Both the position numbers and the translations under genes were made by a program. 64,000 nucleotides of DNA, from NCBI GenBank assembly GCA_904063045.1, contig CAJFCJ010000001.1, positions 3,224,001-3,288,000 on the forward strand, given 5' to 3'. This document shows positions 1-64,000 of the stretch, piece after piece. Within the stretch, counting starts at the first letter, position 1. The number at the start of each line of letters is the position of its first letter. A model generated the notes under the pieces. That model was not told the origin of the DNA. It made no database searches and saw nothing but the letters and a program-made list of their open reading frames with translations. The stretch comes from Dimorphilus gyrociliatus (Eukaryota; Animalia; Annelida).

Positions 1-717
1 TATATCTATTATATTTATCCCATTTCCTTGATTAATACTCAAATAGGTTTGTCTAACACCTACGCAAATCTATAGGATTTGTAGTAAATTGTAAGCTCAT
101 TAAGGTCGGTAACCCTTAATTAAGCAAAATTTCCTTTATATGTAAATAGTTAGTGTTTAGAATGGTAAAGCTAGTTGAACTAAAGGGATATTTATCGTAC
201 GCCTACTTAACTATCTAACTCTACGTTAAATTAAAATATTTCTATGATAAAGTTCTTCTATCTGAAAGATTTCTTTTAATTTATTCATAAGAGAATTTCT
301 CTTTCAATTCAACTTGAATGGATGCACTGGAGTTAATGTGTGGGAGATCTATAGAATTAGGTATACACGGTATATATATTAGTATGCAGTATATATATTC
401 TGACATATAGTATATATATTTATGTATGTCATATGAGAATATCACGCAATAAATGAGTGTTTTCATGACTGAAGAGAATCAAGTTTTTCCTTATTATTCC
501 ATGTATTATCAGCATCCGATTCGGCTCTTAATCCTATAACTGGTGTTGATATCTTCCGTATAAAAGTCGCTTTTTTCACAAGTAAAATTACATTTTTTTC
601 GTCTTTTTCAAAGGGAACTTTGTCTTCCTCTTAAGTATTAACTTGTGTATAGAAACAATAGAGAAAGACGCATACAGGGACAGAGCAAGCGAGAGAGAGA
701 GAGAGGCGAAAGAACAG

Positions 718-757
<40 letters not shown>
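718..757. repeat. (GATA)n microsatellite; one of many simple repeats ((GA)n, (CT)n, (GT)n, (TA)n) in the non-coding DNA
   Basis: Direct reading: gatagatagatag... run with one interruption. Confidence 0.9.
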
Positions 758-758
<1 letters not shown>

Positions 759-3700
759 AATAGTATGATTATTTTACAGTGTTTTATTGTTATAATTTAA
801 AAGAGATAGCGGCTTATTGTGTTTAATTTGTCTGAATTGATGGGTAAGACGAAAAGTAGTATTTTCGGTATTTAGTGCATCTTTTCTGACCCAGGATCAT
901 TAATAGTTTGCAAACGCGCTTATATGCATTAATTAGAAAGTCGATCAAAGCTACTAAGATCAATAGGACTTTGATCTTAATGAATATTAAATCCTTTCTA
1001 CAAAAAATTTGTGGACCGAAGTGTATTTGTAGGCCTAAACGATCACTGACCAGATAAATTGAATATATGAATCCAGTTTGTTGTCTTTTATTCCCCTTTT
1101 CCTCTTTATTTAAAGCCCCTAGTTCTTTTCATTTCTTTTTTTTCTTCTTGTATTGAGAACGTTATGGTACAGTTTCCATACTTGATAATAAATATTGGCA
1201 TTAATTGAATATCTTTATTCTTGATTGTTTGATTTTGAACTGCTTTTCCTTTATTGTTTAAAGAAGAGAATAGAAAGTTAGAATATCTCTTTTTCTTCTA
1301 TTAATAATGTAATGAGAAGTGAAGTTTTTATTATCTATTTTTCTTCTATATAGTAATAAATATATATATAAACGTTTGTTTAAAGGGTCAAATTACATTG
1401 GTATTAAAATAATTACTGTAATTTTTATTAATGTTATTGATAATAAAAGCAAGCATGGAAACTGCTGTGATCCAAATTACACTATTGAATATAATGTAAA
1501 AAAATATTCAATTATATTCGATTTCGAATGTATTTCTCCCTTATGAGGAGAATCGATAAATTGAATAGAAAGTAAGCATGAAAGAAAGAGAGATTGAGAC
1601 TTATCGAGAAATGAGGTAGTTCTATTAATGTGTATAATTATCTACGGTAGATGGAGAAAGTGTTGCAAAGTTGAGGGAGTAGAAATGAGCCTAAGTTATT
1701 ACTTCTTTTTAAACGAGATGGCGTTACTTAAAAGTTATCATCTGTTAACACTTTTCTTTTGATTTTTCGCTTTGCACCAACCTTAATCGACTAATGTAAC
1801 TATCGCTAGTTAACCTTCAAAACCTGCAAATACTAGATAATGAATCATTTTATATTAACTATTGGCCATTCTACAAACAGTTATTTACCCTGGTACCAGG
1901 CATTGAGTTGAAGGTTACATGTTTTCGGTGTTACTAAAATAAAATTGATAAACTTAATCCTAAAATGAAAACCACAAAAAACACCAGAGGTAAAGAGGAA
2001 CCTATTTATATGTATTTTCTTATATAAAATGCAAAATCAAGTCAATAAGAAGAAGAAAACTAAAAAGATTCAATAAAGAAACAGGAGAAGGGAAGAAGAG
2101 ACCAAACCTCAAAGGTTGGTTTGTTTGTGTGATCTACCGTTCCTTTGAGGGGAAATATAGAGGAATTTATTAAGAGATACCATCCCTATTTAATAAGAAA
2201 AAAATATTTAGCAAACGGATGTTGGTAATTCTATTTGGTTAATTAATTATTTAAGGGCAAAAAAGAAGAAAGAATAACAAAGTCATTTTGCAACGAATAA
2301 AGCTGGAGCAGTCGAAGCAGAGAAAAAAAGTTTCACAAAACATTCAACTTAACGAAAAAGAAAACAACAAGGCCAACCAGAAAAAAAACATCAAAATAAA
2401 TAAAAACTAGGTTGAAAGAATGAGAAATGACTCGTGTTTACTTAGTTTATTTGTTTATTTATAAGTAAGAGACCTTAAACATTTGGAGATAGAGTAGAGA
2501 CGACACCTATCGTCTAAGTTTGAAATACTCTACTTTGAAGTATAGTTGTAGTAGTAGTTGGAGAATAAATTGCCTATGTAGAGAAAAAAATAGTATACAT
2601 TATAAAAGCTAAAAATAGCAACTAACTAAAAAAAGTCCTCTATTTATAAATAAATAGAAACGAACTAAAAATATGAACTAATAACAGTATTCATGCACAC
2701 ATAAGCCTATACACTATTTCTATGCAGAAGGCGGTGTATATACGATGCTACACTATTACATAATTGTAGTATACAAATAGCTAAATGTACAACATTATAT
2801 ACAGTATATATATATATTACATACTGTATATATAAAGTTTCTAAGTATAAATTTATAGAATATTCTAACTACCGTGTCAGGAATTCATTAGCGCACTGTT
2901 TAAATTGATTCCACACAGAAAAGGAAACTGTTTTGTTCCTGGAAAACAGCTTAGATTCGAATTAATTGGCATCTATCGATTTACTTATCGATCTAAACAA
3001 TCGAATGGCTAGAGGGTAGAAAATTTTCAGTATTTTGTAGAGTACTTAGTTCATTCGCTAATAAAAAACGGAAAAAGTTACTTGACTATGGAAATAAAAA
3101 AAAATGGCTAATTTGTTGATTTTTTTACAATTTAGTTTTAAACAATTTTCTTTTCTGTTTTATTCAGAAAGTAAATAAAAAGAATAAAGTCAACTTAAAC
3201 AATGAAAAAGAGAAGATATATAAGTAAATCATTAGATATTGCAATATGTAGATATTGTGTCTGTGGGTGTGTGTGTGTGTGTGTGTGCGTAAGTGTATAT
3301 GAATGTAGTTATGCATGTAAAAGTGTGTAGGTGTTCTTCCGTCTCATCTTTATCTCTTTTAAACAATTTTTCTCCAATGATAAATTGATTAGGTAGATGG
3401 AAAGAAAAGCGTAGAAGAATAGACTAAAAATTGCTGCTAGTATTCTACTTTGAAGAAAGATTTGGCTAAAGCTCATCTATATTGACGAAAGCATTATATA
3501 TTATTTTATATATAAATATATAAATATATATATATATATGTTTATATAAATATTTTGATAGATATTTAATACATAACCTTAACAAGAAGGTAAACGAATT
3601 GTAAAGTAACTTTTGTTAATTAACACTCATTATATAATTAACAAGAAAAGTACAACAGAAAGAATATTATTGCTACAAAAAGTAATATTTTACTTCTTCT

Positions 3701-6700
3701 CTGTTAAGACTGAGCGTTGAATAAAGATTCTGATACTTTGTATTCTTAGCACGCTTCTCTACTGATGTTTATCAATAAACAAATGCCAATTGTTTAAAAT
3801 AAATTCTTACATCTTATAAATTATATGTATATTCATAGAATAAAGAGGGATCTTGTTATCCTTTCCTCTATAGTACTATGTATATACATAGTGTATAGAA
3901 AGTTTATATTATACTCGTATTATACTTTATAATAAAGAATACTAATAAACGTAATAAATACAATTTTATAGTAAACTATAAATATATTTTCTCTCCATTT
4001 TCATAAAATACTTTCATCTTTTTTTCGGCAATAAAAATTCTTTTAGAATACTTTGGCGCTATTACTTGCTTCATTTGTTCCTTTAGGGTGCAGAAAGTTT
4101 TGCATTAAACTAACTAAAGGTTCTATTCAGTGGCTCTCTTACAGGTGAGAAAACGTTATATTTCTTTATTCTTACTGAAACGTTCATCTATTAGAAAGTT
4201 AAATATTTCTATAAAAACTTTAACTATCTGATTTTTTTCGAGGTTTCTAGTCTTCTCTCACTAATCTTTATCTAAGTTCTCTTTTTCTTTTTAGATAGAG
4301 AATACAAACACATTTGTATGATCACTAAGCGTTTCCTCGTCTATTACGCAATAGACCGTTAAATCTGCCTTTTACTGTAAAATAAAATGTTGAATTATTT
4401 ATACTTTGAAGTTAAAAATTATATAACCAAAGCTACTCTTCTTTTATTTATTTTTTAACGATGACTAAATGAAAATTTTCAGCCTATTTTTCTGTTTATT
4501 TTGTTTTTTTATATTCCTTCTTCACTTTCTCCGTCTCTCTGTCTGTCAGTCTCTCTCTCCCCCCTCTCTCTCTCTCTCTTTCCCTATCTCGCTGTCTCTC
4601 TCCTTGTCATTTTTCTTCTCGTTATATAAACTAAAGGATAATCGATAATTTCTATGAAAAAAAAGAGAGAATTATTTGATATGTCTTTGTTTCTTTTCGT
4701 ATAGTTTACTTATGCAGAAAAAAATGAAAGAGATGGATTGTACGCAAAATAAAAAGGAAAGATTATAATTGTATATGTGGAGGAGGACTTGTGTTAACGG
4801 AGGTGAATGTTTGCAAAGAATTGAAGGAGAAAAATCAACTTTATGCATAAATAATCCTTATAATTAATCCAAAAAGGTGTTGACTTTATTCATGTTATAA
4901 GAGTTTTTACATATATATATATGTATAGTATATGTAGAATAAAATGCTTGACTAGTAAAAAAATTTATAGCAATGATAAAATTGGCAAAATATTTCTGTT
5001 TGAAGAGAGAAGAAGGAGGAGGAAAAAGATGAAAAAGTGTCTGTTAACGAGATTATGTTCTATAGAAATTTGAGAGAGAATGCATAAAGAGTTCAATAAT
5101 TTCTAATTTAGCAAAATTTGATGATGGAATTTTCTTCTACTTTTACAGTCAATTTTAATTTTACTTACTCATCTCTGACATTAGGTATCAATTTAATTCA
5201 ATGTCGATCAAGTATAGCTTAGAGGTAGGTATGCTCTTGCGGAATCTAACTGTGTTTATAGGATTAATAAAAGGATGAAAACTTCCATTAATCAATCAGC
5301 TAAACTGCAGGTGTTTCTTTAATCATGATCAACTTTCCAATGCACTGCTTGGCCTGGTTTTAAACGTACCTAATTCGTTTGGTGATTGACAAATTCGTAC
5401 TTGAAAAACTAGTAAGTTAGAATCTTTGATTAAAAGTGACAGTATAGCTTTTCTATTATTATTTTAATTAAAATAAATTGTATGTTGTAGATACAAGAAA
5501 AAGGAGAGAGAAAGAGGAAGAGAGTTAGAGGGAGAGAGAGAGAGATTGGAAAGAATACTAAAAGGATACTAGCCAAGTAACGTAAAGAATAAAGGAGTAA
5601 AGCAATATACTGTATATGCAATATTACTGTATATAATAGTTTGTAAAGTATATACAAATACTTGACTATATATATGTATATACAGTTTATAAATGTATTC
5701 ATTTATAGTTAATAAAAGTTGTATTTATATAAGAAACATACAAAAATTGAATGAAAATATTATCTAAATATATAAAAAAATGATAAAAGGTCGTTAATTA
5801 GAGTATTTTCTATTAAAACATGTCAAAAGTATAAAAGTATAGTCTATAAAAAATGGTTATTCATTAATATTTACTATTTTCGTCACCTCAGGTTAACATT
5901 ATTGGTATTTTAAATTACAAAAACTGGAATTTTGCTTATATATACATACATACACACACATATAATATATATATTTATGCATAATTGATGATGATGTAGG
6001 CGTTTTATTTGTGTCTTTACTCCTATTGTTGATAGATTTATTACCAACCTCCCTAGCTAAGATTAGCGTTCTTTCTTGTTTATTTTATAGCAGATGAGGG
6101 TTTTATAGAAGAGAGCCATAGCGTCTCTGTAAAATTATAAGCATTGTAGCATTTTTATGTTAATTTACATAATATAGAAATTTTCTGGTTCAACTCTTTG
6201 CATCTCGTCATTTTTATGGTTAACCGTCTGTTTATAAAATATTCAAATAGGTTTTAAAACAACTTATTGTACTGTAATGCTCGTTCTGTTTAAGTAATTA
6301 CATTAAATTAATTATTGAGATATAGAAAAGTTGATATGTTATAGTGTAATTCATCTGACATAAGTTAATTGACTAAAATTCAAATGCTAATTTAATTACA
6401 AAACATACTCATACAAATAGTAGTAATTAGACATAGTTTACGTTTCTTTCCCTGCTCTCTTTCCCTCTCTCTCTCTCTCTCTCTCTCTCTGTCTGTCTGT
6501 CTCTATTTTTTTTATCATTATTGCTTCCCTCCCACTCTTTCATTGGCTCTCTTAATCTCTCTACCTCTCTTTTCTTTTTACTTTCTAATTTTTTCTCTTT
6601 CTATTTGTCTCTCACTCTCGTTCAATTTTCTCTCTATTCTTCTCATTTGTGTAAATGTATTTTCTACATATACATTTAATTAAAAATTTAAATGTATTGA

Positions 6701-7756
6701 TATTTTGTAGATAAAGATATTTAGTTGTCCAATTAAACGTGGTTTTAATAATTAGTACAGAGATTTTAATAACGACTGATAATTAGTGAAAAATAGTTTT
6801 ACGGTCTTTTGTTATAAAGATAAAGAAATAACAACGTCTGGTAAACTAATAAGACTGAAATGTATTCTACAATATAATGAATAATAGATTTATTCAGAGT
6901 ATGATATATATATATATATATAAATATATGGAATTTATATATATCTTATATATATATTTTTTATAGATTACTTCTTTTGTCCTTTGAAATTTATTTTGTA
7001 GAACCTTATAGCTGAAAATCAAAGTAATTAGAGAAGGGAATTGACTTCTTATTTCATAGGATTATATGCAAAATCAAAGGTTTAGTTCGCGTTTTCATAA
7101 GCAGAAATGAACTCTTTCCAGTCAGAAATACTAGCCCACCAAATATAGATTTTCCAATAACGGACTTTATCAAGTTCGGCATGACAAACTGGATAGATTC
7201 CAAGTGTTTCCTTGTCGAAAATAGTTAAACAAAATACATTAAATGAGTTCTGAGAGATTGTAGAAGAGTAAAAGAGTTTGCTCAACTTTGCTTGGTGTAC
7301 AAAACTGGAAAATATGTAAGATTGAATATAAATGTAATGAGTGAAGAGGTACAGTTAAAGGGGTTGAAACAATCTAAAAGAACCAAATTAGTGAGGTAAC
7401 CTTGATAGATTAAACTGTCAACCAAGTCTCGCGGTGCATCTGGTATGCAATCCTGGTGTCGGCGAATCGTAAGCCTCGTTTGTAAACATAATATTGACGA
7501 AATGTATTTTTAACGTCAAATTCTGCGACTGTTAAAAAGTCGATGTTGTGTGAACGAAAATGATAGAAAAAATATTGTCTTTGAGTTATAAAGGAAGGAA
7601 TTAGAAGCATTTTATCCGTTTAAGTACTTTAACGAATGCACTGCGTTAAGGGGAGAGAATATTCTATTTATAAAGTGAGCTCTATAGTATATTTGACCTC
7701 AAAGTCTAGCAACTCATTCTTCCGCTGCCAAACATTGATAATCATTGGGTGATCTC

Positions 7757-7773
7757 TGCTAATCCGATTAGCA
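7757..7773. promoter_or_regulatory. Perfect palindrome containing a P3-type paired-homeodomain dimer site (TAAT-CCG-ATTA)
   Basis: TGCTAATC-C-GATTAGCA; matches TAATYNRATTA; about 850 bp upstream of the 5-HT2-like ATG. Function is inference. Confidence 0.3.
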
Positions 7774-8626
7774 CCCTTCAATATAGTATTGTTTGTAAAG
7801 GATTAAGCTTATTAGCGTTGGATAGCATATTTTCTACCAGCGTTTGATGGTCTAAATGGGTTGCTGAGTAAAGAATGTAATTTTTATGAAAGAGACTTTA
7901 TTGTGTAACGTTTGGCGTAAAAGAAAACTCTTAAAGAGCTTCATAAATCAGAAAATCCCCAACAACTTTATCCTTTTATCTTCGCAAAAAAAAACTGTCT
8001 CTTCAACGAAAGATAATTACCTGTCTTTTCTTATCTTGATTAATTTCGTTAATTTCTTTAGAATTCATGACTATCAACACGTTAAAATATCATGAATCTT
8101 TGTAAAGAATGTAACATAAATTACTAAAAGACAATTGACATTTTTCCTGAAATGAACAGTTTAAGTAATTAAATTGAAAGCCTGATGTCAACATTATTTT
8201 TTTATTATTAATACTTAAAGTATGTTTTTTTTTCATGTAAAATAGGATAAAAGTAACATTTTTATATAATATTATAGGTTTTAGAACATAAATATAGTCA
8301 TATATTTACTGCATATATACACTTTACAGTATATATTTCATTTTTCTTAGATATCTAATAGACTGCACGTTATAAGCAATATGATACATACACACACATA
8401 CACGCGTATATATGAACATTCTTAGTGCATATACAGCAAATATATATATACAGTATATAAGTATTTCAAGTATATCATGTACAACATATATATATATTCG
8501 TGCAATGAACAAGGCAATTACGCTTCATCAGCATTTTTTTCTACTCATTCACAACTCCAGTAATAAATTATTCCTCCTAGGTGTCGCTACCTTCAACCAA
8601 CCAACACTTGGCTCAAAACTATACGA

Positions 8627-11143
8627 ATGATAACATTAAACAATTGCATCGTTCTGGATTGGCAAAACGATAGTAATTCAACCATTGATGCTTACGAAGA
8701 TTCTCCTCCTACTTATCCAGCGTCGCTTTTATGCTTATTTTTAATTTCCGGCGTTATTGGAAATGTCTTAGTATGCCTGGCCGTTATCCGGGAAAAGAAG
8801 TTACATAACGTCACCAATTACTTCCTCATGTCCTTAGCAGTGGCGGATTTATTGGTCTCTTTATTAGTAATGCCAATAGCCATCGTTACAGTTATAAAAG
8901 GTAAAGAAAGTCATATTTTCACTACTTAATAAACTCAAGATGAAGTCTAGATAAAATAAATGTATGCTATAAATAAATATAAAAGTAAAACTACAGGCCG
9001 TAAAGTACTTCAAGATGTAAATATTCGTTACTTTCTTGAACAGGCTACTAATGAAGAAAAGCGTAAAAAGTATTATATTGTAACCTTGAAATGAATATTT
9101 TTTTTACCAACACTACGTTTATTAGCAGCAGCCTTCAGACTCTTAATTAAATCATATTCGCTATTCAATACTGTAAATGTAACTAGCTGCAATTCGCTGG
9201 ATATAAAAGTCATTTAAAAGCTAATTTTTTACTTAAATTTCTAACAAAAACAAAAATTATAAGAAGCTAAAAAAGAAACGAAACTTGAAATCAAAGTATA
9301 CTCAAGTTTAAACTGATTAACTTAATAACTTCATATCAGATTTACAGAATAATAATAAAGATACTAAATGAATCTCTCAAAACTCTGTTCTCGTTTTAGG
9401 ATCAACTAAAATAGGTTTACAAGATAAATATTCATTAAATTAACAATAACAACGAAATCCAGAATAAGATGAAGAAAACAACAGTAGAAGTAAAATTTGC
9501 TTTACGTATCACATACAAGCTAATTGAAGTAATTTAAATGTCAGGATATCAGCCACTCGGTGATTTAAGACAAACTATGTAGAACGTACTCCTTCTAAGA
9601 TCTATTGAAAGTTGAATTTCATTACAAGAATTATCGAATGGCCAACTTGGCTCCCATCTCTTTAAATTATGTTTTACGCCTTATTAGATAGTTGTATATT
9701 TGAATCAACGAACGCAAGTAGTTAGAAGAAACGTTTCAAATATATACACAGTATCTTATACTATACTATGAGCTCTTCAGTTTTTCTTTTATAAAGAAAT
9801 TATAATGTAGTATCCGTTTCAAATTGAGCGAGATGTCACTCCTAAATAACATATCGTGTTACCTTTCTTGAATTGAATGGAATTGCGTGAGGAATAAATT
9901 TTGAAGAAGGGATTAAAAGTAAGGAAAGAAAGAAGAAATCAATTTTGTACCCTGATTTTCTTTCCCTTAAAAGATTTAGCAGAAAAAAAATAGGAGAAAA
10001 ATATTCTTCCTTCACCTTTTCTTTTCCTATTTACCTTCCCTCCCTGCCTCCCTGCCTCCCCTCCCATTAGTCCTCTCTTCTCTTCATTTTCTTTTTTGTA
10101 TTTATATCAATACTTAGGGTAGTATTTAATCAGAATATTTTAATTAAAGTAAAGAAAGGTTGACTTTCAAAAGGTAATTAACCTCTTTTTTAAGTTTTAT
10201 AAAATTCAAATAAGGGAAAGGTTACAGCTTTCATAGATTTGTTGAGTGTTTTTTTCTCTTCATTGCGTAAAATAAGATTATATATTAGGGAAAGAATCAA
10301 GAGGGTAACGGAATATAATAAAGAATAGAGAATATTATAGAAAACTATATCCAGATTCGTTTTTTCCAATATCTGTAAAGAGAAATTTGATACATAACTG
10401 TCTAGTTTATTCTTAGGCAATAATTTCTCAACTAATTGTCGGTTTTCGGCTTAGAAACTATTAAGATTTTGTCTATTGTTGGAGAAGAGTACATAGTAAA
10501 ATAGTATATATATATAGAAACAGTACATCGCCTATAAAGTACATATACTGTCAAAATTAATGTATTCTAGTACTCGTAAATTCTTTCCGCTAAGAAAAGA
10601 AAACACAATTTGCTTATTTTTTCGTCTAAATATATATACTTTGATAGAAACTTACGACATAGAAAGCCTTAAATAAATAAGGAGAAAAATTATTTATAAT
10701 TATTAGTAATAGAAAAAAGAAATATATTTTTAAGAATATCCGGCTCATTTAAGACTAAATCAGAGATCGCAATGAGGTTATAACGGAAAATGTATTGAAA
10801 TGAAAGAGGAAGAGTCTGTAATTTAAAGAGTAAATTCTTCTAGATTAACGTTTATTATGTATACTAATGATTTTTACTTAAGTTAAATACTCCTTTCTCT
10901 CTCCCCCCTCATTCCTCCTTCCTCTCCCATGCTCTCCTATTTTTTCTCTCTCTCTTTCTCTTTCTCTCGCTTCTTCTCCCTCATTTTTTTAAAGTAAATT
11001 ACTTTTGTTAGCATTTAAAAGAATAATAATTAAGGTAAGGTAAATAAGCTAAACGAAAAAAGAAAAGTTAAAAGGCCACTCTTGAGAAAAGTCTTTTTTA
11101 TGATTCTTTCTCGTCCTCTACCTCACCTTAAATTCATATCCCG

Positions 11144-11184
<41 letters not shown>

Positions 11185-11764
11185 TATACTAATTTATATC
11201 TAAAGTTGCTATTCATTTTTTTTTAATTAACTTTATGATAAAAAGTTTATTATTTTTCAACAGTCTTGGATTTAAGCATATGTTTGTGTGCTCTGTGTGC
11301 AGCCCATATGCTTTGTTCTTTTTTCTATCATTTTTCTATATTTTTCCTCCTTTTCTACTTTCCTGCTTAATATCTATTCTCTCGCTTCTCTCATCAGCCA
11401 AACAACTTTAAAATCTAGTTCATTTTCTTTTTCCAGTATTAATATTTAAGCATCCCCCCTCCCTTCCTTTCAACTTTAATTATTTTCGTCTAAATCTTCT
11501 CTCTACTTCTCCTTCTCCGACTTCTTCTCCTCCGTCTTCTCCTTATCTTCCTTCGCCTTCTTCCTCTATTCATCCTACACACCTTACTCGTCGTACTCAT
11601 GATATAAAAAAGACATGGTTGTTAACGCTAATTTCAATTTAATTGGAAATGACAATGTCAATATCTCAGAATAAAGAGAGACGTAAATGAGATGTCTGTC
11701 TACCCTGTTATTTTATTTTATCTTTACGCTTTAAAGAGAAAAATAGAGATAGAGACAGATATGT

Positions 11765-11798
<34 letters not shown>

Positions 11799-14595
11799 GG
11801 AGAGCAGTATCTATGTCTAAATATACATTTTCCTCTGATTTATTTAAGTAAAGTAAAAGTTTTAATTTAGTTAAATGAATTGAATTTCTACATTATTATA
11901 ATATAAAAAAAAGTGTCATTAAGTGAAATTCGATATTTTGTATTTATTTTTGTTACAGTTTTCGGTTAGAGATGACTTTTTAAGTATAAAACTTAGAATT
12001 CTATTTTATTCCTTTTTCACTTATTACAATGAAATATAACTAGACATTTTTTTTAAATAAAAAGACTTCTATATATATTTTTTAATATTATATTTAGAAT
12101 TATATTCTATTTCTAGTCTAGAGGCAAATCAGAAGAAATCAAATATGATTTGAAGAGAAATTAGGATTATTATTTTCTTTATTGTTTTCATTCACCTTTT
12201 TTTCATTAAAGCTTCTTTAGTACATTTATATATTTCTATGTCCTTCGGAGATTTCTCTACTTTAAAAGAAATGACGAACTTTTAGATGAATGTTGAATAA
12301 AAAGTTATAAGCTTTATTCATTTTTTTGATTCTATTAAAGATACTAATGTTGATAATATCTTATAAAAAATATGAAAATATAATGACAATATATAAATTG
12401 ATCTCTTCAAATATCGATATTCTTTTAATTATTGTCATTTGCGTGATTGACAGTTCATCTACAATAAATCAATTTTCAATGATAAAGGCAAATTACTTTT
12501 TGCTAGGCGGGACAGCAACAACTTGCGCTCTCTGCGGTCTATTGTTATTTCACTTTCAAATTAGTCTCTCTAATAAACTGCTGATCTCCCTCATGCAGGC
12601 ATAAATCAAACTTAATTTGCTACTTTACTATCGGTTAGGCTTAAGTCTGATAAATACTTCATGAATATTTATAAGTTCTTAGGAAAACGATATTCCCACT
12701 GTAATTCGTCTTTGCGCTTTGCTGTTCTGATTGCTGTCGATCTAAATAGGCGCAAAAATACTCGTACATATTTCTATTGACTTTCCCAAGTGATATCTTG
12801 TTTTTTTGTCTTCTGTTTTTCTTTTTCCTTCTATTTTTTTGAAAGTTTGTATAAGAAATATAGAAAGGAAATTGCCACTAAACGGCTTGTATTAATTTAA
12901 TTGATTATTAAATTAGGTGTTTTCGCTATATTTACAGCTGTTTACGTGGTTACAGAGCTAAAAAAAAAGATCTTATATAGAAACAATGTAATGCTTTTCC
13001 TTTTACTTTGTTTTTTCGTTCAAGTAAAAATCTTTTAGTTAAAAATCAATCAATGAAAATCAATAAACAAGTCTTTATAGATGTTGAAATAGCTTCTGTC
13101 AATCGCTGATTCAAAAGTCTTTAAGTATATTGGGAATAAATCAATTAACTAATTATTAGAGTAGTGAAAAGATTAAAGGAACATCATAGAAATCAAAGAG
13201 TTATTTCATTATCTGAAGGGAATGGATCATAGAGGAAGAAAAAGAGATTTTCTAAGGCAATTTTTTTCAATGAATTATATAGGTTACGTAAAATGAGAAA
13301 AATGTACGCACTCGCTAAAACAAGTGTTATCCTTTCCTAAATTTGTTATTTTGTACTCTTTGCCATTCTCTTATTCATCTATGTATTCATTTATTCCTTT
13401 TTTCCTCTCTCTCTCTCTCTTTCTCTCTTTCTCTCCTTCTTTTTCTTTTCGAAAAGAATAGCTGTCTATTTTTTAAAATGATTAAGTATTATCTATGGAT
13501 AATTAATGATATAGTTAATTATATAAATTGTTTTAATTGGCTGTTCAAACGGGTTAGAGGAGACAAAACAACATTTGTAATAAAGATGTAAATTTTACAA
13601 AGATTTACACAAATGAATATTTAAATGTTAATTATAAAAATATTTCAGGATATTGGCCTTTTGGTTTCGAATTATGTGCTTTCTGGCAAGCTTCTGACGT
13701 AATGTTATGTACAGCTTCGATTATGCACATGTGTATCATCTCGTTAGACAGATATATTGGAATTCGCCATCCTCTACTAGCTGCGAGGCATAAGAGGAGA
13801 AATGCCGTTGCTTTCAAAATTATTATAGCTTGGATGTCGGCTATACTCATTAGTTCACCAATTCTAATTTTGGGATTTCTCGACTCATCATACGTTTTAC
13901 GCAATTCTCAATGCGGAATATTTAATTCAAATTTCTTAATATACGGATCATTAGCCGCTTTCTTCATTCCTCTCGTTATTATGCTTATAAGCTACGGTCT
14001 TACTGTTCACGTACTGGAAAGTCATAAAGTCAAGGTTAGTAGTAGATCGAGGAGATCCTGTAGTAGGCAACAGTCAGTTAACGGAGATAGGCGAACGCTT
14101 TTACAGGATCAAACGCGGCGCCAAACGCCGCGACTTCAAAAGCTAGTCAAAAAGCATCAAGTTGCGTTGAAAGCGGCTTCTTTATTATTACAAAAATCCA
14201 ATGAGAAAAGAACTATGGCGACAGTCAGAACGGAGCAGAAAGCTATCCGAGTTTTGGGAATAATTGTCGCCCTCTTCATCGCGTGCTGGGCGCCCTTTTT
14301 TACTTTAAACATTGTCTTGGGGGCGTGCAAAAGTTGTACTCCACCCCATCGGTCCGTATTGGAAGCTTTTCTCTGGCTAGGATATACGTCATCAACACTC
14401 AATCCACTCGTTTATACTCTCTTTAATAGGACTTTTAGAAAGACTTTTTTACAGATTTTAAGGTGCAAGCATAGTTCGAAAAAGAATAGCTCACTTTCAC
14501 AAACAACCGCACTACTAGCTGCTAATACTTTAAGATTGCGAGCTATGGTACCCAGGGCCAAACGATATCAAGAACATGCAGAGGTTAATTGTTGA
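8627..14595 (+). CDS. HTR2: 5-HT2-type serotonin receptor (class A GPCR), ~406 aa; exons 8627-8900 and 13649-14595
   Basis: Donor AAA G|gtaaag at 8901 and acceptor tttcag|GA at 13648 join in phase 1 to give ...VIKGYWPFG.... Motifs: GN1.50, LAVAD, D3.32 in [23 protein letters not shown]5 [15 protein letters not shown] with N6.55, [18 protein letters not shown], all typical of 5-HT2. An acceptor at 8579-8580 suggests a further upstream exon. Confidence 0.88.
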
Positions 14596-17500
14596 ATTTT
14601 CTTCTTCTCTTTTGTTATTTTATTTTAAACAAAAAAAAGATGAAATTTTAATCGGAAGATAAAAAAGATTTTTTTATTTTTTTTTAAAAAAAAAACCAAC
14701 AACAGCAAAAATGGAAAAAATATTCAAAATTAAAATAATACAATATATTTTCATAGAGAAAGTGAAAAAATATAGAAATTGATATAGTTCGTTTAATTAA
14801 CTCGCTTAATTAGGCATATAATTAGTTTTAACTTTCAAGGTTATTAGTACGTTCTTTTAAATATTTCGTGCTGGCAAAATTAAATCATATATACAATGGG
14901 CGTTGTACTTCCCCTCGAGTTTATTGTATTTACTATAAACCTTTAAGTATCATTTCTAGTTTCGAACTGATTTCTCTTTATGTTATTATTCTCTCTCTCT
15001 CTCTCTGCCTTCCTCCCTCCCTCCCTCCCTCCTTTTTCCTCTTTCTATCTTTCAAAATCAACTACTTATCGTGGGTCTTTTTTATTAAAGGTTCTTCTCC
15101 CAATCGTCTTTACCCTATATGTAAAGCCTTTAATTGAATCATAGATCAATTTTAAGCCCCGTATAAACTCACCCTTATTATATTTATGGACAAAGGAAGC
15201 TTGAGAAAATAGAATAAAATAGCTCACATATTCAACGCCTTTTCCAATTCTACTTAACCCTTCTCCTTCATCACCTTATCCACCTTCTTCCACATTTCCT
15301 TCTTATTTTATGTTTCTATTATACTTCAAATGTTTTAGCCTGTTCGATTTTTCAATTTCTGTTATATAGTACAATGGTTTCTAAAGGGAAAAAGAACTTC
15401 TAGCGTCTAAAGGTTGTTGTAGTTTTTTTTTGTTCATTAAGACGTTAAGACTTATCTTATGAAATAAGATATAAAAAGTAATTTTCCTACAAGCTCGGCT
15501 AATTTTCTTAAAGATGTTTATATATGTAGATATCTGAAAAATTGATACTATTTCATTTTTTTATCAATAATCTAAGATGTTTTATATAAACTGTAATATA
15601 TACAGTTGTTATTTTAACTTTTTTTTCGATCTAAAGACAAGTAGTAGATCTTATTATCCTCTCTCTCTCTCTCTCTCTCTTTTCTATACTACCTATCCAT
15701 CTTATATTTCACTATAAGAAAAAACAAAGATAATTTTTATTGAACATAAGAAATAAATTACCAACAACAACGTTGATAAAAAAATATATATAAGAGTTTC
15801 AAACATTTATATTACTGCTGTGTCTGTCGATTATTATATCCTGCTTAATAGATATTACATAGCACTTAAAAACATTAGAGGTATTTGCATATTGAATCCG
15901 GTGAGATATGTATTCCATTTACAATAACCACTGAAAAACTCGTTTTTGGATAGGAAAAAAAATAGACAATTTCTCTTTTTTTTCTTTTTATACAGTATAA
16001 ATGCCGTTGATATATATTTGTTGTTTTCCTCTTTCGGTTGTTTCTTACGTAACTTCCGTCATTATTCTTCTCTTTTTATATTCTACCATTGAATAGGCCA
16101 TTGTCAAGTTCATATTTGTATGCTCTCATACAAACTTATAGTGAGTATAAAAGTGATTTTATCGTCTCCTCATCCTCTTTTCGTTGATATTCTCATTGAA
16201 GGGAAGAAAATGGGGTATTAACTTACCTTCTCTAAAATAGGATTTACTCATATTTTTTATTAAAGTTGTATTAAATTTTCTTTCTTTTGTTGCTCTGAGA
16301 TTGCGGTTGAAAAACATAGTTTTGTATACCAACTTCCTGAGAAAGAGATAAAGACAGAGAGACAGAGAGAGAGGAAAAGAAATAAGAATCTAATATAATT
16401 TTCTTCCATTAGAGTAATTAATAAAGACGAATTAATACGAGAATCGTACAAAATTAATTATTCTAATTTGACTATCAACTTATTATTCTATTACTTCAAT
16501 CTGTATAAAATATACAAATAAACTGTTTATTAAAGGAATTTCTATATAATACAGGTAAGAGTATACTGTATATATTTATCCAACAATGCCGTATAATTGT
16601 ATACCTACTGTGAAATGAGTAGTTTAAGAATAAATAACTATTGGTTTCCAACTTAAATTTCTCACTTACCGCCAATTTACTTAATAGTCTTATTAAAGAG
16701 TATTTATAAGAAATTATCGGAAGTGAGAAAACCAATTCTCTGTCTATAACGATACAGGTAACATATATTGTATACCTTATAGAGAAAGAAGGAATATAAA
16801 TATCAAATATGACGTATTAGTATTAATATGTATATCTCATCTATACTGTATGTAGTATATAAATATAAATTTTGTATATCACTATCAATAAAGGAAGAGA
16901 ACTTGTGAATTATGAGATAGTACAAATGATAAATAAACAGTAACGTTCTTTTAATATTTCATAGCATTTTAAATAATAAAAAAGGTATAACTATAGTTTT
17001 TGCTTTCTTAGCAATTCCTATAATTCACTTATTCCTATTGCATGCTTTTAAAGGATTCATTTACAGAATCATGGTATTTCGAGCTAAAGTATAAATAGAA
17101 AATCACGATTTTACCTTCACTAGGCTTCATTTGAATTTTATTTTAACACATGATTTGGAAATCTCCAGATGTTACTAAAACTTATAGAAAGTATATAAAG
17201 GATGCAATATATATATATATATATATATACTGTACATGAGCTTAATCGAAGACTACTACTGTAATCTATTTCCAAGTTTTATTGCACTATCCTTAAAAGA
17301 TGTCATTTTGACTAAGTAAATGATTAATTCGATAGCTTTTTTTAACCTTAATTAAAGATAGAAAATAATTCTTTGTTGTTGGCTTTAAAAAAAAGAATAT
17401 TTTATTTTCGTCAAGTCTCATTTGTACTAAAAGATACTCTATTACATTCACACTATAAATATATATGCATATATACCTTTATTTCGAGATCTTATCCTTC

Positions 17501-19311
17501 ATCTTCCCTTCCCCCACACACAAACACACACACATACATACAAACTCTCTCTCTCTCTCTCTCTCTATCTATCTCTCCTGCCCCTGGCTCTTCCCCACCT
17601 TCTTTTCTACTTCGTTTTTGGCCATCTACCCATCTCATTCACTTCTCTTATTTTTAAAAGCTCTGTCTTGAGAAAAATAAATAATTTTTTCCTTTAAGGC
17701 GATAATACTCTTTAGCTATGCGAATAAAATGTCCAACTAATCCGTTTACTTGTAAGTAACAACAATTTCTAATCTCTCTTCATTCGCAGTTGGAATGTCG
17801 AAGGGTCTGATATAATGTACGCTATTATTGCGTCTATTTATTTATTAACGCCCTTTACGCATTGAGAATTTATTCCATTTCCTTATATTTCTTTCTCTTT
17901 CTCGTCTTACAGAAAAGAAATTTTTATTTGCATACAAAGAGCTTATTATAATTAAGCAATTAAATGGAATTACCAACTATAAAAAGCATCTACTTATTAT
18001 CTAAAATAAGACAAGTACTATTAGTAGACATTAAATAACGATCGTTTTGATTCTTTGTATTTTATCCTAAAATTTTCTATAAATAGTAAATTAGACAGGC
18101 AGACAGACAGATAGAGGGTTTTGGAGGGAAAGGAGAGAGAGAGTGTGTGTGTATGAGAGAGAGAGAGAGAGAGAGGAGTGTGAGGTAGAAGAGGAGGATG
18201 AATGAAAAGAGATATCTAACGAAACATCCTGGAAGAGAACAAAGCTAGGACAAAGAGTTTTATTTGAAGAAAATCACGTCTTAGAGGGGAAAATGGCAGA
18301 TTATAAACAATAGCACAATAGAATTAGCGAGAGGAAATAGTCCATGGGCCAAAGAAATTTTCACTAGTTTTCTCTTCTTTTTTGGTAAAATTTAAAATAG
18401 TTGAGAGAATATAGCATCTTTTAAAAGTTTCACGTACGTCGCCTTTAATTACGTTGGTTGGGAGTCGCAGGGAAACCTCCTTTTTGCTTAACAGTAAGGC
18501 TTTCGCAGCTTGTAAGCTAAAACATTAACCATAACAGCTGTAAAGGTTAGAGGAATTCTGGGAAAGAGTGAAAATACTGTATTCATTTGTATACAAATCC
18601 TAATGAATAGGAAATTGAAAAAACATTTCCAAAAACCGCAAAATAGTTTTAATCAATCGCACTGTCGCGTCACGCCGATAAGTCTTTTAGCCTTGACAAT
18701 CGAACTGTTTGGTAATATTATTCATAAAGGATCGAGTTCGATTTGCACCTCAATTTTCTCTCTTTCAGCCTCTCAACTACTAAAACTACGACGTCGTTGG
18801 TCTTACAAAGATTTTTACCCTTTCTCCCCCCTCTCTCCTATTCTATTCCACCTCCCACTACCGCCCCCATTACAATCTTATGCTTTTTAGATGAAAAAAG
18901 ACTCGTCGAATACAATGCGTTTTATCCTCGCGAGCCAATCGAAAGGGGCGAAATGTTATCCTTCTTAAGAAAAATTGTTTGGTTTAAATATTGCAAGACA
19001 ATTTTCCTTACTTTCTCTTCACGCCAACCTTTACTAATCAAATTTAGCTTTTTAATATACGAAAGAGACGCTATTTCTAATCAGAACATTTTATTATTGT
19101 ATCCTCTTACCCTAGCTGAAGGTGTACTCTATAATATTTCTTAATGATGACAATGCCCCTTTAAACCCCATTAATCCCTGCGCATGACTGGGCTAATTGT
19201 TGCGCGCAATCCATCATTTGAATCTTAATAATAATTTGCCTATTTTTTCAATGCTTTTTATGTCTTTGTATGTTTTAATTATCTTTAAAGTTGAGTAACG
19301 CAGCAAAAGAT

Positions 19312-19345
<34 letters not shown>

Positions 19346-22300
19346 GTGGGGGGAGGGGGGAGAGGGAGGGATAGTGACGATATTTTTTGTATATGTGTGA
19401 CCTTAATCCTCTTATATATATATTTCGTACGGAAATATCATCAAAAAAAATCTGGTAACATTTTATTTCTTATAAATGACTTAGAAGGAAACGTGTTGAT
19501 TTGTTTATTTATCCGGAAGGTAGAAAATGCACTTTAAAACCTAAATTTCTTAAGAATTAAGTTACTTTAGAGGGTAAAAATTTCATTTTTTGTTCCTGTT
19601 TCTTTTTTTTTATTTAAAAAAGCAACAAAAAACTTTATTTTATTTTTATTTTATATTTATTTTTTAGACTAAAAGAATAGAGAAAAAAAATTCAATATAA
19701 TTCGATTATTTCTTTAAAGCAGCTGCCCTAAATAAACAGATTTTAATTCGAAATGTAACTATTTTCTCTTTTGTGTATTTATTCAAATTCATTAGCAAAT
19801 CATCACATACTTAGGTATTGATTAAGTAACTTATTTTAACGATAACAACCGACTTTAAGACTTTATAATGAATATATAATTATAAATTAATATCTTAAAA
19901 AAGAATTGCACTGTCTATTCTTTTTGTTTCTATAGAAGTATATTGATGAAATGTAAGTATAGGCCTATGGCTTGCACTCTTCCCTCTCCCCTCCCTCTCC
20001 CTTCCCTCTCCCCTACCTCGTCTCTTTCCCTCTTTTCTTTATTCTACACCAATTTCTTTTATAGCCCTCGTTTTTATCATTGAAAAGAAACAAGAAAAAT
20101 TATGTTTATTTTTTATTGTTCTTTATTCTAGATGACCTCATTTCTAGCACTCAAATCAGATTTAAACTATAAAGATCAATTGGAAATGATACGTTCATCA
20201 AAACGACTCGTTTAAGAACATTGTTTTTAATTCTTTAAAAACACTCAGGCTGTAAATAAATAAATAAACAAATGGCACTTACAGAATAAGTATACCTAAT
20301 ATATATATAGTACACGTGTTGCCATCTTTTGGAATTATCATATCAACAGATATTTATGTATATAGAATACTTATCTATAAATAATATTTTGATAATTGCG
20401 CCTTAACCTTATTAACACAATTCTTATAAAATAAAAGAAATATATCTAAAGAGGAAGTGATCGATAGATGAGAAACCGCGTAAATGAATGAGTGAAAAGA
20501 GTATACCTCTTTTCGGTTGTCAGATATCTATCCACAATAGGAAGAAAAAGGCAACTAGAAACGCTTAAGGGCATTCTTAACACTTTATAATGAACTGATT
20601 ATTTCTTCTACTAGGTTTTTCTATAAAGATTTACTAGATGTGTACAATCAATTTTCTATAAAAGGACAGCCTGCTTGCCCCCTTTGGTTGTTATAACTAG
20701 CCAACTCACGTTTCCTAGCCATTTAATATTTTAAAGATGCTAACAATGTCATTCTCCCCTTTCTTTCTATTTCACATTCATCGTTTCTGCATTCATTCTT
20801 TCTTTATTTATATGAAATACTAAAAATATAAAAATAATCAGTTTTGTTTGTTACTATAATTTATATGTGTCCGCTAGTAGACAACCAAAACCACTTTATC
20901 CGAGTCAATCCATAATCTTTCTAGGAGAGAACAGATCGATTTCGTCACACGAATGGCTATAAAAGGAATAGATAAACATATCTAAAGAGTGAGAATATGG
21001 ACTTGTAACTAAATTGATTAAGATGAAGAAGTACTAAGAAAACAAAATAAATAAGGATTATATTTAGTAAAATAATTCTATAAGAGATGCAGAATAAGAA
21101 ACTTAAAAGCAGTGTACACTTTCAAAGATTTATCAAATACTGTAGGAGTAAAAGAGGCATTACTTTAATCATGAATTTGTTATAACAGTTTTTCGTCATT
21201 TTTCGCCCCCTGCCCAACCACCCCCTCCCCCTCACTCACTCTCTCTCTTTCTTTCTCTCTCTCTCTCTCTCATACACACACACACTCTCTCTGTCCTTTC
21301 TTCATCTCCCTCCCCTTTTTTTATCGATAATAAATATTTATAGGAAAAAACTTGGCAAAAACGATTATGAATTCAAGGTATTCATTTATTCTTACTTGAA
21401 AACCTAAATTAAATAAACAACAATGTAGATAAACAAACTTAATAATGCGATAAACAAACCATCTCTTTTCTTTTTTCGTTCTTCCATTTCTCTATCACTC
21501 CTTCCAGTTTCTAGTATAAAAAATATTTGCAATTTTGCCAGTCTTTAACCTTTTCTTTATATGATTTACATCGATAAGCTATAGACATCGTCTTGTATTA
21601 TTACTTTTCATTCTAAATTATCTTTAAAGTTATACTTTTCCATTTTGTATATTTCTTCTTCCACTTTACAGTATTAAATTATTGCAGTATTTCTTTTTTA
21701 ACCATTTCTTTGCATTCTCAGCTAGTCCTTTTCGTGTTAATGATACAAAAATCTAAAGAAATCCTCTACCTTCTCTTTTTTCCCCTTCTCACCTCTTCGC
21801 TCCACACCTCCCTTCTTCCCTCATTCTCACTCTCACTCCCTCTCTTTCTGTCTCTAAGCTCTAATTATATTAACTCTAATTGTATTTTAGAATCTATGTC
21901 AAAAAATTGAGCTCTTTGCAATTTGCACGTTCCTTTCAATTGGTAACTTTGTATTTTAATTCATTCACATCATTTTTCTCCTAATTGTTTAGTTTTCTCA
22001 GAAATGAAAGGATTTTCTTATTTAATTTTGTACAATAAAATACAAAAGAAGAGGGAAATATTTCTTAAGAATATAAAAGTCAATTTGCAAAATTATTTTG
22101 TGATTAAAGAGAAAGGAAAACAGTGAGAAAAATAAGATAATAAGAGAAGTATCACTGACTTTCTATTTATTGTTTTTTATATAGTTTATACAGTATATAC
22201 TAATACAATATATAAATTTATACTATATAAATATACAGTTTATTAGCATATCACTAAAAATTCAAGGGTTGATTCAAAATATCTAGATAATAAAAGTAAA

Positions 22301-24873
22301 GAAAAGTGAAATTTCCTTCAAATTAGTTGATAAGTTTTTATTCATTTTATTGATATATTTTATAGATGTTGTAATAGTAAAATTTGATTACGTTGTGTTA
22401 GTTTTAGTCAAACTAATCCAGAGTTTCTCTATTTCTTCTATCTCTGTTTGTATCTATAATCTATAACAATCTCTATTTCTAATTAATTTGAAAACGTAAA
22501 AGCTTAATCGATAAGTGAAGAATCATTATAATGAAAGCACAAGTCTAATCATTCGCTATTTGATTAACAACATACGGTAATTGACGGCTAATTTTTTATT
22601 GTACAAAATATTTATAATAAAGAATATATATATATATATATCGCCATCTGTTGATGAAAAAGGAAAAATTGATGAAAACTTCGTTAGAGTTGGTTTTATC
22701 ACATTACTAAGGAGAAACTGCTTTACAACTAATTACTTAAAAAGTAAAGACAGTTGAAAGACAGTTGAAAGACAGCTCTTACCTCCTCGGAAAGATTCAT
22801 TTATAATAGCAAGAGATAAGAGTATATGAAATGCCAAGTTTTATACCTTAATTAGAATATAAAAATTGATAATAGTCTATTCTGATTCCTATTCAAACAT
22901 TAAAATGATAATAACTAAATGAATAGAATGATGTAATTAAATATTTAACATAAAAAGAAGAGAGGATTTTTTAGGTTGACACTTGACAATAAATTTGATA
23001 AATTGATAAACGACGAAATATCTTTACTATAAAAACTTTACTGTAAAAATTCTTTACATCTCTTTAATCATCGTCTCTCTGTCTCTCTTTTGCTCTTCTC
23101 TTCTCGTCTTCTTTTCGTCTATTCCCCTGTCTTTTTCTTATGATAGATTAGGACATTTTTCGACTCGGGTATTTTCTTTTCCAAAATATTAATCCTATAA
23201 TCGTATAAATCCAATATTACACTTACACATTTTGTAAATTACGATTTATCATTCATTCATTCATTTTCTTGTGTCAAAACGTTTGAATAAGCTTTCAGCA
23301 TTATTAAATTCTTTAATATCTACCTTTTAGGTCAATTTCTTAGAGAATTTAGAAAGGGTGAACAAATTATAGTAGAATATATGGTATATCCTATATATAC
23401 ATATACAGTGTTACAGTGAAACGATTTCACTTTCCAAGTAAATATAAGGCCAAGTGGAAGAATACTAAAGGTGAAAGGTTTCTAAATATTAAAGTTTTTT
23501 ATAGAAAAAAAGACGCTTTATTCCTTTTTGTTCCGTTTTATTGATAAGAATCACTGATGATATTACTATCTGTTCCGTATAGATTTATATATGACGTCAC
23601 AGTAAATAAACATATATTTAAAGGATTTATATAGAATTATTGCATTGGTTGAAAAACATGGAAATATATACAGAAGAGAAATGATCAGTAAGCTATACAA
23701 TACGGTTATAAAGTAAAAGGGAAGAAAGCAACTTGTACATACGGTATCTCTAACATATATACAATACATTGTAGATGCTTAAGAGCGTTAAGTCATTCAT
23801 ATGTAATTATTAATATGAAAAGCACAAGAACGAGAAAATATAGACGAACAAAAAAGAAAACTCAGGGATTTAGTACTATCCATTAGGTTTTAATCATTGT
23901 GTTCTATTTCCAAGTTTTTTCCTTTTGTCTCTGGGTTAAGAGACAAAAAATAATTACTCCATCTACAGACACTTTAGTCTATTTATTCATAGATATTTAC
24001 ATTTTATTTTTTTGTATACACTTGTGACGTAGGATATTTGCTTATGAGGATAAAAATAACCATTATTTTGTATCTTCTGTAAGAAGATGAGGTAAAGAAC
24101 GAATAAAATAACTATTAACAAATAATTTGTGTCTATTTAGTTTCAATTGAATGTTTACTTGTTTTCTCTTTTAGAATAATAAATATATACTGCTTATACT
24201 AATATTTAAGGCATGAACGAAAGAAAGAAACAAAGAAGAAGAAAAGCTTTACTTTAATAAACAAGCTATGGATGAATAAATAAAATAATTAATTAATTAA
24301 CAAAATAGTTAATTACTTAGTAAAATAGTTAGGGCCAATAAGTGTAAATATTCTTGATCCGCAATTTTTGCGTTGTTTATATTACTTTTACACGAAATGT
24401 ACTTTATTATTCTGTTAAAGGTCATTTAATATTTCTTTATAAATATTATTTCGTATACTATACCTGCATTAGGTAAGCGTTCATTGATTATTGCCTTCAG
24501 TCTTACGTTACCCATATCTATATATATTTATACGAGAAAAACGTATTCTAAAGAATAGAAAGAGGAGGGAGGATAAGGAAAAAAATAAAGAAAACAGAAG
24601 AATAGAGAAGATAGATAAAGATAGAAAGCCAGACGGAGAAAGAGAGAGATAGGGAGAGAGAGAAATAAAAAACAAGTTGAACGAATTGAAAACAGCTAGT
24701 GATGAGAAAAAAAGAGTATAAATAGAAGTTTTATAGTGTTTAAGGTCATAATTCTCCATGATTCAATATAGTAATTTTCAATTAATGATAAATAATTTAT
24801 TGTACAAACTAGAAACTGGCAAGAAAACATGAGAAAATCCAATTAAGCCGATTATTTAGTAAATTTATTAAAG

Positions 24874-25845
24874 TTAAGAGTATCTTGAACCGGCAATCGC
24901 ACAAGACAATAAATCTTTAAGTCTCTTTCTAAAAGTTCTACTTAAAGTTGTGTAAATTAGAAAACTACAAGCTGCGTTGACATTGACTAAGAATTTACTT
25001 ACGTGATTTAAAATATAAATTACATCTAAACATTCCTCACGTTCAACAGTGTTTCTCATTAAATGATAAATTGCAATGGGAAATTGGCAAACTATCGTTG
25101 TAGCTACAACAATCAACAAAATAATTGTTACTTCATTATTCGGTTTAGCCATTCTTTTCTTTTCACTTTCGGCCATATGCGTAAATTGGTTATTCATCTC
25201 CTTAGCTCTCTTTTGTTGAAGAACAAAGACAATCCGACCGGTGAATAGCAACATAATAACTATCGGCCCAAAAACATAAAATACAGTTACGCTGTAAACT
25301 TTATAGCCGTTATTATAACTTTGAGAGAGGCCGAATGACGTTTTATTTTCTCGGATTGTTCCGTTAACATTCTTAAATTCGTATTCAAAGAATCTTGGGA
25401 GATTAAACATAAGAACCAGCAAAAGGGTTAAACATATATAGATTTTCGTTCGAAATGTTGTCCAAACAAATCTTACTTCCAGAGGTTTACAAATTGCCCA
25501 ATATCTGTTTACCGATATTAGAATGGCTATCCATAAATTATTCATATGGAAAACTGGAATGAAAATCCAAAAGTATCTGATATATGGCCATGTTATCCAC
25601 CATTGAGGGCACATTCGGGTGTATCCGCACCCATAAGGAATTGAATCTACGATTATGACGGTAATCAGTAAAGCAAGACCATTGATTAGAAGCCATTTTA
25701 GTAGGATATTTGCCGAATTTTGTTTACTTTCTTTTGTTTTAGAGAAAACGATAACTGATAGTAAATTTCCAGGTATTCCAATAGCGCAAACGATTGAATA
25801 AAGTATAGTCCATACAATAAACGAGAATAAGCGGCACTTCTCCAT
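24874..25845 (-). CDS. Intronless class A orphan GPCR, FMRFamide-receptor/Srw-like, 323 aa
   Basis: Seven hydrophobic segments; GIPGNLLS (TM1), SVNRYWAICKP (DRY variant), NLPRFFEY (TM4/ECL2 signature of FMRFaR-like receptors), CQFP (TM6), FLIY...FR (TM7/helix 8). Confidence 0.85.
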   Translation of the reverse strand: MEKCRLFSFIVWTILYSIVCAIGIPGNLLSVIVFSKTKESKQNSANILLKWLLINGLALLITVIIVDSIPYGCGYTRMCPQWWITWPYIRYFWIFIPVFHMNNLWIAILISVNRYWAICKPLEVRFVWTTFRTKIYICLTLLLVLMFNLPRFFEYEFKNVNGTIRENKTSFGLSQSYNNGYKVYSVTVFYVFGPIVIMLLFTGRIVFVLQQKRAKEMNNQFTHMAESEKKRMAKPNNEVTIILLIVVATTIVCQFPIAIYHLMRNTVEREECLDVIYILNHVSKFLVNVNAACSFLIYTTLSRTFRKRLKDLLSCAIAGSRYS

Positions 25846-28037
25846 ATGGTTTTGATGAAGTATTGGAAATATTTTCCTTTAATTATTCATAATACATATT
25901 TACCTTATTCTCGTCATGTGATTGCAGTATTTGTGTTTATGGCGATGTACGTTTATACTGATATGTTAAAAAAAACAATCTATTATAATACAAATATAGT
26001 ATTTGGATTATCTATTAGTTTAGAATTTCATAATACTTACCAAGTAGTAAAATCGTCTTAAATGCTAGTACGCTAGTAAGGGACAATACGAAACAAAGCT
26101 TATTCAAGAAATTCCCCTTTTTACTTAATACTTATTCAATGAATATAGTATTTCAAATGAAATTGTTCCTCTATATACTAATACATACATATATATATAT
26201 ATATATATTCATGTATTTATCTTATTTATCTATACAAATCTACATATATAGGCTACAATTATGAGAGTATAGATTACTTTGCGTTCGCTATCTTTCTCTT
26301 AATTATCTTTTTTTATAGAAGTATTAGTTTATCATTATAAAGTTATTGATGGAGTGGAGAAAGAATAGATTAATTACTATTTAATAAAACTTTCTTCAGT
26401 GTATTCCTTCATTTTTTATATACAGTATATGAATTATCTAACCAATTAAGGATTAATCTCTATATTCTCTTTATAAGAGTTATGTGTACAAGATAACTTT
26501 ATATGTAGGTATGAATGATTTGTATATATATAATGTATATGATTACAAAATTGGCAAAAATCTCTAATCCTCTGGTCTGTCATGTCTAATTTTGATAAAA
26601 ATTAAACATATCTCTTTATCAAATCATTTAGGAAATGAGCTATTCTATATTTATATTTAGGATATATTTGATATTTTTTCTATTTCTCTTTTTTCCTATC
26701 CTTTTCTCTTTATCCTTTCCCTTCATCTTGTGCATTTAATGCGTTTACATCTAAGTAAACTTCCCTTTACCTGACAGATTATAGGGCTTCTCGTTCACTT
26801 TTCTTCCTCTGATACCAATTCCCCTTCCCCAGCCATTTTACACTATCTACACGGACGCTATGTTTATTAAAAATTGTTTTCTTTCTCTTGTTTCTAAGAG
26901 CCAATTTCATTGACTTTGACCTATCCGCCCAGTTGACAACCGAGAACTGACCATTAGAAAGACGGAATCAATAGTTATAGTATATCTACCGTATAAATAT
27001 GCTAATTGTATTTTATCAAGATTAAATATACATATTTTAGTTATCTCTCTTTAGATTAATTTCTATTTTTCTCTGTGGTCTTTTTAAAATGAAGAATATT
27101 TGAAAAGGTTTGATTCGTTTTTTCTTTAAAAATCGTGTAAATATTAGCTAATCGGAGCTGGAGAGATCAGCCTTCTACCATCCTACTACGTGACTTTTTA
27201 TGTTTGGCAGAGAAAAAGTTTAACTTTCTTGTTACTACTACTCCTACCAATTTCAGTCTATAAGCACGAGAAAGAGTACAGCCATGTCCATTGAGAGAGT
27301 AAAAGTATAAATGATTATATAAGTAAGATATTATGATATAAACTTTCTTAATGTATATTTATATAAATAGTCATGTAGTTGGTTATTTTTATATTTATCT
27401 ATTTAGACAGATTATCTTCGAGTGAAGAGTATATACAGTTTCTAAAATATATCGGTTAAAGGGAGTATTAAATAAGCTTCCTCTTTGAATACGACCAAAT
27501 TATTTCTCCCTTCTATATTTCTCTTCTCCATTGCTAGTCAATTGACTATGATCACCCTTTTTCAAATTAGTCATTCCTCTTCTAAGGGCTTCAATAGTTT
27601 CAACTATTCAGATTACAATAAAGAATAGAAAGAATTCTTGTACAAGTCCTTTATTTATTTAGTTCACAATTTAATGGTTAGATTTATAATATCACCTCTA
27701 AGAGAGCTAATTCCTTCAGCCAATGACGCGAATAATTAAAACCTCCATCTAGTGTATGAAGAGAAAAATTTTTATCGTTATTACATTAATTGTACGTATT
27801 TAAAGAACTTTTTATAAGATTTCCTTTCATCTTTCTTATCATTTCTTTCCACATTCTTCCTCCGTCTAATGATTAGAATAGGTCTATAGGTATAAAACGT
27901 GAAAAAATAGCTTTTGTTATGCAGTTATTAACTGATATCTATCTATCAAACTAGCTTATGATAGAATTCTTTTGATTTAGTGGAAGAAGGTATTCTGATA
28001 TAGCATATTTGCTTTTGAATTAAAATTGACTAGTTGA

Positions 28038-28042
28038 CCAAT
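28038..28042 (+). promoter_or_regulatory. CCAAT box upstream of C1
   Basis: TTGACCAATAAG, 107 bp before ATG 28145; similar placement in paralogues. Confidence 0.4.
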
Positions 28043-28144
28043 AAGAATCCACCAGTCAGATTACATTTACATTGAATTAAATGTAGTAGGTATTGTTTTC
28101 AGCAGTCATTCTAGTATACTGGAATTTGTGTGACAGAATAAATT

Positions 28145-30762
28145 ATGAAATATTCTCCTTTCAGAAAAGTCTTTATTGTAATTTTCATGAAATTTTTCAT
28201 TGGGAATAACTGCAATAATATCATTAAACCAGATGTATTTGATGAATATGTTGCAATTGAAAGCATGGATGGGGATATTAATATTGCTGTTTTAGTTCCT
28301 GCTTCGAGAGACGCTTCTAATCTATTGTGTAATCCCAAAACGTCCATTGTTAGAAAGATATTCATAGAATACGTCTATTTCGTAAGGAAGAACATTGATG
28401 AAATAAATAAGAATAAAGATTTTCTTAAGAATGTTCGTCTTGGGTATGTGTTTATGGACACTTGTACTCTTCAGTCATCCGCTTTGAAACACGCTTTAAA
28501 ATTGATTCCACGAAATGAAAATTCAAACGAAAATTGCAACGAAAGTAATTCCGGAATGGCTTATTACGATGTTCAAGCTGTAATATCTGGTGCGGGAAGT
28601 TCTGAAACATTACCACTGGCAAATATTCTTAGTAGATTTTCGATACCTATACTAAGTCCATTCGCGTCGAGCGATGACCTAAGCGACAAAGCACGTTATG
28701 AATATTTTTCCCGTTTGATAAGTCCCGACAAATACCAAGCGGACGCTTTAACCGATTTTCTATTAGAATTTCAATGGAATTATATATCGTTAATTTTTTT
28801 AGAAGGTAGTTACGGTGAAAATGGAGCAAAACAAATTAGGAAACAAGCAAAGAAAAAGTCAATTTGCATAGCCATTGATGAAATGATTTCTACCGAGGAT
28901 TATAAAGCAGATGTAATAAGAATAGTTAAGAAACTTAAAGAGAACAAGAAAGCTAGAGTTATAGTTGCATTCCTTTTTATTACAGTGGCCGACGAATTTT
29001 ATCTGATGATGGACAAGTTTGATATTGCCAAAGAAAAAATAGTTGTAGGCTCTGACGCTATGATATATGCGAGAACACCTCGTACAGTTCAATTAAGGGC
29101 TATTAATTCTTTCGGTGTCACAACAGCTGGTAAAGATGTTAAAGGTGGTTTTCAATATTTCTCCGATTTGAATCCGGCAAACAATTCATCTTTTCTATTG
29201 ATAAAAGATTATTGGGCCAGTTTATTCGATTGCTCTTGGTCTAATAATGCGACAAATCCATGCGATCCTCATAAGAATTTTACTCTTGCTAACGTCTCTA
29301 TAGAAGCCACTGCGAGTTTCAACGATTGTCTAATGGTTTTTGTTCAAGCTATTGATAGAATAATTAAGAGAAATTGCCCAAATGCTACTGGAGTGCAAGT
29401 AAGGAAATGCATTAGGGGTAGGATTTTCCTAGATGAGATAAGAAAAGGGACATTTGAAACGTCTCAGGGACAAATTCAATTTGATGAGAAAGGAGATGTT
29501 ATCGGTGGCTATAATCTAGTTCAATTCTTTGAGAATAACTTTGTACAAGTTATTGGAAGTTGGAGTAGAAAGAGGTCGGGTATTGATTTTGTAAGTAATG
29601 TATCATGGTCAGATTCGGATCAACCAAAGTCGCTCTGCAGTGAACCTTGTCCTCCAAAACATTATTTTATCCAAAAGGCAGTCGTTTGTTGCTGGGATTG
29701 CCGAAAATGTCGAAATAATGAAATACTAGTATTAAATAAGACAGCTTGTAAAGAATGTCCTGAATTCTATTGGCCTGATGAAAAGGAAGCGCTAGAATGC
29801 TTACCAATCGATCCGGAATCTTTAAAATGGGCAGATCCCGAAACGATTATTCTATTGTCATTAGCAGTTTTTGGAATTTGTATTTTCTTATCCATCTCCA
29901 TACTAATTTATATAAAGAGAAATACGAAATTAATTAAGGCATCTTCACTTCAATTAAGCTTCATAATACTTATTGGAATTCTATTAAACTTAATAACCGT
30001 TTTCCTCTTCTTAATAAAACCTTCAGTTCCTTCTTGTTCTTTGAGAAGATACTTTTTCAACCTATCAAACTCTCTTATTTATGCCCCTATTATAATGAAA
30101 ACTAACAGAGTGTATAGAATATTTACATCGGCTAGAAAAGGCATTAAATCTATTAAATATTCGGGTAATAAATTTCAATTAATTTTTGTCTTCGTCATTG
30201 TTACTTTCCAGGTAAGCAGCTCACTTTATAGGCCAATGTATCGAATAGATCAATTGCTAATATGGCCTTTATTTATTATTTAATATAGATATTGCTAATG
30301 ATAATTTCAACTATCATTTCACCAAATGAAACGGCTCTCCAACAAAGAATAAAGATTGAACCTCATGTTGAATTGCATTGCTATCTGCCGCTCAAAGGTT
30401 TCGTTCCATGTTTAGCTTATAATATTCTCTTGGCAGGGATATCGTCATATTATGGCTTTTTAACGAGGAAACTACCAGAGAATTTTAACGAAGCGTCTTA
30501 TATTTTTGTATCCGTGTCAACCACATTTTTCATATGGCTAGTTCTACTTCCGGTATATTTTACAACCGAAATTATAAAATATCAATTAATCTTGTTGGCT
30601 GCATCTTGCCTTTTAAATTCACTGATAACACTGGTATGCCTGTTTGCACCTAAATTATACGCCTTATGGTTTATCGATGAGGAACGCTTAAAATTCGCTC
30701 ATACTACATCCTCAAATATTGTACCTACAGCACCTTCAACGATTAACGATAATGAATCGTAA
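28145..30762 (+). CDS. Class C GPCR, mGlu-like paralogue C1 (VFT + Cys-rich domain + 7TM), ~846 aa; exons 28145-30211 and 30289-30762
   Basis: LGYVFMDTC, SDDLSDK, EGSYGENG, CCWDCRKC, KTNRVYRIF, TRKLPENFNEA. Phase-0 intron CAG|gtaagc...tatag|ATA (77 bp). Confidence 0.92.
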
Positions 30763-30970
30763 TTCTTTTCGTAACCTCTTTTCATCTATTGTTTTCTCTC
30801 CTTTATATCATATTTATTAATAATATAGTAGGAAGAATAGGTACGATTTTAATTAGATAATTTCACTTAACAGGTGTTATCTTACCTCGTTCTCTTTTCA
30901 TTTTTCATTAAATAGAAATGAAAGTCGAAATTCTTAGTAAGTAATAAATACGTAGTATGCAGTATTTATA

Positions 30971-31507
30971 CAGTACAGGTACCCTATTTTTAGCCACTTG
31001 TTTTTTTTTTTTTCCAAAAATGAATTTTTCTTTTTTTTGGCCTAAACAAGATGTTTTAAAGAGAAGTTAAAATAAGGACAACTCATCTATCTTTAAGTGA
31101 GATTTATAAAATCTTTGTTTATCACAATAGAAATAAGAAAATTATTGATTTATGCAAACATTGACTAAATTGGTTAATTAAGTAAAAGTAGTAAGTGATA
31201 AATATTCAAGAATAATTTTCACAAATTATCTAATACTGTTACAAAATGACTTTCATTTTTACCATTCGCAACTTCATTATTCTTATTTTAAAAAATATAG
31301 AAAAATCGATTTTAACACCTCATTGATGAAAAGATATATTTTTCTTATCAAGTTTGTATTAAATACAGCTTTTATAATTCTCAAGTAAGGATAGATAATT
31401 TGTCTTCATTTTAATTTCTGGTAAAAACATCTTGCTTAGGCCAAAGTTGAAAAAAAATTTAATTTTCAAAAAAAAAAATGGTGGCCAAAAATAGGGTATC
31501 GGTACTG
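30971..31507. mobile_element. Non-autonomous Tc1/mariner-type element (MITE), 537 bp, with ~130-190 bp imperfect TIRs and TA target-site duplication
   Basis: Left end TA|CAGTACAGGTACCCTATTTTTAGCCAC...GGCCTAAACAAGATGTTTT. Right end reverse complement TA|CAGTACCGATACCCTATTTTTGGCCAC...GGCCTAAGCAAGATGTTTT. TA at 30969-70 and 31508-09. No transposase ORF. Confidence 0.8.
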
Positions 31508-32447
31508 TATATACTATATATAAATATGTATAAAAATTTCTTATTTTGATTGATTGATTGATCGATTAGATGATTGATTAATTGATAGTTATTGGAAAGT
31601 TTATATTAAAACTCTCTTCGTCTCTGTTCCAATGTCATGTCACGAAATTTCATGGAATTTTATCTTCCAAAATACAAAATCCACTCTAGACAAAAAATTT
31701 TCTTTCTATATGTAATTATTATTATAATTATATGCAGAATATGCATTTATGCAAATATACAAATATTCATATATTGACTTCAATTTACAATTCCAAATTT
31801 ATGCCAACTGTAGCGTCATCTGCTGTGTTTAAATTGTACTACAGTTGACTCTATACAATCAAAGTAAGTAATTTTTAACTCTCCTCTTTGTACCATTTCC
31901 CGAAGCAACAAAACCGGAAAATGTATTGTATCAGCTAAAAGTTAGCTTTTCTCTAGAAATATCTTTATCATATCCGGCCCTTTTTTCATTATTCTTTCTC
32001 TTTTGAATGAAAAGAAAGGAGAGAAAAAAAGACAACAACTAAAAAAGTAAAGCATCTTCCAACTTTGTCTTTGTTAAGAGAACTGGGAAAGTAAGGGAAA
32101 TAAAACTATCTATAAATAATAAATACGTAACAAAGAGAAATCAAAGTAAACCAACTGAAAAGAAATCTAAAAAAACAAACTCTTTCCCTCCACAACTATT
32201 TTCTTGTTCCTAAAAAGATAAGGAACGAAGAGGAAATGGAAAGGGAAGATGGATTAATTTACGTATACAATATGCAGTACGAAACATAGAACTGTACTAT
32301 TACAGGTGACTTTTTTAAGATTTAAACTACAAACTACTTGTGCATACATTTCTTACGAAAAGTCGACTATACCGAGGATCGGAGAAGGAGGCCTGACTCT
32401 CTAAATAGAGTAGTACGTTTCTAACAACCCTTCTGATAATTGAAATG

Positions 32448-33400
32448 CTATTTGACAATGCCCATACAGAAACGTAAATTGCTATACTGGTAAAGATAGA
32501 TCACGAAATCACCAGGCTTGTGATGTTTCTTTGAACAATTAATGTTAGCAAAGAAATCTCTTTCTGCGTAAGAATTTGGAGAATGTAAAGATGTATCATA
32601 TTTTTCTGAGCATTGTATAAAATTACCGTTGTTATGACAATCAACTAATAAATGGCCAGTTATTATACAGTTGAAAAATCGTGTAATTTCTACTTTCGTC
32701 TGCTTCGTTTCTTGTAATGCCTTCCTTAACTTGGGATGAAAGCGTGAATTCCAACAATTCTCTACATAGCCTCAATATTCTTTCTTGTTTGACTGTTTAA
32801 AGTTTTTGAGAGATTTGCGTTTGTTCGCTTATTTGTTATTTATGAATGGGTTTTTTCGTCATCCTCTATCAATTTCAATCCTTGCGATAAACTCTCAATA
32901 ACATTTTGAGTCATTTGTTTTATTTGCTCTAGGCCACCACTACTACAACGCTAATTCTGTTCATTCGATTTATTTGCATATTGAAAAACGCTTGCCTTTT
33001 CTATTGAAGTAACTGCGTTAGTTTAGAGAATTTCTGTCTGTCCGGTCGTATGGCCAACTCAATTATTATAAATTATTGCTTAAATTCCACTCAATCCCGA
33101 ATTTTATCCATACTAAAAAGTCTTTTTAAAATGATGATATTTCCGAGACTAGCATCGCAAGTGACTTAGAGAGTCAAAAACATTTCACCAAAGATTTTGT
33201 TAGTACATTGATTTTTGTCTTTCAAGTAGCTTTCTCTATGCCATTTACTTTAAATTTCACCAATTTCATTGTTTAGCATTCCTTCTAGAAAAATTTACCA
33301 ATATAAATTCTTTCGCAGAGCGTTCCCTCTTAGAATGCAGTAGATATCTGTGTTCGTCTGTGAGTCTGGTAGATTTGAGGTTAATTGACACTTCTAATTT
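32448..33400 (-). pseudogene. Decayed coding remnant, possibly retroelement gag/ORF1
   Basis: ATG-poor open frame 32771-32448 (~107 aa) contains RFFNCIITGHLLVDC, a CCHC knuckle with the first Cys lost. Upstream frames are protein-like but broken by stops and frameshifts. Confidence 0.33.
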
Positions 33401-34446
33401 AAATCAATCGTATCTTTGTTCTGATAGTTTGATATGCTGTAATCACATATATATATACAGCATTTTCTGTATATATATTCTATATTACATATTGTTTTCT
33501 TTCCATAAACAGAACATTCTCATCACCTACTCAGAAAACACTATATATATATATACAATTATGTAATATATAATCTCTATAATGAATAAAAAGATTGATA
33601 TAAAGCTTCTATAAGCGGAAGGAATTATTCAGAAAATGACAGTTGTACAAGTTAAAAATAATTTTTAAAGAAATTGTAAAAGATTTCTAAACTGATTTTA
33701 GCCTATTATGACTATTTTTAAGAAAAATTTCTGTTACAGTAGGAGATTGTTCTGAAAATTCTAATTTTATTGTAAAGTAGAAAGGAAATAGAAAGTTTCT
33801 TTCATCAAAAGATGAGCTGCTATTTAGATAATTGAATAATTTCGACAATATGATTTCTCAAAACAGATCTAATAATGAAAATATAGGTGTATAATAAATA
33901 CGAAGAGTTATTAGTATCAATATTAAAACAGTGATATAATATTTTTTCAACTTTGAAGTTCATGGGAAGTTAAGAATAGACGAACAAAACTAGATATGCT
34001 AACCATTTAAGAAATAAATGAGAAAGTTTAACAGGTACGTTGGATAAATATCAGAAAAAAAGCGTGGACATAAGGAAACAGAGTCTAAATTTATCTTTCT
34101 CTTTAATTAGCATTTGTATTAGAAAGAGTAAGAATTAATAAATGAATGCACGAAAGATTTCGACGAGACGAAAAAGGGGATTAAACTACTCTAATTGTTC
34201 TTAAAGAGTTAAATTTTCATAGGTTTTACTATTTATATCTAAGTTTAATTGATGAAATTAAAGAGATTAAACAAAAATATACAGTATATACTGTATATAG
34301 TAAAATAGAATGTTTGAAAGTAGTCACATGACAAAATGAAGTATCAACAAGTAAAAAAATGGTTTAATTACCTGTTTTTTGGATAAAAGAATTATTTTTA
34401 TATATTAAAGTTAAAAAAAGGATTTTCCTTTTATCATAAAGATCAA

Positions 34447-34451
34447 CCAAT
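34447..34451 (+). promoter_or_regulatory. CCAAT box upstream of C2
   Basis: TCAACCAATCAG, 106 bp before ATG 34553. Confidence 0.45.
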
Positions 34452-34552
34452 CAGAATGCATATATTAATACGACTGAGTTGAGACGCACTTTTGTACACT
34501 ATTACATTTCTATTGAAACGAGGATAGAATAACATATTCTTCTTTGAAAATT

Positions 34553-37496
34553 ATGAAAACTTTTCACTTAGTAAGCAAACTCTCTTTGCAGTTGATATTT
34601 TTCCTAATAGCATTCAATTTTGATGAAACGACTCAACTGAATCTTCTGAATGATATCCCAGAAATAAGAGATAATCTAAAAGATATTAACATCGGGGTGT
34701 TATCTGCACTGACTCAACCGACTGGCAATTTACAATGTAATAACTCGCAATATGCAATTAACCCCAGGTTTCTACAGAGTTTATACTTTTTAGAACAAGG
34801 TATAAGCGAATTTAACAAGAATAAAGAACACTTCTTCAACTTTACTATTGGATACGTTTTTATGGATACTTGTAATACTATTGGAGAATCAATTGATACA
34901 TCTCTTAAGCTCATACCAAAAAATGATGAAGTTTACTGTATAAATAATTCAAGTGAAACTGATTATTTCAAAGTCCAGGCTGTTATTGCTCCTACCAGCA
35001 GTTCGGAGTCAGTTATATATTCGCCTATTCTCAGTAGATATCGCATTCCTCATATGAGTCCTTTAGCAACTAGTGACGATTTAAGCGATAAAGAACGCTT
35101 TGGATACTTTTCTCGTATAGTAAGTCCTAATAAATTTCAAGCCGATGCTCTAATTGATTTTATTATCAATTTTCAATGGAATTATATTTCACTTTTGTAC
35201 GTTGAAGGTCCATATGGTGAAAATTTAGCCAAAGTTTTTCGAAAGAATTCAGCCAAAAAGGGTATTTGTATTGCCATCGATGAAATGATTTCTTTAGACA
35301 ATCCTATTGGTGATATAACAAGAGCAATAGAAAATATTCAATCCATTAACAATGCCGAAGTTATAGTGACATTTCTAGAACAAAGAGAAACTCAACTATT
35401 TTACGAACATTTTAGTAAATCAACTGTTAATAATAAAAGGATAATACTTGCTTCCGATGGATTGAGTCTATTTCAAATTCCTTCAATTTATAAGTTAAGA
35501 GCGATAAGGACTTTTGGTATTACACTCCAATATACTCCATTCCCCAATTCAAGGTCTATTCTACAAAACATAAGTCCTCATACAAAACCCGATTTGATCT
35601 ATCTACGAAAATATTGGTCAAGAATCTTTCAATGTTCATGGAATACAACAAACTCTAAATTACCTTTATGCGATCCGAAAGCAAATTTAAGCCAAATAGA
35701 TTTTCAAGTGTCGGGCGATTCACTGGAATATGACTGTTTAACAATAGTAGTTCAGGCAATGAAAAATGTTATTCGTAAATATTGCCCTTCTGTTTCCCGT
35801 AGTGACGTACATCAGTGTCTGTCTGGAGAAAGGCTTTTAAAAGAGATACGAACTGGTTCGTTCAATACAACTCTTGGAAATATACAGTTTGATAAAAATG
35901 GGGATGTTTACGGTGGATATAATCTCGTTCAATATACTCACAACGGTAAATGGAATGTTGTCGGTCGTTGGAGCAGGGAGAAGCCTGGCGTAGAACCTCT
36001 CGAAAAAATCATATGGCCAGAATCATATGTTCCAGTTTCAGTGTGCAGCAAGCCATGTCCACCAAAGCATTATTTTATCCAAAAGGCGGTGGTATGTTGT
36101 TGGGACTGTCGGAAGTGTCGAAACAATGAAATCGTTATTGACAATCGGACTGGATGCGAAGAGTGTCCCGAGTTTTTTTGGCCAGATAGAGAAGCGTTGG
36201 AATGCGTGGCTATAGAAGCTGACTACCTAAAGTGGTCTGATTTTGAAAGCGTCATAATATTAGCATTAGGCATTGTAGGTCTAATTTGCGCATCACTTGT
36301 CTCTTTAATAATGATAGTGAAAAGAAGAGAAAAGCTAATACGAGCATCATCACTTCCTCTGACATCGATTATTCTATTCGCAATAAAGTTGAGTTTATTG
36401 ACAACGTTTTTCTTTCTGATGAAGCCAAGCGATGGAATTTGTGGAGTGAATAGATACCTTTTTAGTATATCGAATACTTTGATATACGCTCCAATAATAA
36501 TGAAGACAAATCGAGTTTATAGAATATTCGCCTCTGCAAGAAAAGGCAATCAAACAACCAAGTTGATCAGCAACCAATTTCAAATTGTTATGGCCATTTT
36601 TATTGTCTTTATTCAAGTGAGTGTTTTTCTTTTCCTTGTTGTTTCTTTCGTTTTTCTTTTTATCATTACTTTTATTTTTTCTTTACCTTTTCCTCCTCCT
36701 CCTCCTCCTTCTTCTTCTTCGTTTACTTTTTTCCTTCTTCCTCTTTTTTTACTTTTTCTTCTCTTCCTTTCCTCCTCCTCTCTCTCCTACTTTCCTTTTC
36801 TTCCCTCTTCTCCTTCTTCCTTTCCTCCTCCTCTCTCTCCTACTTTCCTTTTCTTCCCTCTTCTCCTTCTTCCTTTCCTCCTCCTACTTCTCCTACTTTC
36901 CTTTTCTTCCCTCTTCTCCTTCTTCCTTTTCTCCTCCCTCTCCTTCTCCCTCTCACTCTTCTACTAGCTTAATATAAACAGAATTTATTTCGAGTCATCG
37001 AGTACACTTATTGCTATTCCGCTCCTCTTGTACAAAACAGATGATTTTGATGGTTCTATCGACGATAATATCCGGAAACGAGGCGTCTTTGAAACAAAAA
37101 GTACGAACAGAAGATTATGTGGAATTGCATTGCAACTTACCACTGAAGGGCTTTCTGCCCTGTTTAGCCTACAATATTTTGTTGGCGGCAATATCTTCAT
37201 ATTATGGATTTCTGACTAGAAAACTGCCAGAGAATTTTAATGAGGCGTCCTATATTTTCGTATCAGTTTCAACAACATTTTTCGTTTGGTTAGTTCTACT
37301 TCCAGTGTATTTTACAACCGAAATAACAAAATATCAATCGTTGATATTAGCGGCCACATGTTTATTAAATTCTTTGATTACGCTTTTCTGTCTGTTTGCA
37401 CCGAAACTATATGCCCTGTGGTTCATTGACGAAAATGATATACGATTTGTTTTTACCACAAGTTTGAATAGAGTAGGTGTAAGCTCAGATAAATGA
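34553..37496 (+). CDS. Class C GPCR paralogue C2, ~839 aa; exons 34553-36616 and 37041-37496
   Basis: Same domain motifs as C1; signal-peptide-like N-terminus from ATG 34553. Phase-0 intron CAA|gtgagt...aaacag|ATG (424 bp). The ORF-track tail is intron read-through. Confidence 0.92.
35831..37464 (+). repeat. Near-identical segment shared with 47258-49103 (C2/C5), including the intron
   Basis: About 7 substitutions seen by eye over ~1.63 kb, plus a 212-bp (4 x 53) VNTR length difference. Confidence 0.9.
36771..36929 (+). repeat. 53-bp polypyrimidine VNTR, 3 units (C2 intron)
   Basis: Unit cctcctcctctctctcctactttccttttcttccctcttctccttcttccttt starting at 36771, 36824, 36877 (last is a variant). 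Confidence 0.88.
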
Positions 37497-38436
37497 AGTA
37501 ATGTAAATTAAATGTTAGAGTGAATTGGCGAATAATCTTATATATTCGTTTATATGTTAATTAAAATTTAAATGTTGTAATTATATCAACAGGGACAAAA
37601 TATTGTTAAAATAAAGAAAAGGTTAAAAGGAATTTATTTACAGATAAGATTGATTGAAAATACTGTTATTATATATAATTTTGTACTCGTTTTGTAGCCA
37701 AAGTACACAATTTTAGTTATTAGTTTAAAAAAAACTATATTTTTCATGTTTCGGTTTAATTATATGAGACTCTAATTTATGTTTAAATTATAGAGTCTAT
37801 TGATGATAATAATAATAGTTTACCAATCAAGGTTAATATATCAAACCAGTTTTGTAAGAAATTTGATACTGAGACAGAATTTTAACATTGTTTTCATGAT
37901 CTGGATAAAAAAAAGCACTCTTTCTACTGTTTTAATGTTGGCGATTGGATAGTTTTTGTATTATAGAAAAAAAATCGAACAGTATACTAGAGGTGGTGTG
38001 GAATTGTACATAGAGTATCTAGTTTCTTAAACATGTATATTTAGCTTCACTTGATATATTCTATCGTTGAGGAGAAGCTCTAAGGATCTGTACTTAAATC
38101 AGCTAATAAAGCTAACAGGGGCACTAAGCAGCGGTCTCTGCTGGCGCATATGTACATGTATATAACATAGAGTATAACTGTATATCTTCTCCAAGATACA
38201 ATCAGCATAGTTAAATTGAAATAGATAAAAGCTTTGAATGACTCTGTTAAACACTAAAGAACAATAACATTTAATATATAAATAGATGATCAGTAATAAC
38301 TTTCTCTGTCTAATATTAGAGATAATACAAATATATCTTCTAGTATTCATTTTGAAAAGGAATCTGATGTTCAATATTCATTCAGAGCATCGGTATTTAC
38401 AATTTTTATAACTTTTATTACTTTAATATTTTTTCT

Positions 38437-38441
38437 ATTGG
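38437..38441 (-). promoter_or_regulatory. Inverted CCAAT box upstream of C3
   Basis: Reverse complement TCAACCAATAG, 115 bp before ATG 38552. Confidence 0.45.
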
Positions 38442-38551
38442 TTGAAGAGCAAGCAGGCAAGGAGACATTAACATAAGTTATTTTCTTTTAGAAACAAAAA
38501 GAGTTTCTTTTTGTTAAGCTTCACTTTGTAGAAATCCGACGAGAAGAAAGT

Positions 38552-41212
38552 ATGTTATCTTCAAGAAGTGTTTTCTTATTGTTTGTCGTATTACTCTGCG
38601 TATTTAAGATTTTTACATTTCAAAGAATTTTAAATATAGTGGAAGGAAACTTGGAAAAGAGGACTATTGAAAGAAATGAGGGAGATATAAACATTGCACT
38701 AATGACTACAGTTCATCAATACTTTTCAGAAAAAGAATGTGGTGAAGAAGCCTCGATAGTTAACTTAAAAAATTTGGAAAATATGTATCTTATAAAGATG
38801 GAAATTGATAAAGTTAATAATAATGATACTATATTGCCAAATATCACTATTGGATATATATTTATAGATACTTGTAATATGATCTCGCCAACTGTTAGAC
38901 GGTCAATTGAAATGATATCCAGACCTAAAAATCAAGTTTGTTCTCCACATGAAAATGAAAATAAACTTTTTAATGTGCAAGCTGCCATTATAACGTTAAA
39001 TAGTATATTAGCAGCCTCGGTGTCAAATATACTAAGCGAGTTCCAAATTCCTCAATTAAGTCCAACGGCTACCTCCGACGATCTCAGCAATAAGAAATTA
39101 TACAAATACTTTTCGAGGACTGTTAGTCCTGATCGATACGAAGCTGAAGCGTTAGCAGATTTTATTGTAAACTTTAAATGGAATTATGTTTCTTTAGTTT
39201 ACTTGGAGGGGAGTTACGGGGAAAATGGAGCTAAACAATTTCGAAAACAGTGTGCATTAAAAGGCATATGTATTGCAGTTGATGAGATGATATCATTCGA
39301 TAAATCTCTGGAAGATGTACAAAAAACAGTAAAGAATATAAAAAATGAACTAAGATCAAACATAATTATAATTTTTCTATATCCAAAACAATTGGAAATG
39401 TTTTATGTTACCATGGAGAACGAAAACTTACTCCGAACTAAATATATACTAGCTTCAGATAGCGTTAGTCTAACAGAAATTCCATTAGTCATAGAGAAAA
39501 GAGCGTTAAATACATTTGGTATTGCTTTCAAAACTCAAAAGGTACCTGGATCTCGTGAATATTTAACTAAACTAAATCTGGAAAAACATAAAGATCTATT
39601 ATATTTGAAAACCTATTGGAGTATAGTATTCAATTGTACTTGGGAGAATTTTAATAATTCCACTAAAAAGATTTGTGACCCAAAAGCTGATCTAACCGAT
39701 ACTAACTTTGAACTATCAGCTCATTCCGCAAACCACGATTGTTTTCTTATTTACATAGAGGCTATGAATCGAGTCTTACAAAAATATTGTTCAAGAACTG
39801 TTGGTCTAAACGCTCGTAAATGCTTTACAGGAGAGAGAATACTTAAGGAAATTCGTTCGGGAACATTTCAAACTACAGGTGGAGAGGTTCATTTCGATAA
39901 ATTTGGTGATATATATGGCGGTTATGATATTGTCCAATTTACAGAGAATTCTAAATATAATATAATTGCATACTGGAGCAGAGAAAACAGTATTACTCAA
40001 TTTTATGAGAGAATAATTTGGAGAAATTCTCAAGTTCCTCCATCGACATGCAGCCTTCCTTGTCCTCCAAAATATTACTATATCCATAAGGCAGTAATAT
40101 GTTGTTGGGATTGTCGTCAATGTCGAAATAATGAAATTGTTATTGGCAATCGGACTGGATGCGAAGAGTGTCCCGAATTTTTTTGGCCAGATAAAGAGGC
40201 GTTGGAATGCGTAGCTATTGAAGCCGATTACCTAAAATGGTCAGATTTTGAAACAATCATCATATTAACATTAGCTATATTCGGTTTATTTCTATCTATA
40301 TTAATTACAAGCTTTATCATTTGGAAGAGAAATGAAAAATTAATAAAAGCCTCATCAATTCAGCTAATGGCAATTACACTATTTGGGATTAAACTGTGTC
40401 TTATGTCTACTTTCCTCTTCCTAACAAAACCAAACGACACCGTTTGCAGTTTAAGCAGATATCTATTTAATATCTCAAATAGTTTAATATACGCACCATT
40501 AATTATGAAAACAAATCGGGTGTTTAGAATCTTCTCATCGGCAAGGAAAGGAAATCAAAGTGTTAAATATACCAGTAATCGATTTCAAATGGCAATAACG
40601 CTTGCAGTTGTTCTATTGCAGGTAAATTTATAGATTTTTAATGATCTAAACAGATATAAATCGTTCTGCTATAAAAAGTTATAGATAGTAATGTATAAAA
40701 AGAGTTGGAAGATTTTGCTATTCTATATGTTAAACACCTTACTATCTTAATTACAGGTTGTATTAACCCTCATATCAGCTACTCTGTTTGAAAATAAAGC
40801 CATTCTAAAGCAAAAAGAGAGAACCGAGTCTTATGTTGAACTTCAGTGTTACACTTCTCTGCAGGGATTTATACCTAGTTTAGCATATAATATTACACTG
40901 ACTTCAATTTCATCGTACTACGGCTTCCTTACCAGAAAACTACCTGAGAATTTTAATGAAGCTTCTTATATTTTTGTTTCAGTATCGACAACTCTATTTG
41001 TATGGCTTGTTCTACTTCCCACATACTTTACAACTGAAATTGCTAAATATCAATCAGTGTTGCTGGCTGCAACTTGCCTATTAAATTCATTGATAACATT
41101 ACTCTGTTTATTTTTACCAAAACTATACGCTATTCGATTTATGGACGAAGAAAACTTAAAGATAAAAGTAGTGTCACAAAATACAGTTAATTCACATATT
41201 AATACACGATAA
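38552..41212 (+). CDS. Class C GPCR paralogue C3, ~841 aa; exons 38552-40621 and 40757-41212
   Basis: Phase-0 intron CAG|gtaaat...ttacag|GTT (135 bp). Exon 2 is absent from the ORF track; hand translation gives VVLTLISATLFENK...TRKLPENFNEASYIF...PKLYAIRF...NTR*. Confidence 0.9.
40058..40578 (+). repeat. Near-identical segment shared with 43754-44274 (C3/C4); second patch 40934-41055 vs 44495-44616
   Basis: Both copies are 521 bp with few substitutions; flanks diverge abruptly. Confidence 0.85.
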
Positions 41213-42250
41213 ATTGTACTTTATATAGAAAAACTATAATTGATGTTGTTCCCTTATTTCATTTATCAGTAAATAGAAATAAATAATTCATTTACAATTG
41301 TAGTATGTTACTTTGGATGGTGATGATACCAGGAATCCAATGCTTCAGCAATCAGTTTTCAGAAGATGCTAAATATGTAATAAGGGATGTTGTATTGTAT
41401 ACAATAATGAAATGAGAAGTGAGGAGGTTTACATGTGACAAATTAAAATCTTAAAAGTATGTCTTTATTACTGAAATTCTGTTCAAAATGACTTTATACT
41501 AAAATATTCTATTATTTGCAATTGTCGAAAAAAATCTGAGCGTTAAGTGCGATGACTCTCCAAGTCTTATCATCTTCCAGGTATTACTGATAGTATGCAC
41601 AGTATAAATGATATTTGAGTGCATTTTGCTAAAAGTATGCATTTCTATATTATCTTTTCACATAACTTCATCAAACTATGCCAATTTATAGTTATTATCT
41701 TGGCTTAGTTTTCGTTACAGGTCTGAATAAATAGATTACCATTTCTTACAACGGCTAATTAAGGAGTGTTAACAAGGAATTTAAGTTGTTACTTTTTGAT
41801 TTTCGGAGAAAAAATTAATGCCATCTACTGTATAAAGTGAGAAATGAAAAGTTTTACAATGAAAAATAGACGCGACATCTTTGGTATGATAAAGATTAAA
41901 GGGAAGATAGGCCTGGGAAAACAACAACTGACTATCTTATGAATTCTTTAATACAAAATTTTTAATTTATCTCTATTAGATTGAAGGGGAAAAGATGTTC
42001 ATAGTATTAAATTTCATATTTTATGGTCAAAGAGTGGAAATACATTGGTGTTTCGTTACATGAACAAAAATCCCTAATTCCGTTGATAGTCGCATAGAAA
42101 TTATAATGAATTAATCCATATGGAAAATTAAAAATATGTTAACATATATATATATATATGCAAGGTGTATGTATGTCTATTAAAATTTTACAACTCTTAC
42201 TCTTTAACAAGGCTAGAAAGGGAAAGGAAAAGAGAAGAAAAACAGATAAT

Positions 42251-44770
42251 ATGTTGATCTTAAGGATTCAAGTCATCATTTGCAGACTTTTATATCTACT
42301 TCAAATAATTGAGTGTAGCGGATTGTTAAATATTTTTGAAGAACAAAAAGATCATTTAACCAGAGAGAGAAATGAGGCTCATATAAATATTGGATTGATT
42401 TCGTCTCTTCAACAACAAGTTGACCAATCTCAATGCAGTTTTTTAAATTCAACACTGCAATTAGCGTTTATCGAAGGTATGTATTTGGTGAAAAAAACTA
42501 TTGAAGATATTAATGAAAGTAATGATATTCTACCAAACATAACCCTTGGATATGTTTTTATTGATAATTGTAATCTATTTTCGAAAAGCGTAAGGAATTC
42601 AGTCAAGTTTTTACCAAGAATCTCTAATCAAATTTGTACTAAGAGCGATAAAGAACTGGAATACTATAACATTACGGCAGTAATTCCTACAACAAGTAGT
42701 TCTGATCTTGTTGGCTTCTCAGCGTTATTGAGTCAATTTAAAATACCACAATTAGCAACATTATCATCGAGTGATGAATTAAGCGACAAGGTCAGATTTA
42801 AGTATTTAGTTCGTATAGCTAGTCCAGATAAATTTCAAGCCCAAGCTCTGGTTGATTTTGCTTTAGAACATGAATGGAACTACATTTCTATCCTATATAT
42901 TGAAGGAAGTTATGGAGAAAATGGAGCTAAGCACTTACGGAAATTGTTTGCTAAAAGCGGTATCTGTATAGCTGTTGATGAAATGATTTCATTCGACAAC
43001 TCTATTGAGGATTTTGAAAAAGCATTAAAACTTATTAAAATGCATCCGAATTCAGAGATAATCATTATTTTCCTATATCCTAAAGAAATAAGCCTATTTT
43101 ACAATGCAATGGAAAGGGCTAAACTTTTAAATAAAAAATATATATTATCATCTGATGCATTGATGTATACGGCTATATCAAATGTCGGTAAACAAAGATC
43201 TTTTTATTCTTTTGCTATAGCATTCCAAACAGGAGATGTTCCCTCTGCAAGGCGCAAGTTAACTTCAATAAATCCTACAAAATATCCTAATCTCATATAT
43301 ATTAAACAATACTGGAAATTTTTATTCAACTGTACATGGGATACATCAATAAATTCAACAACTAAACCCTGCGATCCTAATGCTAATCTTAGTTCGATTA
43401 ATTATAAAGTATCAGCTTTATCAGTGGAATACGATTGTTTGCAAATATACGTACAGGCTATGCAGCGAATAGTACAAACGTTTTGTCCTGGTGTTTTCGG
43501 TTCGGATGCTGCTAAATGTATAACAGGAGAGAGAATTCTTCATGAACTTCGAACTGGTACCTTTAAAACTTCCCTTGGGAAAGTTCAATTCGATAACAAT
43601 GGCGATATTATAGGTGGATATAATATTGTTCAGTTCGTCGATGATGAAAAATACAATGTTATTGGCAAATGGAGTAGAGAAAGAGTAGGTGTTGAACTAA
43701 CGAAAGAAATTAAATGGCCTAAATCATATATTCCAATTTCGAAATGCAGTCATCCTTGTCCTCCAAAATATTACTATATCCATAAGGCAGTAATATGTTG
43801 TTGGGATTGTCGTCAATGTCGAAATAATGAAATTGTTATTGGCAATCGGACTGGATGTGAAGAGTGTCCCGAATTTTTTTGGCCAGATAAAGAGGCGTTG
43901 GAATGCGTAGCTATTGAAGCCGATTACCTAAAATGGTCAGATTTTGAAACAATCATCATATTAACATTAGCTATATTCGGTTTATTTCTATCTATATTAA
44001 TTACAAGCTTTATCATTTGGAAGAGAAATGAAAAATTAATAAAAGCCTCATCAATTCAGCTAACGGCAATTATCCTAATTGGGATTAAACTGTGTCTTAT
44101 GTCTACTTTCCTTTTCTTAATAAAACCAAACGACACCGTTTGCAGTTTAAGCAGATATCTATTTAATATCTCAAATAGTTTAATATACGCTCCATTAATT
44201 ATGAAAACAAATCGGGTGTTTAGAATCTTCTCATCGGCAAGGAAAGGAAATCAAAGTGTTAAATATACCAGTAACCGTTTTCAGGTACTGATGGCATTCC
44301 TACTTGTTCTTCTACAAGTTATACTAACGCTATTGTCGACTATCATTTCAAAGTACACAGCTGGTTTGAGACAAAAAATAAGAACTGAATCCTACGTTGA
44401 ACTTCAATGTTCTGTTGCACTGAGAGGGTTTATACCTAGTTTATCTTATAATATTGTCCTGGCATCAATTTCATCGTATTATGGCTTTTTAACTAGAAAA
44501 CTACCTGAGAATTTTAATGAAGCTTCTTATATTTTTGTTTCAGTATCGACAACTCTATTTGTATGGCTTGTTCTACTCCCCACATACTTTACAACCGAAA
44601 TTGCTAAATATCAATCTCTACTACTGGCTGCGACTTGTCTATTAAATTCATTGATAACATTACTCTGTTTATTTTTACCAAAACTATATGCTATATGGTT
44701 TATTGATGAACAGAACTTGAAAATAAGAACGGTATCGCTAAATACAGATAGTTCAGTTGCCCCTAATTAA
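42251..44770 (+). CDS. Class C GPCR paralogue C4, intronless, ~839 aa (in-frame upstream ATG at 42158 possible)
   Basis: Single ORF through all domains. CTA CAA GTT ATA is uninterrupted at the site where the paralogues carry an intron. A hydrophobic signal-like segment follows ATG 42251. Confidence 0.92.
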   Translation: MLILRIQVIICRLLYLLQIIECSGLLNIFEEQKDHLTRERNEAHINIGLISSLQQQVDQSQCSFLNSTLQLAFIEGMYLVKKTIEDINESNDILPNITLGYVFIDNCNLFSKSVRNSVKFLPRISNQICTKSDKELEYYNITAVIPTTSSSDLVGFSALLSQFKIPQLATLSSSDELSDKVRFKYLVRIASPDKFQAQALVDFALEHEWNYISILYIEGSYGENGAKHLRKLFAKSGICIAVDEMISFDNSIEDFEKALKLIKMHPNSEIIIIFLYPKEISLFYNAMERAKLLNKKYILSSDALMYTAISNVGKQRSFYSFAIAFQTGDVPSARRKLTSINPTKYPNLIYIKQYWKFLFNCTWDTSINSTTKPCDPNANLSSINYKVSALSVEYDCLQIYVQAMQRIVQTFCPGVFGSDAAKCITGERILHELRTGTFKTSLGKVQFDNNGDIIGGYNIVQFVDDEKYNVIGKWSRERVGVELTKEIKWPKSYIPISKCSHPCPPKYYYIHKAVICCWDCRQCRNNEIVIGNRTGCEECPEFFWPDKEALECVAIEADYLKWSDFETIIILTLAIFGLFLSILITSFIIWKRNEKLIKASSIQLTAIILIGIKLCLMSTFLFLIKPNDTVCSLSRYLFNISNSLIYAPLIMKTNRVFRIFSSARKGNQSVKYTSNRFQVLMAFLLVLLQVILTLLSTIISKYTAGLRQKIRTESYVELQCSVALRGFIPSLSYNIVLASISSYYGFLTRKLPENFNEASYIFVSVSTTLFVWLVLLPTYFTTEIAKYQSLLLAATCLLNSLITLLCLFLPKLYAIWFIDEQNLKIRTVSLNTDSSVAPN

Positions 44771-45902
44771 GTAGTTTATCCAATGATGTGTTCCTTCTCT
44801 GCATCTTATTTTCATGTTGTTGACTATATTTATTCATAGAGTATCTTAATATTTTATCTTGCCTATTTTACACTTTGTCGAGCAAATACACTAATATTTA
44901 ATGAAGCAATATGTCAATTAAACTTAAGTATATTATTAGATAATTAAACAAATTCTATATTAACAATTTTATTTCTTCGTTTTAGTCGTTTAATGCTCTT
45001 TAAAAATTAAATAATACAGACTTTATTAGATGAAAGTAGCACTATTCTGAAAATATTAACCTAGAAAAGAGGTAAACATGCCATCTACAGTCTATGCTGA
45101 GCTTTACATTTAGTATACCAGAAAAGAGTTAAATAACAGAATTTAAGGTTTTAGTATTTTCTAATGTATCCTTTAAATTGTAATTAGATAGTCTACTGTA
45201 TTCGAAGTTGGCGTAATGAGGAGAGGGAGAATTAAAAAAAAAACTTGGTCTTTGTGATAGCGAGGATGTATAGTTTTTTTAGTTCAAAAATCTAATAAAA
45301 AAGAAAAGAAGAAAGAAAGAGATAGATAGATTGATAGATAGATAGATAGAGGTACGTACACGATAAAGGTAACTAATTCTGTTTTGTATGGTTTCAATAA
45401 TTATAGGTACAAAGACTTGAGAATGTACTGTTACTTCAAAAAAATTACAAGAAAATGATGTATTAATAGCACCAATATATCCGTTAGTATGTATATATTA
45501 ATTTATTTACTGCAGACTGCAAGACGATAGTAGTCTAATGATTTAAATACAAAAGAGAGGGATACCTTACTACTGCATAGTTTATTAATAAAATTCTTAT
45601 TTAAATACAGAAATATAGAGTTCTTTGTAATATTCCAAGAAAATATAATAAAAACATTCACTCTTATTGAAGGTCTTTTTTTAAGCTAGTACAGTATGAA
45701 GTAACACGAAGTTGTGTCTTCTTAGTCTAAACAATTGTATGTATTTAACTCTGCTACATTCTTTATGAATATATTGAAATTACTTTACCGATTTCTTCAT
45801 AATACAGAAGCCGTTTAAATACTGCAAAGATTGTTTTAAGTATAGTAGAAAGAACATTGAAGGAAATAATAAAACACTTGGTGATATAAGCAAAATAGTC
45901 AA

Positions 45903-45907
45903 CCAAT
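45903..45907 (+). promoter_or_regulatory. CCAAT box upstream of C5
   Basis: TCAACCAATAG, 83 bp before ATG 45986. Confidence 0.45.
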
Positions 45908-45985
45908 AGCAAAGTATTAAACAACTCAACGCTCTCACTCTGTCTCTCTGTCTCTCACAAACTCTCTATCATCTTCTTGGTTAAC

Positions 45986-48900
45986 ATGTCAAGATTTATC
46001 CTGACCATAATTTCCTTCCACTTTATTCTTCAATTAATTCATTGTCTAAGCATCAAGAGGATTCAAGATAATAGTAAAATAATTACAAATGAAATTCAAT
46101 TAGCGGATATTAACATTGCGGTCTTGTCAACTGTTAGAGAACAGCCTTCAAAAAATAGCTGTAACGTTAAAAACTCTGCAATCAGCTCAAGATTCTTACA
46201 GAGCTTATATCTTGTAAAGAAAGGAATCGATGATGTTAATAGAGATGATAGTTTTCTTCCAAACATAACAATTGGATATGTTTTTATCGATACCTGTAAT
46301 TTGGTACCAAAAACTATTAAACATTCCGTTCAATTAATACCAAGAGTTAACGATCAAACATGCTCAAAGAGTAACCAAGAAATGGAGTATTTCGACATTC
46401 AAGCTGTAATTGCTTCAATAAGTAGTTCTGAATCAGTTCAATTATCATCTTTATTAAGTAGATTCAATATTCCTCAAATAAGTCCCATGTCAACAAGCGA
46501 CGATTTAAGCGATAAAGTAAGATATGAATACTTTACTCGAATTGTTAGTCCAGACAGATTTCAAGCTGAAGCTCTAACTGACTTTATCCTGGAATATCAC
46601 TGGAATTACGTATCAATACTATTTATTGAAGGAAGTTACGGAGAGAATGGAGCAAAACAACTGAGAAAATTGTCTTCCATAAAAGGCATTTGTATTGCTG
46701 TTGATGAAATGATCTCTTTGGATAATTCTATCGAAGATATAGAAAAAGCTGTAAAAAAAATTTCAAACCATCCTAATGCCGAAATAATTATCATATTCTT
46801 ATATCCAGGAGAAACAAAGATGCTGTATGATCAATTAGAAAAAGCCCAGCTTCTCAATATTAAATATGTTTTAGCGTCTGATGGAATGAGTTTTATTCAA
46901 ATACCAAGCGTTCTAGAAAAACGCGTATATAATACTTTCGGTATAGCTTTCCAGTATCGAAATGTTCCAGGATCCTTTGAGTTTCTAACAACTATAAATC
47001 CTGTAAGAAACCCAAACCTTCTTTACATAAATGATTATTGGAGTAGACTCTTTGATTGTACTTGGGAGAGAAATAATAACACTTCAAAAAAACTATGCGA
47101 TCCAGAAACAAATCTTACAGCAGCAAACTTTCAAATTGCAGCTGACTCTTTGGAATACGATTGCTTTCTTGTATTAATTAAAGCAATAAATAGAGTGATT
47201 CAAAGATTTTGTCCTGGTATATCGAGATCGAAAGTTCGAAATTGTGTGACTGGACAGAGGCTTTTAAAAGAGATACGAACTGGTTCGTTCAATACAACTC
47301 TTGGAAATATACAGTTTGATAAAAATGGGGATGTTTACGGTGGATATAATCTCGTTCAATATACTCACAATGGTAAATGGAATGTTGTCGGTCGTTGGAG
47401 CAGGGAGAAGCCTGGCGTAGAACCTCTCGAAAAAATCATATGGCCAGAATCATATGTTCCAGTTTCAGTGTGCAGCAAGCCATGTCCACCAAAGCATTAT
47501 TTTATCCAAAAGGCGGTGGTATGTTGTTGGGACTGTCGGAAGTGTCGAAACAATGAAATCGTTATTGACAATCGGACTGGATGCGAAGAGTGTCCCGAGT
47601 TTTTTTGGCCAGATAGAGAAGCGTTGAAATGCGTGGCTATAGAAGCTGACTACCTAAAGTGGTCTGATTTTGAAAGCGTCATAATATTGGCATCAGGCAT
47701 TGTAGGTCTGATTTGCGCATCACTTGTCTCTTTAATAATGATAGTGAAAAGAAGAGAAAAGCTAATACGAGCATCATCACTTCCTCTGACATCGATTATT
47801 CTATTCGCAATAAAGTTGAGTTTATTGACAACGTTTTTCTTTCTGATGAAGCCAAGCGATGGAATTTGTGGAGTGAATAGATACCTTTTTAGTATATCGA
47901 ATACTTTGATATACGCTCCAATAATAATGAAGACAAATCGAGTTTATAGAATATTCGCCTCTGCAAGAAAAGGCAATCAAACAACCAAGTTGATCAGCAA
48001 CCAATTTCAAATTGTTATGGCCATTTTTATTGTCTTTATTCAAGTGAGTGTTTTTCTTTTCCTTGTTGTTTCTTTCGTTTTTCTTTTTATCATTACTTTT
48101 ATTTTTTCTTTACCTTTTCCTCCTCCTCCTCCTCCTTCTTCTTCTTCGTTTACTTTTTTCCTTCTTCCTCTTTTTTTACTTTTTCTTCTCTTCCTTTCCT
48201 CCTCCTCTCTCTCCTATTTTCCTTTTCTTCCCTCTTCTCCTTCTTCCTTTCCTCCTCCTCTCTCTCCTACTTTCCTTTTCTTCCCTCTTCTCCTTCTTCC
48301 TTTCCTCCTCCTCTCTCTCCTACTTTCCTTTTCTTCCCTCTTCTCCTTCTTCCTTTCCTCCTCCTCTCTCTCCTACTTTCCTTTTCTTCCCTCTTCTCCT
48401 TCTTCCTTTCCTCCTCCTCTCTCTCCTACTTTCCTTTTCTTCCCTCTTCTCCTTCTTCCTTTCCTCCTCCTCTCTCTCCTACTTTCCTTTTCTTCCCTCT
48501 TCTCCTTCTTCCTTTCCTCCTCCTACTTCTCCTACTTTCCTTTTCTTCCCTCTTCTCCTTCTTCCTTTTCTCCTCCCTCTCCTTCTCCCTCTCACTCTTC
48601 TACTAGCTTAATATAAACAGAATTTATTTCGAGTCATCGAGTACACTTATTGCTATTCCGCTCCTCTTGTACAAAACAGATGATTTTGATGGTTCTATCG
48701 ACGATAATATCCGGAAACGAGGCGTCTTTGAAACAAAAAGTACGAACAGAAGATTATGTGGAATTGCATTGCAACTTACCACTGAAGGGCTTTCTGCCCT
48801 GTTTATCCTACAATATTTTGTTGGCGGCAATATCTTCATATTATGGATTTCTGACTAGAAAACTGCCAGAGAATTTTAATGAGGCGTCCTATATTTTCGT

Positions 48901-49135
48901 ATCAGTTTCAACAACATTTTTCGTTTGGTTAGTTCTACTTCCAGTGTATTTTACAACCGAAATAACAAAATATCAATCGTTGATATTAGCGGCCACATGT
49001 TTATTAAATTCTTTGATTACGCTTTTCTGTCTGTTTGCACCGAAACTATATGCCCTGTGGTTCATTGACGAAAATGATATACGATTTGTTTTTACCACAA
49101 GTTCAAATAGAGTAAGTACAAGTACAGCGGAATAG
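45986..49135 (+). CDS. Class C GPCR paralogue C5, ~837 aa; exons 45986-48043 and 48680-49135
   Basis: Same motifs; phase-0 intron CAA|gtgagt...aaacag|ATG (636 bp). Confidence 0.92.
48198..48568 (+). repeat. 53-bp polypyrimidine VNTR, 7 units (C5 intron)
   Basis: Units start at 48198, 48251, 48304, 48357, 48410, 48463, 48516 (last is a variant). Confidence 0.88.
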
Positions 49136-50355
49136 ACCACAGCAGGAGGAAAGGTAATTAATGCAATACAAGAAAAGAACCTGTCTATTATCGTACAAAC
49201 GATGTAAGTAATATTTTACATACGAGACCAACTGTTAAATGAAATACTGCAACATTCTACTGTATATGGATATGTTTTACATAATCCAATAGTTATCATA
49301 ATAAAATTACAAAGACTATACTTAAAGATTATTTTTGTTCTCGAGACACTTTTTCTGGTTGCTTTAAGAAAAAAAGAGAAATTTAGTGCCTGGAAGACAT
49401 TTAATCCTTGAATTATTTTGATGGAAAGATCAAATCAAAAATGTAATTTCTCTGTGTTTTTCTTTTTGATATTTTTTATCTACGTTCAGTTTATATAAGA
49501 TCTATAACAAAGAGAGAAAATCAGAAAGAGTTTTTAAAACGTTTACAGACTCCCCGTCTTTTTCTCTATCCATGTATCATCAGCCTTCCTATTTATCTAT
49601 GATCTATCTTTCTCTCTGTTTTTTTTTTGTAACAGAAAAAAAATTAAAGAAGGAGATATTGTAAGAAGTTCAAACATGGAAAGACTACACATTCATGTGA
49701 TTAATAGAAATAACATGTTTCCTTTTTCTTTTTCACTCTTTTTTGTTATTTAACAACGATTAATGTGCATCCCTCTACTTTTCTCTCTATCTGTCTGTAT
49801 GTCTGCCTGTCTGTCTACTTTTCTCTGTCTCTTTACATGCTCTACCTTAAGTTAAACACTTTTATATGCATTTTAAAAGGTTACTTATATGTCATTTTTT
49901 ATTAAATATAGCTTTGCTTTTATTCCCTTCCCCTTCTCGTACATTTGATATATTAGCCTGTGTCTGTTACATGAAATGTTGTGTTATTGAGAAGTACCAT
50001 CTAAAGTGAATTAGCTGTATATTGTGTAACAATAAACTATATTTATATTGCTATATAAAGTAAAGCTTGTCCTAAATTGAGAATAATTAAAGCATATAAG
50101 AAAAAATAAGTTGCAATACTTAAAGAACGTCAATGATATATTTCTGAGAAATTCTATAAGGTGTATTAATGACATGCTAAGGTGATATACTATCAAGCTT
50201 TTCTCATTGATGTTCCTCCCGGTAACAATTGAGTAGCTTGACTGTCTTTAATTACTTCTATTCCGGATAGTTGAAAGTCTTTATTATTTGGATCAAAGAC
50301 CTAATAAAAAAACAAAAGAGTTTTAATAAATTTTATAAAACAATTAGCGAATAAT

Positions 50356-51822
50356 TCAATCTTTTACTCTTATTTTCATTTCCGGTGTACTCTTTTCCAC
50401 TTCGCAAGAATAGACGCATGCTTTTTCTCCTTGTTTTGCGCTTGATCCCATTGGTTTACAAGACTTAAATACGGTATCTCCATGCCCAAAATCCATAATA
50501 ACATAATGTTCGCTTCTCGTACAAGGTGTTACAATTACAGTTATTTTACGTTCAACGTCTTGAAAGCTAAGATTAAGCTATTGAGATTTCAAAGATAAAG
50601 AATCTAGTAGCATCACTTTAAAGATTAAAATTACCGTAAAACAATTTAATAAATTACTTCCATTAATCTCAAGAAAAGTTTTAGGATTGTTATCTTTAAG
50701 AGCTGTAATGTCTAAATCTTGCTCTTTCATTTGGTATTTGGAGCAAACTCCAAGGCATCCGGATGAAAAAAAGACTTTTACAGGTATCCTCATCTCTAAT
50801 TAACAGAATGACAACCATGAATTATGTAAAAGGTTTTATAAGTAATATAATGTGTTATAAGTTTCTTTAAGAACTATATTCGTAATAGTTACGCAACTAT
50901 AAAAACATACCTGGAGGATTGCAGTTCTTTTTAAGCCATAGAATACCGCAATTGTTGTCATTCTTATCAATAAATTCCGTAATTTTAAAATCACCTTTCG
51001 TTATTTGTCTGTTATATAGAACGCACATTTGCTGTTTTTCTATTAAAACTAAGCTAAAACAAGGTACAGTATTATCGCAAGTTTGAAAGCATCTATCCTG
51101 AAATTTTCCATAGTTTTCCGTAGAATTAGAAGTAAGTATGGCGACAATATTAGCATCTTTTTCACTAGGAATCGAGACGAATCTATGCCTCTCGTAATAG
51201 CATTTATCTAGAAAAGAATAAATAGAATATGTATATTCATTATAATTTTTAAACTGTCTTAGTATACCACACGATTCCTTTTCTTTATATATGACGTTGT
51301 AATTTACTCCTGATTCGTGATTAAGCATATTCTTCCCATTTAAAGAGTTCCTTTGGAATTTTTTATTAAATAAAAAGCACGCAGTTGTCTCTTTTAATAC
51401 TTTATAAATGTATGAGAAACAATCTACAAAAAACAGGTTCAATTAGGTAAATTAATATTTCTTATCCTTCCTAAATTTGACCTTTAACCTTGTCTTTGAT
51501 CGCATTTTTCCATACAATTATTTTCTGTTAGGCGATGTAAAGGCCATTCTCCACCAACTTTGAAACTTTTAAAAGGTGGAAATTTTGGGTCAGGTACAAA
51601 ACTCTTTTTCGTATATTCGCATTTATTCCCTATTATTCAACACAGAAAATATAATGTAGTATAAAGAAAGTAGCATACATATATATATATATAATCCTTA
51701 CACAGTTTGGCTTCCGGTTTAATAAATGTATTAGTATTTATATTAGCATTAGAAACCGCTTTCTGTCCATTGATTGATAATAATAACATAGGAAATATTC
51801 TGAAAAAGGTAACATCAACCAT
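50356..51822 (-). CDS. Probably secreted protein with two PAN/apple-like domains and a Cys-containing C-terminal domain, ~385 aa; exons 51822-51702, 51629-51489, 51423-50911, 50795-50635, 50577-~50356 (3' end uncertain)
   Basis: All four introns are GT-AG and phase-consistent (72, 65, 115, 57 bp). PAN patterns NCMEKCDQRQDCFSY...ACFLF and RCFQTCDNTVPCFSL...MCVLY. Hydrophobic N-terminus. Confidence 0.7.
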
Positions 51823-52533
51823 TATTCCGTTATAAATACTGTATAACTTAAACAGTCTATATTAAAATAAATAGTACGAACAACATTGTGTAACAGATGT
51901 AAATAGAGAAAATAGTAAAAAAGAACGACAAGCTAAAAACAAGGGGCGTCTGTGTATTTTCTCTTGTTTTTTTCACAAGGTGAAAGATTCGGATTAACGA
52001 TAAAACTTAATCCTCATATGCGTAAAAAGTAATGGGTAGATTTTCAACTAACACTTGTTAATAGTAGTAAAGTTTGTAAAAACAACACCTGTTATTGCTG
52101 GTTGTTAAATTGTATTAAAGGTTTTTTTGAACTATATAATATCATAAGAACAAAGACTATTAACGATTAAGTGTCGCTTTTCTCACGTTTTTATGATAGA
52201 AAGATAGAAGATACACTGATATCGTCAAAATTAGAAATTTTGTTTTTTACTTTGTAAGATAAGTCAGAAGTAACAAAATATTTTCTTTGAACTTTTAACA
52301 GTTGCATTGTCAAATGAATTCTCTTATTTATCATCAGACAGTTTATGTTATTTATAAAAAGATACAATATACTTATAGTCCTATTATACGCATGAACGCA
52401 CATATCCAGACGAAAGTAGGACTTTAATTAACAACATCTTTTCTTTTATCATGGACTTTTAGGCTTACTTTGATAAAGTAACTTTTATAAATTGAGGTTC
52501 AAAATTATTAATTTATTACCAAAGTTGAATAAG

Positions 52534-53379
52534 ATGCTAAAGTATATCATTCTCCTTTCTACCCTTATTAATGTCGCATTCTGCAGAGACTGCGTCTGTA
52601 GTACTGGAACGACATTGAATATCAGAAGTAGTCCTTCTACTTCTGGAACAGTCCTTGGACAGATAGTTAGAGATACCTGCCTAGAGTATATTTCTACTAG
52701 TGGAGGATGGGATGAAGTCTTCTTCAATGGCGATGTAAATTGTTTTCCTCTTATATTCTATTTACTTTGTTTGTTCAACTTAATATTCAATTTTCAAACA
52801 TTGTAGAGCGCTTATGTTTCAAGTCAATTCACCACCACACCTCGCTTATGCACGGCTGATTGTATGAGTGAAAGTATTTGCAGTGCATATTCTTACAATA
52901 CGGCCAGACATTGTGACGGAAATGGCTGTGGTCATTACGGTGCTCCTCGAGGCAGTCGTCGACATAACGGAATTGACCTTCGTTGCGAAGCAGATTCCGA
53001 TATTTATGCCCCATTTCCAGGAACTATTGTAAGGAGGTCGAGACCATATCCAGATAATAGGTGTTGCAATGACGGTCTACATTATAGAGGAATCGGAGCC
53101 TGGTCAGGTAATTATGAGTTTTTTAATATTATATTATAAATCTAATAGATTATACTCGACTTTTTTCTCTGAATTACAGAATACGAATTTTCCATTTGGT
53201 ACAACAAAATGGTTCCCAACGGAATCGGAAAGACATTTTCAACCGGTGACAAAATTGGTACACATATAGGTCTTCATTGCTCTGGTTGCTATTCCCTGGC
53301 TATGACAGATCATTCCCACTTTCAATTATATAAAAATGGTGTCATAGTTAATCCAACTGAATACGTAATGTGCCAATAA
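52534..53379 (+). CDS. Secreted SH3b + M23/LECT2-like protein, 233 aa; exons 52534-52734, 52807-53107, 53180-53379
   Basis: Signal peptide MLKYIILLSTLINVAFC; SH3b motif TTLNIRSSPSTSGTVLGQI...GWDEV...AYVSSQF; M23 zinc motifs HNGID (HxxxD) and DHSH (HxH); LECT2-like CDGNGCGHYGAPRG and YAPFPG; two 72-bp GT-AG introns in phase. Confidence 0.85.
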
Positions 53380-54478
53380 AAATAATTACTATTAAACTGT
53401 ATGAAAACAAAAATAAACCAGATGTTCAATAAAAAATGATATCTCTCTATTAATAGAAAACAGAAAAGAAAACTTAATCTTAAGAAATAGATATCATACC
53501 ATTAAGATATGGAATGAAAGTTAAATATTTTTTCAATATGTCAGTAATACAACTACAACTATGTTGTTTTATTCGAATTGTGTTTTTTTTTTCAATTTCT
53601 TTGTAATCAGTTAATAAAGAATGAAGTAAAAAACAATCCTTGACCGCTTTTCTCTAGTTTAACAGAATGTTTTACATACTGAAACGAATTCTCACTAATA
53701 GTAGTAATCTTGCATATATGAAATTTGCACGTTTAACCTTCGATTTTCCCTCTAAATCTTAGTGAGAATGAATAAAACGCATGTAGATATTTCTTTATTT
53801 TTCATTCTTCCCTATTTTTCAACAATTAAATAGTTTAGTCTATGAAGCACTTTCAGATACTTAGAGAAAGTTCATCAAATACTTTATTATATTTTTCCCA
53901 CCCATTTAGAAAATACATTTAATATCAATGTAATGATATCATTTCCTTTAGTTTTTGAAGAAAATTCGTCAATCTTCTCTCTTCTTTATTATTTCACTCT
54001 ATTTAGACTTATTATTTATCTTTTTGCATATAAAAATGTGTACAATTATCTCAACGCCGTTTATAAAATAGACAAAGAACCTATATTTATTCTTTGTATC
54101 CTGTATATATAGTAATTATTGCTGTTTATCGTTTTTCTATTTATCACTACTATAAATACGTAGAGCAGTAGTTATGTTTATATATACTGTATATATATAT
54201 ACTGCATATACTAATATATTGACATGTATAGTTCTCCCATAACTTCCTTATATTACTAGAATAAAAAGAAAAACGATATTGATTATCTTTTACCTCAAAG
54301 GCTAAGTACTGTAAGAGTTATTGTATTATACGCAATTAAAATACAAACGTTTATGCTTGATTAATAGTAAATGAACATATCTAGTGTAGTGGATAATTTC
54401 TATCCAAACTAGAATAGAAATTGCTTAAGAACGTGAGAATCTATTATAAAAGTACGTACTGTATATCCTGTACTATAT

Positions 54479-54524
<46 letters not shown>

Positions 54525-54558
54525 AGAATGGAAAAACGATTACGAGTATAAAAAAATG

Positions 54559-57500
54559 TTAAAGTTCACAAATGAATTCTTTTAAGTCCATTTGAAAACT
54601 TGAATCATCGTCAAATTTTGCAGTTAAAGATTTTAGAATATCAATTAAAGCAATATTCAATTTCAATTGTTTTCGTCCCATTTTCCTTGATGCAATCTTC
54701 TTTAATAACTTTAAAATATCTATAAGAAAATATTGGTTATCAATGTATTTAACAGACTAACTATATTATTAATAAGTGTAACAAATATCTACCTTTTAAT
54801 AGCATTTTATCACTGTCGAACTTTTGTAATATAGGTGTAAACATTCGAATTATATTTAACTTTATCATTCTGTTTACCTCGTTTTCTTTAATAAACAATA
54901 TAGTAAAGTCTGTAAGAGATAAAGTAGATTATTAAAATAGTATTTTATAATGATATATACAAGTAAAATCAGGTAAAAAGCGTCTAATTTATTGTAATAT
55001 TCACTTACCGTTTATAAAACTCTTTAATAGAATTTCATCATTTTCTTCATAACATTCAACTAATTTATTATAAAATATATCAATTGTTTCAATATCAGTT
55101 ATTGCGTCTATTTCAATATCTGTCATTATATATTTTAATGAGAATAAACAATATGTTCTCGTAATTATATTCTGATGGCTAGCATTTTGCAATAGAAAAT
55201 CACTAATCATGTTGTTTTCGATTAGAACAATAGGATTTTTAGTTGAAGATAGTTTAAATATTAAATAAGCTACATGTTCAGTATATAAATTTTCTTTCTA
55301 GATGGAAGAAAAGAGAGAAATAATAGAAATATTATGAAAAATTAATTATTAAAGTAAATATATTTCCTTACTGAAAATTTCCTTTCAATATTCATAATTA
55401 TTGAAATTATTGTTTTATCAATCTTTAATTCATTAATTAAATCTAATCTTATCCAATTTTTTAATAGATTCATTACACTTTGTGTATAATTTTCTATTTC
55501 GTAATTTTTCATTATATTCCAATTTGGAATTTGATAGATTTGGAAAAGTTTGTTTGGAATCGATTTTTTAAACATATTTTTTATTATATCCATTGATTCT
55601 TCAGTCTTGTGATGTGAATTTATTGATGAACTTACCTTTATTATTTTATCAAGACAAGTCTGAAGAGTAACAATAGGAATAGTCTTCCGTTTCTCGATAT
55701 TTAAAATATTATTCAACGTTTCCACAATATCCTGACTATAACAGTTTACCTCTTTTACTTCTTCTTTATCTCTTGAATAAGAGGCGTTAGACGCACTTTC
55801 CTCAAATTCAATATCTGAAACTAAGCAACAATTTGAACAACATCGTTGAAAACTATGTTCAATGAGTTGAATGGTATTTATATTTATATTCATGTTTTCA
55901 AAGTTGAATAGTCTTAAACTTGGCAATAAAACAACTTGTTGAATAAGTATTAATATATTTGTATCCGATATCTTATTATCATTTAAATGAAGTTCAAGTA
56001 GACCGGTAAAACATTTGAAATAGTCGTGAATTTTTGTAATATCATTAAATTCAATTAAACAATTTGAAAATATCAATTCTTCAATAATTCCTCTCGATCC
56101 AAGGCATAAAGCTTTCAATATATTTTCAAAAGTTCCTTTTAAGACTGTGTCTGTCATATCTAAACTGTGAAGCGATGTGAAACGTTGAAGAGAATTACAA
56201 TACTTATCTTCATATTCATTCTCCTTAGTTAAGTTAAAACCAACGAATTTTAAATATTTCAATTTTGCAGTCTTATTCGAAATTGTACTTAAAAGTTCCA
56301 AATTAGAGTCTGTCGATAACGCCCCTTTAAAATTAAGTAAAGATAGATATCGTAGATTTGCGCTTATAAGACTAATAAGCATATTCGCATCAGCATCTAA
56401 GTTGACATCAGATAATTCCAAATTTCTCAAACGAGCTGTACTGCAATCTATAATAATTTATGTAAAGTACATTAAAACTATTAGAATCAAAACAGTAATA
56501 TTACAATATATTGTATATATAATAATCAATTACTTGCAGTTTTCATCAATTTTTTCCAGTTTGCATAAATTGAATGAAAGGTAAGACTAGAAATATTTGA
56601 AATAAGTAATTCTCCAATAAGCTCAAAACTGTTATCATCAATATAACAATTATAGAGCTTAAGTTCATTAATATTCTTCCAAGTTAGGATATTTTGCCAT
56701 TTTTGATAATCGACAAATATTTCATGAATTTCAAATATTTCACAATTCTTTGAAATCATTGAATGTTCACTGGAAAGGAGTTTTAAATCGCATTCCTGTT
56801 TTACTTCTAAAAGTCTAGTTGGTTGATTATCTGTATCGCTAAAGATGATTGATAGCTGTGATGAGCTTATATACTTAATATATGTTAATTGTATGTTTTT
56901 CCAAAATCTACGAATACACTTGGCTGTATAATGAAAAATTAAATTATTTAATCGATTTTCATCTTTCAATTCATTCTCTCTCCATTTGATTTCCATTTGA
57001 TGATATTTTTCGTTCATTAGTTGATTAAATAAATCGAGACATCGTTTAAAGCAATCGAAATTAATTCCACCGATAAATTGAAAGACTCTAATATATTTAC
57101 CTAATGAGTTTATATCTTGAAAACCTTTTAAAAAATTATCGAATTTTGATCGATTAACTTCAAACAAATATGTCAAATATACAGCTGCAAAATACTCTTG
57201 AACGGATGAATGTAAAAATTTCAATTCAATACTGAAATTTTCAGTTAAGGATTCTTTACAATTAACCTTTCGTATTAGATTATTTAAATTATCATAAAAG
57301 CTATCGATTGGTTCAATTAACTTCTTTTCAACGAATATAGCATTCTCACCAATATGTTTTAACGCTATTTTACCAATTATTGACTGTAATATTACTTTTA
57401 ATTCTTCTCTAGTCGTCGAAGTTTTAGTATCTTTCAAAGTTGTTTGAATTGATTTATCTAGTAGTATTTTAAATAAATCAAGTTCATTGTTTGGTAAATT

Positions 57501-59021
57501 ACTTTCAAGTCTTTTCCAACAAACTCCATAGAAAGTTGCGATTAGAGGAATAGAACAGGCCGAGAAAAAAGACGACGACTGTTGGAATAGATCTGGATTG
57601 ATAACAGTTTCACTTAATTTTCTAATTGTTTCCAAAGATTCTTTTAAAACTGGATCATTGATATTATCCTCCAAACGCAATTGGCGTTCAATAATTCTAA
57701 ATTCTTCTTCTAAATAACTCTTTCCATCTTTATTATCGATATTCGAAGATGTTAAATGACGTACTAAATCGGAAGAGCTCGTACCAAAACTCTTTCTAAA
57801 GAAATTTATTAATTGTATATCATTAAAACCATTCATTTCAACAACACAATCCCATGTTTCTTCAATTAATTTAGATTTTTCTTTAGATAGCCAAACAATT
57901 ATTGGATGTCCAGAAATCAGTTCAAGAGTATTATTTAAATATTCAATCAATCCATCGTTTAATCCTTCTATTTCGTCGAAAATGTATAAAATATCCAATT
58001 TCGAGTGATCGGTAATCCTTTGAAGAAGTGAAACGTATTCATCTTTCTCAGTACAATCTCCAAAAGTTTGATTTATAAAAGATTCAATAAGTGTTTTCCC
58101 GTGACGAAGTTCTCTGACATTTATATAAATAACAATCTGAAATTCGTTAAAAACAATTCCGTTTGCCCAATTTGCCAGAGTTTTAATAGCAAAACTAGTC
58201 TTACCAATTCCAGAGCAACCATTCATTAAAATTCTTTCAAATTTCTTTTTATAAACAAAGTTAACTAATTCATAAAAATTTACAAATACCTTCTCCCCTT
58301 TCCTTTCATATTTACCTTCCTTTATAATTTTCCATGTAATTTCTGTATATGAATCTCTTAATAGCTTTTTAGTTTTCTTTAAAGAAAATGCTTTTAATTC
58401 ATCAAATTTCAACTGATAAATCCTTTTCAACTTTTTAATAAAGTCATCTTTCTCTTGAAATGTGTAATTTATCAGTTTAATACATAAGTTTCTTCTCTGT
58501 TTAATCCTATTAGCCAATTTTTTTACAAATAAGAATGTCTTTTCCCAACTGTCTAGCTCTTCATTGTCAAAGACGTGTTCGCTGCACCACGAATGTATAA
58601 GATTTAAAACGTATTTTCCAGATAATCGATAGTTCCTTTTAGATGTTTTTGATATACTTTCCAACTCTTTTTCATTAATCTTTTCTTCAATACAAATCTC
58701 CAAACAGTCTTCTATTGTTAAATAAGACGCTAAATTTGCCAATTTTCCACTTTTTATCATATTTTCAAAATTCTCAGCGTAGAAGTCATCACCAAAATTG
58801 AATAAATATATAAAATGCTGTAAAACGCTATTCAATTTCATTTCTGGTTTCTGATCAAAGCATAAAGTTAAAATGTCTATTTTCTGTAGTAGATCCAATG
58901 AATCTATTACTTCATATTTCAAGTTCAATTCATTAATAAGGATAATTTGTATTTCAATATCTAAATGTCTCAATAGCCTAGATAAATTTTCAGTAACAGG
59001 ATAATCTATATCCTTTTCCAT
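54559..59021 (-). CDS. NLR-type protein: death-fold N-terminus, NACHT, LRRs and long helical C-terminal extension, ~1376 aa; exons 59021-56534, 56447-55372, 55297-55009, 54909-54793, 54719-54559
   Basis: Walker A GCSGIGKT, Walker B ILYIFDE, CSIPL, winged-helix FLHSSVQEYFAA, LRRs (LRYLSL, LKYLKF, LHSLDM, LLELHLNDNKI, LRLFNF). Four phase-consistent GT-AG introns (86, 74, 99, 73 bp). An upstream exon is possible (acceptors near 59060-59064). Confidence 0.85.
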
Positions 59022-59924
59022 GGTAAATACTGTGAATTCTTCTATTTCATTTGATATGCCTAACTGTTATAACCATAAAATATATAGAAAACCATATTAT
59101 TTTATTGCAAGTATACAGAGAATGATTTGGCAATATGGATCCAAAGATTAATTTTATCAATTACTCATGTTTATTATGTTCTTTGTTGGAAAACACCTGA
59201 ACAGTTTTTTATTATACAATGTATGCTGTATAACCCCCTATTCCATCTCTCCCTCTCTAGCAATGCTATCTATACCATAATAGTAAAGGGAAAAGATTAC
59301 TCAATAGTTATAGAAGTATTATTTATAATATAGTAGTAAATAATAATCAATTTTGATTTAAAGGTTAAAGGTAGCTTTAGCTTTGACTGATAAATCTTGC
59401 AAAAATACGCTTTTACTTTGAAATACATTAAATTTTTACTATTTGGCAATTTTTTTCTTCAATACAGCTTGATGAACGATAATATACTGTAAATGTAATA
59501 CAATAAATAAAGAAATATGGAGACTATTGAACAGGCTTCATATTGAATAGATATTGAACAGGTTATTGTCGAGATAAACTGGTAGGAATATCATTTTCTA
59601 AGTAAATACCATAATAATTTGTTGAAGAAAAAAAACAGGTATTTCTGTTCAGTTGTTGAACTACAGCTGTCTAATTGCATCCAATTTAAAGGAAATTGAC
59701 TTGTGATTAACCTCTAGAAAAGTCAATAAATGTCTATTCTAAAATTAAAATAATTAGCTAACTAAACTACATGGTAGAATAATCAATCACTAACGCAGAT
59801 AGCTCAATTATCGCTCTATGTTTAGGAAACTTACCCAAATACCAAATAACAAAAGCGGGAAAGAGCGATTGAAAACAAAAGTGTCAATTAATGGTGTTAT
59901 TTTTGTTCAGTAGGGAAAGTAAAA

Positions 59925-60734
59925 ATGGCGAATTCTGACGACTTCAAATTGTATATTTTAAAGAATGCAATAGTGAGGAACTACGAAGATATACGAGACG
60001 CTTTAGAGATAGATGAGACGTTTATTAGAGATTTGATAAAAGAGGGAGTCCTAAGTGAAAAGGCTGGAATAGATTATATAAACGTTAGTACAAATTATAA
60101 AGCATTTATTATATAATAATGATAATAAATTGAATAATACCATGTTCCTATTAAGAATATTCAACAACGAAGTAAGAAGAAAAATATTAAATCAGTACTA
60201 ATGAAGGAAATATTAAATTCCAATAATGTAAATGTTGTTCAGAACTTTGTTAATATCCTTGAGAAGAAACCTCTTCTAAAACAATATATAGATCATGGAA
60301 TATATGATGCAGAGTATACTCTATTCAATATATTCAATTCTATATGATATAGTATATTCTGTTGCTTTACAGAGCAGATTTGTACAATGGAGCACTGCAA
60401 ATGTCCTTTGAAACTTTTTCGCAATATGTTCGATTTAATGGATCGACACTTATTCTTCATTTAGTGAGTGAATGTGTTTTAAATATAGATGAAATGGAAT
60501 TAATAGATGTAATTAATTTTATTTGGCAAATAATCATTAATATTTCAAATTTTTTCATCTTTTTCTAATCTAAATATTAAGATAAAGCCAACTCAAGTGT
60601 CGAAATGCACAGAATTATTCCAAATTTTACTTCGTAAAGGCGATAAATTACCAACTGTTGTCGCAGTTCTAAGGAAATGTGGAAATGATAGAGTAGCTGA
60701 AGAAATATTGACAAACTTGACTAAATCATCGTAA
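59925..60734 (+). CDS. Tandem CARD-CARD-only protein, ~201 aa; exons 59925-60083, 60156-60313, 60373-60508, 60582-60734
   Basis: Phase-consistent GT-AG introns (72, 59, 73 bp). CARD-like patterns: IVRNYEDIRDALEIDETFIRDLIKEGVLS...FVNILEK and LILHLVSECVLNIDEMELI...PTQVSKCTELFQILLRKG...VVAVLRKCGNDRVAEEI. Confidence 0.75.
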
Positions 60735-60920
60735 GATATAGAATTATTTAAGAAATTATTATTTAATATCTTCCTTCTCTTTTCTTAAACAAAAGACAAG
60801 TTTTGGACCAGAAAACAAAAAGAACTCTGCAAGATAAAATATTTTTAGGGCTTTGAAGAAGAGACAATGTACTTTCAGAGTCAGTTTGTCCCACATTTTC
60901 TATTGTTTACACATGATTGG

Positions 60921-60971
<51 letters not shown>
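60921..60971. repeat. (TA)n microsatellite
   Basis: Direct reading. Confidence 0.9.
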
Positions 60972-60973
<2 letters not shown>

Positions 60974-61985
60974 AGAAGACTTTTTAAAAAGGCGTCTGTT
61001 ATTACTAAAAGAACTGATTCATTACCTTTAGTTTTACCGCGTTTTTGATAAAAAAAAACCGTTTCATAAGAAGAGTATTTCAATAAAATGTATACAATGA
61101 TCTGCAATCTATATTGTCAATATTCCAAGTAAAAGAAATAATTGATTTTCTTTAAATAAATACAAAATATTATCAATTTGTTTATAAACCATTTTTCAGT
61201 GACATCTACAGTCTGAGTTGTTCATTTTCTTTCCAAGATTTCCTTCCATATCAACTCTAGAATGGAAGAGAGCGGAGTGTTGTAAGAAATTCAAACAAGA
61301 AAGACAAAGATCTATGATATATAGGGCATGAATAAACCAGTGATTATAAATATTGATATACATGTATGCGTTTAAGTAAAAAAGTCAACTTATTTAATAA
61401 TAGTGATAAGAAGATTGTTCTAAACTTGGCTTGCTTTTTATCTAAAGACGACCTCGATTTTTAATAGGAGAGCTTTGTTGCCGGTTTCTTTTTTGTTCTA
61501 TTTTAAATAAACATTCACTTTAAATTTGTCTTGAATAGACAAAAACGAAAGGAGCCGTTAAAACATGCTAAGTTTTCTAACTAAATAATTGGTTATTATA
61601 AATCCCGCTAGAGGGAGGTAATTCGGACGAAGCTGCAGTTAAGAGGATTACGGTCGTCGATCGGATTATAGTTGTTCACTATACCGATTTTTACACTCGA
61701 CGACAATCAACGTTTAATATATAAGGCCGGTTTAATCTTCACAAATAAACAAGCAGGTATTTAACTGCCTCTAATAGTAAGGAAAAATTAAAAGTTAATT
61801 TTTGTTTTGTTTATTTGTTCATCTTTACTTAAAGCTTTAATCTTATCAATAACCTTAAAAATAGCCGGTCCTCAGAGACAGAGAAGTAAATTAGAAGAAA
61901 AAGAATAGATATAAATAGAGTTAATTTAGGACAAAATACAAAACAAAAAAAGAGAGAGAGCTTCGAACAAACAATTCAATATCGA

Positions 61986-63415
61986 ATGCTGAAGGGAACG
62001 CCAGTCAAGTATCGGCACGTCTACTTGAACGAATCGAAGGGAAATGCTGATAAATCTTTAAAAAAGAAAACCTTGTCGGTTGAAGCTAGACTTGTTCTCG
62101 ATGACTTAAAACAAGACAATGTGAGAAAATGGAGTTCAGACTACAAAGATCGTAACAGGTAAGAATTCCCTCTCTGTCGGGCTAATTAGCCAATCAAAGA
62201 AAACTGAATAGATTATAGATAAATGAACATTAATTAGGCCCTCTATACTATTTAGTTGGTTTTTATTTTACCTGAAAAGTCATCCGGTTCGATTGGTTCA
62301 TTTATTAAGTTTAAATTAATAATATGCATAGTATTTCAAGAGAATCAAAGAGAAAGAAGAAAGCAAAATGAACTTGTACACTATATATTATATATATACT
62401 GTATATTGCATACTCTTACATTCAATATTTTATAGAAACCAATAAAATAGCAATAGTTTTAAACGTATATTTAGTAAAGTTTGAATCCAGGGCAAGTAGG
62501 ATTAACTTGCGATTTTTTTACATTAACAAAACGATCTTATCATTTAAATACATTATTGTCAATCTTTATTATGAGAGATTTATTTTCAATCGGCTCTTTT
62601 TTTTTTCTTTTTCGCCAACCTAATCTATTTTCTAATGTATTCTTATCACAAAGAGAATATACTATTTTCTTTTATTAATATGATTGTTATTAGCCGTTTA
62701 TAATTTTAATAAGAATGGGTGAAAAGAGCTATAAAATTTCTATTTAAACATATATATTTATAAATAAATACATACAGACGTAAGCCTATATAAGGGGCTC
62801 TCTTGTTTTAAGACTAATCGACGTCTATAAGAAAATATGAAGAAATTAATTATCTATCTTTTTAGTCTATAAACAATAATTTATACGAAATGAGAGCTTT
62901 TTTCTCCTCTTCGTCTTTATATTGTTTCAGTAATTATTTAGTGACTTTTAATTAATACAGTAAAACAATTGCGTATGAAAAGTTTATTAATAAATAGACA
63001 GACAGGTAGAACAGTTTTACAAATCTATATTCAATTCGTATCTATCGTTCTCTTCAGATCAAACAGAGTGAGACAGGAGGAGGATGGTAAGAGGTTTAAA
63101 AGTAGAGAAATTCGTAATGGAATCGTTGATGGTGCTTGTAACTCTACTTGCGGACTGGATGAACAATCACTTCCTATCAATAACGAATACAACCAACAAC
63201 AATTAGCTTATTCAAACTTAAAAAGAGAAAAATCATTCCAAATTACTCCAATTGGCTATGATTGTCGTTATGTTCAAGAAAAACGGGTAGAAGTGAATGC
63301 AGAAGAACCAACTGGTTATGAAAAACAAGTAGCGATATCCAAATGCAATAAATGGTTAAATAATTACGTAACGGGAAATTCAAAACGAAAGATTAGTCGT
63401 ACTGAGAGACAGTAG
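61986..63415 (+). CDS. Small soluble orphan protein, ~176 aa, weakly PRR18-like; exons 61986-62158 and 63058-63415
   Basis: Donor AAC AG|gtaaga and acceptor ctcttcag|A TCA join in phase 2. Exon 1 (MLKGTPVKYRHV...) is not in the ORF track. A possible 5'UTR intron (61757-61929) and TATA box (61597) lie upstream. The family call is from remembered motifs only. Confidence 0.65.
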
Positions 63416-64000
63416 CAAATATTTGCATAATTATCTCTCTTCATTCATTTATTAAGTAATTAATATATTTTTGCTTTTATAGGTAATATTACTATTTATT
63501 CTACTTTTGAATATCTAGTTCAATAAACTTGATAATACCATCATTACAATCTACTCTTTTCTTTTCTTTTCTTTTTACACAGTCCTACTCTTTTAGCAAT
63601 ATTCTATAAACATTGCAAGTTCTCTTCTCCTTTAATTACTTTATTTCGTTACGTTGAATGTTTGTTCAAACAATTCAAGCCTATAATCTATTCTTGATCA
63701 GAAATATGAAGAATGTCGGGATAGATTGATCTACACTTAATACGAATATACAACACAATTAAAATTCTGTCATACTCTCTGCTTGCTATAATCAATATTA
63801 ACGTTTGAGAGCAATCTGTAAACATATATAGTCTACCTTCACGTATTAATTGAACAATAAGTAAAAACTATTCAAATCGTTTACTTACTCTTATCGATCT
63901 TGTTTGCTTCTTGTACTGTTCCTTTTTTGAATTAATTTAGTCCTATATTTAGCTCATTTTATATACGATTATATATATAATTGTGTGCTTTATCTTATAT

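Follow-up and report, generated by a model that had tools for sequence, protein, structure and literature searches.

A tandem array of five mGluR-like receptor genes with a putatively rebuilt glutamate pocket in the annelid Dimorphilus gyrociliatus

The window analyzed here is a 64,000-nucleotide stretch of the genome of the annelid Dimorphilus gyrociliatus. Between positions 28145 and 49135 it contains five class C GPCR genes, C1 to C5, all on the same strand (Table 1). Searches with Pfam (ANF_receptor, NCD3G and 7tm_3) and tblastn found no others in this interval, in agreement with a preliminary description that reported a tandem array of five mGlu-like receptors. Each protein is composed of a VFT sensor, a cysteine-rich stalk (CRD) and a 7TM transducer, as identified with Pfam. 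In C1, exon 1 encodes the VFT, the CRD and TM1 to the start of TM4, and exon 2 the remainder of the 7TM and a short tail. Its Pfam matches are ANF_receptor (5e-49), NCD3G and 7tm_3, the last divided between both exons. Hallmarks of the class C 7TM are present in the translations, as judged by eye: the TM3 Lys, the 'NFNEA' Glu, the TM6 Trp and the PKxY motif. Two class A GPCR genes are located just upstream of the array, and their Pfam matches, of the nematode-chemoreceptor type, are weak.

Table 1. Coordinates of the receptor genes and homogenized tracts within the window.
Feature	Position	Strand	Structure or match	Protein
C1	28145..30762	+	exon 1 28145-30211, intron 30212-30288 (77 nt), exon 2 30289-30762	~846 aa
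C2	34553..37496	+	exon 1 34553-36616, intron 36617-37040 (424 nt), exon 2 37041-37496	~839 aa
C3	38552..41212	+	exon 1 38552-40621, intron 40622-40756 (135 nt), exon 2 40757-41212	~841 aa
C4	42251..44770	+	single exon, Met at 42251	839 aa
C5	45986..49135	+	exon 1 45986-48043, intron 48044-48679 (636 nt), exon 2 48680-49135	~837 aa
Conversion/chimeric tract, C2	35816..37475	+	97-99% DNA identity to C5 47243-49114, intron included (blastn)	
Second homogenized tract, C3 CRD-TM3	40043..40587	+	97.4% identical to C4 43739-44283 (blastn)	

All ten exons of the array are open and their splice sites are canonical. C1, C2, C3 and C5 each contain one phase-0 GT..AG intron at the same codon. The C3 intron is in frame and contains stop codons in three-frame translation, and it is seen spliced: position 40618 is joined to 40754 (GT..AG, cut +3) in a contig of run X1. 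The DNA of C4 corresponds to the spliced form of the other four genes with the intron precisely missing, and the intron was lost from C4. The five ORFs were originally described as intact. The frames are indeed open, but only C4 is a single ORF and the other four are two-exon genes. In the public annotation, C5 is represented by a truncated 594-aa model without a 7tm_3 match (DgyrCDS823). The C2 model DgyrCDS822 is 605 aa long and its match ends at about query residue 563, from which we infer that it is truncated as well. The C-terminal tails are about 22-33 aa long, close to the ~25 aa first reported, and end in -NES, -SDK, -NTR, -APN and -TAE. None of these five ends, read from the translations, is a class I PDZ ending, as was also first reported, and the tails have none of the Homer- or PDZ-type motifs found in synaptic mGluRs.

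Expression was examined for C3 and C4 in one small run (X1), whose library type is unrecorded and which carries no tissue information. Its contigs are confined to the exons in C3, and transcript-like contigs cover 42740-44499 in C4. At least two of the five genes are thus transcribed. A related organism contains an orthologue of C1 with the same gene structure (L001), and dN/dS between the two is 0.12. The overall range of 0.12-0.26 indicates constraint with no sign of diversifying selection, dS between the paralogs being saturated. The array genes are under purifying selection. Because the frames are open, splicing is canonical, C3 and C4 are represented by contigs and dN/dS is 0.12, the array most likely comprises five functional paralogous class C GPCRs.

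The two halves of these receptors have evolved differently. Identity among C1-C5 is 38-52% in the VFT and 58-99% in the CRD and TM regions, consistent with the highly divergent VFTs and conserved 7TM cores noted initially. Within the C2/C5 and C3/C4 pairs the transducer halves are 93-99% identical. The C2/C5 tract begins about 45 codons past the K409 site, which leaves every pocket residue in the divergent part. For this pair dS is 0.015 in the CRD and TM regions versus about 2 in the VFT, and for C3/C4 it is 0.18 in the tract versus 1.8 in the VFT. The position of C5 also depends on the region: it groups with C3/C4 in the VFT tree (89/94) and with C2 in the CRD and TM tree (97/100). The transducer halves of both pairs were homogenized by gene conversion, while the sensor halves diverged freely. 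We considered decaying duplicates, or an assembly artefact behind the near-identical halves, because both C2 and C5 have truncated public models and their 3' halves are 97-99% identical. This is very improbable given the open exons and canonical splice sites, the spliced C3, the transcribed C4 and the low dN/dS against the orthologue. In addition, scattered substitutions distinguish the C2 tract from that of C5, as do four copies of a 53-bp CT-rich minisatellite (3.4 copies in the C2 intron, 7.4 in that of C5); such differences are expected of two real loci.

The fold of the sensor resembles that of mGluRs. The best PDB relatives of the cluster are mGlu3, mGlu5 and mGlu1 (E ~1e-101, HMMER), and identity to canonical mGluRs is about 25-27%. 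An AlphaFold model of the C4 VFT has a pLDDT of 94. Its top Foldseek matches are the LBDs of mGlu5, mGlu8 and mGlu3, all agonist-bound, and of mGlu1, together with CaSR (TMq 0.80-0.85). A Cys is present in the loop where mGluRs carry the inter-protomer Cys. mGlu1-8 (classes I-III) are thus the best sequence and fold matches of the cluster, which shares with them the VFT-CRD-7TM architecture, the dimer-loop Cys, the pair formed by the TM3 Lys and the 'NFNEA' Glu, and the PKxY motif. It differs from them in its short tail, its position outside the canonical clade and the residues of its pocket.

Pocket residues, in mGlu1 numbering, were assigned with HMMER pairwise, MAFFT (including a 192-sequence set) and hhalign profile-profile alignments. 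These agree that all five have Ser at S165, that T188 is S, T, T, S and T in C1-C5, D208 is D, N, D, D and D (Asn in C2), and Y236 and D318 are conserved throughout. K409 is A, G, A, A and A in every alignment. All these assignments had been made by eye in the preliminary description and stand. R78 was there read as F, F, N, F and F, which pairwise HMMER reproduces with a 3-residue gap falling inside a helix. The 192-sequence MAFFT and profile-profile alignments instead place the three extra residues in the loop before the helix, giving Y, S, N, G and S. In the AlphaFold model this region forms one continuous 19-residue helix, which is compatible with the loop placement and does not alone discriminate. 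The first reading was therefore three residues off, but non-basic as claimed: Arg and Lys are absent from position 78 in all five paralogs under either alignment, and position 409 is likewise non-basic. None of the paralogs retains an equivalent of R323; at S186 they have F, L, T, L and M, and at E292 F, E, Y, Y and Y. Judged from these alignments, the set anchoring the alpha-amino-acid group is kept and the distal, glutamate-reading R78 and K409 are lost. The distal cleft appears rebuilt, its residues being small, polar or aromatic and different from paralog to paralog.

Position 74 complicates the assignment of ligands. It is Tyr in mGlu1 and Arg64 in mGlu3, and we take it to be the carboxylate-binding Arg of group II mGluRs, where Arg57/Arg64 touch the distal carboxylate of agonists. 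In the better-supported alignment it is I, R, K, A and R in C1-C5, suggesting that C2, C3 and C5 retain a basic side chain where the distal pocket opens. Binding of glutamate or another acidic amino acid may therefore persist in these three, with Arg/Lys 74 standing in for R78/K409. The HMMER alignment equates the same position with Arg64 of mGlu3, and relatives that retain basic pocket residues (below) also favor this. We consider it improbable, since all five lack counterparts of K409 and R323, the loop bearing position 74 has a 3-residue insertion that makes the equivalence uncertain, and mGluR-like affinity is unlikely to arise from one basic residue. The original claim that the receptors cannot read glutamate is thus upheld as to the loss of R78 and K409 and weakened by the Arg/Lys at position 74 in C2, C3 and C5. 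For this reason, glutamate blindness is likely but not proven.

In trees with CaSR/V2R sequences as outgroup, C1-C5 and the C1 orthologue from the related organism (P0004) are monophyletic with 100% support. This class C phylogeny supports the lineage-specific expansion proposed earlier, and the cluster most likely arose by local tandem duplication within the dinophilid lineage. A wider clade (SH-like 99) includes sequences from Owenia, Capitella, Lottia, a chiton, snails, a bivalve, nemerteans, Priapulus, hemichordates, amphioxus and echinoderms, with several paralogs per genome, and is separate from the canonical mGluR I-IV clade. Its basal members retain R78, and the Owenia protein P0135 retains R78 and also has Lys in the K409 segment. 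The trees thus place the cluster outside classes I-IV, in a large mGluR-like clade that is unclassified and pan-bilaterian but non-vertebrate. Relatives include Owenia CAH1779070, Capitella CAPTEDRAFT_99819, Lottia LOTGIDRAFT_145056, Liolophura XP_064615664, Tubulanus XP_074657414 and Priapulus XP_014665419. These invertebrate 'metabotropic glutamate receptor-like' genes are automatic annotations for which we found no published study. They share 31-37% identity with the cluster and are also variable at positions 78 and 409, often with Tyr/Phe at 78. The Dimorphilus genes differ from them in forming their own monophyletic expansion and in a loop before the first helix that is three residues longer.

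Loss of R78 and K409 with the backbone pocket kept is the published hallmark of mGluR class IV, the DmXR/mangetout family (Ramos-Vicente 2018, PMC6307864), and a class IV receptor without glutamate response is cited there (Mitri 2004). The pattern is therefore already known, and is found here in a little-studied branch of the family outside class IV. Class IV and the cluster are alike in being class C and mGluR-like, in conserving the alpha-amino-acid contacts, in replacing Arg78 and Lys409 with non-basic residues and in being absent from vertebrates. Both are predicted not to bind glutamate, and possibly to bind another amino acid. The shared residues raised the prospect that the cluster represents annelid members of class IV, which was tested and rejected and has hardly any probability left. 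Forcing C1-C5 into class IV costs 160 lnL (AU test, p = 5.7e-39), and the free tree places them in another clade. Class IV sequences in the PMC6307864 alignment have a 'PQGGIQALEAML..' helix that matches P0027 and P0192, both inside the canonical mGluR clade; this 'GIQxLEAML' signature is missing from the cluster. The class IV genes CapteG168165 and LotgiG133010 (PMC6307864) differ from CAPTEDRAFT_99819 and LOTGIDRAFT_145056, the nearest to the cluster. Genomes of the 2018 data set carry one or two class IV genes, with no tandem array described, in contrast to the five tandem genes with gene conversion in Dimorphilus. The class IV precedent suggests a non-glutamate ligand for the cluster.

As to the site of action, the genes may encode internal neuromodulatory or nutrient/metabolite receptors for circulating or synaptic amino acids or derivatives, which we regard as a tentative possibility. 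Class IV mGluRs, CaSR and GPRC6A are regarded as internal receptors of this kind. Such a role agrees with the placement of the cluster among mGluR-like receptors in the class C tree and with purifying selection, and the presence of the wider clade in many bilaterian phyla fits a conserved physiological role. A recent, local and lineage-specific expansion whose sensors have diverged strongly would be less usual for housekeeping neuromodulator receptors, and the short tails without Homer- or PDZ-type motifs also argue against it.

V2R and OlfC genes form tandem arrays in which divergent VFT sensors are combined with conserved transducers. By analogy, C1-C5 could be external taste- or smell-like chemoreceptors in ciliated sensory organs, each for a different free amino acid, an annelid counterpart of OlfC/T1R/V2R. 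The tandem array of fast-diverging sensors with conserved or homogenized transducers resembles that pattern. The retained anchoring set with a variable distal pocket would parallel the conserved proximal amino-acid signature of CaSR, GPRC6A, T1R1/T1R3, OlfC and V2R, and the short tails lack scaffold-binding endings; the upstream class A genes are only suggestive. The cluster is not orthologous to these receptors, and its five genes are a small repertoire next to their tens to hundreds. A chemosensory role is an analogy that we consider rather unlikely. The dN/dS values indicate constraint rather than diversification, though dS is saturated, and the related functional data come from other branches, where class IV mGluRs are enriched in the amphioxus nerve cord (PMC6307864).

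The explanation that we favor, with some reserve, is that C1-C5 are functional tandem paralogs of the dinophilid lineage outside classes I-IV, with homogenized transducers, that would sense alpha-amino-acid-type ligands other than glutamate. The receptors would form disulfide-linked dimers through the Cys in the dimer loop. The flytrap would close on a small ligand whose alpha-amino-acid group is held by the conserved S165/T188/D208/Y236/D318 set. In the cleft, the mGluR distal clamp of the glutamate gamma-carboxylate (R78, K409 and R323) appears to be replaced, and signaling is expected to proceed via a conventional class C 7TM. Acidic ligands may still be accommodated by C2, C3 and C5, as Arg/Lys 74 in them would correspond to Arg64 in mGlu3. 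Because the distal cleft appears rebuilt and differs between paralogs, the receptors probably do not recognize glutamate as mGluRs do, and their ligands probably vary among the paralogs; the likeliest would be neutral or aromatic L-amino acids or related amines.

Five class C GPCR genes, C1-C5, lie in tandem at 28145-49135 on the forward strand, and a tblastn search with C4 revealed no more than five there. The window is AT-rich, with a GC content of about 30%. In all five genes ANF_receptor (VFT), NCD3G and 7tm_3 domains are found above the Pfam gathering score. The 7tm_3 domain is divided between two exons in C1, C2 and C5; the second exon of C3 was assigned by its tblastn match to C4 and by three-frame translation, not by Pfam. 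The closest solved structures are those of mGlu3, mGlu5 and mGlu1 (E ~1e-101, HMMER), with CaSR and T1R2 farther away. An AlphaFold (AF2) model of the C4 VFT, calculated with a 74-sequence alignment, has a pLDDT of 94 and a pTM of 0.92. Foldseek aligned it with the agonist-bound ligand-binding domains of mGlu5, mGlu8, mGlu3 and mGlu1 and with CaSR at TMq 0.80-0.85. A single-sequence model of the C5 VFT was discarded (pLDDT 37). Translations and alignments showed the TM3 Lys, the Glu in ‘NFNEA’, the TM6 Trp and the PKxY motif in the five 7TM domains. A Cys is located in the loop that makes the inter-protomer disulfide in mGluRs.

Genes, repeats, homologous tracts and neighboring open reading frames in the window
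Feature	Positions	Strand	Intron	Remarks
C1	28145-30762	+	77 nt	
C2	34553-37496	+	424 nt	matches DgyrCDS822
C3	38552-41212	+	135 nt	
C4	42251-44770	+	none	
C5	45986-49135	+	636 nt	matches DgyrCDS823
C2 minisatellite	36762-36942			3.4 copies
C5 minisatellite	48189-48581			7.4 copies
C2 tract shared with C5	35816-37475			97-99% DNA identity (blastn), intron included
C5 tract shared with C2	47243-49114			
C3 tract shared with C4	40043-40587			97.4% DNA identity (blastn)
C4 tract shared with C3	43739-44283			
Class A GPCR ORF	13702-14595	+		Pfam 7tm_1, 1e-37
Class A GPCR ORF	24874-25845	-		Pfam 7tm_1, 2e-19
SH3-domain ORF	52492-52806	+		short; SH3_3, 3e-07
362-aa ORF	55342-56430	-		no Pfam match
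831-aa ORF	56526-59021	-		NACHT domain, 6e-09

The preliminary description reported five intact ORFs. The genes are indeed intact, but they are not single ORFs, because a missed intron splits C1, C2, C3 and C5. Each of these four genes is interrupted by a single GT..AG intron of phase 0, which follows a shared Gln codon near the beginning of TM4. The same two-exon structure is found in a C1 orthologue on a Logan contig of a related organism (SRR23372229). C4 alone has no intron, and its genomic DNA is exactly the spliced sequence. C4 has therefore lost the intron precisely, which suggests conversion by cDNA or retroposition in place. Many database relatives have proteins of exon-1 length (~690-750 aa), a hint that the intron position may be widely kept in the clade. 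In the analyses, exons 1 and 2 were treated separately, or the intronless C4 was used. C2 and C5 share, in their homologous introns, a 53-bp CT-rich minisatellite. The frame of exon 1 stays open into these introns for ~120 codons in C2 and ~190 codons in C5, much of it over the minisatellite. The ORF list consequently gave lengths of 807 aa for C2 and 879 aa for C5.

C3 was considered as a possible pseudogene with a frameshift, since its 3' part is fragmented in the ORF list. This was rejected. Exon 2 is intact, in frame and spliced, and appears fragmented merely because it has no early start codon. A single public run contains the locus, and we examined the region of C3 and C4 in it. The library type of the run is unrecorded; its contigs are confined to the exons of C3 and C4, none is found in the 1.4-kb spacer between the genes (41300-42700), and one of them links 40618 to 40754, skipping the GT..AG intron of C3, so we treated the run as transcript-derived. 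These contigs indicate that C3 is transcribed and spliced as predicted, and that C4 is transcribed. Comparison of C1 with its SRR23372229 orthologue gave a dN/dS of 0.12 overall, 0.13 in the VFT and 0.09 in the CRD and TM regions, so C1 is under purifying selection.

The two matching GenBank proteins of Dimorphilus gyrociliatus, DgyrCDS822 (605 aa) and DgyrCDS823 (594 aa), which belong to a 3.6-Mb contig, are truncated and end within or just before TM1. DgyrCDS823 in addition has a mis-spliced tail and no 7tm_3 match. Surveys of GPCRs in the Dimorphilus genome would therefore probably overlook C2 and C5. C3 and C4 may be unannotated publicly, since the models for C2 and C5 are numbered consecutively.

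Phylogenetic analysis with lophotrochozoan sampling confirmed the lineage-specific expansion proposed in the preliminary description and placed C1-C5 outside mGluR classes I-IV. C1-C5 form a monophyletic group together with the C1 orthologue (support 100), and a further Dimorphilus gene from a different contig, DgyrCDS4786, is their next relative. This indicates a lineage-specific expansion, the first split of which predates the divergence from the SRR23372229 organism. As described previously, the VFTs are divergent and the 7TM domains are conserved: identity between paralogs is 38-52% in the sensor parts, and in the CRD and TM regions it reaches 99% for C2/C5 and 93% for C3/C4. The dS is ~2 in the VFT and only 0.015 (C2/C5) and 0.18 (C3/C4) in the transducer; values of ~2 or undefined between paralogs are saturated and say nothing on positive selection. 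C5 joins C3/C4 in a tree of the VFT alone (89/94), and C2 in a tree of the CRD and TM regions (97/100). The nearly identical C2/C5 tract begins ~45 codons past the K409 site (mGlu1 numbering), beyond the ligand-binding cleft. The C2/C5 and C3/C4 tracts are products of gene conversion or chimeric duplication that spared the ligand cleft.

To define the binding pocket, C1-C5 were aligned by HMMER with mGlu3 and mGlu5, by MAFFT with sets of 35 and 192 sequences, and by profile-profile comparison (hhalign). The residues at the proximal contacts and at K409, which is located six positions ahead of a conserved Asp/Asn, are the same in the HMMER, MAFFT and profile-profile alignments. The retention of the proximal contacts and the loss of K409, both noted before, are thus borne out. 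The amino-acid-sensing proximal signature (Ser165, Thr/Ser188, Asp208, Tyr236 and Asp/Glu318) is present in all paralogs, with Asn at 208 in C2.

Residues of C1-C5 at pocket positions (mGlu1 numbering; R78 and position 74 according to the better alignment)
Position	C1	C2	C3	C4	C5
S165	S	S	S	S	S
T188	S	T	T	S	T
D208	D	N	D	D	D
Y236	Y	Y	Y	Y	Y
D318	D	D	D	D	D
K409	A	G	A	A	A
R78	Y	S	N	G	S
74	I	R	K	A	R
S186	F	L	T	L	M
E292	F	E	Y	Y	Y
R323 equivalent	non-basic	non-basic	non-basic	non-basic	non-basic

The assignment at R78 depends on where extra residues are placed. Between a conserved Cys and an ‘IN’ motif, C1-C5 contain 26 residues, compared to 23 in mGluRs. Pairwise HMMER, whose assignment matches that of the preliminary description, opens a 3-residue gap within the helix and reads F, F, N, F and F at R78. 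The 192-sequence MAFFT alignment and hhalign assign the three additional residues to the loop ahead of the helix. The loop placement preserves the hydrophobic periodicity of the helix and agrees with a ‘Q-Y/F-V-E-A’ motif in the nearest relatives, and judged from these sequence features it is the better alignment. The AlphaFold model contains one unbroken 19-residue helix up to ‘IN’, which fits the loop placement and does not discriminate by itself. The residues assigned before were thus misaligned, but the loss of R78 stands, as neither alignment places Arg or Lys at this position. The clamp formed by Arg78 and Lys409 on the γ-carboxylate in class I-III mGluRs is absent in C1-C5 under either alignment.

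The preliminary description concluded that all five receptors are unable to read glutamate. In the better alignment, position 74 is occupied by Tyr in mGlu1 and by Arg64 in mGlu3, the latter residue identified with HMMER. We take this Arg to serve the distal carboxylate in group II mGluRs. Since C2, C3 and C5 have Arg or Lys at position 74, their predicted glutamate-blindness is less certain.

A similar pocket is known in class IV mGluRs (the DmXR/mangetout group), which were defined by Ramos-Vicente et al. (2018; PMC6307864) and are present in all bilaterian phyla examined except vertebrates. A fly member gives no glutamate response (Mitri, 2004, as cited in PMC6307864). C1-C5 share with class IV the non-conservative replacement of R78 and K409 and the retained α-amino-acid contacts, the criterion used in that study, and this pattern of residues is already published for class IV (PMC6307864). 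The class IV signature in the published alignment is ‘..PQGGIQALEAML(F/Y)T(I/L)D.IN..’ (PMC6307864), and it identified two representatives only in our sampling, P0027 from Panonychus and P0192 from Centruroides. Membership of C1-C5 in class IV was nevertheless rejected. An exhaustive HMMER search with C4 gave 7045 matches, from which 150 representatives were drawn. Trees were calculated with FastTree (165 sequences) and IQ-TREE (LG+C20, 62 sequences). In both, classes I-III and the pair from class IV make up a single clade. C1-C5 are located in a separate clade (support 99), outside classes I-III. A tree constrained to unite C1-C5 with class IV is worse by 160 lnL, with a p-AU of 5.7e-39 (AU test with LG+G4, 40 rows), in agreement with the trees.

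The separate clade also contains sequences from Owenia, Capitella, Lottia, a chiton, snails, a bivalve, nemerteans and Priapulus. Its deuterostome members come from hemichordates, amphioxus, a starfish and a crinoid. The nearest Capitella and Lottia genes, CAPTEDRAFT_99819 and LOTGIDRAFT_145056, are outside the four genes per species in PMC6307864. Neither identifier was matched in the supplementary data of this study, which has other gene IDs. The separate clade, the rejection of class IV and the position of these relatives outside the 2018 set indicate that the clade was left out of the classification. C1-C5 thus belong to a pan-bilaterian, non-vertebrate mGluR-like clade outside the current scheme. 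No account of this clade, nor of annelid class C chemoreceptors, was found in the literature searched. CaSR-like and V2R sequences, on which the root was imposed in a sampling without T1R, GPRC6A and OlfC, are located outside the mGluR-like group that includes C1-C5, and orthology of C1-C5 with CaSR/V2R is not supported by trees rooted in this way. Within the clade, positions 78 and 409 vary strongly. R78 is retained in some basal members, and in one Owenia protein it is accompanied by a Lys in the K409 segment. This fits an ancestral pocket of the glutamate type that was remodelled step by step. Four of the database relatives (P0057, P0058, P0060 and P0064) are 2500-3900 aa long and contain 7-12 flytrap-like stretches, for example a ‘CASR protein, partial’ of Polypterus senegalus; they look like tandem receptor arrays fused by automatic annotation.

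Several other ORFs are found near the array. The two class A GPCR ORFs upstream also match, more weakly, Srsx and Srw, two chemoreceptor families of nematodes; the one on the forward strand is probably a later exon, since its match starts at profile position 67. Downstream, the 362-aa ORF appears leucine-rich-repeat-like by eye, and together with the NACHT ORF it may represent an NLR-type gene or gene pair. The short SH3 ORF encodes a bacterial-type domain in an animal genome.

These observations suggest how the receptors may work. C1-C5 would be dimers that close on an α-amino-acid-type ligand other than glutamate. Side-chain preference would differ from paralog to paralog, and signalling would run via a transducer common to all five. 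A chemosensory role is a reasonable analogy with OlfC and V2R; a function inside the body, in neuromodulation or nutrient sensing, is no less likely. C1-C5 could be the first recognisable lophotrochozoan class C chemoreceptor family, a small set of external amino-acid sensors independent of OlfC and T1R that arose from an unclassified, pan-bilaterian fifth mGluR branch, with sensors diversifying for different amino acids, a transducer kept common by conversion and possibly heterodimers, but we consider this combination unlikely. The earlier interpretation is therefore supported in part. The expansion and the pocket pattern hold; the principle is already known, and the chemosensory reading is by analogy. 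C1-C5 are new genes of a known receptor family, within a branch that is unclassified.

If our reading holds, C1-C5 mark an mGluR-like clade absent from the 2018 classification (classes I-IV), which spans priapulids and annelids to amphioxus and echinoderms in this sampling. Its members carry the public label ‘mGluR x-like’, although most of them have no glutamate-reading residues. The five genes are compact, with no more than one intron each, and in an animal whose genome and body are tiny and tractable they would offer an easy entry to de-orphanising these receptors. They would also provide a clean natural example of modular receptor evolution, with dS-saturated sensors joined to transducer halves that conversion has kept 93-99% identical within C2/C5 and C3/C4, and with one copy from which the intron was lost precisely.
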